In this document: piece by piece, positions 1 to 64,000 of the stretch
Layout: each line of letters opens with the position of its first letter
Numbering within the stretch: the first letter of the stretch is position 1
Source of the DNA: Ramazzottius varieornatus
Taxonomy: Eukaryota; Animalia; Tardigrada
Assembly (NCBI GenBank): GCA_001949185.1
Contig: BDGG01000001.1
Coordinates: 1,360,263 to 1,424,262 of the forward strand
Length of the DNA: 64,000 nucleotides
Reading direction: 5' to 3'
Translations under genes and position numbers: made by a program
Notes under the pieces: model-generated
The model's input: the letters and a program-made list of their open reading frames with translations, nothing else
Databases searched by the model: none
What the model was told of the DNA's origin: nothing

Positions 1-3000
1 GTACAGATCGAGGGGTGAGGTTCCGTTTTCGTAGGTGGCGTTGTACAGTTTCATGGATTGCTCGGCAAGCTTCTGTCCCAGCAGGTGGTATTGTCCGTCC
101 GCAATTTTCGTGGTGATCACGATGACGGTATGATACATTAGCGGATCCTTTCCCAGAGAAAGTCAGCCCATAAACAGATCGAGACTGGTGACCGGATAAA
201 AATCAGCCATTCTTACCTTAGGCGGGGGGTGATCGAACCATTCCACGTGACCATAGAGATTTGATTGGACTGATTGTACTACGACGAACGCCTGCAAAAG
301 CGTAGTCTTGTCAATAGCATGCATGTGCAGGATCGAGCTGGGGAGCTTACGTAATCTTGGCAGGATATATTTAGACTTCTTCCATTCCTCTGCAATAATG
401 CTCTTTACGGGATATTTTAGGGCTTTTCGTAACATTTATAGTATTTTATACAATCAGCTTACCAATACTCTTAGCGCCGTTTTCGTGTCGGACAAGATGA
501 AAATCACTGTAATGGCAACATACTGTAAGGAATTGCTTTGTTCGCTTACTTCGATAGCCCGATCGTGGCAGTTCTTTACGAAGACCCTTTATCACGAAGC
601 AAATTGAAAGTGGACGGATGGGGAACCGGACCCCAGCATGCTGCTTACATGGCGAGCACTCGCACCAATGGGCCATGCAAGCTATGAACTGCTTCGTGAC
701 TATTCTTACCTAGGCCCCTTTGCGTACTAAGTAAATCAGTCCTTACACACCTTTGGGCGAGGTCAGTCCGGAGTATTCGGGGACAAGTGCACGTACACAT
801 GTGGGTGGTTACTAAAAGTTCATATTGCATAAGCGATATGCTTACCTCTACTCCTAGCCTGCGCGCTCTGTAAGCTTCCGGAGATAGTAGCTTCGTCAGA
901 ACCATCAAAGTTTAGTATCGCGACTGAGTAAGGCCAGCTACTGCTGGATAAGCTAGCTGCCAATATTTCATTTGCCAACAACCGGTAGAAATCTGTCGAC
1001 ACTACGGAGTGGTCCAGTAAAAGCGACACGTGGTGCCAGTCAAAATTTTGTGTCAGTTTCAAGGCCGCTTGCCCAAAGCTCTTGTACGTTCCCACCATGG
1101 GAACTGCAGTTGGTGCTACTCGGTCGTTGAAGGTTTCTGCCGGCGCTACCGCCCTAAAAACTTCACAGGTGAAACAGTGTACACAGGTTAACCGTCGTAA
1201 TTTGCCAGTACTCACGATGAGAATAAGAGAACATCCCAGCCTAGAAATTCACAGCGTCATAACATTCTGTATCGAGTACGGCCGGGAGACACGATTCACC
1301 TGCCGCAAGAAGTGGAGAAACGATTTGCCCACCGCAGCCTGGAAGGACAGCATTGAATCCCCGCGATCAACTCTCAACACTCGATCGCTTAATTGGCATA
1401 TTAGGAGGGGGGAAGGGGGGGTCAAAGTTAAATTCCACCGACGGTGAGCTTTCGCCCGACGTTTTATACCGATCCGCCCCTCCTTTCCAATGAGCCAGTC
1501 AAAAGTCCTCCTTAACTCGGTGGGCTTAACCATCTTTGAGAGGGGTAGCAGTCGCTCCGGTTATTGCCTCAAAATTTTACGGCACTCTTGATATTTCCTG
1601 CTGACGTACAGTAGCCTTTGATCAATATCTGGTCCGTTTTTCTATTTTGTATAAAAAAGCCTCAGGTCAGTGAACGTGTAACCGCTCTGCGGAGATTCGA
1701 AGAAGACATCTTACTTTTACGCCAAAGAGCGGAACACTCGTCGTCCTCCAATATGACAAAAGCAGCGATTCAGACCCATCTGAAACTCAAGACGGAAAAC
1801 CCGAGCATAAGGAGCTGAAGCAACTTATGATTTCGGGACAGCTAATTACCGAAGGAAAGCACAGAGAAAATTCCTAAAAGAACTGGTGCTTCACGAATTC
1901 GGCTTTGTAACTCCACGGCACGAATAAAGAAAAGTTTGTTTATATGCACTGGAAAGCGAAATTGAAGTTCGAGTGCTAACTTCCTGTATTTGCAAGACAT
2001 TTGTTTTGGTAAACGGAACATCGAGTTGATTGTTCTAATGAAACAGAAAAGTCAAAGGCGGAAACTTCGCTTGATTGCTTCAATGACTGGAGTATCGTGA
2101 GAAAAGACAAAAGGAAAGTGTGCAAATCGACAGTTAAACACGCTTTTTAAGCGATTCGCTCACTTTCCTTTTTCCTCTTTCTGAAGAGGAACCGTAAGCC
2201 ACTGGTTCAGCAGCTCCTGCGCGTTGATGTTGGCCCAGCGGAACTTGGTGTTTTTCGACTTGCTGTTTCTCTCGCCATCGTTTCCTGTAGCCACGGGTCA
2301 TTTTTTCACTTTTTTTGCAGCTTTCTTCAGTATTAAAGGCTGTTCGTTAGTGATCATGCTGGACAATAAAAGATAATCTGTGCGTATCCGAAATCAGTTT
2401 TCAGAATGGTTGCCAGATAAAAAGGGCAGAAAATTAACAGATGGGACGCCTGCCAATATTTGTGGTCGGTGAAATTTAGACCAGCCTCCGCAGTAGGTTT
2501 ATGTTTCACCGAAAATTCGGTGTAAAGCCGATTCGGTGGTCGAAGTCGGCCAATCGTGAGCTACAGTGGGAGGTGCTTCCGGATGTCGGTAGATTGCCAC
2601 CGACGGTGAAATTCGACCGATCTTAACTTTGACCCCCCCCCCCTTATTGAACGGGCGCGCCTGACCATAAACATACGTAACCGTTGGAGTATCACAAGTG
2701 CTTACTTGCTCCAATGACAGCGAGGCAGGCATCGGACACAGTAGCGTAGTAATACCCAGGAAGTTGGGTGGTCACTGTGCCAGTCGCGTCGTCACAAGTT
2801 GTGTCTGTCGTATTGTAGATGTACGTTAGAACAATGCGCAAATGCGGAAAGTATTTGCGGTTGGCATATTCTGCCGCCATCTCCAAAGCTGGTCCGGTGT
2901 AACGGAGGGACGATCCAATAGCTACATTCTTTGGCAATACACTTACGATCTCCGCAGTAAAAGTTGCCGCCGTTTCTCCAGTGACAGAAGGTAGGCAGTA

Positions 3001-3036
3001 TAACATCGAGATAACAGCCAATTTGAATCGCCGCAT
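1..3036 (-). CDS. ANF-receptor (natriuretic peptide receptor / receptor guanylate cyclase-type) ectodomain gene, multi-exon, 3' end beyond the window
   Basis: ATG 3036 with signal peptide MRRFKLAVISMLYCLPSVTG. Exon 1 (GPALEMAAEY...CLAVIGA) ends at a GTAAG donor at 2705. Micro-exons GCGGQIVSPLLAA and WDVLLFSS lie at ~1213-1345. The next exon has FGQAALKLTQNFDWHHVSLLLD, matching the family F.W..V.ll.D motif. Further exons are open to position 1. Confidence 0.8.
520..680 (-). mobile_element. tRNA-derived SINE-like repeat, copy 1 (intronic)
   Basis: Minus strand has an A-box-like TGGCCCATTGG (675-665) and a degenerate B-box GGTTCCCCATCC. About 150 bp is similar to 43120-43275. The 3' boundary is approximate. 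Confidence 0.55.
1404..2643. mobile_element. Non-autonomous TIR element, PIF/Harbinger-like, in intron 1 of the ANF-receptor gene
   Basis: Inverted ends G(n)GTCAAAGTTAA ... TTAACTTTGAC(n). Flanked by TTA at 1401-1403 and 2644-2646, a 3-bp TWA target duplication. No transposase ORF. Confidence 0.7.
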
Positions 3037-3912
3037 GGCTAAAGATCCGACCGAAAGGCTGAAGTTGCCGACAGAGACCAACAATCATCGCTCGGTTAAC
3101 TAAATAGCATTAAATTTCGAGCAGGTCGTTTTCTTCTCATAGCTGGCATAACATCAAAGCACGATAAACAATACTAGTGTTTCCCATCACCGGTTTTCAT
3201 GTGGTGGGCAGTGGAGGTGCAGTAGCATTAAGCACGGTCAGGGAATTGTTCCCACGAGCGTATTAACGCGTCGATCGTCAGATGCCACCGAAGCCACTCC
3301 CCACGAGATGTTTGTGCTGCTCACCCACATAGCGTGGAGATCTGAGTAATCTGTCATGCCCTGATGTGCGGACGATAATGCGATACCCCAATGTGGGCAG
3401 AGCCGAATTGTTTTCAAGATAATCTCAGTCCTTTCAGGCCATTTTGCGACATAATCCAATTAATGTTCTCGGCTTACATGGGACCTCAAACTGATACGTG
3501 ATAATTTGGCATTTACTGGGAAACGTAGAACGTAGTCCGTGCACTCAGCAGTACGCAAATGTGTAAATACACAAAACAACCCCTCGACAACAGGAGAAAC
3601 ACAAAGAAAAGAGGTGAAGCGGGCGGAAATATCGAGATAGCTTCTTGTGGCGAAGGCGCGAGAAGACTAAATTGACACCACGCGAAACGTCCGATCTCAT
3701 AGAACATTCAAGGCAAACATCGACTCATGTACAGCATGAGCGAAGAAGAAGTGTGCAAAGTATCAAACGGGGTAGACAAAGCTTCGCCGGAAGAATGAAG
3801 TCCATAGGCGTGGACAACGGTCAAGGCATGTATGCCAAGAACGTTAACGCCAATTACTGCTTGGTTTTCAATTTAACACGTATGCTTCCGAACAGTACTG
3901 GTGAAGTGCTTA

Positions 3913-4426
3913 CCAGGGGATTCCGCCGACCATTAAGTCCTGATGCTCGAACTGACTCCGCACGAAGATAGAGGAGAGTCAAGCGCACAATCTGAGCTAT
4001 AGAACTAGGGCGCGAAAAAAATCCTGGAAGGTACTGCGGAACCCAGAAGTTACGGATCCCAGACGCTGCAGTGACGTAAGGATCCTTGATTGAGAGTTTT
4101 GATCAGGCAATCTGCCCGATCAGATGATGTGCAACGGTTGTAACGATGGCGTGCTATGATGCGCTGTTAACGGGTTTTGGTACACCGTTCTGTCGCACGA
4201 TTTCAAGCAGCTGATCGGCCGATGCGCTTGCACTCAATCAAACCTCTCAATCAAGGATCCTTGCGTCACTGCAGCGTTTTGCAGCCGTAACTTCCGGTTC
4301 CCGCAGTACCTTCCAAGATTTTTTTACGCCCTAGGTCTATAGCTCAAATTGTGCGCCAGACTCTTATCTATCTTCGTGTGAAGTCGATTTGAGCATCAGG
4401 ATTTAACGGTTGGCGGAATCCCCTTG
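3913..4426. mobile_element. Fold-back MITE with ~200-bp imperfect arms, Tc4/Tc5-like ends
   Basis: Arms CCAGGGGATTCCGCC... / ...GGCGGAATCCCCTTG. TTA at 3910-3912 and 4427-4429. Confidence 0.75.
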
Positions 4427-4598
4427 TTATTAATAGAGTCGCCCTGATCGATGAACGATCTCAATCCTTGAACAATCTCAGCTTCTTGCTCTCGGGATAA
4501 CAATTATGCCCTGTTCCCGGTACACAGCCCAAGGCCATGGGATACTCTCATCTAACGGCAATGCAATGAATGACAAAGGAAGAAATTACAAATTATAG

Positions 4599-7500
4599 CT
4601 AATTCAGCTGTTCCCCAACGTTATCCTTTGCAGCGTACATTGGCAAGTGCCGATTATTGCACTCCAGAAAATTCTCCATGGTCTTCTCGATATCCATGTT
4701 TATGCCAGTCACTCGCAGCCGTCTTGCAATCTCTTCCAGTGTCTGGTTGTTCGGCGAATGGGCCATCTCTTGATTCTGGAAGCTTTGAACTACTAGCTGG
4801 AGAACACTGATGTTGTTTCCATCACCCTGCAAACTCACATACTATTCCGTCCCACGCGGCGTATTTCAGATAAAAATGTACCCACTCGATCATCAAGAAG
4901 CAATCTTCGGAGTTCTCCACCCAAGGCTGGAAAGCGGTCATACAGGATACAGCTTAGCCACAGCTCTTGAAAATATTCTGTAGTACAAACATTAGCAGAT
5001 TCAAACCGAACCTCCGGTGAGAATGTTCTACTTGACGTTGAGAAAACCTTACCGAAGAAACTGCTGATGTATCCGTCCTCAAAGCGTCTGATCAGTTCGA
5101 GCCAACCTTCGTGCATGCCGTGTATCGTCATCAAGGTATCAACAGGCGGCGCAAACTGCGTCACGCAGACGATTTGGTCGATGAGGTACAGCTTGTCGAG
5201 ATAGATCTCGCAGAGATTTCCATCGGCGATGCACCCAGTACTTATCAACCTTCGATCGTCCATCCGCAACTTACTTTTCTTATCGGGTTCTGAACTGGAC
5301 GTCATCGTAGCTGTACCTGCTATCGGATTCGGCGGCGAACCTACAACCAGACAGCGCATACTTGATTGTTCGGTTGGCTAACCTACGTAACAGTCTTCCT
5401 AGGGGTGGGAGAACTTACGGATGTTACAGTAGTACCAGCCGAAAGGAAGCGCAATGTTATCCACGACAGGCTTTCGAAACTGCGGTAACTTCGGATAAGC
5501 AGTTATGTCCTTATGGACTACCGCCTTCTCCTCGGGTTTTTTGGCGTCCAGCAGGAACATTTCAGGACAGAGATTTTTGAGTAACTCCATCGACACCGCG
5601 TCTCCAATTTCTCGTGAGTTGACATCGTTGAATTCAAAATTACTAACGAAGTGTCGCCTGGAGAACTTACACCAACTGCCCGCTGCCATGATACGTGGTC
5701 GATAAGCATAGAACTGTTCGTCCACCACCACCTTCTTATCCAAAATCAAATGAGCCGAGTTGAGAAACGACTGAGTATAAGGATTCATCTGCCGATCAGA
5801 GTAGTTGAAGAACGCTTGCACTTGGTAAGTCTTAAACGTGGCTTCGTCCGTCCAGAACGTGACGGTTTCGATGACGTCTCCACCACGTCCTTCGTTATGG
5901 GCTACAGCAATCCATTCCATGATGACGACCACACCTTGACTGAACATCTCACTCTTGACCCACCTCTCCAGGTCCATCGAACTGAAGACTGTCGCTGACT
6001 CAGGGTAAGCTGGTGCTGGGTTAACGAAGAGGATCTCATCGGATGCCACGCCCCGTTTGAGTAACGAGGCTACACCACCGTAAGCTTCCAACGCGTTACC
6101 ATACACCACGAAATATCCCTTGCTTGACGGATCGCTCAGCAGAGCTTGAACGTCCTTCACAACGGCGTCCACTTCGAAAGCATTGTTCATCACGAAGTAA
6201 TTATTCAGCGGACTCTTCATCTGCATTCTTCTCTGCGGCTTGTTTGGAATATTTTCGTTGAGGAGGGTGGAGATATAGTCGGTGTCGACGTTGATGTTGA
6301 AGGACAGAAACTGCGTGCCGGTACCGATGACCATCCAGTCGAAGGGTATGCGCGTCTTTGCGTTGACATGCAACAACCTGTTTTCCTTGTCCATCGTCAC
6401 AGCTCGACCATAGACAATCTGACACTGTGTGGGGACGGCCAACTGGCAGAGTTCGCGAGCAGTGAAAAGTTCCCGGGCAGAGCGGTAACCGTTGGCTGCC
6501 ACCTTGTCAAGAAAGTCGATGATAGGGACACCGTGGGGGTCGATGAGGAGAATATTTGTGAAGCTGACGTGGGGGAAGAGTGACAAGTTTCGGAGGACTT
6601 GGAGAGACATGTCGGATGCGCCGATAATAACGATACGGTCTAGGATGTCTTCACGAAGGTCGTAGAGTGTTCGGCGGTTCGTGTGGAATAATGCGAAGGG
6701 TGGCTGAACGTCGCGCGCTTGAGAAGTTGGTAACATAAGCCAGTCAGATTCGTCTCCTGCAAACCAACAGCAATGGTAAAACAGAGAATAAGTTTGATTC
6801 TTAGAATGTTAAATCTATTCACCTGATTCGTTGTACTTGAGCACAGGGTAACGTGGTCGGACCAGCTGCAAGTTTTCCAGACAGCACACAAAGCTATCGT
6901 TACGTTCTTCTTGCTGGTCCAACGGGTAGAACCGGTAAAAGTAACTGCTTGCATTATGGATGCGCAGCAGTTCCTTCAGGATGAATTGGTTGAAGGAATT
7001 GACGAGGGGGGTGATGACGTAGTGGAATATTCTCAGATGGCCTTGTTCGCGGTGTTGCGGGATGTACATGAAGTCGTCAATGTTGTACTGAGCTTGAAGG
7101 TAGTCCAGGTTGGTTTCTTGACCAAAAATTACGAAGCCGATAATGGTACCAGCAATGCGGAAGACAGTGGTGTGGAGTTGTGAAGCTTGACGGCTGGTGC
7201 GATAGTGTGTACTGTCGATGAAAGCGTCCAGTAGCGCTTTATGATTGGCTTTTCCTACAACAGATTCTTGAACGGTCAGGCTTGTTCCACTTTAACACAA
7301 CTGGTGTATTAGGAACCGTACCTTGAAGGAAATGTTGGATGACTGGGATGTCAGCTGGTGAGCCGGGTATCAGTTCGACGTCATCGTGGCGAAGTAGAGC
7401 GATGCGGTGGAGTGCGTACAGGTTCTCGTGGAGGAAGTGGCCTTCGCGCATGGCCACACGAACCATCTTCCGGAGGAGAAGGCTTGTGCGACTGGCTGTC

Positions 7501-10500
7501 GGGATTTCGGTGATGAGGTAGTCATAGCCGGGAAGTACACGAAAACATTGGATGAGAATGTAGTCGAGGTGGGTTGAGTACACTGGCTCCAGATGGAACA
7601 GCAATAAATACATTGCGTTCTTTTCGTCGCTTGCCCTTAAGAATAACATCAGTTTTTGATTAACATCACGAAAACTTCACATGCGCGAAGGGAAAGTCTG
7701 GGCCAGTAAAAGGTGTGGTCAGGCGACCGACACAGCGAAACGGAAGTACGCCCGTACGTGTGTAACTCACACCAGTGTATTTCTCAACATTTTTCTATGG
7801 TTGAGTTTAAAGTTTGTCGTCTTTTCCGTATGATCCAAACTTTTTACTGGTCCAAACTGTCCCTTCACGCGTATAGCTTCGATTCGGTTGTATGGAACAA
7901 TCGACGTAGCGTTAAATTTCGAACACTGCTAAAAGATACGTTGCCTTTATACGTAAGCCAAACCGATGCCCATATTCCGACATTTTTCTACGGTTTCAGT
8001 TTCTAGTTGATGCGCGGATTCAGTCATCCGAGATACAACAGCTTGACAACTTACGGTTTGTAAGCGAACTCGTGGGCGCGGCCCAATATTGGATTTTGGA
8101 AGAAGCGGTCGTTTCGTTTCTGAAACTTTCTGGTTCGAGGGTCTTGTTGAAGACTGGCAATATCTGGCAAGGGTACCTGGACCAGATCGTCGAAACTGCC
8201 GAACATGGGTTCGGTGGCCACGGCGTGCAAGCCGTACTCCTCTCGCAGTTCCCTTTCTAACAGCTGGTCCGGCCCCATGACATCAGGAGGGGGCGGCGGT
8301 TTCTTTCGAGGTACGGGTCCTGTGTCATCACCAACAGGCTCCTCACTGCCATCTTCCGGCCTCTTGATTCCGAAGTTGAGGTTGTTCATGGTTTCGTCCA
8401 ATCCAAATGCCAGTTCGGACATTCTGGCTGTTGTCGAATGGGTTTTGCGAAGGACGCTAGCTTGCGATTCGCTCAGCCTGCTTTTGTGCTCTTCTCCCAC
8501 CGGCTGGTCATTCAGCGGCGGACTGACCGGACAAGGCTCGTCTATCATGGAACGATCCGAAGCACCACACAGTCCTTCGATGTTCGTCCGACAAAGCTGA
8601 AACGCCGCAGGTAATCTTGCGGTCGACTCAATCTTGACTTGTATCGGTTCTTGCGTCAGCTTGAAATGTCTGGGTTTTATACTCAGCATCATTCTGCAAA
8701 AGGCTTCTTCGTCTTCGCTTACTTCTGCGTGCCCTTCACTCAAGGCATCGATTAAAGCTTGCAAAGTGCCGACTGTTTCTGGTTTCAGTGGTTGTAGCTT
8801 GTCTTCTTCTGTCAGACTAACTTTAACAGCAATGGTTTCTAGCTCGTCAATCAAGCGCTCGATGGAAGCTCTCGTTGCATCGCTGACGATTGACAGGCGC
8901 GAAGGACCCACATCCTCAGTTTCATGGAGTTCGATGATTTTGACACTGTTGGTTTCCAGCGTGTTGACCAAGTCTTTTACAGCTGTGTGAAACACGCCTT
9001 CGTCAAGGTGGTTTTCAGATTTGTATGTCTCGCTGACACGGCGCAGACTGACATCGAGGCTTTCCAAGTAACCGTTGATCAAGCTGCGTCTTTTGTCGAT
9101 AACGTTAAAGTTCAAAAATGAACCATCGTGAGAACCAGTTTTGCGTTGCAACAGTATTGCGGAAATTTGCGGCGAGTCGGTCCGATCAGATGCAGACGAC
9201 GCGCGGTTGGAATTGGACGTACCGATCGGGGCGTACAATTCACTGACGAGGCTTCTCGCGTTCTGTAAAAACATGGCGGCTGACGACCGTCGTGTTGATG
9301 TGCCGTTGATGAGGTCGTCGATACTGTCGACCGGCATCAAAGATAGCTGACTAAAGTCGCTGACGTTACTTTGTCTGTTCTCCAGTGAGTCGCCTATAAT
9401 TCAAAAAATTCATCAAACCACAGAAGACTGACCAAACCGAATGTTGTACCTAGCATTTCTTGTTCGTACGGAACTGCTAACGAGCCAGAACGAATCGTTC
9501 CAGAATCTGTGACGCGAATGGTGTCCAGGTCATTGATCAAGTGTTTGACCAGCCGTTCAACGGAAGAACGATCGGAGCCAAACGAGTCTGCAGTTTTGCG
9601 ACCCGGTTCGGCAGGTGGCGTTTTCGACCTCTGCGTGGACGTTCGTTTCTGCTGGTGTGCAGTGAAGCTTTCTGCTACACCATTTGCATTGTCCGGGAAA
9701 CTCCTACTCGGGTCTTCGTCAGCATTGGTCGGTCTTTCATCGACGTCCCCGCGAGACTGGTTTGAAGCGAAACGGTCCTCACCGGTAACTTTTAGAAACT
9801 GGTGAAAGATGGTTGTTTGGTAGTGCTCGTCAAGGAAGTCCCAATCAACGTGCGCGGACGTCACACTGAAGAAGCCACACAATTTTCCGTCCTCATCCTA
9901 ACAAACCGGGAAAGAAATGAGACATCACATGCGATACACCAAACGTGTAACAGGTCGTTGGAGTTTTTTTAAACGATCACTTACGAAGCGAGAAGTACCT
10001 CGATGACGCAACACCTCGTATCGTCGCTCGACTGCGAATTCTTCACAACTTTCTCCAACCAGTCTTCTGCCAGTTCCACCTTGAACTTATCATGCAGCCG
10101 GCCAAAATATGGTAGCACCTTCGGTACGTCAGTCACCTCCGCTTTCCTCACCACCAGATCAGGATAGATGTAATTCTTTTTGCAGACCGACAGGACAATA
10201 TTGTCCATCCCTTCCGTCTCAAACTCTATCCAAGCGGGGAAGCACTTGTCGTACACTGTATCGGGTTGACCGACGGTCAATAGTAGGCAATAATCCAGTT
10301 CGGGTACCACTGTAAAGAGAACCTTGAGGGCTTCGTGTAGGACGCTCTGGGTTGTTCGAGGTTCGGATATGAGAGACGTGAGGAAGAAGGCGTTGGCTGG
10401 TGAAAAGTAACTGTCGGGTAAGGATTGTTGGAGGAGGTCGGCCCAGTTTGGGGCGTATGGCAGTATCCTCGTGGGAACGTCGTTGAATGAGACGTATCCG

Positions 10501-10834
10501 ACAACATGTTCGAACCGCTTAGTTTGTTCTAAAACTGTCACCGACAGGAGACTATGTTCCCTGTAACAACAAACGACGGGGGGTAATCTTCACAAACACA
10601 GTAACTGATGGATCACAATCCAGTAAAGAAAGCGAGGTAAATTGGGAATCGTCGAAAATCCATGCATCATGGCAGACAAATTTTTATGTTTACCGCGTAC
10701 AGAATTTGGTCGAGTTTCTGATCTTGAAAGGTGACTTTGTTGTTCTCCTCCACTAGTAGTGTTTGAAAAATGGGAATATCCGTATATTCGGAGCGCCGGG
10801 CTTTGAAAATACTGGTCGTATGCTTGTTTGACAT
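4599..10834 (-). CDS. CFAP61: Cilia- and flagella-associated protein 61, multi-exon
   Basis: N-terminal ARRSEYTD...VVGYVSFND.P region and VRKAEVTD repeat. Rossmann-like RIVIIGASD segment with SFTNILLIDPHG, IPFDWMVIGTGTQF and a C-terminal FLECNNRHLPMYA. This order matches the CFAP61 architecture. GT-AG introns link the ORF-track pieces. Confidence 0.9.
7713..7900 (+). repeat. Diverged dispersed repeat in a CFAP61 intron, related to 31820-32050 and ~41880-42010
   Basis: Translates TEVRPYVCNSHQC...FYW versus TEVRMYVCNSHQC...LYW at 32030 on the minus strand. Confidence 0.55.
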
Positions 10835-11266
10835 TACGCCGGTAATAGCTAGGTCAACGAGCAGTACCTGCCAGATTTTATGGTGCACGGAGGATTTTAT
10901 CTATCCCTAGCAGACGCCGAACTGCACTGTCGATGGTCAACCAATCCGCGTTACTCGGCGACAATCAGGTTGGAAACTGTTGCTTACTGTACTGTACGTA
11001 GTGACATAAGGATGAGTGACATCAGAATGGAGATCTCAGGCCTTTCGACAACAGACCCATCAAAATACAGTACATAGTACATATGCATTTTATGGCGTTT
11101 GGCGGTATGCAGTGTATTGCAAGGCAGTGACTCTTCCATTTCGTACTGTGCAGCAAAGAATATTCCAGTATTAAAAACTTTTCTACAATTATTTAATCAA
11201 TGAGCCATATATGCAAACTGGGCTACAGTATCACAGGATAATTTAAAACGTCAGAAGCGTATCAAT

Positions 11267-13098
11267 TTAGTTGGACATCATAGTCTGCAAAATCCACTCA
11301 ATAACGTAGCTGACTCGTCCGTATACACCGGGATAGTTAGCTTGCGCGCATCCTCTGCGAAGTTGAAGACAATATTAAGTTGGTCAACCATGGCATTCAA
11401 ACAGTAGGTAACGTACCGTCCAAAGGAGACGACACCACAGAGCTTCCATTTTCCTTCGGCATCCTCCTGGGCGAGTGGACCACCAGAATCGCTGTGACAG
11501 CTATCCTTGCCAGGTCGAGCGGCGCAGATCATGTCGGGTGTGATGGAGCCTGGGTATCGCGAAGAACAGTACTCCTGGGTGGTTACATCAACGTAGGCTT
11601 GCACGAGGTTGTTGACGCGAGCTGTGTCGTAGTTAGGGTCGTCATCCTTGGCCAGTAATCCCGCTTCGGCATCCTTGATGTTTTTGATGTATTCACCAAA
11701 GTTTTCCAGGGACGAAACACCGGAGCGAGCAGGCCTCACCCTTCCCCATCCGCTGACCAATGCTGTCGTGTTGGCACGACAGTCGGATTCATCGGCCAAG
11801 CATATGGCTCCTACGTGAGGTCCATATTCGAGCATCTGAAACGAGCAGGTCGGTTAGTTGTTCCGTAATTTAGCTCCTCCAACAAGGCGTCACATAACCT
11901 ACGCCATTAATTTTCAGGAGGCAGAAGTCGTTTGACTTGGACGCGGGTCGTTGATAGTTGGGATGCAAGATGAGCTTCTCCAAGGTGTATGTCTTGGCGT
12001 AAACCTCGTTGGTAGAACCCAGAACGTGAACACCAGCTCGGACTTTATAGTTGGAGGGAATGGGTGCGTACACCTTGCAACAATGGGCGGCCGGCATCAC
12101 CCATTGTGGGCTTATCTGTCACGGGGAATCGAGAATTACCTAAGGTTGCGTACATCGTCAAATCTACAGAAAAGAAAGCGTATCGTACGTCTATGAAGCC
12201 AGCGAAAATTGCGATCCAGAAGAGCTCAGCATCGCCACTTGCCAAGGAAGGGAGTGTGGGGTAGCTTCTACTCCTCCAACGATGCGGTCCAATTTACCGC
12301 TCGCTCGATCCGAAACGACACCGCGGAAACGCAGCACGCTTTTGTCCTCCTTGGGCGGGATAGCGGTGGCGCCACATTCGCCCGAACAGATTGCGCCTTT
12401 GTCCGAACCATCGGGGCAGTCAGCGCTACCGTCGCAGTATTGGTCAGGGCGGATGCAGACGCTGTCGCTTCCGGAACACAGGTTAGATCCGGCCTCAAAC
12501 TGGATCTAGAGATACAAATACTCTTGAACGGCTATTCCCGTGAGGGTTTATTTTCCGAGTGCACAGGAACCGATGTAAAGAAGATATAGTCACCTGCGAA
12601 GCTGAGTCCGAATCCGCGTTTGGTGATGGAAGAATCAGTGCGGAACACAACTTTCTGAAAGCCAAGTGGATATTAACTTATGGCGGTCTGTATCTGATGG
12701 GAATAATCATGGGTCAGAGGCAGTGGCAAAAGGTCACGTACCACTCGGGTGCTGCTGGCCACCAGTCCCTGCGGACCAGCTTCACCGCAGAACTTGCCCA
12801 GTAAAACATCGGCTCTATTAGAGTTCACTTGGAAGATGGATACGTAGTCGAAGCCGCAGCTGACACCCTCTAGCGAGAAAGCGACAGAATTGACCTCGAT
12901 AGCCAGCTTGGCAGAGTTGGGGGAGTTGACGTTCCATTGGCAGTTGGCGTTGTTGGGGTAGTCGTCGTTGCCGTAGTTGGGCGACTCGATGTAGGCCTTT
13001 TCTCCTGGAGTGACTTCGACGCTCAGAGCTCCGTTGGGGGCGCACTGGGCGCTGACGTATGCCACACAGGCCGTCAACACGAGAGACTTTAGCAACAT
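11267..13098 (-). pseudogene. Secreted CUB-LDLa-trypsin (S1A) serine protease with an apparent frameshift
   Basis: Signal MLLKSLVLTACVAYVSA, CUB domain (IESPNY...YPNNANCQW...CGFDYV...GKFCG...FRTDSSITKRGF), LDLa (CIRPDQYCDGSADCPDGSD) and activation site R/IVGG. Catalytic triad AAHC, NDFCLLK and DSGGPL, then YPGVYGRV, stop at 11267. The frame breaks just after SGSQF (~12205), where the conserved Cys should be. Confidence 0.8.
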
Positions 13099-13728
13099 GG
13101 TCAAGCCGCCGAAACGACGCCGAAGATCAGCTGGCAGGAATCAGCGGCAGTAAACTATGCCGGTAACGGTTTTATAGTACTGGGGAATACAAGTTCTCTG
13201 CTTGCCCCCTGGAGTATCTGGTACGGTAGTACCGGTACCACCAGGAAGCGACAAATGGTACAACTTGCCCGTTCTGTGCAGATGATAGTGCACAATGGGA
13301 GGTTGGAAGGACGACCGCTATCGTTACTGGAGCGGCTGGTACGTACCGGTCTGCCTGCATGTGATGGCAGATTAGTGCAATGTTATCAGGCGAATTAGCT
13401 TGGATGCTGGTACGACCTACCGCCGCCCCAGATGGTACGGTATAGCCTTGTTCTTCGGTCTTCTTGCTGCTGCATAATAGTGATTCGAAAATGCTCATTT
13501 GTCTGGAACGGAATCTTGGTTCTACTGTCTTTCCTGCTCGGGCTTTGTTTGATCGTCTTTATGTTCAGCCGAGCAACCAACTGCCGTACGGAAGAACGAA
13601 GAGGTACAAGACAAGCACAGCAGATTACTGTCACAAGAGACACGTGGACAGGATGTTAGCATGCATGGTTTCAGAAATAGCTGATGACTGAGAGTATTAA
13701 GGTTCGAACTTCGCCGAAAATTGTAAGT

Positions 13729-14508
13729 TCACCCCGGGAACGGCCGGCTGCATTCAAAAGCGCATGTCGTATCGGCTACACTTTTTCCGTTATAAGCACA
13801 ACCGGCGGGCGGTGGGCCCCGCTCCCTTGTGCAGAACGCAATCTGCAGTTCAGCCGTCCCGTCACTACAGTCTATGCCGCACGTCAGCGTTGTAGGATCA
13901 GGCTCTCCATTACCGTTATACACGCAGCCGGCTGGAGCTGGACCGCGTAACTGGACGCACTTGGCAATCTGTGATTGACTTGGTGTGGGGGCCACCGTCG
14001 GCACCACCGTCATCGGACCAGTAATTGTCTCAGCCGTTGTAATGGGCGTAGACATCGGTGACATAGTTGATGGTGGCGTGAAGAGGTAGTAGGAATCCCC
14101 CACGAAGTTGTCCCTGACGCTTTGGTCGTCGACGGTGAAATCTGAAGTTAAGTAGGGAGGATTTACAGCATTGAACGTTCCCAGAAAGGGTGACGGCTGA
14201 AAGTCGCTTGAGATGCCAGAACAGTCCAGGATGCAGCTGAGCACCCGATTTGTGGATGGGTCGACGACAGATGGCGTGTACGCGCAGCCACTGGGAGGAT
14301 TGACGCCAGAGAGGGCAGTACAGATAACGTTAGCGGAGGTGGATTGTTGCGGAAGGTTCGCGGTGTACTGGAAAACAACAGGGTTTATCAGGGAATTTTG
14401 GCTCGGAAGAGCGGCTTGGCGAACATGACGTAACAATGGAATATTTTGTGCTTCAAGTGGTGCACCTGCAGCCGACGCTAGAAACAGTAATAATACAGCG
14501 AGTGTCAT
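13729..14508 (-). CDS. Orphan secreted protein, 259 aa, with three copies of a 4-Cys module and a Thr/Pro linker
   Basis: Signal peptide MTLAVLLLFLASAAG, furin-like RHVR site, and three C-x4-G..P.GC.Y...D..T..C.[LIF][DE]CS modules. Confidence 0.75.
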   Translation of the reverse strand: MTLAVLLLFLASAAGAPLEAQNIPLLRHVRQAALPSQNSLINPVVFQYTANLPQQSTSANVICTALSGVNPPSGCAYTPSVVDPSTNRVLSCILDCSGISSDFQPSPFLGTFNAVNPPYLTSDFTVDDQSVRDNFVGDSYYLFTPPSTMSPMSTPITTAETITGPMTVVPTVAPTPSQSQIAKCVQLRGPAPAGCVYNGNGEPDPTTLTCGIDCSDGTAELQIAFCTRERGPPPAGCAYNGKSVADTTCAFECSRPFPG

Positions 14509-14670
14509 GATACGTTAACGGGTAACAACAAAAAGAAATTGGAATCTATTCGCTCTAAGGTGTAAACATTCGAGGACAACGAAAACACACAGTCGGCGAT
14601 CGACTTGCAATGTTTATAAAACAAACAAAGCAGTCCTCAACGGAACTGGGATGTCGGACAAAATTTTCTA

Positions 14671-15216
14671 CGTTTCTCCAATAAAACAGCTAATAACACA
14701 ACGCAACAGTAAACAAAACAACCACGCGAATAAGCTTATGATTAGAAAATAAGCACAGCTTATTTGTTCTAAATTTGGTTTAAAACTCTTTTCGCCCTAA
14801 AATACGATATTAATAGGGGAACGAAGGTGGGAAACGGCTGGCGATATGGAAGCTTGCATACAGTTCGCAAGACTCCCAGCGGAGGTTAGTAATTGATAAC
14901 GAAGACCCACAGAAAATGAAGGGAAGGTGGGCGGAAAAATGCGAGGGGCTCGCAGAATGAAGAATGGATTGAGAGATGGCTTGGTCATCGATGGTCATGG
15001 TCAAATAACGCTAACTCGAACGCTCACATGGAATGCGTCCTGAGGAAAAATATGAGAAGAAAACTCGAAGAAGGAGGATGAAATCGCTCCACAGTTAACA
15101 CTTAACCGCAAATAAGCTGTGCTTATTTTCTAAACATAAGCTTATTCGCGTGGTTATTTGCGTGGTTGTTTTGTTTACTGTTGCGTTGTGTTAGTTGCTG
15201 TTTTTTCGGAGAAACG
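14671..15216. mobile_element. MITE-like element with ~95-bp inverted arms
   Basis: CGTTTCTCC...AACACAACGCAACAGTAAACAAAACAACCACGCGAATAAGCTTATG is mirrored at ~15109-15216. TSD not clear. Confidence 0.6.
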
Positions 15217-15737
15217 GAGCGACGACATGAAGTGAGATCGTTGACTTTCTCTTTCCAGACTATTCAAAAAAAGGAGCAAAACCGAGATGGTAAACTTAAT
15301 TACTCATATGAGTGATAGCAAGAAATGAGAACAAAGCGCGTTGCAGCACTGAATGGGGTACTACGGTACAACGTTGAATCAATACTACAGTATATAAGAG
15401 ATGGTAACGGTAAGCGCACGCTGGGACGAAGACCGGTGACTGCGTGATTTCGTCGGACAGAACAATATAGACCTTTTTTTGCACCAAGATTTTACTGTGC
15501 ATGTTTTAACAGAGTACAGCTCTTGTTTTCTCCGGCCTGTTCTGAGGGAAAAGAGGCGGAAAAACGAATATCAGATCCTCCGATATGGGTTTGCGTTTTT
15601 CTGACGTACAGCTTTGAAAAACCATACATTTGTTTTGGGTCAAAAGTTTAGTCTGATTTCTTTTTTTGTAACATAGGCCATGCCACGTATGCTCCCTTCA
15701 AACGCCTGCGTGGAATTCCCGATCGCGCTTTCAGTTA

Positions 15738-15947
15738 CTGTACTCCCGCGATACACACGCCATACTCGTACGTACGTCAGGAATGTGCACCTCCCGGGGG
15801 CAGAAAATTAGAACTTTATTGAATCAATAATCAGTCGAAAAGCTGTACTCTAAAGAGGAATCTTCCGCCACTTCGTCACTTTTTTACTTGCAGTACTACT
15901 TTTCCTAATACAGAGGGAAGTATGGCGTGTGTATCGCGGGAGTACAG
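15738..15947. mobile_element. 210-bp MITE, Tc1/pogo-type (TA TSD)
   Basis: 29-bp TIR CTGTACTCCCGCGATACACACGCCATACT, with TA on both sides. Confidence 0.75.
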
Positions 15948-17038
15948 TAATTTATAGAAACGGTTTTTCTTGGTGCCCATTTCTGTGATCTCTAACTTTT
16001 TTCAGAAGAGGAAAGGCTGTGGCCTATCCGAACCCGTAACAACTACGCAAACAACCATGTGTGAGAGCTCAAAGATCGTGCTGTCAAAGAGCTGTTTCGG
16101 CTTTCTCTTAGAACCTTGGCTGCGAAGAACAGCCAGGTCGTATCAATAATAACTTGATCCCCTCCCCGTCAGAAAGTATAGGTGCATGACACAGAAACGT
16201 GTGCCATGCATCCATGGAGAAAGCGAAAATTTTGAAACCTCGACCCGTAAACGATAAGGCCTGGGTATACCATGAAAGTCACCACTAATTGGGTATCTGC
16301 ATACGAGAACGCGTGCATAGTGTTTTTCCTCCGAATCGGTCTTTTATGATATCAGGTTCTTTTGAACACTAAACTGTACCATACTTTGCATTTGCTACCA
16401 TTCGCTACCAAAATGAACGTTGTACCAATGTCCGAAAAATTTAAGGGTTCGAATCGAAAATGCAGAGGTCTAGTCCAGCCAGTCTTAGCGTAAGTAGCGT
16501 GCGATTTCTGGAGACCCGCACGTGCAACTGCCTGTACATTGGCTTGTTTCCAACACCTTTCTCTTGATTGATTGATTGATTAAGTAGACGTGTGCAGCAC
16601 GCTGCACAGCGTGTGTGCGCGGATCAGCCCCATGGCTGTCACTTTCGGAGCTTTCAGAGATATGTGCGTAACTTCTTTGCCTTTGGTCGGATAAGCTTTC
16701 TGCAAACGAATCCAGGTTCCGGGATGTCTGCTTAATGATGGCAGACACGCGCATCAAAAACTTGTCGGGGGAGGAAACACGAATACTCGATTCCTGAACA
16801 ATTTGGTCCGACACCTTTGGACGCGGTCTTGTATGCAGAAACCCACTTGTTCTCATCGATCGAGTGAGGAAACATAAGCAAAGCAAATTCAAGGCCTCTG
16901 TCTTCAAGAGTTTTTTTACCTTTTTTTTATAGCCCAAGCCATACAGCACAAGCCAGTCACTCATTCCTAAGAAAAGAATAAGTGTCTTTTAGCACAAAAA
17001 CGCGAAGCCCTAGTCAATATTGAGCGCTGCTTCTTCCC

Positions 17039-17499
17039 CAGGGATGAGCAGTTTTGGAGCGGCGTAGCGCTTTTGGACCAGTTTTTCGCTTCGCTACGCT
17101 GTACAGCGAAACTATAGCGGAACTGGGCACACCCAGATCTATCCAGAGGAAGCGATAATTGAGCTATAGCGGAAATAGCGGAATTTGAGCCAAAACCGGT
17201 GAAAAACTGGGTCCTCATTGAATATTCATCACGTGAAATTCGAGTTTATCGGACTTTTAAACATGTCTGATCTTGTTTCGAGCTTCAAATCAACAAGCCC
17301 TTACTGTGCTAATCAGTTTCTGTTATGGAAAAACAGCCGAAAATCAATACTTTTTCTTGCACACAAGGAAATTTTCTGTAGCGGTAGCAAAGCGGATAGC
17401 GGACTTTTATGTCCCATAGCCGGTCATAGCGAAGCGCTCCAGCGTCATTAAAGCGGTAGCGAAGCGGACAGAATCAAACCGCATAACTGTTCATCCCTG
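17039..17499. mobile_element. hAT-type MITE
   Basis: TIR CAGGGATGA(G/A)CAGTT. 8-bp flanks TTCTTCCC / TCCTTCCC match at 7 of 8 positions. Internal TAGCG(G) subterminal repeats. Confidence 0.75.
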
Positions 17500-18789
17500 T
17501 CCTTCCCTCGTTTGTCCTATTTTCTCTTCTCAGTGGTTCGCTTCGATCGTGGTTGTGAAAAATTGTAGAGAGCTTTGGGTTCATGTTGAGGACCATAGAA
17601 ACTAAATAAGTTGCTCTGCGTTGCCAAAAACGGTTAGCGAAAGAGTGCTTTCAGAAAACTTAAAGTAACGTTAGACCTGATAGAAAATGATCACGGAACT
17701 CTGGATTCGTGAATCCACCAACTTCCGTAACAGCACCGATAGCGAACCGGTGCGCCACCTGCTGGCAAAGCCTTTGGCGCGACGCTGGGCACTTGGATAA
17801 TACGGAGGAGGAAATTTGTCTGGGCGGTCCATTTCCAAGATGGACTTTGAATTACAACCGTTTGCAGCAATAGCCCATCGTGATCGCGGCAGGAGATGGA
17901 AAGGAAGTTTGGGGCCGATTGAGTTAAATGTAGCGAGACAAAGCTTTCTTGGACTGTGTCTTCAAGACGTACTTGCATCGATTTCCATCGACTATCTTGT
18001 ACTTCTTCCCTCCTCCTTATCCTTCTCTCGTCTCACTCTCTCTCGTCTTTTGTCCCACATACCGAAGAAGACACCCCACAGTCTCCATTCCACATTATCC
18101 ACAATCTATTCGTGTTTCACTGCCAATTTCCTAAAACGCTGTGATATCCTTCCATTCATGGCAGTCTAGCCAAAGGTCTAACATTCATTGGATTCCCTTC
18201 GCATCATACCCTTACTCGGACCTGTGTCCTTTTTCCATCGAAACATCTCCAAGATAACCCAATGTTCTACTCCATATTCTGTGCGGACTTTGGAACGGAT
18301 TCTTCAGCTGCTTTCGGCTAGAATTGTACGGGAATGATCTTGTCCAGATTGCTTGGGTTCTGAAGGAGCTATAAATCATTTGGGTGGCTTGTGGATTGTT
18401 TTGACAGTGCAAGGGAATTCAAGTTGGGGAAAGCCAGCTTGGGGTGATCTTATATTGATTCAGCGTATTTATTTGGACTGTACTGCAGTGCTTTACTGCG
18501 CTTTAGCGGCTTCGCACTTGATCTTTTCTTGATCTTTGACGTTTATCGATAATGCGCGACTTTTGATTATCGGTGAGCTGCAAAGCTACACTGCGGAAAC
18601 ACATTGGTAAGCCCTCTTTCGTGTATCGTAACGTAGGAAAAAAACCTGAATGTGCATCGAAGCATTTGAGTAACATCCCTACCTCACGTATCTCAGAATC
18701 CAGAGGGAAATGAATTGTTGCTCTACGTAGACATAATCGTTGCAAATTTGACACTTCTTTTTGATTTTTCTGTAGGGATGAAGTGGAAC

Positions 18790-21700
18790 ATGGATAGCCG
18801 GAGCTTATGGACGATATGGCTCCGGATGCTGTCCTCGACGACGCTCTTGCTTGCTCAACAGCAGCCTTATCCATACCCGTCGCAAGCTCAATCTCAAGCT
18901 CAGCCATATTCACATCCCTATCCTCAAACTCCGGCTCATCCACAGACTCCCGTTGACACATACGGACTGGATAGGTTCGAGTCCGATGCTTCTCACGAAG
19001 TGGTGCCTTGTTACGACCCCAACACCGGAAGACCTCAAAAGTATATCCCTGCCTGTCAAGGCGCTTTCACGAGTGGACTAAACCATCGCAGCATAACTGG
19101 AAAGAATACGGCTGAATTTGATATAGTGCACGCACGAAGAGAAAGTCCGGATCAGTAAAAAGTCTGGATCAAGCGAAAACAACGGCAACGTGAAATTCAA
19201 CTGTAGAAAATTGTCGAGAATTGTGTGAAACTGAATGCACTTTCCGACAATTTTCAAAGATTGATTCTTACGGTGCTGTCTTTCGCGCTTGGTCCAAACT
19301 TCTTACTGGTCCGGACTTTCTCTTTGTGCGTGTATTCGAAATTTAAAGGAGAAATCGCTTTGATTCAGTCGAGACAACTCCTTCAGATGAGAATGAACCA
19401 CTGCTGTTATTTTACCACGATGATTTCGTGGCGTTGGCAATCCGTTGGACGCTTAAATACACCTACCTATGTATTTTACAGGTGTCAACCGCCATTCGTG
19501 AATGCAGCTTTTAACCTTCCGGTGGAAGCCACCAACACGTGTGGTGATCCTCCACGGGAATACTGTTTCCAGTCAGGAGCGTCAGGCGCGACCAAATCCT
19601 GCGAGATTTGTGACTCGAGGGATCCCGCTCGCGCTCATCCACCCTCTTTCCTGACCGACTTCAACAACAATGACAACACCACATGGTGGCAAAGTGACAC
19701 TATGCAGGAGCAAGTCCAGTATCCCAACATGGTCAACTTGACACTACCCCTCGGTAAGCCCAGTTGTTTCCATTTTCATCTTTTTTCTATTGTTTTGCAC
19801 AACAGACAATACCACCGCGAAGGCTTGTGAAGTGTTTTGAACCAATGGGAATGTGTGAGGAACAGAACTACATTTTGGGAACGATGAACCTTTTCATCAT
19901 TTGAAGGAGAGCAAGTCGAGTATTGGGCAGTTGTTATCGGTGTGAAATCGGAGCCTTCTTGATAATCACGCTGGCTAATCGCAAGATCAACTCATTTCCA
20001 CGTTGAGCCTCTGTTTGTCTTAATGATAAAGGAGAGGTTGTTATCAGATTATACTACAGTTCGAGTGCCAGTTCTAGAGTTTGCTCCCGTGGGAAAGATC
20101 ATTAGCAAACGAGTAAAAAGTATCGAAGCGGAAATTGGCCATCTTTGCAACAAAACAGAAGAAGAATATTTCAAATATTTCAATTTCAAGAATATTAAAA
20201 AAAAGTTTCACACCTTGTTCGTCTTTTCCAGGTAAGGCTTTTGATATTACGTACATCAAACTGAAGTTCCAAACCAGCCGCCCCGAAAGTTTCGCCATCT
20301 ACAAGCGCACAAAAGAAAACGGAGGATGGGTACCTTATCAATATTACAGCGCTACCTGTCGCGGCACTTACGGCTTGCCAGACAGCAATTATATCCGCCG
20401 CGGGGACGAGACCCGAGCCCTATGTACCTCTGAGTTCTCGGATATTTCCCCCATGAACGGTGGGAACATCGCCTTCGCCACCATGGACGCTCGGCCAACC
20501 TCCGTCGAAGACAACCCTGTCATGCAGGAATGGTCAACGGCAACGGACATCAAGATTGTCTTGAACCGACTGAACACATTCGGAGACGAAATCTTCGGCG
20601 ATCCAAACGTCTTGAAGTCGTACTACTATGCCGTCAGTGACTTCGCCGTGGGTGGTCGGTGCAAATGTAATGGACACGCCAAGGAGTGCGTGAAGAGTAC
20701 CGGTTTGGGTCAGGCAGAACGATTGGTATGCCGCTGTGAGCACAACACCGCAGGTGTAGATTGCCAGGAATGCTTGCCTTACTATCAGGACCGACCATGG
20801 GCACCAGCTACCCGCGACAATGCCCAGGAATGCCAAAGTACGAGATATGAAAATCAGTTTTGGCCTTCGAATTAGAGTCGAAAAATTAATGCATTCTCTT
20901 GATATTCCATATCCAAGCAGATCAAATTGCTCACACCAACATAAAAAATAAGGCGTTTTCCTACAATATTCTTTCCATTAAAACCATATACAGATTTAAC
21001 TTTCTGCACTCGCAGTTGGGAGTTCGACAAACCAAATTCGACCAGATTTTTTTCTGAAGTGGCGCATGTTCTCCGTGTAGATGGGTGAAAGCGTGCGTCA
21101 TTTGGCGAACGATCTTGACAAGTTTGTTTGTTTGCCTAGATTCCAATTTACTACCATCGACTGAAATCATAATTTCATCTTTTTTGCAGTGTGTAACTGT
21201 AATGGACTGTCTCAGCGCTGTTTCTTCGACCGGGAGCTGTACGAGCGTACCGGACACGGTGGTCACTGCATCGATTGTTCCGGCAACACCGACGGTCCAC
21301 ACTGCGACCTGTGCAAAGAGAACCACTATCGACGAACGGACGGAAAAGACTGCTTGCCTTGCCAGTGTAACCAGGTGGGAGCCTACAAGTCCCAGTGCAA
21401 CGAAACGGGAGTGTGCGAGTGCAAGCCGGGTGTAGCCGGTAACAAGTGCGACCACTGCGCCGTCAACTTCTTCGAGTTCTCCGTTCGTGGATGTCGTCCT
21501 TGTGGATGCAGTGTGGCTGGCTCGAGAGATAACATACCCAGTTGCACACCTCACACTGGACAGTAAGTTCTAACGTTTCCGATCCAAAACGGTTGTACAC
21601 TGATTCTGATACTGGGATATTCGAATAGGTGCCAGTGTAAGGAGCATGTGGAAGGCCAGAACTGTGACAAATGCAAGCCGGGATACTTCAACCTGGACGA

Positions 21701-24700
21701 AGGAAACCGTTTCGGTTGCCTGTCCTGTTTCTGTAACGGCCACTCTTCCGTCTGTACCAGTTCGACTGATTTCACCAGGACCAGCATCACAAGCGACTTT
21801 GCACGGGGTGTCCACGGTTGGACCGCCGTCACCCAATCCGGTACTGTAAATATCTGACAAGTTGCAGCCCGACACCTAAACCCAACAAGATCGTTTACCC
21901 AAGTGGTGCACTTTGCCAAAGTTATCGGCTGGAAGCGTGCGCCACTTGAAAACGACCAAATTGTTTTACGGACTTTTTCACGTACTCTCCAGCTGGGAAA
22001 GTTTAATGGCTATTTTGTAGGGCGGAACGTGACGCTGGATATTTTGCCAACTGGTCCCAATGGTCTGGGTATCCGCCAAATCGGTAACGACCCAGTGTTC
22101 TTCCTGGCGCCTCCGATCTATACGGGGGATCAGCGACTGAGCTACGACCAGAACCTATCCTTTGCGCTTCGAGCTTCCCAAGAGGGCGCTCGAGCTTCCA
22201 TCCAAGATGTCATTATCGAAGGACGGGGTTACGACACCGAACTGATGCGCATCGCTGTGCCCATCTTCGCACAGGGCAATCCACTGCCCACCAGGGAACC
22301 TCAACAGTATAGCTTTCGGCTACATGAACACCCGGAATATCAATGGAGCCCGCGGTTATCCGCCCTAGAGTTCCAGGTATACGTACCGAATCTTCATGGA
22401 ATATCGTAGAGAAAATTTAAGATCCTCGCAAAATATCACGCTCGCAACTTCCGCAGCGAAAAGTATAGTGCAATAGATATCAGTAGAAAACGTGATTATT
22501 ACTATGGTGCGAAAACAAACTCAAACAGGCTACCGTATGTTTTTATTTCAGAAACTCCTGTCGAATATTTCGGCCATCCGCATTCGCGCCACCTTCGTGC
22601 CTGACGGTACCGGTTACGTCGACGACATTAGTCTCGGATCTGCTGCGCAGATTGGCCACTCTGGTTCTGCCGGTATCGGACAGCTGGCTGCCCACGTTGA
22701 GACCTGTCAGTGTCCGCCCGGCTACATCGGACAGTTCTGCGAAGACTGCGCACCCGGCTTCCGGCGAGCAGTACCCAACGGCGACGCTTTGACACTCTGT
22801 GTGCCGTGTGCCTGTAACAACCACTCCGAGACGTGTGATCGTCGTACCGGCAAATGTTTGTGTCAACACAACACTGCTGGAGAGAACTGCGAGCGTTGTG
22901 CGGCGGGATTTTACGGTCGACCTACCCAAGGAACTCCAGACGACTGCAAAGCATGTCCCTGTCCGAACAACGGACCCTGCGCTCAGCTGGTGAACGGTGA
23001 TGTGGTTTGCGTGGGATGCGCCACTGGATACGCCGGTAAAAGTTCCCATGATAGTTTCACACTTGCAGAATCATCTCCGCTAGTTTTTTTTCCACAGGTC
23101 TGCGTTGCGATATTTGTGCGGATGGATACTTTGGCGATCCGGAAGGCAAGCATGGTCCGAAGACTCCGTGTCAGGCGTGTAGCTGCAACGGGAACATTGA
23201 TCCCAATGCCGTGGGTAACTGCCACCCGTTGACGGGAGCGTGTTTAAAGTGTACACACAACACGACTGGCATCGCTTGCGAAAGTTGCTTACCGGGATTC
23301 TACGGCGACGCCTTGAAGAAGACGTGCCGACCTTGTGAATGTTATCCACAAGGAACTGAAAGCATAAGTGGTACGTGAAATTTCCTATTGTTAATATGAA
23401 GCCGTGTTCGAGTGGTTTCTCAACTGGAGGAAGTTCCAAAACTCTTCCTAAACAGTAGTCACCTGGATGTATGAAATACTGTAGACAAGGATTGTAGTCG
23501 AGCCACATCACCATCATTAAACCAATATGGGAAGCTTCCTCTGTTTCCAAACAACGTACAATTATTAGTCCTCCTCACGACAGGCCGAAAAACTCTGTTG
23601 ATTGTGTTGATCATGAAAGTGAATTACGAAGTCTTGCTTTCAGCTGATCTCTGTCTGCACAGTGCTTCACGTTGCGAGATACCGTTTCACGTATGGGCTT
23701 CTTGATACCTATTAGTGTCGGGGATATCGACAGACAGAGACTAGCCAGAGAGAAAACCATGAATTTCAGCCTAGTCAGGAGGCAAAGTTTGCCTACAAAC
23801 CTACCCCGCAAAACTCGCGCATTTCCGCTCCCGTTTCCGAGACTTTCGAAAAACGCACTTTTGTCTCACTCACGACTAATTTCCGTTGATCAAGCAAACT
23901 CAAATTTTAAATCAACCGTTTGCGACATAAACAGCTCGTCTTGAGGAGGACTATTATGACAATGAGCGGACAACACGAAAACTTTTGTTGTTTTACCAGG
24001 TTCGGTTCTGGATTGTGACAAGACCAGTGGTCAATGTCCCTGCAAAGTCAACGTGGATGGTCGTCGCTGCGACGCTGCCCCTATCGGCTTCTGGAATCTC
24101 GTCATGGGCGAAGGTGGCCAACGCTGTGACTGCGACCCCAAAGGATCGTTCAACAGATCGTGCGATATGTACACCGGACAGTGTTTCTGCCGTGAAGGTA
24201 CCGCGAATATGACTTTTACAAAAGCCAGCAGAAACCCTGATCCTGTTGTTCTTCAAGGTGTCACCGGCCGGAAGTGCGATCAGTGTCTTCCCAATCATTA
24301 CGGTTTCGGTACTACCGGCTGCCGCGCCTGCAACTGCGACCCGCTGGGATCAATCTCCCTCCAATGCAACCTCAACACCGGCCAGTGCGTCTGTCAACCG
24401 GGTGTGGTGGGCAAACACTGCAACCGCTGCCAGGAGAACCGCTACAACATCTCCGCCGGATGCCTGCCCTGTGCTCCATGTTACAACCTCGTGAAGGATG
24501 CTGCCGATGGGTATAGAGAGAAACTGAAGAAGCTAGAGAATGCTCTGGACGCTGTGGCGAATGCGGCTGTAACGGTAAAAGACAGTCTAAAATGCAACAT
24601 TGGAAAACGAACTGAACATGATGATCTCAAGCGGCTCATGATTACACTGTTGTCGGTTGAAGGTCTGCGCCACTTGGGAAAACCTTCATGTTCAGGACAT

Positions 24701-26747
24701 TTGCTGACGTTCCAAACGATCCATTTCTTCTGATATTTGTTGGTGGCGTATGTTTCAGGTGGAAGATTTGGCCGGTTTCAAAGGCAAGATGGACAATTTG
24801 AACGCCCAGATCGACGAGTTGCAGAAGAGCGCGGTGAACGTCATCGGTGTCAACGGAATCACCGCGACGGAGAGCGCGAACTTGGTAGGACGACTTGACC
24901 AGATCATGAAACGGGTTTCGGCCATCGAGCAACGTCTGCATAACACCTCGTCCCTTATCGAGAGCGGAAGAATGTTCGCTAATGATGCCGGGTTCGTCTC
25001 GAGTGAAGCTGAGCGTCTCCTGCAGTTGTGCTTTGACGCTCTGAGTAACACCAGGAATTACTTGGAGAACGAAGCAAGGGAAGCGTTCATGTCCGCGCAG
25101 GACGCCTCGACGAGGTTCGGCCAAACATCTAGTCGCATGTCCGAGGTGAGTCAACCTGTTGTCGAAATGTACAACCTCCCACCCACTTTCACAGTTACCT
25201 TTGTTTTTTAGATTGCAAGAGATGCGCGCTTATTGGCAGGTCAACACGAGCAAGCCGCCCTGGCTATCGTTGCTCTAGCCGATGAAGCTCTGAACTCTTC
25301 CCGCGAAGCCATGCGTCTTCTGACAGACACCGTGGCCAAGAAGAATAACAACTCGGTCGTGCTGGAAGATCTTCGTCGTGAACAAGCGCATCTTCAAGCT
25401 CTTCAGACCCGCGTACAAAACCTGGCTTCCATGGCCAAGGAGGATGCCGACAAGGCCTACAACGAAGCACTGGAGATCTACACGAAAGCCAGTAGCCTCG
25501 CTGTTCCGACCATCGATGTACCGTTCTTGCTGACACAAGCGCAAGCCATCGACAGCAGTTCCCAGCAGATCGCCAACAGTTCCGGAGATTTGCTGAGCGG
25601 GAACGCGCAGCTGATTGACAGTATTAGCTCGCAGAAAGCTCAAGCTTCCCAGATGTTGGCGACGGGAAAAGCGTTGCAGCAAGATACTGATGCCATGTTG
25701 GCCGACATTGACAAAGCCAAGGTAATACTTCATTTCAAGAATGGTATCAATCACAAATTTCAGTAATGAATATCTCGTGTTTGCGCAGGCTGATGCCGAT
25801 AACGCCATTTTGAAAGCGGAAAGTATTTTGAAAGAAGCACGCGATACTCTGCAAACTCTCCAGCAGTTCAATGATGTGGCTCGTCGCAGTGAGGCCCAAG
25901 CCAAACAAGCTATTCAGGATGTTCCAGCCGTGGAGAAAGAAATCGAAGGTGCGCTGAAGAGAAACCAAGAAGCTCGTGAAGTACTTTACGGTGCGGAGAA
26001 CGACGCAAAGCGCGCGAAAGATGTCGCTTTGATCGCCCAGAAAACCGCCGAGGACGCTTCAAAAGTACCGATTGATCATCACCACTAATTGTTAAGTTAG
26101 AAATCCGGGCTCGAAATAGCTAAAGGAATTTTGTTTGCAGATTGCCGGTAAGATAAGGGAGGAATCTGGGCAAGCCAAAAACCTCGCTAGTGGGCTGGAA
26201 GCAAAGGCAAATGGGCTAGCTGTGGATGTTGAGAACGCCAACCGAGAGTTCGAAGGTCTTGCTACACAGTCGTATGCGGAGGAAACGGCGGTGCGAACGA
26301 CCATTGAGAAATCTGGAGAAGCAAAGAGAAAGGTCGAACAAGCCAGGCAGAAGGTGGACACGGCTATGGAGATGGTCGATGATATCCTTTCTCAACTTGG
26401 TATGTACACATCCTCACTTCTGTTTCTGTTTTTGGTCGCTCTGAAGTCGTTCTGAACGGGAATAGTTTACCTGTATGGATATTCTTTTCGTAGGTGGAAC
26501 CGAAGAGATCGAAGGGGGACGGCTGGATACCTTGGCCAAACAACTGACCGAAGCCGAGGATCAGTTGAATAACGCTGATTTGGATCGACGGCTGAAGAAC
26601 CTGACGGCCAGCCGGCAGTCCCAGCAGAAAATGATCAATGACTACACGCTCGAACTGGAGCGCTTGAGGAAGGAAGTGGTCACTCTGGAGTCCATCCGCG
26701 ACTCGTTACCCGAGAGATGTTTCAATAAAATGCGACTGGAAGTTTAA
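18790..26747 (+). CDS. LAMC1: Laminin subunit gamma-1 (LanB2-like), multi-exon
   Basis: Signal peptide, then LN domain ([66 protein letters not shown]). LE repeats, L4 domain, the gamma-type nidogen-binding LE ([12 protein letters not shown]) and a long coiled coil ending CFNKMRLEV follow. Canonical splice sites. Confidence 0.95.
19129..19332. mobile_element. Palindromic MITE in laminin intron
   Basis: CACGCACGAAGAGAAAGTCCGGA ... TCCGGACTTTCTCTTTGTGCGTG. The arms extend almost to the centre. Confidence 0.65.
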
Positions 26748-27084
26748 GCTGGACTTTCTAACGGTTGTTTGTTGCCATTTGATTGCCTTCTCTTAGCATT
26801 TTGGCAGTACGCTGCAATCAATATGCCTTCTTCAAACTAGCATTTACTGTGAACATATACCTTACACTGCTTCGGGTTACCCTTTAGTATCAGTTTAACG
26901 TTTGAATCCTGATTGAGGGTTTACTTGTTTCTGCGTGTTCTAATTTATCATGACTTTCGAAATTTATCACCATTTCGAAAACCATATCACTCAAATAGCC
27001 CCGCGAAGAGCGATTCGAAAAACGGTTACCCTATAGATGTCACGGATAAAGTTGCGCTTGTTGCATCATAAACTGTTCTTAACA

Positions 27085-29899
27085 CTACTGGAAACGAGGT
27101 TCTGGCGGAGGCATTGCAACGACGCCAGCGCAATCGACGATCCACCAAGTTTCCGCGTCGTGCCTTCTGAACTTCCGGACAAAGCTGCAATCCAGGCATT
27201 GATAGTCAGCAGTCACATAGCCGCACGTGCTGTAACGCTTCTTGAACTTCGCCAATTGCGTCATAGTAAGCGTGTGCTTGTATGCGTCACCATACCCGTA
27301 GACTCTAAGCGTACTGGGACGTAGATTCGCGACTTTCAAGAAGCATTACAGCACTGTAAGTTGGACCGCAAGGCTCAAAGCCACTTACAATACACTGAAT
27401 AGGATAATGAGCGGTAACAAGGCAAAAGTTACTCCAGCGGAAGCGTATGCTATTATGCGTTTCTCCGTACTTCCGCATAGTTCGCCGTGAAGTCCGCATG
27501 CGGGCCGGTCAGGTGGTGACGCAGCCCCTCTCCACAAAAACTGGGCACTTGAAGTGGAGATTATATCCCATGATCTGAGCACCGGTTTGTAGTACAGCAC
27601 ATCCTAAAACGCGATGGGTAAGAGATTAATTTCAGCCAATTAAATTCCGAATGAGTGGGTAAAAGGCAGGCTCTATGCCAAATTCTGAAATTGCTTTGAA
27701 CGCTTGTGAGCTCCAATCGAACGACCGCGAAACGGCTTCCGGATGTCGTTCGCCATTTGGAAGAACGACCACGTCTCGCAAGAAGGAAGGAAAGGGTCGA
27801 GACGTCAGGTCATTAACCTTAGCGACCTTTACAGCGTCAAAGAAAGCATGCTTCCACAGCAGTTTCTCTGAGCTCATCCTCATGTACATGGAATATAAGC
27901 CCTGTAAGCAAAGGATTAACAGCAAAAGAGAATGAGATCGATCGGCTGTGAATAAAAAACATACCGCCGAGACTAGCTCTACACCTTCGTAGCCATTGAC
28001 CATGAATTCGTTGAACTGAAACAAAAGACTACGAGGTAAAGGTTGTAAACTTAGCCACCCCATACCGGGTTTCTAAAGTTAGCCACGGCTGTAGCGTCTA
28101 TCGCTTGATTGACTATCTGATTGTCAATTTTGGCTTTTTAACATGAGATTTCACGTTCTTTCAATTGCGGATCTCTTGGATTCTCTGACTCCTCGTGTTG
28201 ACTGTGCCTAATATCATTCGACAGCCAATTATTTTATCTATCGATCTATCCTTAAAAGTTTGGGATTGAGTGGTAGAAAACAGGCGAACTTAGACGGCTG
28301 ACTTTACAACCTTTCCCTCGTACGTTGTAGCGACTGCAAGGCCGGTTGTACACTGAACACATCTAGTGGCAGTAAAACCTTTTGGAGTGAGTCGTAGGGC
28401 GTGCTGTACATTTCCGAGCGACGACGCACTATTCTTTCGGCGACGGGGGTCGTAAGGGTGTAGTTTATTTCTTTGGTACCGAGGATCAGTACGCTCTTGA
28501 AAGCTCGACGGACAATCTGGAAGACCAAACGAGTCAAAGCCAGAACCAACGCCTGGTATTTTGAAATGGAACCCTCCGCCTACCTGATCTAAAGGATCGT
28601 CGTGCTTCCAACGAAGTGGCGGCTCTGACGGAACCTCCATTTCATACAGAAAGATAAACACCTACACGAGGGTAACGAAGGTCAGAGAACCTCCCGCGCA
28701 TCTTCAAACCTTTCACCTTTGCATGCGTAGATTTTTCCTTCTCAACCTACGCACATAACTGCCAGAAGTCATGTTCAGTTCCTCCGCTTTCGCCTAAAAT
28801 ATGAAAGATCTCGAATGGGAAAGCCGCTAGTTCCCGCATGGTTAGTCGGTAACCTTACCATTAGTCTACGCATCGCCGCGTGCAAAGTGCAACACAAGAT
28901 TACTAAAAAAAGGTTACAGCTATTTTTTCCTCCACGGAATTCAGATTTGAATAATTCCAAACCTCTGGAAAAGTTGCCGGCTTGTGATAACACAGACGCG
29001 AATTGTTCGTGGTAGTCGTTGGAGTCTATATCAATTGTGGAGTACTGGACCAGAGCCGCGTTCCGTTGAAAGACTCTCAAGCAACCTTGACATTCGGATT
29101 TGGGGCGGGAAGCTAGCGGGGACCCAGTCAGTCTGTCATTAAGCACGGTAATATGTCTCCACTGGAAGCGCTGCATCAAGGCCAACAGCGCTTCACCAAA
29201 CACCGTGACCGAACCGGGGAATAAATAGAGGGTGGTGGGAAACCTTTGCCGAGGTAGCTCCACCGACCCACTACAAACGAAACTGTCGCGTAGTATTTTC
29301 GTTGTCGCCGAACGGGAAGAGACTTGATACCAAATAACGTTTTGATCGAAGTTCGGACTTACCAGGAAAGGGAGAGAACGTAAAGCTCTGTAGGAATATA
29401 CAGATTGAATTTGGTTTATTCATATCTTTTTATCACCAGGAATGAATTACACACAATATACCTCGCGTTATGTCTCCGATCAGAGGATATCCAGCGGTCC
29501 CAACTATAAAGGTCGACAGGGAAAGTTCGAACGCGAGTGCAACGGTAGGAGTGCAAGCGTTTTGACGTTTGTACCTGACGACACGACGATGATCTGCTCA
29601 CTGATATTTTTGTCCTTTATGGCCGTGAATACTGCTTCGGAAACTGGAGCGGCAATGCTGGACTGCTGGTTCATCGATGTAGACTCTGCAGGGCCAATAA
29701 GGTCCAGTTTACGGATCTGGGCATCTTTGTACAGCTCGGGGAACCTGACCGCAGCATCCTGCAGGGCAATGTCGAATGAAGGGCTCAGAGCTTCAGTACC
29801 ACTTCCCGACGATCGACCAGTTGTTACCACCAGAATATTCAACCTAGCTGAGACAGTGTAAATTCGGCAAAACAATAACACATTTCTCGAGAAGATCAT
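27085..29899 (-). CDS. Single-pass ANF-type receptor with a short cytoplasmic tail (no kinase-homology or cyclase domain)
   Basis: Spliced exons with PSFDIAL, RFPTTL, LMQRFQWRHITVLND, LRWKHDDPLD, AFKSVLIL, the juxtamembrane PPDRPACGLHGELC and TM IIAYASAGVTFALLPLIILFSVF. A phase-2 intron 27388-27185 joins to FVRKFRRHDAETWWIVDC...RFQ, stop at 27085. Confidence 0.8.
28032..28320. mobile_element. 289-bp mariner-like MITE, copy A (intronic)
   Basis: TA|CGAGGTAAAGGTTGTAAA ... TTTACAACCTTTCCCTCG|TA. Near-identical inverted copy at 33855-34144. Confidence 0.85.
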
Positions 29900-31819
29900 G
29901 GTATAGACGCTTCGTGGGAAGATCCATGGAGATTAGACTCAGATTGTGCAGACCATTCTATCGTCGATTGATAGTAGCAGGCGGTACGCCATGGTAGACA
30001 GAATTCCGCTTGCGTGATGCCCGACCTAATACGGTTCACCTGCAGTGACGGTAGCTATGGTACCACGCATCTTTCGCCGCTAGCTATTTATCCTGGTTCA
30101 AGAAGCTAATTTGTCAAGGCCAGTTGAAAAACGCAGATTCGTAAAAAAGCCGGTAAATCAGTTCACGCTAGACCGGTAATTCGGTTAAGCGATAGATAGG
30201 CAAAATAGGTTGTAAATTCCAGGCCCCTGGAATGGAAAACAGGAAAGGAATGCCTGATATTCCTATATTCTTATTTTCCTTTTCAGAACGTCATCGCGAA
30301 AACTTGGAATGCCAAAATACCGTTTGTCGGTCAGTTATCCATACAAATTTGTACGGGTAGCATGAGATAATAAGCTTCGGCTTAGGCAGGTTTTTTAACA
30401 CTTACAGCACGAAGGTTTTCATGTTCGCAAAATACCACCGTTCTCTTTGTGAGTACAAGACTTTGGTTGGCTAAGGTAATGCAAAGGAGGCAGGGCCAGC
30501 CAATAGATAATTTAAGAAATTTAGAAATTTCGAAGATTGGCAGGCCGTGGAGTTCAACCTGGGGAAAGTAGTCCTTGCCATTTTGATTTTCTCTAAAGCA
30601 TTCCGATGACAAGAAAATTTGTCCCAGGCTTGGTTTCGGTAAAGGGAATTGTCCTCACTGTTTCAGATTTTTTCAGAACGAGTGTTGCGTATGTGCCTCC
30701 AGTAAGAAGACGAAGACTGAAATACCACCGAAACCACCCGAAATCGTAAAACTTTTTGCTAGCGTTCTGCGTTTTCGCTGACCACTGGTCATTAATCTCA
30801 ACTTAATGACAAGATCGAGTTGCAGGCAAACAAAAAATCCCCAACCCGAAAGACCAAAAGCTAAAATCGGGAGGCGAGTGAAACTGACACATTGTACTCA
30901 CAATGAGTACGGTCGTGCTACAAGTGTTAAAGGACCGTCATACAGTCTGACAGCAAAGTTGATACCTTCCACTAAGAATTTCAGTGGAAATTTCAGTTTT
31001 ATGCGACCAAGTCCAAACTTTCGTTATTGGACTGCAAATTACCTCACTTATACTAACGTAGTAGGCTGCGGCTGATTTGGCAAGAAAACATACTTGTAAT
31101 CTTGGTACAGAGAAAACGGACAGAGAAGCGAAAAGCGAGCGTTATGAAAAGTAGTATGGACGAAATACTTCTATCCCGAATATCTTCCGTCGTGCTCGTG
31201 ATCCGAAAGCCAGAGGTGTCTTCTACATGATAGCGTTTGAACTATTGCAATCGGACTATGGGTTCAGGAGATACGAAACTGCGAACGAACACGATGGGGT
31301 GGCGATGACCCGTGACAGTGACTAAAGTCATTTCCTTGAAGGGTAGATAACTCTCTGTTCCAAGAGATTCCAGCTCCGGATGGTGACCACAACTGTTCTC
31401 GTGTCTCTGGAAGATTTCTCGCAGACATGGATAACCACCACGAAGCAGGCTACACGGGTGCAATCCAGAGCTGGAAAAACGTCCACTGTTTTTCTCACAT
31501 CACCATTTTGGAACCTGTCTTTCAAGTATCGATAGCGAAGTGTCACCCTGTTTTTAGAAATTTAACATAGCGCTAAAAGTTTTCGGTGTCTGTGCCTGTG
31601 GAAACCTCATGCAAAAGCTGTTTTCGGGACTTTTTCGACGACCTCAGTCCAATTGACTGGCATCCCGGAAAGAATAATTAGATGTTCGTTGTTCATGCAG
31701 CCTTACATAGAAAATTACATAGCTTTCTATTGATACTCGGATGAGGAATCTATTGGGGAATCGGATGAAATTACGTTGAATGAATCTGTTTTCTTTTTGT
31801 GGGAGCGTCATACCTTCAG

Positions 31820-32050
31820 CTAAACGGATGAACTTTGCTGTGACAGACTGCAGTACAGCATTATGTAGGTAATGGGCCGAAGCTCAGCAAACGCTTGACG
31901 AGAAATTATGGGCCAGTACAAATTACGGGCCAGGCGGATAAGACCGTAAATTGGGAATTCAAGCTTAGAAAATTGTCCAATAGTGCATTGGTGGGAATTG
32001 CACACGTACATACGGACTTCCGTGCCGCCGTTTCGGAACGCGTGTTCCAA
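31820..32050 (-). repeat. Diverged dispersed repeat, related to 7713-7900
   Basis: Codon-level similarity to the CFAP61 intronic copy. Confidence 0.5.
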
Positions 32051-33034
32051 ACTTTTCCTTCGTGCGTGTACGTCACTTGTAGTTTTCTGAATCGGATTCC
32101 TACATCACGTGCACGGTACTATCTGTAACGTCAGCGTTTAAACCGTAACATGCCAGTTAATTGAGTGATTCTTAGGCTAAAACGGTCGGAATCCACGCGG
32201 AAACTTCATCTGCTACTACTGGCCAAATCTCCACCAGTCCGCCACCATCTCCCTCTTGCTTGGTATCAAAATAATCGCAAAATTTGTTCTTTCATCGGAA
32301 GGCAAGCAAGAGTCGTTAAGCTCCAGTGAGCAACGATTGCGACACTCAATGTGGATGTACTGCTGGTCGCGTTCATCTGCAAATTGAGTTTAAGAACCGG
32401 CGTCTGCTGGTTCGTGACGGCTCTTGTCTTGCCTTCCGGTGCTAGAAGCAAATGTTGATGATGGCAATGTTGTTGATGGCGGATTGGTAGAGATTCGGCC
32501 ACTAGAAGTGGATGGAGTTTCCGCCAGGATTCCGCCGTTTTATCCCATTTTACGGTTGAAACGCTGACTGCACAGATGGAACCCGTGCATCTGATGCATG
32601 GATCCGATTTAGAAAAGCTACGGGTGACATACCCCAAACCGGACCAGGCGGAAACATGATTTCCAAATCTTGAGCGGAACCAAGCGGAATTTCCGCCTGG
32701 TTTCGGTTTGGTTACGCCCGCCGGACCGAATTAGTACTTTAATGCTGCTTGTGTTGTTCTGCTGCTTATGTTCCCCTTGGGCCCTACCCACGTACTGTAC
32801 GTATAGCAAGAACGTTGATTGATTGAAGCACTGGCACCGGCAGCTATGTGCGCCACCGAAAATGTTACAACGAAATATGTCAACGTTCCATCGCGTGTGC
32901 ATGTCAGATCTGCGTTTCCGTTGGTACCATCTCCGAAAATAAAATAAAATAATAACACACAATGCGGTCGCTTCTCTGTTGCTCGATGTGTGCCTCATTA
33001 ATCGGTAAAGTAATTTTCCCATCAAGTCCGTAGG

Positions 33035-33466
33035 ATGGCCTATGTTGAAAGATTGAGTCTTATCTTCGTAGTAGTGTTAATTTTTCGCTCCGGATATACG
33101 GCGAAGCCATTGCGTTCAGCGCAAACTGTGGATGGCGACGATGACGACAACGACTTCCTTCTCGAGAAGGCGGACGATTATCCCGATGAGGCTTCTGCAT
33201 CAGATGGGACGAAGTGCGCGAATCGACTAGCTATCGGTGGTACAGGAGGTAAAGCAATCGGGGGAAGGAAAGGTGAACCAGGAAGCAGTACCGACGCAGA
33301 GGGTGGGGAAGGCGGACCCGCATTCAACAACGTGGGATGTGGAGCAGACGGCGGCGCTGGGGGCAAAGCTTTAGTCAAAGACAACGGGGCAAGATCCCGG
33401 GGAGGCTTGGGTGGGGGTGCCATCACTGCATACATGCAACAATTCGTTGTGCAGAGAATGAATTGA
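33035..33466 (+). CDS. Secreted Gly-rich GGxGG-repeat protein, paralogue 1 (143 aa)
   Basis: Signal peptide, acidic spacer (DGDDDDNDF), then C...GGTGGKA...GGEGGPAFNNVGC...GGAGGKA...GGLGGGA. Single exon. Confidence 0.8.
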   Translation: MAYVERLSLIFVVVLIFRSGYTAKPLRSAQTVDGDDDDNDFLLEKADDYPDEASASDGTKCANRLAIGGTGGKAIGGRKGEPGSSTDAEGGEGGPAFNNVGCGADGGAGGKALVKDNGARSRGGLGGGAITAYMQQFVVQRMN

Positions 33467-33854
33467 AAAGCGAAGATTAGGTTGTTTTTAGTGCAGCATG
33501 ATTCTGATTTAAAGGTGCGTTAGTTTTCGGTGCTTTTTCGCCTGTTTCATTAGCTTACTTGATAGCTAGATGCAACACAGGTAATTATACAGGTGCTGCC
33601 TTTGACATAACAAAAATGGTGGAGAACCGTTATGGTTCTGTATTGATTAGATCCACGTCATCGTGTACTTCCTGTCGACTAACGGCTGTCTGCTGGCCAT
33701 ACGACAGCAGGATGGCCATCATGTAGTGAGACTGGTTTGACCAGCGAAGTACGATGGTCGCTGAAAAAAGCCTTCAGATATGTATAAGATCATTTCCGCG
33801 GACTCACTCAATTCGAAGCGCAGTCAATATGCAGCTAGTCAGTCTTGTGTTGTA

Positions 33855-34144
33855 CGAGGGAAAGGTTGTAAAGTTAGCCGTCTAAGTTCGCCTGTTCTCT
33901 ACTACTCAATCCCAAACTTTTAAAAATAGATCGACAGATAAGATAATGAGCTGTCGAATGGTAATAGGCACAGTCAACACGAGAAGTCAGAGAATCCAAG
34001 AGATCCGCAATTAAAAGAACGTTGAAATCTCATGTTAAAAACCCAAGACTGACAATCAGATAGTCGATCAAGCGATAGACGCCACAGGCGTGGCTAACTT
34101 TACAAACCCGGTATGGGGTGGCTAAGTTTACAACCTTTACCTCG
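33855..34144. mobile_element. Mariner-like MITE, copy B (inverted relative to copy A)
   Basis: TA|CGAGGGAAAGGTTGTAAA ... TTTACAACCTTTACCTCG|TA. Confidence 0.85.
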
Positions 34145-34456
34145 TACGGCAAACGTGGACCGCCCCTGTAAGTGTAGCAAGAAATCGAGAATTGTTCGAC
34201 CGTCAGAGCGCTACCGCTTGACATACTTGTTACAAAGACTGTAAATGTATTACTGTAAAAATTCGCTGTGTTCGCCGAGGGCGGATAGTATACTTAGATC
34301 ATCCCCGTCGATGGTTGAGATTTGTCCCTCAACCACCCGGTGAACATTTCCAGCAAGCATACGTACTGTGGTGAACTTTTACAGTAGTTGGTTTTTCCAT
34401 ATACCTGGTACTGGTTTTCAGCTTCGGTGGAAAATAACCTCCATCAATTAAACTAA

Positions 34457-36809
34457 CGAGGGGATTATGCCTGTCCCCACCTCTTTTTAGTCAAACTGTC
34501 CTGGCGGAACGAGAGAGGAGAGTCTCTTCTAGGATCTGAGCCAGTGAGCTAAATCCCGCGTCGATCCTGGAACAAACTACAGGGACTCGGAAGTGACGTC
34601 AGAAATTTATGCCAATTACGTAGAAACGTGATGTCTTGTAGGTCCACGTTAGACCTAACAAACAAACCCTGAAACCCATCAGTAAACAAACTTGTTACGG
34701 CAAATAGATAGTACAGAAATGATGAGCGTCATAAAAGTGATGGAAGCAAAGACGGGCCTTGCACCACCCGCAAACCAGAAGAACAATGTCTCTGCAGTTC
34801 TCGTGAAGACAACTGCCTTTCAGCTTATCAAACATAAACTTGGCTGGATTAACATACATGAAACGTTCGTCGGTATATCCCGACTTACGCCAAGCTTCAG
34901 CTATCAAATTTTCGAACCTGGGCGACCGAAACTGTTGATACAGCACAGTGCAATCTCAAAATCACATCGCGATGATGCACTTGAACGGGTAAATCGTGCA
35001 AAAAGACAAAGTCGGATATCTTCTTGAAGCAGCCTTTGTACATCCTAAAGCATAACACATCCAGCGGTTGAATTTGACCGGTAACCTTCGGAGGGATGGT
35101 CAGCATTTCATACTCCAGCTCTTCCGGTTTCAGTTCAATCACAGAATCTTGATCGGTGAAGGTCTTCCACGAGTCGGCCAAGCACCGCTCTTCCATATGA
35201 GGGAAAAGAAATTTTTCTGACCACTCTAAGTAGAGCTTCTTGGTCATCTTCCCGGATTTCGAAGCAGTGACATACAGATTATCAGCCTTGAACATCGTTC
35301 TCGACACGATCGGACCAAACACTCCTTTCTCTTCCTTCAGCGTTAGGAAAAGAACAAGAAGAAACTTACGCCTGCCCGGGGAGACCGCCATCATCACAGT
35401 ATAGCTATGTGTCATGGAATTCTCCGACTGGGTGATCGCTTCCACGTGTTTTGCTCAAGCAGTTTCCAAAGTTCTTCTTGGTCTCATCTCATATTCAAAG
35501 CCTGACTGATCCGCATTCCACAGACAGTCTAACCCGTACTGTGCGATCCTTGATCTGACAAGCGCAACGCAGGCTTCAGCACTTTCCTTGACGAGAGGCG
35601 CTTCTTGTATGGATTTTTTGGTGACGAACTTGGTTATTTTCCGGTCAACGATCCCATAATATCTAGAAAATATTAATTTCGTTTTTGAAGGAAATCGAAG
35701 CACAAAAAACTGTTGGTACCGTTTGAGTTTCCGATCCAGTCTGGGGAAGCAGTGAAACCGGCCAATTTCACCGCTTCGTTCGCAGTGAGAGCCCATCGAC
35801 GTAATCCAAATCCTTGACCACTTGCTTTTTCCTTTTAGCGAGGAAGAACTGCTTACCGACATCCAAACGTAGAGCCTTCAACTTGTCCAGCCTGGAACCG
35901 CCTTCCACTACCTGCTTTTCCCAGTCGTACAGCTGCCGTATGCTGGTTACTTTACCAAAACTTCTCTGAACAGTGGCCAACGTGAGACGCTTCTTCTTCA
36001 CGGCGTTTCTCCAGTATGTAACCGCACGTTTCTTGTATTCCAAGTTGACTACCTGATCCACTGGAAGCTTGGGGTTAGGAAATCGTGGGATGTATAGCTC
36101 ATGGGAAGAAGGTTCTGTTCCGCTGGAAACAGGCTCAAGCAGTCTATCAGGTTCCGTAACGTCGAAGTCAGCTTCACTCCGGCCATTCAGCAGGTTGCAC
36201 TGGACAACAGATGCTTCGTAATCTTCAAATGACTCGAAGCGGATCTGCAGATCATACTGGAGGTCTTCTTCAACGGCATACACAGGAGTAACACTTTGGG
36301 TGATCTTCGAGTCGATGAAATCTAGGAAAGATTACGAATCAAATTAGTATCTTTTTTGTTTTTGAGCTCCAGTGCACAGCAAGATTACCTTTAACTATGT
36401 CCTTGAACTGCCTGTCAGCTTCGCTTGGAAAGTCGTCGATACGGTAGTGCAGTTTGTAGTCCCATTCCAGCAGCTTGATAACATTCAGCAAGTTGATGGA
36501 TTCCATTTCAGAGAAGCGCAGGAATGAATGAGCAAATGAGAGAAGGTTGAAAAACAACAGAAAACTTGATGAGCAGGAAGCACAGGCTCAATCAACAACC
36601 GAATCAACCATCGAACAATCAAGTCTTGATTGTTCATTGCTCTGCTTATATACCGCCCTACTTTTGACGTCACTCCCGAGTCCCTGTAGTTTGTTCCAGG
36701 ATCGACGCGGGATTTAGCTCACTGGCTCAGATCCTAGAAGAGACTCTCCTCTCTCGTTCCACCAGGACAGTTTGACCAAAAAGAGGTGGGGACAGGCATA
36801 ATCCCCTCG
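34457..36809 (-). mobile_element. Tc4/Tc5-like (pogo-related) DNA transposon, 2353 bp, ~145-bp TIRs, TAA duplication in a CTAAG site
   Basis: C-TAA|CGAGGGGATTATGCC...TGACGTCA and the mirror ...CCCCTCG|TAA-G. Encloses a DDE_1-type transposase. Confidence 0.85.
34695..36506 (-). pseudogene. DD37D transposase (HTH + CENP-B-like HTH + DDE_1 + C-terminal Cys/His knuckle), frameshifted
   Basis: LWNADQSGF, LADSW and IQPLDV, with 37 residues between D2 and D3. C-terminal CLHENC...VCGWCKARLCFHHFY. Split over several frames and includes introns. Confidence 0.85.
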
Positions 36810-37104
36810 TAAGTCCGAGCGTAACCAGGTGAACGAGCCGAGGTTAGATACATGTAGAGCAACAACCATCGAGGTCTCATGCGCAACGCTTGCCTGTATA
36901 ATAAGTGGGTCACATGGGCGATAGATGTTTCTCCGATCGCGATCGCAATTTCCGACACAACAAACCGATTTTGACACCTGTCTGAAATCATGTTAGGATG
37001 ATCGGCCTATAAGAGCTCGTAACTGTCAGATAATGTATGCCAATCGGATATACCTCTATCGTACTTCGAACTGCAATCCTGTTAGATTGAGTTTTTTTCT
37101 GAAA

Positions 37105-37527
37105 ATGGTGTCTCGGTCTCATCTGGTGGCTGTCGCTGCCGTTTTGGTGACGGTCCTCATATCCGGCTGCGAGTCGAGGGCGATTCGCGTCAGACGGGCA
37201 GCGGCTGATGACTCTTACTCTGACAGCTCTAACGACCTGAACATCGGCCCACGTAACCGCAACCGTGGAGCCACCGGGATAGGAGGCAGGAACTGTGGTA
37301 ACGCACAGACGTACGGAGGCGCTGGTGGTAACTCCAAAGGAGGAAACAACCCTCAGAATACTGGTATTCGAAATTCTGCAGGAGGAAGAGGTGGTGTGGC
37401 TATCAACGATACCGGCTGCGGAGCGAAGGGCGGCAGCGGTGGTTCCTCTATCGGGGGGCGTGGAGGCGACAGTCGAGGCGGAGCAGGTGGCCTAGCCCTT
37501 GTGACTGACTACGCGTTTGGGCGTTAG
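37105..37527 (+). CDS. Secreted Gly-rich GGxGG-repeat protein, paralogue 2 (140 aa)
   Basis: Signal MVSRSHLVAVAAVLVTVLISGCES, furin site RVRR, acidic spacer, then C...GGAGGNS...GGRGGVAINDTGC...GGSGGSS...GGAGGLA, ending FGR. Confidence 0.8.
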   Translation: MVSRSHLVAVAAVLVTVLISGCESRAIRVRRAAADDSYSDSSNDLNIGPRNRNRGATGIGGRNCGNAQTYGGAGGNSKGGNNPQNTGIRNSAGGRGGVAINDTGCGAKGGSGGSSIGGRGGDSRGGAGGLALVTDYAFGR

Positions 37528-38199
37528 TCTTCTGGGCTGGACTTTTGCTCTATTCATTTGGTCATGGGCCGAGTAAAATCTTGTCTGCGTTTGTCGTTGC
37601 ATGTTCGCTATACACTGAACGGTAATTTAATCTTGCCATCTGCTCAAAAATAGCGGTTTTAAAGCTAGCTCTTCGTTTAATAAATAAGGCAAATTTGTCC
37701 AGATGGGACATCGACTCGCCAGGTTAAGTTACGATGGTTTGCTCAGTCGAATACTACTATTTTGATAGCTCAATTTCTACACTCGTATCATGTCTCAGGG
37801 TCCTTGACTTTCTGTTTACTGCATGATCGAGCATCAACTTCGGGCAATTCTGAGCAACAATTAGGTCCACGTTTTCCATAGCGAGAACTATTCATAAACA
37901 AGCGTGCTTCTTTGCTTTGCGATTTCCTGCCATGCCGTACGTGGTCTTGCACTACACGCTTTTCCTCTGACCATGTTAGCTCGTACGAACTTGTCTGCCG
38001 GCAACTTTCCTTTCCGATTCCACGTCATTGTTGTTAATGCTTGCGATCCGCTCGCAAGTTTTGCCCGCCCACCTTCGGTGCATTTACTGTGTTCTGTACC
38101 ACTGGCGATGTAGAGTTGTCAGTATGAAAAATCAATCGATCGACAGTCGCGGCAGGTTCGTTGGCTAGGTACAATCAAACCTTAATTAGCACTTCCGGT

Positions 38200-40384
38200 G
38201 CAATCAGCTGTTTACCTCGTAAACCAACTAGCCTGGTTTACCTTCGCTGTGTGGTTTCTCCTGGTACATCCACTGTACACACTCGTTGCATTGCCTGTTT
38301 GTGTGACCACGCGCCGATGGCCTCCCGAAACGTGGACTGCCATATCGCCAGTCAGTTCAGTGTTCAGTTCTTCTTACAAGGGAATAGCGCCAACCATTAA
38401 ATTCCGATGCTCGAACCGATATTGCAGGAAGACGGAAGAGAGTTTGCTCTACAGCCTGAGCTATCCTACTCCTATACTAATATAACCCGAAAGAAACTTC
38501 TGACAAGGTCGTGGACCGTCTAAAAAGAAATTTTTAAACAAAAATCGCAGCAACATATTCTCGACCCGCTCGGATGGGCCACAATCAACGCGTTGGGCCA
38601 CAATCAAGCAATCAACTCGTTGCACAGTAAAAAGTACATAGGGTGTAGTTCATTTGCATGTCACGTGACTGCGCAGAACTTTGGAGGTAATACAGTAAAT
38701 CCGAATACGCTATTTTTCGAAAATATGGAGATTAAGTTGCCACTCCCGTTCACTTTGCAACTGTCCATCACTGAAGATGAGGTCCTACAAGCAGCTTGGA
38801 TTCGAAGAAGTCGAATGGACCCTTCAAAGTTACTGTGGCTTTGCTGCACCGCACAGGTAGTGCACTCTTGCCGTCACATACAAAACTATTTAACCTCTGT
38901 TGTAGCGCCGGATATTTTCCCGACTGCTGGAAAACCCAGTATGTCACCCCATTCCAAAGACCACTAAAGACCCAACGTCAGCTTCTTCATGGCGACCCAT
39001 TTCCATGTTGCATCCTCTTTCCAAATGTTTTGAAAAAATAATCGGTAAGCGATTGCGAAACTTTTTGGAAGATAGAAACGCATTTGGCACTAGTCAGTTC
39101 GGATTTCGAGAGAGCCATTCAACAGAGCTAGCAAGTTTGCTGATTAGTCAGTACTGGGCAGATGTGTTACACAGTAAAGGGGAAATCGATGCGGTGTTTC
39201 TTGATTGCACAAAGGCTTTTGATCGTGTCGATCATAAAGTGATTCTGCAGAAACTTGAGCGACTTCAGGTGCCTCTTCAGTGCAGAAGATTACTCGACCG
39301 CTATCTGTCGAACCGAAAATAGGTGGTAGTTGTGAATGGTAAGTCGTCGGGTTATCTGCCAGTTACTAGTGGAGTACCTCAGGGCTCCGTTCTTGGTCCA
39401 ATTTTGTTCATTGCTCTGATGTCGGACATAAATACCATTGTATCACCTGGCACCTGTCTTAGTCTTCTCGCATACGATATTCTAGTATCCCGTCCTCAAG
39501 AAACTGCCGTTGACTGCGTTACTCTCCAAACAGATCTGAACAGCATCTCCGCCTTGGGCAGATCCAATCAGCTCACCTTCAACCCTACAAAGTCCTCTCA
39601 CCTTCGCCTAAGCCGACGAAGAAGTCCAGGAAGTGCTGAATACCAACTGGACGGAGTCGTCGTGCCTACTGTATCCACCGTCAAGTACTTGGGTCTTCAC
39701 ATTGATGGCCGACTAAACTGGACAGCACACTGGTCTGCAAAATTTGCAACAGCTCGAAAACGCATCCGTTACCTGAATTCTCTATTCAAGTACCGTAACT
39801 CGGCGGCTCGTATCAAGCTGTTCGATGCTCTGGTGCAGTCTCTTTTCGACTACTGTCCATCTGTGGTGTGGTCGCTACTGGTAGGTACCGTCAGAGAGAT
39901 CGAAAAATGCGCCGGTAAGTTTCTCCGCACCGTTCGCCTTGGTGTCAGTTCTAGCTGGCCAGACCATGAGCTCTACCAGCATAACGCTTCCGAAGTTGGG
40001 TGGAATAGTCAGCTGATTTGTCGGGTGAACCTTTCTTTATCACTTGTATATAAATTTGTTGTTGGCTCTGTGCCGTTGGGCTTTTGTCTATTTCAGCCAT
40101 TAGAAATACGGGAAGAAGATGGTCCCTCGACCTCGACGCGAAGTTTGGACCGAATACGTGCTCATCCCTGTCCCATCCAACCCACTGGGTCTTTTCTGAA
40201 TGGTCGCAAGATACCCACCAGTCCTGATTCCTTCGTCGGGATCATGTGCAACTTGTGGAATGCACTAGATTTTCCAGCTGCTGCTTTTGAGAATAAATGG
40301 AACTTTGACCTTGCTTTGAAATCTGTTGACTGGAAGTCCTTTTCGTTGCTAAATCGTCTGTTTCCCTCGGAACTACTATATTGA
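38200..40384 (+). mobile_element. Decayed non-LTR retrotransposon (LINE) reverse transcriptase
   Basis: WRPIS, QFGFR, FLDCTKAFDRVDH, SGVPQGSVLGP, the catalytic motif degenerated to LAYD, KYLG. In-frame TAG at 39320-39322 and upstream frameshifts. 5' boundary approximate. Confidence 0.9.
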
Positions 40385-40800
40385 TCTGCCTCGAGATCTC
40401 GAAAGGGTGGTCAAGACCAATCTTATGGGAAAGTGGTATACGGAACCCTCCTGCGACCGTCACATTAATGTTGACCTAGCAATGGTTGATTATAGACGGA
40501 ACCACGGACCGGGGAAAACTCCTTAGTGAGTGGATCCGATCGCCCACAGTTTCCGCAGCCCTGTTGGCAAAATGCGAACCGCAAATTGTCCTCTGACAAA
40601 GAAATATGGCAAAATCAACATCCGCCAAAATGGCAAAATCACCAGCCGCCAGCCCTAAAGTTTTTGAAGTCATTCTGACTGTTGAAGAATTTTTACTCGA
40701 ATCATCTACGATGTGAGACGTCTTGTGGCCTTGATGGGACTTGTTCCCGTGCTGTGGGACTTTAAACAATAAACCTAAACCTAAACCTAACTGCAGCAAC

Positions 40801-41095
40801 GGCCTTGCTCCGCCCCTTTTGTGACGTGTAACTACATCTTGCTTTCCGGAGCTCCCCTTATTTTCGAAAAATAGCGTAATCGGAGTCACGGTTGGCTAGC
40901 ATTGGGAAGCATGGTGGCTGCCCAACTATTCAAAGTTCTGATCAGCTACTGCGCTTATGAGTGACGTTGCAACTCATCTTAGCTACAGTGGGACTTTCAT
41001 CTGGCGGTGGCAACTTAATGTCTGTAATGACTTAAATAAGGGGAGCTCCGAGAACCAAATCGTAGTTACGCGTCACGAAAGGGGCGGAGCAAGCC
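40801..41095. mobile_element. MITE-like element with ~60-bp inverted arms
   Basis: GGCCTTGCTCCGCCCCTTT..GTGACG...GGAGCTCCCCTTATTT is mirrored at 41034-41095. Confidence 0.6.
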
Positions 41096-41142
41096 TTAGC
41101 TACGGTGGGTGGGCGAACGAGAGTGGTAACTTAATCTTCACG

Positions 41143-41820
41143 ATGGCAAACCCAAAGCTGCTGGTGCTCAGTGCTCTTGTGTGAATGGTAACTCCTTTTC
41201 CAGTCAAGCAGGATTCTTCAACCGTTCAAAGCACAATGATGAGGGCGACAACGAGCCGGACCTCGTCAGACATGTTAGGGGAGACAAGGAAAATGGTGCA
41301 CCGCAAGAAAAACTGCGCCACCCGCTACGTTCGAGACTGGTTTGGAATGTATTGAGATTGGAACAGCCATCTGCAGGTTAAACCTTTGCTAGATTCTTCG
41401 ATCGATTTTGGAACAATGGCGACGGTTCAGCGGTCACTGGTTTCTTTGGTCCACCCGAGCCCCAGGGCTCATGGGTGATGTGAGAAACAACGAACACAGT
41501 GGCATGAGAGCTAAACCGAGGTGCTCCTGGTCTCACTGGTCCCATGGGAGAAAAGGGCACTACTGAACCAAAAGGTATGCTTTCACTTGAAAACTCAGAA
41601 TGTACTGACCGTGATCTTCCCGACGATTTTCCGATTTTATCTTTGTTGCAAACTGCCGCGTGCAAGAAGTAATTCATTTCAGGTGACGGAAGAGACCAAC
41701 GCCCTATGGCAGACGATGGTGCAAAGGGTGAGCAAGGTCCTGCCGGACCAACTAGAGCAGCCGGCGCAAACTGGTGACAAAGTGGACCAAGAGCCAGCGG
41801 GATCCAAAGGTTAAACGTGG
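41143..41820 (+). pseudogene. Degenerate short collagen-like gene
   Basis: Signal-like MANPKLLVLSALV followed by a stop. Gly-X-Y remnants GAPGLTGPMGEKG and DGAKGEQGPAGPT are separated by a GTATG..TTTCAG intron. Lost glycines and stops. Confidence 0.55.
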
Positions 41821-43119
41821 CCAGAGAGTTCCGGGTACAAGGTGATGAGTTCACATACGATTTGAATTTATGCGACAGATCTTTTCGCTACGGCGGTACG
41901 GATGGCGTACGTACGTGACTAGTACACTTTTCAGCACTCCTCCAAGGCTGAATTTCCATTTTGCCGACCTTTCCGTCCGTCCCATAATTTCTACTGATCT
42001 ACAACTTCTCATCGTACGTTTACCGTACCGGAATGCTGTTCGGGAAACTTTGAAAATTGGCACTTCGACTAACTTCGAATGTCAACTAACCACAAAACCA
42101 ATTTGACAAAATATCGTTCAGCACAATGCCCGATTAGCCATAGCGTTAACCGACCAAAACACCGCCCCGTTAGGACACCCAAAAGCTCTTTTCGGCACCT
42201 TTAGATATCTCTGAAAGTGGCCGTATCTTGGCAAGAATGATGTTTCAAAAGCGTTAAAGCGGCTAAAACGCATCGATTATCACGAACACGACGCGATGAA
42301 AAATCGGCCTTTTGACCCATCTGGCTTCAAAGCATGCGGTAGTTGCATCACTGAGCCACATGGTAGAAACCTGGGCCGCAGGTCGAACAGTCGAAGAGCA
42401 CGCTGCGTCTGCGCTGCGTGAGTTGCCTGTCTGCGGTATGCCGCGCTGCAAGATTTTCTCCAAGGTGGCTACAGCTGCGCCGCAAGTTTAGGCTACTCCG
42501 ACACCACCGCGCTGCACACCAAAAATCCAGATGAATTCTGTGACTTAACAAATTTCGTGGCCGCGTCAATGAACGCAAGTAAACAGGGAAAAATTGGCAT
42601 GGATTCGATACCCCAAACTATCACATTTTTTCCCGTTGACCACCCAACTTTACTGCGCGGCGGTAGGTAAGTAACTGCTGCATGCTGCGCTGCACAAAAA
42701 TGTGAAAACTTACGCTGCAACTCGCTGCCTCGCGGCGCAGTGCGGCGTGTGCGGTCGGATCCCGGTCGGACCCGGTCTCTACACTTCGAAAGCGAAATCA
42801 GCTTAGCTCATGCACACTTGACTCAATCTCAAAATTTCATTTCTCAGCTGATTCCTGATGCCCCGTGGGCTTTACATCGCGAGATACCTTTCTTGAGTTG
42901 GGATTCTTAATTCCCTGTTATCTTCGACGATACCAGAGAAAGAGAGTAGCCAGAAAGAAAATCTGGAGCGTCGGCCTAGTAAGGAGGTGAAGTTTGCCAA
43001 ACTCACCGCGCGCATTTCCGGTCAGTTATGCGCTGTTTCCGGAATGTCCGAATGATCTGTCACTCAAGCTTGATTTGAGTTGTTCAACTTCGATTTCAGC
43101 TTCAACAGGTTTCGCAAGC

Positions 43120-43275
43120 AAGACTGAAGACACCTTCTGACAGCCAGATTGTGGCTTTTCCGTACAAAAACTCTTTATCACGGAGCAACTTAATAATGGA
43201 CGAATGGGGAATCGACTCCCCTCCCCCCGCCCATGCTGCTCCCATGGCGAGCATTCAAACCACTGAGCCATCTTA
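43120..43275 (-). mobile_element. tRNA-derived SINE-like repeat, copy 2
   Basis: Perfect A-box TGGCTCAGTGG (43270-43260), B-box-like GAGTCGATTCC, and a body shared with 520-680. Confidence 0.6.
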
Positions 43276-44911
43276 GCGGTTTGAGTGCCCATGGCGAGCA
43301 CCCAAACCTCCGAGCCATGTTAGGACAAGAGTCATGAATGGGGAGAGCGTTCTTATGAACTTTGAGCAACAAAGCAAATCTTCGAATTGGTACTCTTCTC
43401 TTCTGGGTAGCAAACGCTTCTGACAATATTAAACTGTAACCTGTAATGAGGGACACTTGCTATCCAACTTCGCACCTTTGCAGACCCCTACAGGTGACGA
43501 TTGACCAGCGGTCGCCCTTTTGCCGACTACTTAGCCGTGCATCAAGGGTAAAAATCACTTAGGAAAGATCCATGCGAATTATTTTTCGTAACTTGACACG
43601 GCAAGCGACATCGTATTGCACGCCCGGCTTATTACACATTAAATGACGTTCGGTGTTTGGCCGCGATAGCTTTTCAGGTAGAAAGCTTCTTAGACGACAT
43701 CCTCCTTACCGAGAAACCATCCCTTTTTCGCCATAACGTCCATCTTCATCTGAACTTCGGACCTAGAAAAGCGCCCATGAGTAATACAGAAGGCTGCGTT
43801 AGCCGTTGCAAACCGACCCAAGCAGTGCCAGATGAAAACTTCAATTATTCTTCAATTATGATTGCATGGAACGGCAACTGCTGCGTTGGACGAAGTGGGT
43901 GTGTCGGTGAACCGGTTTGGCGATTGCTCGAGGGCTTTGCTTATACCGACGTTCGCTAATCAGATTGCAGTGGCTGACTAGGAGCTGAAAAGGGAATTAT
44001 TTCAACCGGCAAATCCTGATCATAAAACCAACATGGCATGAAGACAGAAGAAACTCTGCTCCGCAGTTTAAGCTATACTGTAAAACTACATTGTTGAAAG
44101 TGCATCCTTTCCGGTGCAAATATGGTTGGTCTGCTGTCTGTAAGCTATGAACATCTATGGTGGTCTTGCGGATACAACTGCTAATCGAAAATGTGCACCG
44201 GAAGGGATGCTCTTTCAGCACTGCAGTCCAAAGTTTAAGATAGAGAACCTAGAATTTTCCAGTTCTATCTTGTCGGTCTGCTGGTACACGTTCCTACAGA
44301 CTGAACAGTATCAAAATCTGATAATAAATTCTGTTTGCGCTGCCCTCTGTGGCGCATGAAGTTAAAATACAATCGCATGCTCAACCTCAGGTACACTGTA
44401 CGCCAAAACTAACCGCTAAAACTGGGTGATGGATGGAGTCAGATAGAAGCCAGATGTTATTTGCCCATAGGGCAAACTATAATTTCCATTGGTTAAACCG
44501 TAATAAAGCTCCAGCTGCGATCCTCCAGCTGCTGTACCACGGTCCTTTTTACCGGTTAATTTTGGCGTACACAGAAGATGGATTTGCGACAGGCGAATGA
44601 ATTATTGTCCTGTCACCGAACACGCTAATGAGGTTGACTTCTTGAGGTCGCTAGATCTACAAGCACCAACGATTAAGGTTAATGGTTCGTAGCTTTCTGC
44701 CTGTTATGTAGTGTTGACATGAGGCTCTTTACAGCGGTAAGCGCACGACAGCAATTGGGTCAACAAGTTTGTGATACATCCCACGGTGAATGCTTGTTCG
44801 ATGGAACACAATCAATGCCGTGAAGATAAATTCATCTCGGCAACTTTTATCTACTTCAGTCTTTCGTAACTGTATTGCTTCACCTTGGTATAGTGAATAT
44901 CGGCAACTAAG

Positions 44912-45384
44912 ATGGATCTCTCTCGAGGTTTCTTTTTTTTATCGGTTGGGCTGGCCGTGGTGATGGTATTTACTGTCAGAAGCGAGGCCAAACTGCTGCA
45001 GAAGCTCCTGGATAATGCGAGAGCTGGAAGTGAGGACGGACTCGAAGATTCAGGCAATAGCCGAGCTGTGGAGCAACTGGACAGAAGCTTGTGGATAGGG
45101 GATATGGGGGCGGATTGCCAAGCGGATCACCGAGCGGGCGCAAAAGGTGTCCTAACAGCAAAGCAGCGGTAGCAGGCTCTGGTGGAGATGCCATAGGTGG
45201 AAATCTGCCTACCGGCACACTCCGCAATGCCGCGGGCGGAAGTGGCGGGTTTTCTGGAAATAACGTTGGTTGCAAATCTGTGGGTGGTGATGGTGGTGAT
45301 GCTGCTGCCGGTTCCGGAGGAAATGCAAAAGGAGGAGATGGGGGGGACGCGCTAACCTTTGGCAATTTTCCTCTTCCTGGCTGA
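44912..45384 (+). pseudogene. Secreted Gly-rich GGxGG-repeat protein, paralogue 3, with one frameshift in the spacer
   Basis: The signal and spacer ORF starts at 44912. The Gly domain (RKRCPN...AGSGGDA...GGSGGFSGNNVGC...GGDGGDA...GGDGGDA...PG stop) is in a different frame, open only after TAG 45058-45060. No plausible intron. Confidence 0.7.
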
Positions 45385-45534
45385 ACTTAACGCAGATCCC
45401 ATCCCATGTGATCTTCAGTGTAGCTTAGATGTAGGTCACATCGCGTGTCGCTATAGTGGATTACCATAGTTCTCGGCTCGCTGTGTAGTCCGCAAAGAGC
45501 GTCTTCTTGTCCCACACCTTATCAACATTGAATA

Positions 45535-46230
45535 AATATCGATACAATTTCGAAAGTTTTACAGCTTTCGATTCTCCTAGATCTCTCGTTTTGGAACAAC
45601 TGAAGAAAGCCACCACCAGTTTACGTTTTCGACGTCATCAACTACAATGTAGGATACAATATCGGCGGATATGTTATTGCGGCCTTCGATATTCATTCGA
45701 TATCGATATTTCGATAGGACATTTTTCCGATACCGTATTTTCGATATATTGTGACATATCGCAGGGATATATCGATATTTCTGGAATTTTAGTTTTTCAG
45801 AATTCCACTGGTTCAAGCCCAAAAACTCAAGAAGCCGATTTCCACATAAAGTATTAGTAAGATCGAAAGCGTCGGATGCAGCAAAGACATGACTATACCA
45901 AGACTTTAAACACCTGGAAACCTGGACAGAATTAGTACCAAAACCGAATGGGCGGAGTGTGCTCGGTACACCATGGCCAAAATCAATTCTTTGAAATCAA
46001 CCATAGTCTTCCGTAAACAAGATATTACTGGCGAGTTTGCCATTCATTAAGATACCGATATATCGATAATATATCGATATGGCGCGATACGATATCGCCG
46101 AATATCTTATTGCGTTACTCGATATGAGCTTCATATCGATATTTCCGATACGATATCTGCTGCAGATTTTATCGCAAAGATTCGATATATTTCGATACGA
46201 TTTTGGGTATACCGTATCGTTGCCAGCACT
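45535..46230. repeat. CGATA/TATCG-rich remnant, probably a hAT-type non-autonomous element
   Basis: Dense ATCGATA motifs at 45535-45780 and 46050-46220. The right end reads TAGTGCTGGCAACGATAC on the minus strand. Left TIR not found. Confidence 0.5.
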
Positions 46231-47459
46231 ACCAAGGAGAGACGCCAGATTATTTTGAAGCTCTTCACGTGATCATATCTCATCCCCCAAAAACGTCGAA
46301 CGAAAACCATCCAGGTACTGAATTGTAGCTCAAAATTAGTTCTTGATTCTGAGAGCTAAATGAGCGGGAAGAGATGTGAAAGAGAATGGTAGCGCTTGTT
46401 CAACCGACAGTCTTTTCTTTCTCCGTCGGCTCATGACGTCTTCGGAAGTTGAGATGCCCGACTGAAAGATGGTTGTTTGTGGGGAATCCGACCGTTACAC
46501 CTAGTTTTCTTCCCCCCTTCTTGGCTTTGACATCGGAGTAAGCTTTCAACTGAGTTCTGAAAGCAAAATCAGCGAGATCTGGTCACGTTTCAGGGAGATA
46601 TAGTGACATGAAAGACTGTCTTCAGAACGTGGCACTGTGCTGAAGCCTGTACTTCGGCGCAGCTCATTTAGCCAATCATCGAATCGAGGCCTGCATTAGC
46701 ACGACTCAAAGCTGGCGTTTAGTTATACGGAGTCGTTGTTTGCTTATACAAATGCACCAATCGGCATAGAGACTGGACGGTCTGGTCTGAGTACGTAATT
46801 TCAAGCCCTAGTATAACTATGGACGTGACTTCGGGAAACGATAGCTGTAAACGTGTCTGACTTTCTCAACTTTCGGGTCGTCATTCTGACACCTCCCGAC
46901 TGTTCCGAGTACAGCAAAGTGCACCAAAATCACCGCCTCACCACTGTTACCAAACTCGAAATCCACAATTTAATTCTGCCGAAACAGATATACTGCAGAA
47001 GATTCGAAAGTTGGGAAAAAAGCGGTTTCATTCGTGCCGCTGTACGCTTTTCCAACTTTCGGGTTCTGATAATCTAAATGATATAAGTTGGAAAACTTTG
47101 CAAAACTGAATCCTTCGCCTTTTTGCTGCAGTCTGGAAGCCAGTTTCGTGGCCAATCCGCATAAACCTCTGGCTAAAGGGTTATATTTATATAAGGTCTT
47201 TCAGTATGAAATTACTGTCTCTGGTCAGAAGCACTATTTCGATCCCCTCTTTCTGACTGGGCATTGCGTATGGTGTCGTCTTTCGCCTAAGCGTAAGGAA
47301 GCTCCTCTCCAGCCTCACGATAAACTGCTCGAGCTGCTGTTCCTGTAGCGTGGTTCTGAAAATTTTGACGTCCTTGTCAGAAAAACTCTTTTGTCGCCAC
47401 CAGCGCTTATAAAGTTATACGCCTGACGTGGAAACGTACAGAAAAAAGGCCATCGATTA

Positions 47460-47663
47460 CTTTAGAGTGCCAATGAAGTGGGAAGATTGGTCCGGGTCCG
47501 CGTGAAGAATCCCCCCAGTACGCGCCGTTTTGACTGTTATGTGTCATGTCATAGCGATCAGCTGATCGATACACACGTTGACCAGATATTTCACCCACCA
47601 TCCGCGCGGTCTTTTTAAACTTACCCGGACCCAAACCTGTCCCGCATCATTGGCACTTTAAAG
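47460..47663. mobile_element. ~204-bp MITE with TA TSD
   Basis: TA|CTTTAGAGTGCCAATGA ... TCATTGGCACTTTAAAG|TA. Confidence 0.6.
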
Positions 47664-50274
47664 TACCCGCTTCAGTTTTAACAAAGCATTTCCTGTTCGG
47701 AAGACTTCCAGGTGAGAGATCTTGCTTCCTCCCCCGGCCCGAACAGAGCAGATTTTCCCCAACTTCACCCATTGACCGAAGGCACCTTGACACACTGACA
47801 GATAGTGTCATTAAATGAATTGATCAGCACTACGACCGAGACAGGATGGGAATAAGTCATCATCCCGCCAAACTGGCGCACCTCGTTCTTGGCAATTCAC
47901 CATTCTTTTGAAAAATCCGGAAGGATTGTTTTCTTGCTCTCTTTTCCAGTACTGATACCCTAAGGGAACCACTACAAAATAACCCTGCTGCCGGTGTGAT
48001 GGTGCAGCTGACGGTGCGGCAAACAATTCGTAAACTGGTCCTGGTTAGACGTCCTGGACAACAGCTTTCTCCTTTGCTTACGTTGCAGCTTCGATCCTGA
48101 AAGACTCTTTGCTCAATCCTAGTCCACGCGATCTCTTGACCTTTACTGCTTTTAAATCGTATTTGTCGCGTTTAAAATTTTCCGAATGTAAATGGTGCAA
48201 AGAAAATTGATTGTCTAAACTTAAAATTAATTGTCTAAACTTTTGATTGTCTAAACTAAAAATTCAAAATACAGTTGTTTTTGTTGCCTATGCCTTCTGT
48301 CTCTTCCGGCAATTCTTGCCAATCTTTCAAATTTTTGTCATATCACGAAAAGCTTGGCTTCTCATGGACAAATGAAAGTTTTTACGCGCATTGTTATTAT
48401 TCTAAAATTGTTCCTACGTCCCGTTTTTACCTTTTTGAATGAACGTTGTTTGTAAAAAAAACGAGAAGACCTAGTCATTGAAGCCCAACCCCAAAAGTGG
48501 TGTTACGACTTCGAAACGAGATTTTGAAGTCCGACCCTAAAGATCGGCAATTTGATGCTGAAATACCTTATACCTGTTCAATCTTTCTGCCGGAGTCAGT
48601 TTCTAAGAAGATTAGTTGGCACGAAGAGTTAAATCTGTAGACAAAAACGGCAACCTGCTATCCGAGAACCATGATAAGGGAGACACGCTCAGATATGAGC
48701 AGAGTGATCAGCTGCTAAAAGGGGCCTCCACTTGCACATGGCCTGCCAAAACCGCAAACTGTCGAAAACGGTGTTTGACTAGTCATCATCAAACACTTGG
48801 TAATGTGTACGTGGTGTAGACTTTTACGCACAGACACCCGGTTCAAACTATGTTACTCACGCTTTTTGCAGCCCAGCGGTTGCTTGTGTTTGGCGAGACG
48901 GTTTCCTTTTGTTGCTCGGATTTCTTGGTTGAATGAAGAGCTCATCTTGAGTTTTGTTAGTAGATTACATCACATCACGTACTGTATATCACCAACGTAT
49001 GACGTACACCATATCGGTCCTACCTATTTGTCAGCGGAACGTAATCGATCAATCGCTCAATCAGTGCGTTTGACTTTCCGGCAAGGCCCCCTTTAGCAGC
49101 TCATGTATGGACGAGTAACATTTTCCAACTTTCGAATGTTTGATGTTTTCGTAGTTGATCGTGACGTCATGGCTCCGTTTGTCAGGCCGAGCGAAGCGAG
49201 GCCTTTTTAAGTCCGTCCAGATTTCAATGGACGATCAGATTCTTCGAGCTTTCAGATATCGCAAACACAGTACTGAAATAAGACACTCCACTTGATCGGG
49301 GCGATTAAAAATTTTTCTGGAGAACCGTACTGTGAGTCACAAGTAAAAGTGCTCGCTCTACAATGGTTTGCCTCCTTTGCTCGGCCTTTCCAGTCGTCAG
49401 AACCGCTAGCTAGTATAGTTAAGTGGCCGCTTTCGATCCGTTTAGCTCAACTGAGGAAGCAACTGAGGAGGCAGAGCCTGTTTACGACTGACAGCCAGGT
49501 ACGGCGTACGGCCGCATTTGGATAAACGTCAGCTTTGAGTCCAGCTATTGCATTGTGATTTGCGAATGCGGTACGCTTAGAACTTTGCCCACTTTTCCCG
49601 AGCCGCACGATAAACGCCAGCTAAATTCGCAGTGGCAAGCGGCGCTTTCAGAACTTGGTTGGGTAAAGGAGTCCCGTGAGCCAAGTAAGGCATCACTCCT
49701 CATACAACTATCGCTAAACCTTCACCACACGGCGCAATCCAGTCTCGAAAACCTAGTTACACAATACGGAATGAAGTTTCCTAGGTGTCAGTCCAACACA
49801 ACGAAAGTTCATTACAAAAAAGGAGTAGAATTTTAACATGGAACTTCAGCGAGGATACAGTAAGCTAGTAAGTGTCAGACTGTCAGTGCAGGCTGCTCTT
49901 GTAAGCTGAATCCTGCGTAACAAAGTACATCGTTGTTGGCTTCGGCCTTAATAGATTGCCGTCTGCTAACGTGGATCCACGTGGACGGCACAGCATCTTG
50001 GACGTCTCCCTACTTCCGTAATTTGTCAGCGGCGATTAAACTGACACTGTTGTTCTGTTATCGGTGGCCGTTTCCAGATTGCGTGTCCCCGGAAGTCAAT
50101 CATCGTCACTGATAACGATACAATGGCAATTAGAATATGGAACCATATAGTCTCAGCACTGTGGTTCATCAATTAATTTGCGAACAACAAGGCGGTTGTC
50201 TCCAGAAATTACTACGAACGGCTGCAACCTTGTTTCCAACATCTGGATTAAGTCACTAAGATCAAAATGGCCAT

Positions 50275-51448
50275 ATGTTATGGTCTTCTGCTTTCGTCAT
50301 CTGTCTAATGGCTGCGCCAACTGGTGCTCAAAATCTGCTACGATGCACATACCGGGAAAACGATCGTTCCACAACGTGCCGGGGTGGAACCTGGCCTGCT
50401 GAGGGCGAGACTTCGAACATCGGTGCCGAAACAACCAAGCTGGGATTATGGGATATCGCTTTCCAGAAAGATAATGTCGCCGCTATTCCTAGCTTACCTA
50501 ACCTGGAGAAGCTAAGCATAGCGGATTCCAACTGGCAAGCGGGGGAAGAGACAGTGAAGCTGCCCTTCAAGGAGCTGACTCGAAATGCTAACCGGCCGGC
50601 GTTGTTAGAGCTGGGAATTGAGAGCGACACCTTTAACTCTGCGGTACGGCAGTCTTGTTGAACAAGAATTCGCAGACTTTACGTCTCTGAGAAAACTAGT
50701 GATACAAAACAACACTCTGTCAGGGATTCAGGCGAAGGCCTTCGGGGAAAAAGTGGGTTCTTGCGAGAACCTTCCTGCTGTTTTGGAAATGTGCTTGACT
50801 GGGAATCGGGGAATGAACAAGCTTCGACTGGAAAACTTGGCAGCCGCTATCCTGCAGGCTTTGGGCAAAGGGAATGGCTCGGCTTACATAACACTCTAAA
50901 TCGATATCCTAGTTCGAGGTTTGGCAGTGTTACAATATAACTCATTCACAATTTTATTGGCCGGTATGCTAGTCAGGATTTCCATCATCATGACGAGGTA
51001 TTAATATAAACTGAGGCTCAAACCAAAACGTCAGGCTGTTTTCTTGTAGACACGAAGAGGTCAAGAAAACGGAGAGCTGACAGAAGTGAGGTATGACGGT
51101 TCTCCTGTGGAATTCAAAAGACTCGCGACCGTCGATTTCAGCGACAATGAAAAGCCAAAGCCGTTGAGCAAAGCTGTAGTCGACACAATCCAAGATCCAG
51201 AAAATCCTACCGATACCGTGATCTGGAGTCATCACTTTCGCTGTCATAGCTGCAACCAGGAGTTTCTGGATCCTTTAGTGAGCTGGACCAGAGCCGGTGC
51301 ACGACCTACGTCCAGATTTCTACGTCTATCATGCAACATTGCCGATAATAGCCAAAGCAACGAAATTCAAGGAGGAACTGCATTTTGGAGAAATTTTGGT
51401 GGCCAGATTTGCAGAGGTAAGATCAGCACGTTAATGGGAAAAGCATGA
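50275..51448 (+). pseudogene. Secreted leucine-rich-repeat protein, apparently frameshifted
   Basis: Signal MLWSSAFVICLMAAPTGA. LRR motifs LPNLEKLSIADS, FTSLRKLVIQNNTLSGI and LATVDFSDN, plus an LRRCT-like FRCHSC..W..C. Frame changes near 50630. Confidence 0.6.
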
Positions 51449-51479
51449 CCGCTCTGCGACCCCTTTTGCACTACAAAGT

Positions 51480-53273
51480 GCTTTCGTGCAGTTGCGCCGG
51501 AAGTGACAGCGCCATCTGCCTTAGCAAGCATATCCAGCACGCCGAACAGCAGTCCGAACAGCCTATACTCAATGGAGAAGGACAAGAGACCAAGCCGACT
51601 TTCAACGTTGGAAGGAGCTGGAAGCAGTGAAGAAGAGGCTCATCTTGGCTGACAAGTACCGTAAGCTATGAGGTATCGCCTTTTCGTCTCGCAGGAATCC
51701 CACGGCTGTATAGAAGTTTCTGAAGAAGAACTCAGCATCCGCGTCGATCCCTCCAATACCCATTCCAGGCAGCGACGATAAGTATCTCATCGAGCCGCAA
51801 GACAAAGCCAACTTCATCAGCGACCTCTTTGCCAAAGAGTACGTATCCTGTCCAAGCCATTGCACTGCCCAGGTCTCGCAGCGCCAGCCTTTGCAGATCC
51901 TTCAAGAACCGCAGTGCGAGCAGCCAACAGTAGCAACGTCCACCGTACACATACTGATACGGAAGCTCGACCCGAACAAGGCAGCAGGCTCATCGCTCGT
52001 CACCAACCGGCTCCTGAAGATTGCCGGTACTACCATCATCTATCCCTTGTCGCGCCTCTTCAACCTCATCCTGTCTACAGGAAAGTACCCCGCTGCCTGG
52101 AAAACCGCCGACGTCGTACCTGTGCCAGAGAAAGGCGGATCAACATTCCGACCAATCTCGCTCCTCCCTCCCCTGTCAAAGCTGTTTGAAACAGTTTTGA
52201 GTGATCATATAGACTCTTTCCTTGACAGGAACAAGCTGCTGTCCGACACCCAGTACGGATTTAGGAGGCGCAGGTCGACGGAGATGCAATTATTGCAAAG
52301 TGAAGTCTCCCGTCTCCCGTCAAGCAAAGTGAAGTCTCCCGTCTTTCAGTATGCCGATGACATCCTGTTGTACCGCATCATTCGAAAGAACGATGACTGC
52401 GCAGCTCTACAGCAAGATGTGAACGGCATTGCGGAGTGGTGCATCGAGACCGGCCTTGAAGTAAACCCCAGCAAGTCGCAGCATCTTCGGATCTCCAACA
52501 AGCGAACCAGCAACGCAAAGACAGACGGTGGAAATCACAATTTCTCTTCTGTAATTATTCCGTCTGTTACAGAAGCAGAATGCCTCGGAGCCATCTTCTC
52601 CAGCAAACTCGACTGGACAGCCCAGGTCGACAAAGTCACGGCAAAGTGCAGGAGAAGACTCTGCGCAATCAAGGGCTTCTTTCCTCGACGATTCGGCTCC
52701 GTCAAGCAGCTGCTCTTCAACAGCCTGGTTCGTTCGGTTATGGACTATGCTTGCTCCTGCTGGCATTCCACGTCAAAGACACTGCAAAGACAGCTGGAGA
52801 CCATCCGGAAGAAGTTTCTCCAGAGTATCCGGCTTGGTTCGCTCTTGAATGATGGACATGATCGTGATTTCAAGCAGTACCGATCACACCTGTCAGTAGT
52901 GGACTGGGAGCCTGTCTGGGAGCGGCGCTGCAAAGGCATTTTGCTGAATGCCTTTAAGATATGGGCTGGTGTATTTACAGGTGGCAACAGCATTCTCAAG
53001 TAGGAGCGATGGAAGGACAGCTCGATTACAAGAAGTCAAGCCAAAGAAATGGTCCTGTCGCCGGTCTCTACAGCTCCACCTTCGTGCAGGATGCTAGAGT
53101 CCACGCTGGGGTCCTTCGCTTACGTGGCCACTGCCTTGACGAAAGATCCTTTGTTTAGTCCTAACCTGAGCCAGTTGTTGTCAGTAGAAGCCTTTAAATC
53201 CTACCTGACAAACATACGTCTTTCTAGATTTGAATGGAGCAAAGAGAATATCGATCCTTTTTTGTTGGTTTAA
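51480..53273 (+). mobile_element. Decayed LINE RT with an in-frame internal deletion
   Basis: KAAGS, WKTADVVPVPEKG, FRPISLL, QYGFR..RST, then directly QYADD. The DxxKAFD and GVPQGS motifs are missing. Stops at the 5' end and at 53001-53003. Confidence 0.9.
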
Positions 53274-53744
53274 AACTGGTAGTATTTTATATTGTTTGAA
53301 ATCACTTTATCCCTGTCTCTTCCGGCTCTCTAGCCAAATATTTCTCAAATTTGTCATACTTACGCTTTGCCTGGCTAGCTCTCTGACAATAAGGGTATAT
53401 ATATATAGTCAAATCGTCAGTTTTAAGATCGGGTTAGTTAACATCCCCTATCCAGAAATAAGCTGCGGTTTAGGCAACAGAGACGGAGTATTTTCTGCTT
53501 TTCGGTTCGTCCTAGCTCCTACGTTCGCGGGGGGCTTCTAACGACTGAGACGAAGGTAGCACGGATCTGAGTGGTAGTTTTACTTTGGCAGCACTCGAGG
53601 TTCTCGTAACATCCACGAGGAAGTTCTCAAACTGACAAACTAGAATGACAGACGGAGCTAACGCGCTGTCCAATGGAAATCTAGCTGAAAAGCAGAACAG
53701 GCAGGGAGTCCCCAAACGGACAGAGAGAACAGCGACACTACTGT

Positions 53745-56439
53745 CTACAGATGTCCTTCCTCCTCGTCGATGTACGGTACGGGAGAATCCCTTGCCTTAC
53801 TGGTAGAGGCTCCAGCCCCATATCGATCATAGTCACTTGTCGAGCTTGCTTTCCGATAGTACGTCAGACGCTTGCTGAAAGCTCCAAGAAGGTCTTCGAC
53901 ACTGATGTGAACCGCCGGGTTCTTCACGCAGTGTGGATGATAAGTGTTTATCCAGCCTGCGAAACCAAAACAGTTAGGGAGTCCCCAAAGCACCGTCAGA
54001 ACTATCCACAAGTATGTGTTCAGGAAGCGTACCCGTGATATCGATGACGGTATCACGGCCTAGAGCGGCCTGCAGCCCGAAGTTCCGGCCGGTGCAAATG
54101 GCCATGGCGGTATTGTGGCTACCGAACAGGAGAAGTGCGAGGTCGACCGCATCAAGCATCAGATTGGATCGGAGTTGCTTCTTGAAGACGGAGAAACGAG
54201 CCGTCAAGACCCACCGCAAGCTACCCGGATACATTTCTTCCTTTCCATATCCCGGATTCTCCATGCTGTTCTTCACACGTTGCAGCAGGTTCTTTTGAAG
54301 AGGCGTGAGACCACCTAAAGATGAACATTTTTATTTTGTGTGATGCAGATGGACTAAAATTTATTGAAGGCGTTGCTTACTGGAAGGTGATCGAGCATTC
54401 CTTCCAGCCGGACTCGAGGAAACTTTCAGCTTTAAAACAGGGTGGGAGTTCCCATATCCGTCCGAGCTGCGGCTCCCCAGTAGTGAACTGGAGCCGGCGG
54501 CTGAAACCAATACATTATCAAAACGGGTTATAATGGGTTACCAGCAAGTTAAGGCCGGCTCTGACCTGGTGTCTTAGGCAGTTTCACTGCAATATCCCTG
54601 CAGTACCTGAAGGCACCAGTTCCTTTCCACGGCTTCAGGCACTCTGGCTTTGGGAACGCTGGGTTCGATCCTCGTAAACATGTGGGTATTTTCCTGACAC
54701 TGGAACTAGGTTAGCATGGACAAATTACAATACAATTTGAAATGGGATACGGAACGGTACTTGAAGCCAGCGGATCCAGAGTACTGTTGAGTGGAGTTCC
54801 ATCTGCTGTAGAAACTTCGAATGATGGCTGTATTGTCCGATGTGAAAGTCTCAACATACCATTCGAGTTTCTTGATTTGGTCGAGAGAGAGTTCCCATCT
54901 AAAGTCTGTCGCTGCCCATGCGACGATGCTATCGCATGAGGAGAGAGAGACTCCGTGGGTTTCGACGAGCCTGCGAAAATACTGCTGGTACGGATGTTAA
55001 ATACAGACAGAAAGTTGAGCGTACCATGTACTGGAGACTTCCGATCACTTTCAGCTTCTTCATCATCTTCATCGCTCCAGACGACTCCCTGGCGCGGACG
55101 TCTGCGTTGCTTCGGATAGCTGGGTCTGGAAGCAGGTCGGCCACCAGGTTCATCTGAAAAAACATTGCACTTAGAAAACTGTCGTCAACGGAAGTTTTGC
55201 GCTTACCGCGCAAGGCCAAACTTCTCGGCTTTTCCAGAAGGGAATTCCCGTTTTGCGCTGATCGATCATTACGATGCGGGCTCGCCACTGGGACAGAAAC
55301 AGAATTTTTAAAAAAAATAGACAATCGAAATTCGGTGAAATTTCCAAGGTGAAACTGAAATACCTCGTCCGTTGTCTTCGGTGTCCTCGCTCCAGTCAAT
55401 CCTGGGACGCGGTGGTTTTTCTGGTGACGACTCAGGCGTGATGGAGAACCGTTCACGAAGACCTGAAAAGGAATACGGATAAAATCCTTCGGATTTGCTG
55501 GCTGTGACGTCACTATGTGGGTTAGCTGTGGTGCGTAGAAGCATCCACGAGCAACATGGCGTCATCCAGACGTTTCATCTGAATGATGCACTGACGTCAT
55601 AACTTTCCTTCGCAGCGAAAAACACACTTGTGACGTCATGCGGGTAGTGAGGGTCCGTACCTGTCAATCGGCGCCCAGTAAAAGGATCAAACTTCCATTG
55701 TCCTCCATTAGACGTGAAGCGAGAGGCAGGTGAGGCTTCACGATGTCTGTCGCGTCCTTGTCCGGTGCTGCAACTTGACAGCGGCGTTGGTATGATCGGT
55801 TGATCCGGTATTGACTGTCTCGCTATGGCGGAGTTTTCCTCACCGAGACTCGAATCGTTGTCCTGCGTCATAGGCAAATCCAGCTGCTGTGATTCTTCGG
55901 GAAGATAGTTTTCAGGAGAAGCTTCACGATCAGCTGTAGACTTTGGGCCGTCCAAGTCAGCGAACAGGCCATTCACAAAGCTCTGTTCTTTCTCCTGGTG
56001 GGAAGGGGAAAGCCGTTCGCAAGCTTTCTTTCGAGATCTTCCCTGCAAATGGAATACGGAAAATTTCTGCGGAAAACTCTGCAGGTTCAAACAGACTGGG
56101 AGTTCCCAACCCGTTTTTGCGGCCAGCCTCATATGTTACAGTATAACACAATAATAACAAAAACTGGATCAAAACACATCAAAGTTGATCTGTACGTACG
56201 ATGGCCCTCTCTTCTAGTTGTTTAACTAGACCATCGGCAGACTTTCGCACAGACGTGACCATTCGGATTCCGGCTCTGGACCATTGTTGAAGTTGGTCCA
56301 TATTGAAGGGATGCTGGACGATGATGAAATCACCAACTTGAAGATTCTCACCGTAAACAGCACGATTATCAAGCTTCCATTTCTGGCCCGCTTTCTGGCC
56401 CGCCATGTTTAGCATCATGCATCTCTGGTCGAAAAACAT
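53745..56439 (-). CDS. Unresolved minus-strand multi-exon orphan coding segments inside the motif island
   Basis: Several protein-like ORFs (53745-54276, 54929-55150, 55575-56040, 56179-56439) with splice-like boundaries. No family recognised and some stops are present. Confidence 0.35.
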
Positions 56440-57836
56440 GATGACGATGTAATCTGCCGAAACAATAAGCTTCCTGTAAGAACATCATGAATCAATGAAA
56501 AATGTAAGACTGGGAATTCCCGACCCGTTCATCAGCCAAGCTGCATACAACTTACGTTTGCTGTGAGCTTTCTGCAGACGCTGCTTTTCTGGATCTTCTT
56601 CAGACTCCGCCATGTCTTTGACAGTGCGTTTTCGGGTCGATCGACCTGAAAAGGGGAAGAATAAACCGGCAAAGCTAGGCTAGAAAGTCTTGGTGCACCC
56701 TCAGTGGTGAGCAGTACCCGTTGTTTTGGAGGCTTCTTCAGGTAGCTCAGCGTCCTCTTCTTCCACGGAGTTGTTCCTCGTTTGTCGTCTGGCTGCCATC
56801 CTGGCTTTTTACACGTATTCCGCAAAACCTACCAAAGCAAAGGAGCAGTCAAATGAAGGAAGAGTATGGGATCACTAAAGAGAAATCAGTGATTCAGTCT
56901 GGTCATTACGACCGTGTGGGAGTTCCCGTCCAGAATAACCCAGCGCTGCGGCCTATCCGTTTGTGTTCCGGAGGGTGTAATATCCGGGTTTTCGGAAACT
57001 CAACGATGGTTCCCCGTAACGATGTAAGTTTCGGGTTTCCGGCCCCAGTTGATCAATTGATTTTGTAATACGCTCAGCGTGTCTTTGCAAAGTATCAATC
57101 AACTGGATAGCTCGACTGTCTGTTAACGCTGCGTTTTCATTCCAGTACTCAAACTGACTAGCAGTTGTGCCACAACCCTGCTTTATAGTTGCGCAGTTGG
57201 GATTCAGCTTCCGGTTGAGACTTTTCTCCGTAGTTTTGCTCGTTTCGGCCTAGAATGTTTAAGCCAAGAAAGCGAAGAAGGGTTTACAGCGTATGTACGC
57301 CTTCGACTAGAGTCAGGAGCCGTGGATTACTACGTTACTTACCACGGCGTAATGAGGTAAGATCATCTGTTCGTAGCGGGACTGTGGGAATTCCCTTGAC
57401 TGTTGATTGAGAATCGCCTTGATCATTTTTGTTTCAGAATGTGGAAGACATTCGCAGGAACGAAGAAACTGCCAGCCATCCGAGCACGTCCGAAGATGAA
57501 GGAGAAAGTAACGAGCAGGTGTGCGAGGAGGGACTGGGCGCGGATAGGGAGTTCCCAGAATTTCTTTCGAAAGTGTGCGCAGACCTACCGAAAATTAATT
57601 GTTTCTGTCGATGATCTATTGCGTCCTCTTGTGATTGTGTTGGCAAACGATTTTATTCATGCCGAATTCGCGATGATTCCACCCTCGCTTCAGACTATCA
57701 TGTAAAACGGATCATGTAAGACAAAATACGAAAGAACGAAAGACATTATTCGTACGCGAAGTAAAACGGGTAGGGAGTTCCCACTTCAAAAACTGCGGAA
57801 AGAAACTTCAACGTAGTTCTCGTTAAGAGTAAGTAC

Positions 57837-58680
57837 CTCAACATCTACTTCGCCAAATACCACAGGAAAATTCGGTGCAGGGAGGCGGACTCCAACGGGC
57901 TCCGGTGCTTTGCGACCCCAGGAAAAAGTCGGACTGGCCAGCAAAGGAGCTTGTCGCTTCGGGCAGTAACAGGCGTGGCGGAGCCTCTGTTCGACCGACA
58001 GATCCTTCAGCAGGAGCAGGCATCGCTCACATCGCGGAGAGTTGCTCGTGACCTAGAGGAAATTATGTCTCACATGAAGTAATATATGAAAAGATATGAG
58101 TGACGCACCTCAACATCGTGCTGGCTGACGACATGGACATTGTAGTCCTTCCAGGAAATCTTTCCGGCAGTTGAGGGACACAAGTAGCAGGCCAACTGGA
58201 TGGGAGAAGGAAGAAGACGAGTCACAGGACTTCTAAAAACAACAGAAGGACCTTGATACTTTGTTGGACTAATGTTTGACCGCATTGATGCTTACCTCCC
58301 TTTTTCTGTTCGAAGAGTGATACGGAGGCTGTCCAAGATCTTTCGGCTGTGGAACTCACTGCCGAGAGCACCTCCGTCAACTGGAAAGATGAGCTTGGTG
58401 AAGAAGGGAGTTCCCAATGCGAGGCAGGTGGCCTTGATCACCTGTAAACAAGACCACGTTTCGAAAGAAGTTCTGATGGCGAAGAATGCCGGAACTGTTT
58501 TTCACGGTAAAAGTATCGGGGTGAGCTTACCTCAATATTCCCTCCATCACGGTGGAAAAAGGGTCGAAGGATGGCTTCAACGTACTGCATGGCTTCCTTA
58601 CATTCTACTGTATCGATTCCACAAGACGACAAGAGATGGGCAGGTCGGACGCAGTCGACCGGAAGAGCGAAGGCAGCCAC
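57837..58680 (-). CDS. Spliced zinc-finger gene segment (C2H2 finger + UBZ4-like CCHC finger), ends not resolved
   Basis: Four exons join in frame through GT-AG introns: ...DGGNIE|VIKATC...EKG|RSPV...CYLCPSTAGKISWKDYNVHVVSQHDVE|VTSNSPRCERCLLLLKDLSVEQRLRHACYC... Confidence 0.6.
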
Positions 58681-59038
58681 GAGGGCAGGACGGGCTCCAA
58701 AGAAGGCAAGGAAGCTGGTGAAACGCCGGATTTTCTCGAGACCAGCGCTTTTCGGCCATCACTCTATGGAGGGTCCTTCCTGCATCGTCAACATTCACTT
58801 CGCTATAAGAGAGAACATTTAAAATAACCGAATATTCCGCGAGAATTAGTTGAGAGCTGAACAAATGAACGTACAAAATCGTTATCTCAAGTGGCGCACG
58901 CTTTCGTTATTAATGGTTGAAGCGTGCGCCACTCATGATACGACACCTACTCTGCACGGTTCCAAACAAGCTCGTCCAGCTCCTCTAGCAAATGGAAGGA
59001 CTCGAGGAACGAACACAGCAATCGGCGGCGACCAATCC

Positions 59039-60059
59039 CTACGGGAACAATTCCCAACAAGTGCTCCACACCTTGTCGGAACAAGCAGCTAAGGAGCGCT
59101 TTACGGAGGAGAAAGCCACTGACACCATCTGTAGAAGTGGAAGAGCTGACCATGACGACCTGCTTTGTAGATGTGGACGCGTTTGCGTAGACGCGTGCTT
59201 CCGTGCTGGTCGACGCGTGCTTCCGTGCTGGTCGACGCGTGCTTCCGTGCTGGTCGACGCGTCGGACGTTGGTGGTTGCTCAACCGGATAGGGAGTTCCC
59301 CGCCTAAGCGCAGCAACCTCGCGCAGTAACCGTCGGTTCTGACGCTGGACTTCTTCTCGTTCCGCAGTGACGGCTGCATATTGCGCCCGGGTTGCTTCCA
59401 GCCCACTATGAAGCAGCGTTAGCTGTCCAGTCAGGGCCGTGGCAGCCGATGTCCAGATGTCCATCGCGTCCACAGTGCCTTGGATGACAGCGGGACAGAG
59501 GTTGATGTTCCTCACTATTCTACTGCAATTACAGACGACACGTTAGAGCGAATTCCCAATGCCACGCAAAATATTCGGCAGAAAAAAGTAAAATTAAGAA
59601 AGCAGTTACGTGCACTTCGGGCATGGTTTGCCGTGGCGGATGACCATGCTGAGGCAGCCTCGGTGGAAGAAATTTCCACATCCCCCATCAGCAGCCAACT
59701 TCCCGCATAAGAACGAGTAGTCTCGGTGGATGACGAGCTCGGTGTCCATGGGAAGGTTCGGAACACCGGGGTACAGCTGGATGTCCAACAGGAGAGCGAG
59801 GCAGATCTGACATTCCATCTGCGGACTGTTGTTCTGCAAAAACAACACAAGAAAAATGTACGGCTCGGCGTATGCAGGCTCGTGAAACATGGGTACTTCT
59901 GGTCCGCAATAGCTGTACGCTGTAGTGTATGCAGGTACGTGAAACATGATCGCATTCTTGTTCGCCGATCTTCTGCAAAAAACCCCATTGAGCCAGACCA
60001 CTCACCGTCATCAATGCAGCAAGTTCGACCGCAGAGCGGTCAGAGAAGTCTTTGGACAT
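59039..60059 (-). CDS. RING finger + coiled-coil protein (TRAIP-like architecture), at least 3 exons
   Basis: Exon 1, 60059-60006, is MSKDFSDRSAVELAALMT followed by GTGAGT. Exon 2 from 59818 is CQIC...CGNFFHRGC...CPKC. A phase-2 intron leads into the heptad segment LEATRAQYAAVTAEREEVQRQNRRLLREVAALR. Confidence 0.65.
59190..59262. repeat. 22-bp tandem repeat, 3.3 copies, inside the RING gene ORF
   Basis: GACGCGTGCTTCCGTGCTGGTC at 59190, 59212 and 59234. Confidence 0.9.
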
Positions 60060-61213
60060 TTTCTGGGTGGGAGTTCCCTTACGGCTGTACCTGAAAACCG
60101 AGGGCAAATCGGCCGAGCTGTCTCAGGGAATTCGCTGTAAAATGCACTGAAGCGATTGCTGGAAGCTCTCACGCAAGGCTGCAACTACGTTTGATCCAAG
60201 ACTCCGAGATGGCTGATCACTTTACGAAGTTAGGTAGGAAGGTCCGTCGACAGTCCTAGCAGAAAGGCTAACGAGCCAATGCTCCAGTAAAGATCAAACA
60301 TGTCCGAAGAAAGAGTGAAGGATGCCAGAAACTTCAAAACAAAACTAGAGGTAGCTTGCGCTGTTCCGATAGAGTCGGACCCTGTGGCTTGCAGTGCGCA
60401 GTTTAAAATGCGCTCTTGGTGAGCAGTACAGAGTGTGGGCAGTGTCAACACGGAGAAATTTTATTTTCGTTTTCACCACAGCGAGTTGATTGGCATGGTT
60501 GATCAGTCGTTTTTGCTGTTTCTACTTCGCGCTACATTCTACTGACAGCTGGTTGCCGGTTTTAGTGAGTTCGTCGTTTTGTTACCTGTGCAAGTCGCAG
60601 CTGGCTCGAAGCTGAATAATGGATTTCAGGGTTTCTGGATAGGGATCGCAGTGACACTGTTGCTCATTTCGAACATGCACGGTTATCTTTCATATTCTAG
60701 TCCAAGGTCGTCGATTTATACATTCAAACGATTTGCGTGTCACTTATCGTGCGCCTCTTCCGTGAGGCTCGTTCAACTATTTCTTTCGCTCTAAATTATC
60801 ATTTCGTGAGGAACAAACCGACACACGAAATTCATGTAACCGGTCGAAAACTACCGAGTTGCCTACGTGGCCATCAATTTAATCTCCCGCGACAGCGCCA
60901 GATCAACAGAAAAATAATCGTAACCGACCACTGTTTTGTGGTTCATGGTTAAGTTTATGTGTCCACATAGGTCAGTGACCGAGGCTCATCACAGAAACCG
61001 GAGACGCTAATCACGGTAAGACTGACTGTAAGTTGACACCGGTGTAGAATCCTTGCCCGAGGTTACGAGCTGAATCAAGAAGCAGAAGAGCCCAAGAGCA
61101 GAAGATAATTTGAGAAACCTTCCTTTAGAAAGAAAAACGAAAGTTCAAGTGTACAGCTGTATAGTTCGAAGTTGACTTTGCGTCCTGTCACGTTGGTGAG
61201 TCTCATTCGCAAA

Positions 61214-62766
61214 ATGGTATTCCAAAACCGTTCGAGTTGGACCTGGATCCTTTTGTGGAGTACATTGTTATTACGGAACTTCCAGGAGCTCTGCGGCGCT
61301 CCATCAATAGGCACACCAGCTGACGAAGACTCAAGTTTCGATCTCGACAAGATAGCTGCCGCCTCGAACAGGGACTGTCAAGGACAAGAAGCTGTTGGAG
61401 GACCGGGAGGAGACGCGGAGGCTGGACCTGGCGGGAACGCTCACGGTGGCGCAGGCGGAAAGGCCAAGGCGGGATCTAACTGCGTCGGCATTGGTGGCAA
61501 AGGTGGCACTGCCATAGCCGGGAGGCCAGCTGGAGCCGACAAGGTTGGTGGAGAAGCCTATGGAGGTACGTCGTGGAAGAGACTGCCTCGATTTGCGGTT
61601 TGTGAATCAGTCGATTCTGACACAATCGTCTACTGTAATACGGAAGGAGTTCTTCAAAAGCATCATACATAGAAACAGTGTATGTTGGTTCATGTACTGT
61701 AAAACTGCGCTGCACCCGGCACAGTGCGTACGGGAAATTTCCCAGGTAATTCAGGGATAGACCCCCACGACCCACGGCGATAATTTATGTGTACTACAAC
61801 ACAGGCGGATGTAGCGAATTTCTGCAGTACTATTTTTGCCAGGTATGTTCATTCAATAAAAAAAACAGCTTGTAAGTAAACTCTCAATGCTTTGTAGGAA
61901 AAGGTGGAGACGGCCACGGGGGCGACTATGCCGTTGGCATTGGAGGGCCCGGGGGAGACGCCATTGGTGAACTGGGGTATGGTGGGGATGGTGGGGACGG
62001 TTATGGCGGGAAATGCGCTAAAGGCTATGGAGGAAAAGGAGGCCGTGGTAGCGCTGGGCGGGGGAAGGACGGTATGGGCCACCCCGGTACTATGGTAGGC
62101 TGCAAAAGGGCTGCCGGAAACAGAGATGCCACCGGGAACCCAGGTGAAACGGTGGACAAGACGGTGGATATGCAGCTTAACGCTCGTTTGGAACCAGGTG
62201 GTGGAATAGCGGACCTCGGCAATGTTACACTGCCCGCCATCACTAATCAAACCTTCAAAAGTGCGCCGAAAGCAGTAAGTCAACAGCCGGATGACTCGTC
62301 AATCAACACAGAAGACGGCAACCAAAAGAACGTAGCAGGAAACACGCAGAGCGAAGGGAATGTAACCTCCACAGAGAGTCAGAAGACGGCCAAACAAAAT
62401 GTTGATGTTTCTCTACAAAATAAGACTGAGGAGAGGAATGAAAGACAAAAGTTTCTTTCCACGTTGGACGAACATTCGCTCGGAACATTGCCAGAACCAG
62501 CAAAGCAACAAGAAGAAACCAGCGTTTCCCTGCTACCTATGACGACAACTCCAAGTAATTTAACAGTCGAAGCCAAACTGGGAGTCGATGGTACTTCGGC
62601 TCTCACCACAAGCACGAAGGACAGACACGAAATTTTCACGACTATAAGTGGGGATGGGGAAGTTAAGATTAGTGATGAGTCCCAAAAAGTTCAGTCAGCT
62701 ACTCCCAATACTGAAACCAGCACCGCCGTCGCAGTTACCACAAGCGTTACCACCAAGACAGTATAA
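61214..62766 (+). CDS. Secreted Gly-rich GGxGG-repeat protein, paralogue 4: extended repeat domain + Thr/Ser-rich tail, join(61214..61565,61898..62766), 406 aa
   Basis: Signal peptide, acidic spacer, then C..GGPGGDA..GGAGGKA..C..GGKGGTA. The phase-1 intron GTACGT(61566)...TTTGTAG(61897) joins in frame to four more GGxGG units, a second Cys pair and the 62074-62766 ORF. Confidence 0.8.
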
Positions 62767-63070
62767 GGCTTTGGTGCTGGTGTGGACGTGGCTTGGCCAT
62801 TCTTTTGTTTCTGTTTCATGATTTTGAATGTTTCGTTTGAGATTCGAGCTCCAACCGGTCCAAAGGACTATCTTCCGTGGAAACGACTGCCTTGTTATTG
62901 AATTGTGTGGACAAGTCGGACTAAAAGCCGAGAGACTAACTGACGAGAAAACAACTTCTGTACATGAGGACAAAATACTCCACGACACGTATCAGTGAAA
63001 CTGCCGGCAAAACGTCAACGGAACCGGTGTGAAGGTTGAACACTAAGTAGGGCGATTACATTTGGCGTTT

Positions 63071-64000
63071 TCAATGACCAAAAAGCGAAGGATGTATGAA
63101 TTCTTTAGAACCTGAGATCGACGATAACGAAGCAGCGTAGAAAGATTTCTGCCGGTTTCGACGGTAGGTTACAACCATGTAGATGATCATGGCCAAGAGA
63201 ACAATGAAAAAGCAAGCGGAAACGATGGCTAGGATGATGGCGATCAGCTGGTAGGAAGACTCACAGGGCGTCACATATGTTGGGTGATAGAGTACCGATG
63301 CGTCTGCAAGCAATAACGAACTTCGGTGGGCAACGCAATGGTTAGCATGCGTAGGCTTTGGCTTACTCTGAGAGGTACCGCGAGCTCGAAGAGACTTTCC
63401 GGTGATGAGCTTTTCCGGTTCTTCGTCAAGAATAACCAGGGTGTTCCCGATGCTTTGGCTCGGTACGGAAGCCGTAATCTGTGTGGCTTCTCGCTTACGT
63501 TTTCCGTAGGACTTCACACCCGAACAGTCAACCTACGAAAAGGGAAATTCGTGGCACAAATTCTTTTCAGTGGGTGAATAGCTGCCTGGCTCTTACCGGT
63601 ATGCACGAATCGACACAGTAATCAATCGTGCATTGATAAAAAACTTGGAACGACTTCCTAAATCGAAATGCCAGAAATTGGGTCTCCAAAGCGGAGCCGT
63701 TCTTTTGAAGTTGGGGAAAGACTTCCGGGTGGATGGGACAGCCTTTACCGTCGATCAAGTCGAGAGACTCGGACGGGTTTTCGCCTTGAGCCTTGCAGTT
63801 CCTTGCAAAGATACCGTAGGGACCTGTAAACGATATGACATTATATGATCGGTGGTTCTCGACGAATATTCAGATGACTACGGTGAATAATAAGCAATAC
63901 TATACAAACGATGAATATGAAAGTATCTCACTTGCGCGGCTGAGTTCGACGCGGAAGACCATATTGTCGCCGACACGTGCCACGTTGACATCATTGGCAT
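63071..64000 (-). CDS. ZP-domain (cuticlin/dusky-like) membrane protein, 3' exons only
   Basis: LIDGKGCPIHPEVFP..FLAFRF...VFYQCTIDYCVDSC (ZP-C), furin site GKRKR, TM LIAIILAIVSACFFIVLLAMIIYMVV and a short tail. Confidence 0.85.

What the first reader, a model, noticed from the sequence alone, without database searches (positions are those of the whole stretch)
33035..62766. Cluster of four paralogous secreted GGxGG/Cys-clamped prepro-proteins: candidate polyproline-II-bundle ice-binding or antimicrobial family
Seen: four + strand genes (33035, 37105, 44912, 61214) share a signal peptide, an acidic spacer (with basic sites RVRR and RKR in paralogues 2 and 3) and the core C-x6-7-[G/A]GxGGx[A/S]-loop-GGxGGx[A/S]-x3-5-C-x3-GGxGGx[A/S]-loop-GGxGGx[A/G]. 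Paralogues 1-3 share N[N/D][V/T]GC before unit 3. The loops are highly diverged while the Gly and Cys register is fixed, which points to a folded domain rather than low-complexity drift. Known: Gly-periodic 9-mers joined by turns and held by disulfides build antiparallel PPII bundles, as in the springtail (snow flea) antifreeze protein and the ALK/LTK glycine-rich domain. Signal + acidic propiece + Gly-rich mature peptide is also typical of arthropod Gly-rich antimicrobial peptides. Inference: this is a lineage-specific secreted PPII-bundle family undergoing birth-and-death among transposons, possibly for freeze or desiccation tolerance or for immunity. I do not recognise it as a named family.
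Basis: partly seen in the sequence, partly recalled or inferred. Interest (0 to 1): 0.85.

Follow-up and report, generated by a model that had tools for sequence, protein, structure and literature searches.

The report
Tardigrade secreted glycine-helix sandwich proteins
Four neighbouring tardigrade genes, one of them frameshifted, form an unnamed family of likely secreted proteins that are predicted to fold like the springtail antifreeze protein but lack its alanine-rich face, so they more likely act as binding scaffolds outside the cell than as antifreeze.

Summary
The family is real. The window is Ramazzottius varieornatus (gene 4 = RvY_00495). Genes 1-3 are clear, old paralogues; gene 4 is more distant. 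Transcript contigs cover genes 1-3, and published FPKM show all four near zero in embryos, on in adults, and not raised by drying.

Gene 4 is a 406-aa two-exon model with 7-8 helices and a Ser/Thr-rich tail. Gene 2's spacer is net basic. The repeat is about 16 residues, not 9. A fifth partial copy (RvY_00075) is annotated joined to EGF repeats.

The fold idea holds at prediction level. Gene 4's domain models confidently and matches the springtail antifreeze structure (Z 6.7, 3.0 A) and PGRS-type models (TM 0.72-0.80). The antifreeze idea is weak: only 16 of 57 outward positions are Ala/Ser/Thr/Val, 25 are charged, and genes 1-3 have four helices. Antimicrobial features appear only in gene 2.

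Best reading: a small polyproline-II sandwich displaying variable loops for extracellular binding. Function is untested, and no relative outside this species was found by searches of low sensitivity.

The parts
33035..33466 (+). Gene 1, 143 aa, intronless: hydrophobic leader, acidic spacer (12 D/E, 4 K/R), four-helix core with Cys61 and Cys102. RvY_00482 by gene order (inferred).
   Evidence: ORF; exact protein in NCBI/UniRef; contigs in 4 of 4 runs, e.g. 32978-33824; order between laminin RvY_00479 and DDE RvY_00483
37105..37527 (+). Gene 2, 140 aa, intronless: leader, RVRR, short acidic patch then Arg-rich stretch, four-helix core with Cys64 and Cys105, NDT sequon, ends in Gly-Arg. RvY_00485 by order (inferred); highest FPKM of the four.
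   Evidence: transcript 37039-37914 with adapter and poly(A) loose ends; FPKM 33-45 in adults
44912..45172 (+). Gene 3, first frame: leader plus spacer, stops after 86 aa; this is the annotated product. RvY_00487 by order (inferred).
   Evidence: mRNA 44858-45550 unspliced
45139..45384 (+). Gene 3, out-of-frame core: RKR, two Cys, four helices, register intact, no in-frame ATG upstream
   Evidence: contigs of X2, X6, X13 show no indel and no splice
61214..61566 (+). Gene 4 (RvY_00495) exon 1: weaker leader, acidic spacer, Cys55, Cys90, helices 1-3
   Evidence: Database protein P0004; AlphaFold2 pLDDT about 91 over residues 61-100
61567..61897 (+). Gene 4 intron (GT..AG, 331 nt), from the annotated model; no contig joint for it was listed
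   Evidence: model equals P0004; two exons in the published table; not among the joints shown (9 joints not shown)
61898..62766 (+). Gene 4 exon 2: helices 4-7(8), Cys157, Cys186, then a tail of about 200 aa rich in Thr/Ser/Glu with five N-glycosylation sequons, predicted mostly disordered
   Evidence: overlapped from 62109 by contigs of a transcript spliced on the opposite strand
34452..36814 (-). DDE_1 DNA transposon with 153-nt terminal inverted repeats between genes 1 and 2 (neighbour, not part of the family)

Best explanation
These genes encode an unnamed Ramazzottius family of likely secreted proteins whose core is predicted to fold as a small two-layer polyproline-II sandwich and likely serves as a rigid scaffold that displays variable loops to bind a surface or partner outside the cell. 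Shown: the genes, the repeat, the transcripts of genes 1-3, the frameshift in gene 3, and adult-on/embryo-off expression without drying induction. Predicted: each 16-residue repeat is short strand, GGxGGx helix, short strand, turn; glycines pack inward; successive helices run antiparallel; four helices in genes 1-3 and 7-8 in gene 4. Inferred: the Cys pair sits at the same end of helices 1 and 3 and forms a disulfide; the spacer is cut off at basic sites; gene 4 holds its domain on a glycosylated stalk; the ligand is a microbial, food or matrix surface met after hatching. Gene 3 is most likely a recently broken gene that is still transcribed.
For: Fold: AlphaFold2 gives gene 4 residues 61-100 pLDDT about 91 and 101-130 about 80, with 3-4-residue strands flanking each GGxGGx. 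That model aligns to the springtail PPII bundle 7jjv with Z 6.7, rmsd 3.0 A over 82 residues. The independent Atlas model matches PGRS-type models at TM 0.72-0.80 over 117-126 residues. The weak gene 1 model has only two matches with Z of 2 or more among 48,161 chains, both springtail PPII antifreeze proteins. Scaffold logic: Gly/Cys register fixed while loops and outward residues diverge, with saturated third codon positions; this is the design described for phage gp38 (PMC12032242 passages; bioRxiv 2023.11.25.568672). Modularity: stalk-like tail on gene 4 and a copy annotated in front of EGF repeats. Expression.
Against: No ligand, tissue or activity is known; the binding role rests on analogy. 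The fold is predicted only, from alignments of 4-5 sequences; the gene 1 model is poor (pLDDT 48) and its Z values (3.4, 2.7) are below the tool's noise level. The highest Z values for gene 4 go to YadA-like beta-roll heads (Z 8.3-9.0, but rmsd 6.6-9.2 A), and an RTX beta-roll fits as tightly as 7jjv (Z 6.0, 2.9 A over 97). Four helices is fewer than in any of the six bundles (6-14 helices) reviewed, so genes 1-3 may not fold alone. The EGF fusion may be a gene-model error (RvY_00075 has no leader and FPKM under 1.5). FPKM come from one library per state.
Confidence: 0.42

Rival explanations
1. Structural protein of an adult-made extracellular layer (cuticle, gut lining, or the eggshell built by the adult ovary). 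The PPII cores would stack or be cross-linked rather than recognise a ligand.
For: Secreted, glycine-rich, off in embryos and on in adults. Gene 4's second half carries Tyr-Gly-Gly units, a motif common in eggshell and cuticle proteins (recalled).
Against: FPKM are modest (2-45), low for a bulk structural protein (inference). No Pfam cuticle or chorion family. Near-zero embryo values argue against cuticle, which embryos must also build (inference). Juvenile data could not be mapped.
Confidence: 0.18
2. Prepro antimicrobial or immune effector peptides: the spacer masks a mature peptide that is released at a basic site and attacks or agglutinates microbes.
For: Leader + spacer + small Cys-clamped domain; gene 2 core is cationic (net +4, pI 9.8), preceded by an Arg-rich stretch and ending in Gly-Arg, a possible amidation signal (processing rule recalled). 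Tardigrade antimicrobial peptides are still an open question (PMC7056985 passage).
Against: Cores of genes 1, 3 and 4 are near neutral (+2, -1, +1) with one aromatic residue in genes 1-3. Gene 4 has a long tail. Gene 1 has no dibasic site before its core. Known arthropod glycine-rich peptides are linear and cysteine-free (recalled).
Confidence: 0.15
3. Ice-binding protein convergent on the springtail fold, shaping or restraining extracellular ice in a freeze-tolerant animal.
For: The closest solved PPII structures are springtail antifreeze proteins. Secreted, Cys-clamped, GGx repeats. Constitutive expression is compatible: a cited paper's title says tardigrade freeze tolerance involves no significant transcription change (seen only in a reference list).
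Against: The springtail ice-binding face is flat and rich in Ala with Ser, Thr, Val, alternating helix by helix (PMC10235112 passages). Here 16 of 57 outward positions are Ala/Ser/Thr/Val, 6 are Ala, 25 are charged, and no odd or even face exceeds 3 of 6 (face assignment inferred from the repeat). Helices are about two GGx repeats against 3-4, and four in number against six or more. Embryos hardly express the genes.
Confidence: 0.12
4. The core is not a PPII sandwich but a parallel beta-roll (RTX- or YadA-like), or is mostly disordered in genes 1-3.
For: Top Z scores for gene 4 are beta-rolls; a serralysin RTX stretch is the only PDB sequence match, at E about 3; gene 1 models are low-confidence.
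Against: YadA-like matches have rmsd 6.6-9.2 A. The RTX calcium-binding Asp position is Asp in 0 of 8 helices of genes 1-2 and 7 of 11 in genes 3-4 (RTX consensus recalled). The GGxGGx segments are not strands in the model. The Atlas model matches PGRS-type bundles.
Confidence: 0.13

Closest known systems
Collembolan PPII antifreeze proteins (HhAFP 2pne, GrAFP 7jjv)
   Same: Leader, GGx repeats, cysteines, predicted two-layer antiparallel PPII bundle.
   Different: No Ala-rich flat face; shorter and fewer helices; short strands flank each helix; spacer before the domain; stalk-like tail in gene 4; no sequence match.
Mycobacterial PE_PGRS glycine-rich domain
   Same: GGxGGx helices in a predicted PPII bilayer; Atlas models align at TM 0.72-0.80; PGRS bilayer described in PMC13243192 passages.
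   Different: No PE domain or PGRS Pfam match; 4-8 helices against dozens; disulfide-type cysteines; animal secretory leader. Both sides are predicted models.
Phage S16/T-even gp38 adhesin polyglycine sandwich
   Same: Conserved glycine motifs as scaffold with hypervariable loops, the design proposed here.
   Different: gp38 has three layers, ten helices and all-glycine buried helices; not among the listed structural matches; receptor binding is shown for gp38 only.
ALK/LTK glycine-rich domain
   Same: Extracellular animal PPII bundle involved in ligand binding.
   Different: Fourteen helices with polyglycine cores inside a receptor kinase; no Pfam or PDB sequence match.
Arthropod glycine-rich antimicrobial peptides (recalled)
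   Same: Leader, spacer, glycine-rich mature part; gene 2 is cationic.
   Different: Conserved Cys pair, periodic folded core, near-neutral charge in three of four members.

Membership tests
Collembolan PPII antifreeze proteins | G-X1-X2 repeats with X1 often Gly | tested here: met
   xGGxGGx units in all four genes, but about two repeats per helix against 3-4
Collembolan PPII antifreeze proteins | Two-layer antiparallel PPII bundle | tested here: inconclusive
   Predicted models point to it; beta-rolls score as high in Z; coordinates not inspected
Collembolan PPII antifreeze proteins | Flat Ala/Ser/Thr/Val face alternating with a polar face | tested here: not met
   16 of 57 outward positions small, 25 charged, no face above 3 of 6; faces assigned from the repeat
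Collembolan PPII antifreeze proteins | Six or more helices | tested here: not met
   Four in genes 1-3; gene 4 has 7-8 and does meet it (known sizes)
Collembolan PPII antifreeze proteins | Stabilising disulfides | tested here: inconclusive
   Two invariant Cys, topologically at the same end by inference; distance not measured
Collembolan PPII antifreeze proteins | Thermal hysteresis or ice binding | not testable with these tools
   Needs recombinant protein
Arthropod glycine-rich antimicrobial peptides | Cationic mature peptide | tested here: not met
   Net +2, +4, -1, +1 for the four cores; only gene 2 fits
Arthropod glycine-rich antimicrobial peptides | Leader, acidic propiece and basic cleavage site | tested here: inconclusive
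   Acidic spacer in genes 1 and 4, net basic in gene 2; RVRR in gene 2; gene 3's RKR is out of frame
Arthropod glycine-rich antimicrobial peptides | Microbial killing and induction by infection | not testable with these tools
   No infection data found
PE_PGRS | PE domain and PGRS profile match | tested here: not met
   No Pfam or NCBIfam family; structural likeness only
RTX beta-roll | Nonapeptide with calcium-binding Asp at position 6 (recalled consensus) | tested here: not met
   Period 16 (half-period 8), Asp in 7 of 19 helices and none in genes 1-2; serralysin match E about 3
ALK/LTK glycine-rich domain | Profile or sequence match to the domain | tested here: inconclusive
   None found, but HMMER is insensitive on this glycine-rich core
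Cuticle or eggshell structural families | Chitin-binding or chorion Pfam domain | tested here: not met
   No Pfam family for any member

The most novel reading that the evidence does not exclude
Tardigrades independently evolved a minimal, disulfide-clamped four-helix polyproline-II sandwich with strand-capped ends, smaller than any described natural bundle, and use it as a diversified recognition module (a gp38-like receptor scaffold in an animal), either free or on a mucin-like stalk or EGF repeats; a version that binds ice without the canonical alanine face is not excluded.
Probability: 0.25. Interest if true: 0.72.

Novelty: new variant of a known kind. Interest (0 to 1): 0.47.

Why it matters
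Glycine-rich PPII bundles are a rare fold known from about six protein types, none reported from tardigrades in the papers searched. A natural four-helix version with free loops would mark the lower size limit of the fold and be a small scaffold for design. It also gives a short, testable candidate list for tardigrade extracellular biology (ice control, immunity, feeding), where effectors are largely unknown. The caution is that function is untested and the family may be a minor species-level orphan.

Tried and rejected
Assembly error as the cause of gene 3's frameshift: rejected, transcript contigs of three studies match the window letter for letter. An intron repairing gene 3: my first test found none because of an off-by-one error; the corrected test lists 54 donor-acceptor pairs that restore the frame in silico, several of them GT..AG (for example 45030-45073, 44 nt, shorter than the 54-198-nt introns seen), but no contig is spliced there. 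Contigs drop rare forms, so a minor spliced isoform is not excluded. Programmed -1 frameshifting: no canonical slippery heptamer in the overlap.

No RNA holder is listed on record; the runs are marked 'RNA?' by guess. Gene 3 had no cover in X9, X12, X16, X24 (4 of 7 runs laid), which shows nothing. Gene 4's exon 1 had only depth 2.3 and 0.9 in 2 of 4 runs and its splice joint was not listed.

Homologue searches: word-seeded search found only genes 1 and 2 among the 7,988 candidates scored; exon 2 found only gene 4; full HMMER over 1.84 billion representatives found three self hits, RvY_00075 and one algal protein that I rejected as chance. Sensitivity is low: RvY_00075 is 52/66 identical to a training row yet scored 43.8 bits. 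A control with a neighbouring gene found only itself, so it does not show that other tardigrade proteomes were reachable. Metagenome scans: nothing among 595 and 332 pattern matches. Prokaryote genomes were not scanned (one search gave no scan). Foldseek against PDB and viral models: nothing at E 0.001. gp38, Obg and ALK were not among listed structural matches, which excludes nothing. Atlas feature search: no usable hit for gene 1, 0.76 for gene 4. No further copy in the window. No whole genome was held, so the family size is a minimum. The complex predictor was not available, so dimerisation is untested.

Literature: no paper with the RvY identifiers, none with tardigrade + PPII + glycine, nothing relevant. 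UV-series supplements carry no RvY identifiers; developmental tables use other identifiers. Earlier scan notes: nothing relevant.


Full report
IDENTITY. The window is from the tardigrade Ramazzottius varieornatus: gene 4's exon 2 retrieves a 100%-identical 406-aa protein named RvY_00495. In the published gene table (PMC5034306, supplementary data 2; rows seen), laminin gamma is RvY_00479, a DDE_1 gene RvY_00483 and an RVT_1 gene RvY_00489. These match Pfam hits at 34897 and 52284, so by order genes 1-3 are RvY_00482, 00485 and 00487 (inferred). All are listed as hypothetical with no similarity.

OBSERVATION. 26 of 32 GxGGx[ASG] hits in six frames lie in the four genes. The units are more regular than composition gives. 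Genes 1-3 are paralogues even when glycines are held fixed in the null (z 4.7-5.5, 0 of 1000); gene 4's first half passes against genes 2 and 3 but not gene 1. Two Cys and 17 Gly columns are invariant. Third codon positions are 19-36% identical against 52-64% at first and second positions, and blastn finds nothing between the genes, so the duplications are old and the protein register was kept. The first two figures are raised by aligning on glycine-rich protein.

CORRECTIONS. Gene 3's leader ORF ends at 45172; its core is in another frame. Contigs from X2, X6 and X13 (three studies) span 44858-45556, 44858-45550 and 44934-45501 with no other letters and no gaps, so the shift is in the mRNA. 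In-silico introns could restore the frame, but none is seen in contigs, and there is no canonical slippery site (which corrects an off-by-one error). The core frame is still open and in register, so the break is probably recent. Gene 2's spacer is net basic. Gene 4 has 7-8 helices, four domain Cys and a Thr/Ser/Glu-rich tail with five sequons. A fifth, partial copy is RvY_00075: 52 of 66 residues identical to gene 4's exon 1, diverging at the position of gene 4's intron and annotated as continuing into EGF repeats. It has no leader and low FPKM, so it may be a mis-joined fragment.

EXPRESSION. Contigs cover gene 1 in 4 of 4 runs, gene 2 in 4 of 4 and gene 3 in 3 of 4 (3 of 7 distinct runs). 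The runs are only guessed to be RNA, but the contigs end in poly(A) at 37914 and 45550, begin with a cDNA adapter at 37039 and 44858 (adapter identity recalled), and most unique flanks are empty. Published FPKM for embryo 0-2 d, embryo 3-4 d, active, dehydrated, rehydrated 80 min and 3 h (one library each) are: gene 1 0.45, 0.31, 6.6, 3.9, 5.2, 2.7; gene 2 0.15, 0.37, 44.9, 37.0, 39.2, 33.3; gene 3 0.25, 0.23, 3.7, 1.6, 2.6, 1.7; gene 4 0.34, 0.40, 6.4, 4.6, 4.0, 4.9. All are post-embryonic and none rises on drying; the paper notes that this species changes little on drying in general. Gene 4 is the least secure: an opposite-strand spliced transcript overlaps its 3' part. That neighbour (RvY_00496 by order) is expressed in embryos at 22 and 11 while gene 4 is not, which argues against simple spill-over.

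FOLD. AlphaFold2 on gene 1 was poor (pLDDT 48), yet its only matches with Z of 2 or more among 48,161 chains were the two springtail PPII antifreeze proteins (Z 3.4 and 2.7), which is weak. On gene 4 the block means over residues 61-130 were 91, 91, 91, 92, 78, 86, 79, falling to 65 and below after that. Short strands flank each six-residue GGxGGx segment, and the glycine-rich stretches half a period away are turns, giving a 16-residue repeat. This model matches YadA-like heads with the highest Z (8.3-9.0) but rmsd 6.6-9.2 A, the springtail bundle 7jjv at Z 6.7 and 3.0 A over 82 residues, and an RTX roll at Z 6.0 and 2.9 A over 97. The tool warns that Z under 8 can be a common arrangement. The Atlas's own model matches PGRS-type models at TM 0.72-0.80 over 117-126 residues. 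Together with the GGx pattern, which is the published signature of PPII bilayers, I put the PPII sandwich at about 0.75.

FUNCTION. Springtail antifreeze proteins have six or more helices of 3-4 repeats, with alternate helices forming a flat face rich in Ala with Ser, Thr and Val (PMC10235112 passages). Here 16 of 57 outward positions are such residues, 25 are charged, and no face exceeds half. Ice binding is therefore unlikely but untested. Only gene 2 looks like a cationic peptide. What is conserved is the scaffold and what varies is everything exposed, as in gp38, where glycine motifs hold hypervariable receptor-binding loops. With the stalk-like tail of gene 4 and the possible EGF fusion, an extracellular binding scaffold is the best single reading (0.42). 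Structural (0.18), antimicrobial (0.15), non-PPII (0.13) and ice-binding (0.12) readings remain.

DISTRIBUTION AND NOVELTY. No relative outside this species was found, but a 79%-identical copy scored only 43.8 bits, so distant tardigrade members would be missed, and my control for reach was uninformative. No Pfam, NCBIfam or PDB sequence family matches. Paper searches found no description; they cover open-access full text only. The six bundle types reviewed in bioRxiv 2023.11.25.568672 (parts 1-3 of 4 read) have 6-14 helices. I file this as a new variant of a known kind of fold, not as a member of any of those families.

PAPERS SEEN. PMC5034306: passages and rows of supplement 2; its large PDF could not be read. 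PMC10235112, PMC13243192, PMC13389832, PMC7056985, PMC12032242, bioRxiv 2025.06.10.658754: passages only; that preprint's supplements, which cluster tardigrade-specific proteins, were not seen and may list these genes. PMC9145152: supplements searched, no hit. PMC6925440: first parts of two supplements. PMC5531438: list of supplements only. Mobjerg 2022: title in a reference list only.

VERDICT. A real, expressed, unnamed family with a credible PPII-sandwich prediction and one broken member. The antifreeze and antimicrobial readings are not supported by surface composition. Interest 0.47.

Noticed in passing
window 34452-36814 (-): DDE_1 DNA transposon with 153-nt terminal inverted repeats between genes 1 and 2.
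   Followed up: partly
window 28030-28323 and 33852-34146: Two inverted copies, 92-94% alike, of a roughly 295-nt element, probably a MITE; one lies just downstream of gene 1.
   Followed up: no
window 39005-40384 and 52284-53003 (+): LINE reverse-transcriptase fragments (RVT_1 E 0.048 and 5e-7).
   Followed up: no
window 62109-63600 (-): Transcript spliced on the minus strand whose 3' end overlaps gene 4's exon 2; by order the ZP-domain gene RvY_00496.
   Followed up: partly
window 13729-14508 (-): Orphan secreted-looking protein with repeated GPxPxGC cysteine units; only its own cluster found.
   Followed up: partly
RvY_00075 (P0005), outside the window: Copy of gene 4's exon 1 annotated as joined to Notch/Delta-like EGF repeats at the intron position; exon shuffling or a gene-model error.
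   Followed up: partly
window 53400-60650 (-): Multi-exon minus-strand region laid by many spliced contigs that differ by 1-5%, so a repeated, expressed element or gene family; includes a RING-like ORF at 59606-59947.
   Followed up: no
window 19387-26747 (+): Laminin gamma gene (RvY_00479), used as a landmark.
   Followed up: no
window 11278-13098 (-): CUB plus trypsin-like protease gene, adult-biased like the family (RvY_00477 by domain).
   Followed up: no
window 45640-46230: CGATAT-rich repetitive element directly after gene 3's poly(A) site.
   Followed up: no

Follow-up and report, generated by a model that had tools for sequence, protein, structure and literature searches.

A non-autonomous EnSpm/CACTA-type transposon of Ramazzottius varieornatus with a dispersed decamer and a predicted BEN-fold protein that may bind it

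The window, i.e., the whole stretch of 64,000 nucleotides of Ramazzottius varieornatus DNA that was analysed, contains a copy of a cut-and-paste transposon of the EnSpm/CACTA type (CMC), an assignment which is almost certain (Table 1). The two 13-bp terminal inverted repeats (TIRs) are the only perfect copies of their sequence in the window, and both are the element ends. The empty site is represented in public contigs (runs X1 and X9), which join position 53445 to 60678 with the target-site duplication (TSD) ATC present once; 21 of the 25 letters in between, read by eye, match 60648–60672. EnSpm/CMC elements are characterized by short TIRs, a TSD of 2–4 bp, a TIR start of the wider consensus C(A/C)C(A/T)(A/G), and a Tnp2/TnpD-type DDE transposase. 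The TIRs of this copy are short and perfect, begin with CCCTA in agreement with that consensus, and are bordered on both sides by a 3-bp TSD. The transposase of the family (P0006) is homologous to PF02992, with residues 1–74 only being present here. The preliminary description of this DNA had taken it for one unit, either a mobile element or a virus segment, of 6.4 kb with orphan genes and no TIRs, TSD or transposase. The mobile unit holds, and the virus segment is very unlikely: the element measures 7,199 bp, possesses both TIRs, the TSD and a 74-codon transposase stub, and carries spliced accessory genes for BEN-fold (predicted), zinc-finger-like and RING-like coiled-coil proteins.

The stub matches the N-terminus of RvY_19356, a 773-aa EnSpm/CACTA-type transposase. 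A tblastn search of the locus with P0006 returned the same 74 residues, and ~700 further codons are absent here. RvY_19356 aligns with a PF02992 (Transposase_21) protein at 27% identity over 541 columns (E 2e-47), and in the Atlas its score to Transposase_21 clusters is 0.96; a Pfam search of P0004 and P0006 gave no match. The protein keeps D259, D348, E618, C367/C370 and H594/H598, each common to 12 of 12 distant relatives, and we take the conserved D, D and E columns to be the catalytic triad. Related proteins come from five different R. varieornatus contigs, and further copies of the element exist in the species. No close relative was found in JGI metagenomes (alignment A2), and none of the transposase in viral contigs. 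The stub ends exactly at a copy of the decamer GGGAGTTCCC, where public contigs end as well (at 57547 and 57553). The rest of the transposase may have been lost by deletion between two motif copies of the same direction, with ~7 bp of microhomology.

The accessory genes are currently annotated as hypothetical proteins only. The RNA-defined exon chain of accessory gene 1 has one in-frame stop (54713–54711) in this copy. Public contigs differ from the locus by a 1-bp insertion at 54678, in the putative BEN gene, and by a 16-bp loss at 59722, in the RING-like gene. Pfam revealed no zinc-finger family match for gene 2, and the zf-RING_2 match of gene 3 (E 0.0023) lies below the Pfam cut-off. The protein P0002 joins gene 2 exons to the BEN-fold exons and could be either a deletion copy or the product of a predicted long intron. 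The family at this locus is apparently transcribed and polymorphic; runs X9 and X18 were taken as RNA by guess and from their spliced joints, none of the runs being registered as RNA. The depth, which is not valid as copy number, is mostly 56–144 over the element and 22 in the right flank.

Table 1. Coordinates of the element, its genes and its motif copies in the window.
Feature	Position	Strand	Evidence or context
EnSpm/CMC-type DNA transposon copy, non-autonomous	53446..60644	.	TIRs, TSD, empty-site joint
TSD, left, ATC	53443..53445	+	
Left TIR, 13 bp	53446..53458	+	starts CCCTA
Right TIR, 13 bp	60632..60644	-	perfect match to left TIR
TSD, right, ATC	60645..60647	+	
Accessory gene 1, RvY_00490	53745..56799	-	conserved N-terminal domain, long low-complexity linker, C-terminal domain of predicted BEN fold
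Two predicted BEN-fold exons of gene 1	53748..54314 (54033–54314, 53748–53956)	-	Atlas, model, structural matches
Transposase 5' stub, RvY_00491, 74 codons, intron 57357–57437	57255..57557	+	tblastn; GT..AG joint in run X18
Accessory gene 2, spliced ORF, two CxxC...H/C zinc-finger-like motifs	57786..58590	-	splice joints; motifs by eye
Accessory gene 3, RING-like domain then coiled coil	59039..60059	-	joints 59523–59609, 59834–60005
Motif GGGAGTCCCC	53704..53713	+	3' of putative BEN gene stop
Motif GGGAGTCCCC	53977..53986	+	RNA-supported intron
Motif GGGAGTTCCC	54444..54453	+	exon of putative BEN gene
Motif GGGAATTCCC	55240..55249	.	RNA-supported intron
Motif GGGAGTTCCC	56098..56107	+	RNA-supported intron
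Motif GGGAATTCCC	56512..56521	.	predicted intron
Motif GGGAGTTCCC	56918..56927	+	between divergent starts of putative BEN gene and transposase
Motif GGGAATTCCC	57386..57395	.	transposase intron
Motif GGGAGTTCCC	57547..57556	+	transposase cut-off point
Motif GGGAGTTCCC	57773..57782	+	just beyond gene 2 stop
Motif GGGAGTTCCC	58406..58415	+	gene 2 coding exon
Motif GGGAGTTCCC	59291..59300	+	gene 3 coding exon
Motif GGGAGTTCCC	60069..60078	+	9 nt upstream of likely gene 3 start

The C-terminal domain of accessory gene 1 is predicted to adopt a BEN fold. Its two exons score 0.94 to BEN clusters in the Atlas (193 of 256 features), with 10 of the 10 best family matches falling in one family. In a model, the domain has a pLDDT of about 90; the pLDDT of a single-sequence prediction is 35. 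Among 48,161 chains, the four best structural matches are BANP, Bsg25A, NACC1 and BEND3, with VIA Z-scores of 6.8, 6.7, 6.6 and 6.2, which, like all those of the BEN matches, are below 8 and thus give moderate support. These alignments cover 88–95 residues with an rmsd of 2.9–4.4 Å and 8–13% identity. Rank 7 is also a BEN domain (Z 4.9), and the best non-BEN match has a Z of 5.1. The Atlas features and the structural evidence are in agreement. The Pfam BEN family (PF10523) is matched by neither P0001, P0002 nor 31 homologues, Foldseek found nothing in the PDB for the model at E ≤ 0.001, and sequence searches of the PDB returned nothing useful. The BEN-like protein has at least 23 relatives.

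The decamer is present in the island in 11 exact copies, eight of GGGAGTTCCC and three of GGGAATTCCC, in line with the preliminary count. Copies with one mismatch lie at 53704 and 53977 (both GGGAGTCCCC), 54887, 59548, and 60126. Allowing one mismatch, 32 strand-matches were counted vs. 6.3 ± 2.65 in 100 shuffles, none of which reached 32, and the reported excess over chance is thereby borne out. As a look-elsewhere control, the commonest 10-mer in 19 overlapping 6.4-kb segments reached 3–4 copies vs. 8 in the island. The statement that the motif occurs nowhere else in the window holds for exact copies (none in the other 56.8 kb, five motif forms tested) and fails for one-mismatch copies, found at 15711 and 63439. 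All asymmetric copies share one orientation, as had been noticed, with GGGAACTCCC absent from the + strand (P = 0.008 for eight copies, 0.002 with the two GGGAGTCCCC). A satellite or tandem origin of the motif was rejected, the flanks being not repeated; to this part of the preliminary account it should be added that the flanks share a weak extra consensus. Of 32 positions tested, −6 is C (P 8e-5) and −4 is G (P 2e-4), each in 10 of 13 copies. The mirror positions on the right are weaker (6/13 and 7/13). The extended site is an imperfect palindrome of ~22 bp. The suggestion that the motif resembles the site of a dimeric protein holds.

A copy is met about every 450 bp, whether in an intron, a UTR or a coding exon. 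The spacing is more even than random (CV 0.46, P 0.0045 vs. random placement), a test on 13 sites picked after being seen, in a deleted copy. The good sites closest to the ends lie 258 bp and about 510–566 bp away, and no 7–10-mer is enriched in the terminal 400 bp as compared to 300 shuffles. The intron that holds the copy at 56512 is read through by two diverged homologues, P0031 (48% identity) and P0039 (31%). Both have a motif-compatible tetrapeptide there, with a chance of about 1.6% each, a post hoc observation at the peptide level only. Over all homologues, motif-compatible peptides number 4 vs. 2.5 expected.

Three candidate binders are encoded by the element itself: the BEN-like protein, the transposase and the zinc-finger-like protein. 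We consider it on balance probable, by analogy with plant VANC and TnpA, that the BEN-like protein recognises the motif and exerts control over the whole length of the element. As a dimer, it would occupy the copies every few hundred bases and control the chromatin of the element. A symmetric homodimer alone does not explain the single orientation of the motif, for which an asymmetric partner or preference of the dimer would account. The purpose would be element-wide self-regulation, most likely, as with VANC, by insulating the element from host silencing or by lifting it. Such an anti-silencing role seems somewhat more probable than a TnpA-like transposition scaffold, since the motif sites avoid the ends. 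The BEN-solo proteins of Drosophila are repressors and insulators; their homodimers recognise 10-bp palindromes centred on AATT, and a hetero-complex binds an asymmetric variant of the site (PMC4281564).

Comparison with known systems shows both likenesses and differences. Maize En/Spm and other plant CACTA elements are described as combining a Tnp2-type transposase and an accessory DNA-binding gene with 13-bp TIRs and a 3-bp TSD, as containing a ~10-bp motif that is repeated, and as giving rise to non-autonomous derivatives by deletion (PMC2613891); the tardigrade element resembles them in all of these, its DNA-binding gene being a candidate. In contrast to plant CACTA in the strict sense, its ends begin with CCCTA instead of CACTA, its motif is dispersed over the interior, exons included, rather than clustered in subterminal regions, and its accessory genes lie on the strand opposite to the transposase. 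TnpA, whose Arabidopsis motif has been reported, is a tandem HTH protein said to be restricted to flowering plants (bioRxiv 10.64898/2026.08.24.746577), whereas a BEN fold is predicted for that of the tardigrade element. Pfam found no TnpA-type tandem HTH on the exons scanned, and the predicted BEN-fold domain, the only one modelled, has a BEN domain as its best match. In Arabidopsis VANDAL transposons, the encoded accessory protein VANC is reported to bind a short internal motif and to act element-wide (PMC5735166), an anatomy to which that of the tardigrade element appears analogous. However, VANDALs are Mutator-like, whereas the present transposase is Transposase_21-like and the TSD is 3 bp; VANC motifs lie in non-coding tandem repeats, whereas those found here are single, evenly spaced, partly exonic and polar. 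VANC acts by removing DNA methylation; in two tardigrades, by contrast, DNMT2 alone is reported (PMC8821070).

The BEN-solo factors Insensitive, Elba1/Bsg25A and Elba2 of Drosophila, as well as BANP, NACC1 and BEND3, would share the predicted fold, and 10-bp AATT-centred palindromic or near-palindromic dimer sites (PMC4281564) resemble the tardigrade decamer. These factors are host genes with the site TCCAATTGGA, whereas the tardigrade protein is element-encoded and falls below the Pfam BEN threshold. In ticks, thrips and metagenomes, animal EnSpm elements (P0011, P0012, P0016, L001–L015) have a homologous transposase (21–33% identity). DUF4806/BEN genes may be linked to arthropod EnSpm elements. 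At the 15 distant loci, mostly short contigs, neither the decamer or a comparable dispersed motif (k-mer scan) nor a relative of the BEN-like gene (BEN and N-terminal profiles) was found. Pfam BEN was matched by none of the 59 ORFs scanned (70 listed) from 13 of the 15 loci, a scan that left out L003 and L012 (near-duplicates) and 11 repeat-derived ORFs. Several distant loci carry ordinary tandem arrays (7 of 15 scanned for repeats).

Binding of the motif by the transposase or by the zinc-finger-like protein, with the internal sites folding the element for excision or titrating the transposase, seems rather unlikely. Animal and fungal Spm transposases are reported to contain the DNA-binding domain as a rule, and a transposase can itself regulate cognate copies (bioRxiv 10.64898/2026.08.24.746577). 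Motif and TIR have CCC in common, a few flanks resemble the TIR when inspected by eye, and a monomeric zinc-finger reader would explain the polarity. However, the half-site flanks match the TIR at 72 of 260 positions vs. 65.2 ± 7.2 for random element DNA (P 0.19), and good sites keep away from the ends. The zinc-finger-like motifs lack family support, and the predicted BEN-fold protein appears to be a better candidate than the Zn-finger proteins proposed earlier for binding assays. It is improbable that the element gathered sites for a transcription factor of the host, of which the most plausible would be NFAT, a Rel-homology protein, and not NF-kB, and is switched on by stress or in the germline. 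The decamer does fit the kappaB consensus, and NFAT can bind kappaB-like sites; however, the NFAT core is GGAAA, which the commonest form of the motif lacks. Enhancer use predicts neither even spacing through coding exons nor the −6/−4 consensus, and a predicted sequence-specific binder is already among the products of the element. Eutardigrades are reported to retain NFAT-type Rel-homology proteins; among eight tardigrades, R. varieornatus included, NF-kB was reported as not found, R. varieornatus having an NFAT-like protein only (PMC7056985). The likeness to the Rel/NF-kappaB consensus, pointed out in the preliminary description, is therefore probably a coincidence.

Still less probable is that the copies are non-binding leftovers of recombination, repair or end fusion, or act in RNA. 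One copy lies exactly at the transposase break, and a single orientation fits a polar process. Yet duplication does not explain copies with unrepeated flanks, orientation follows the element while its genes run both ways, and exact copies persist within coding exons. A relic of TIR–TIR junctions was not supported by the TIR-likeness test above. That the island is a segment of an endogenous virus, with the decamers as signals for packaging or an immune response, is scarcely credible. RING plus coiled coil is a common combination in large DNA viruses. BEN domains are known from bracoviruses and poxviruses too (PMC5704228). However, the TIRs, the 3-bp TSD, the transposase and the short spliceosomal introns all speak against a virus, and no relative was found in viral contigs or, for the BEN model, among predicted viral structures (Foldseek, E ≤ 0.001).

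Transposon-encoded sequence-specific self-regulators are established in plants, namely VANC (PMC5735166) and TnpA (bioRxiv 10.64898/2026.08.24.746577). In the open literature, i.e., outside subscription papers and Repbase, no description was found of an EnSpm/CACTA element with a BEN protein or of CACTA in Ramazzottius; the Spm survey, covering 962 structures, could include BEN-type accessory proteins (bioRxiv 10.64898/2026.08.24.746577). Here, a candidate protein and a candidate site lie within the same 7 kb of an animal EnSpm element. Quite tentatively, this may be an animal transposon with its own chromatin control, in which a BEN factor and a polar lattice of 22-bp sites, spaced ~450 bp apart across introns, UTRs and coding exons, would shield the element from silencing, its host lacking DNA methylation. 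Deletions between these direct repeats would also give rise to non-autonomous copies. Such a system would be an animal counterpart of VANC that arose independently, and would provide new BEN transcription factors whose binding sites are already in place. If the pairing of BEN protein and motif fails, the locus still represents a well-defined, transcribed and apparently polymorphic EnSpm family. If it holds, it would exemplify chromatin control by a DNA transposon in a lineage from which DNMT1 and DNMT3 are reported to be missing, and supply a binding motif for an uncharacterised BEN branch. It would also suggest that transposons disperse BEN factors jointly with the sites of these factors.

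The island of kappaB-like decamers is an element that almost certainly belongs among the EnSpm/CMC transposons. The terminal inverted repeats and target-site duplication missing from the preliminary description are present: a perfect 13-bp inverted repeat starting with CCCTA lies at 53446-53458 and 60632-60644, with ATC on both sides, and the element is 7,199 bp long. Public contigs from 4 of the 24 listed sequencing runs were aligned to 51400-61600. Runs X1 and X9 each contain a contig jumping from 53445 to 60678 via 25 letters, which resemble 60648-60672 at 21 of 25 positions (by eye); these contigs represent an empty site, as a diverged allele or at a paralogous location. In several pieces the public contigs diverge from the window at ~1-2% of letters, as expected of a small young family. 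The BEN exon matches RvY_00490 of R. varieornatus at 100% identity; this match lies on a 9.33-Mb contig and another on a contig of 1.66 Mb. Two further proteins in the database match the N-terminal part at 95% and 89% identity. Transposase pieces occur on three further short contigs of 6.8, 4.1 and 3.7 kb, which carry RvY_19356, RvY_19376 and RvY_19388 and may belong to one or more copies.

A transposase, likewise not seen in the preliminary description, is present as a stub. Because contigs of X1 and X18 begin exactly at motif copy 57547, the exon preceding that copy was used for a search, and it retrieved RvY_19356, an intact 773-aa protein of which only residues 1-74 match the window. RvY_19356 itself has no direct Pfam match. 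PF02992 Transposase_21 is found in its relatives (27% identity over 541 columns, E 2e-47), and Atlas groups it with Transposase_21 at 0.96. It keeps D259, D348, E618, C367/C370 and H594/H598, in columns common to 12 of 12 distant relatives. The transposase relatives, together with the 13-bp TIRs and the 3-bp TSD, identify the island as an EnSpm/CMC element whose transposase is deleted in the window copy; that the island is a virus is hardly credible. The alignment to the intact transposase stops at 57557 (codons REFP) and the motif at 57556. Two contigs start at 57547, and a spliced X18 contig ends at 57553, as computed from contig size. Judging from these contig ends, REFP in intact copies probably coincides with a near-motif, a full motif follows past the transposase, and the intervening ~2 kb or more was lost here; an intact copy would measure ~9.5 kb. 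The loss would have arisen by deletion between two direct motif repeats with 7 bp of microhomology.

The motif cluster described earlier is present: from 54444 to 60078 there are eight copies of GGGAGTTCCC and three of GGGAATTCCC, and copies with a single mismatch lie at 53704, 53977, 54887, 59548 and 60126. At up to one mismatch there are 32 strand-matches vs. 6.3 in shuffles (none of 100 shuffles as high), and the most frequent other 10-mer reaches at most 4 copies across 19 windows of 6.4 kb. The claims of confinement and of single orientation also stand: the remaining 56.8 kb of the window has no exact copy, and GGGAACTCCC is absent on the plus strand (P 0.008 for all eight falling on the same strand). 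For further analysis, the 11 exact copies were combined with two GGGAGTCCCC to give 13 sites. C at -6 and G at -4 each occur in 10 of 13, and since this consensus is mirrored more weakly on the right (6/13 and 7/13), the site is a lopsided palindrome of ~22 bp.

Introns hold five of the 13 sites, four of these introns having RNA support; of the remaining sites, four are in UTR or intergenic sequence and four, with the junction copy included, are coding. The excess in introns falls short of significance (P 0.10). Gaps of 161-885 bp are evener than random (CV 0.46, P 0.0045, for sites picked post hoc). The outermost sites are 258 and 566 bp from the element ends, the terminal 400 bp contain no enriched repeat, and the likeness of motif flanks to the TIR is not above chance (P 0.19). 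The predicted genes of two diverged homologues continue across the intron of the 56512 copy, and there the peptides SGIP and RGIP fit the palindromic form of the motif, with a chance of ~1.6% each (indirect and post hoc, at the peptide level); over all homologues there is no overall excess of motif-compatible peptides (4 vs. 2.5 expected).

Contigs of X9 and X18, taken by guess as RNA runs, skip introns with canonical ends, and the joints are absent from the DNA run. Among the 15 joints shown, ten are CT..AC and one is GT..AG, and two more resolve to CT..AC. The genes are listed below with other features of the window. The small, apparently secreted proteins in the table form a dispersed cluster and may resemble polyproline-II glycine bundles.

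Genes and repeats of the element, and other features of the window
Feature	Position	Strand	Basis or remark
Gene 1 (predicted BEN fold, RvY_00490)	53745-56799	-	RNA-run joints
N-terminal domain of gene 1	56200-56473	-	Conserved in at least 6 homologues; no Pfam family
Transposase stub (RvY_00491), two exons	57255-57557	+	Matches RvY_19356
Gene 2	57786-58590	-	Two zinc-finger-like motifs, by eye
Short high-copy repeat in element intron	58868-58935		Large depth spike, many different flanks, all four runs
Gene 3	59039-60059	-	RING-like (Pfam E 0.0023, below cut-off), then coiled coil
Three tandem 22-bp repeats in gene 3	59187-59262		X1 contig 44 bp shorter here
LINE reverse-transcriptase fragment	39323-40384
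LINE reverse-transcriptase fragment	51714-about 53410		Ends ~35 bp left of EnSpm TIR; separate insertion
DDE_1 (pogo-like) transposon	34452-36814		153-bp TIRs 97% complementary; transposase broken
MITE-like sequence, ~300 bp	28030-28323; 33852-34146		Two inverted copies, 92-94% alike
Related fragments resembling receptor guanylate cyclase extracellular domains	553-1248; 28775-29932; about 43139		By eye; no Pfam match
Small, apparently secreted proteins	33014-33466; 36997-37527; about 44913-45386; 61109-61672; 61876-62766	+	GGxGGxA-type glycine repeats, paired cysteines; no Pfam match in the three members scanned

The C-terminal domain of RvY_00490 likely adopts a BEN fold, as judged from predicted structure. 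Residues 400-560 resemble BEN clusters in language-model features (0.94, 193/256) and, in predicted structure, BEND5 (TM 0.51-0.52). A full HMMER search gives 32 proteins at E ≤ 0.001 that share the C-terminal domain, the N-terminal domain or both, and Pfam BEN matches none of the 31 homologues scanned. For P0002, a near-identical protein, a model built from an alignment of 24 sequences has high confidence across the putative BEN domain. Foldseek with this model returned no match at E ≤ 0.001; a wide structural search placed BANP first (Z 6.8, rmsd 3.4, 95 aligned), followed by Bsg25A (Z 6.7, rmsd 2.9, 88 aligned), NACC1 (Z 6.6, rmsd 3.6, 91 aligned) and BEND3 (Z 6.2, rmsd 4.4, 93 aligned), with the first unrelated chain at Z 5.1, beneath these four BEN domains. 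The BEN exons are open and spliced in the window copy. Function is called into question by a stop at 54713-54711 in the RNA-defined exon chain of gene 1 and, in the public contigs, by an insertion of 1 bp at 54678 and the loss of 16 bp from the RING exon; no copy was seen with a full-length product.

The element belongs to the EnSpm/CMC superfamily and differs from plant CACTA elements in the strict sense, having neither a CACTA start nor a subterminal motif cluster; it is like VANC/VANDAL in layout, yet it is not a member. Among 15 distant metagenome EnSpm loci, most of them short, none has the decamer or a comparable dispersed motif, and none has a BEN-like gene. One of these loci, L011, holds ~15 kb between long inverted repeats (4172-19266), with tandem arrays and two transposases, one of EnSpm type and a nested one of hAT type. 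In arthropods, BEN-like DUF4806 genes are located close to EnSpm-type transposases, so a BEN cargo may be nothing new. A link between EnSpm and BEN is not described in the literature covered, including the accessible parts of PMC5704228 and PMC10789644, some key BEN papers being outside its scope. The evenly spread, polar, exon-entering motif is a feature for which no known match was found.

By analogy with the plant CACTA accessory protein, VANC and Drosophila BEN-solo proteins, the predicted BEN protein of the element is, by a modest preference, the candidate binder of the motif. Alongside a transposase, plant CACTA elements are reported to encode an accessory protein whose binding target is a repeated motif (PMC2613891; bioRxiv 10.64898/2026.08.24.746577), and BEN domains are described as a DNA-binding class (PMC11601247). 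Drosophila BEN-solo dimers, which act as repressors and insulators, bind 10-bp AATT-centred palindromes, and a hetero-complex binds an asymmetric variant (PMC4281564). A symmetric dimer leaves the single orientation unexplained, which suggests an asymmetric complex or polar oligomer. Binding by the transposase or the zinc-finger-like protein, both encoded in the element, is rather unlikely. It is improbable that host NFAT recognizes this kappaB-like site; PMC7056985 reports no NF-kB from the eight tardigrades covered, R. varieornatus among them. A motif devoid of binding function is more improbable still.

With the BEN protein as binder, element-wide chromatin control is somewhat more likely than pairing of the ends, because the sites fill the interior and not the ends. 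VANC binds motifs within VANDAL elements and thereby lifts silencing (PMC5735166). Tardigrades are reported to be without DNMT1 and DNMT3 (PMC8821070), so the silencing to be countered would be histone- or small-RNA-based. The RING-like protein could, speculatively, remove a host factor, and the BEN protein, bound to sites along the element, would counter such silencing.
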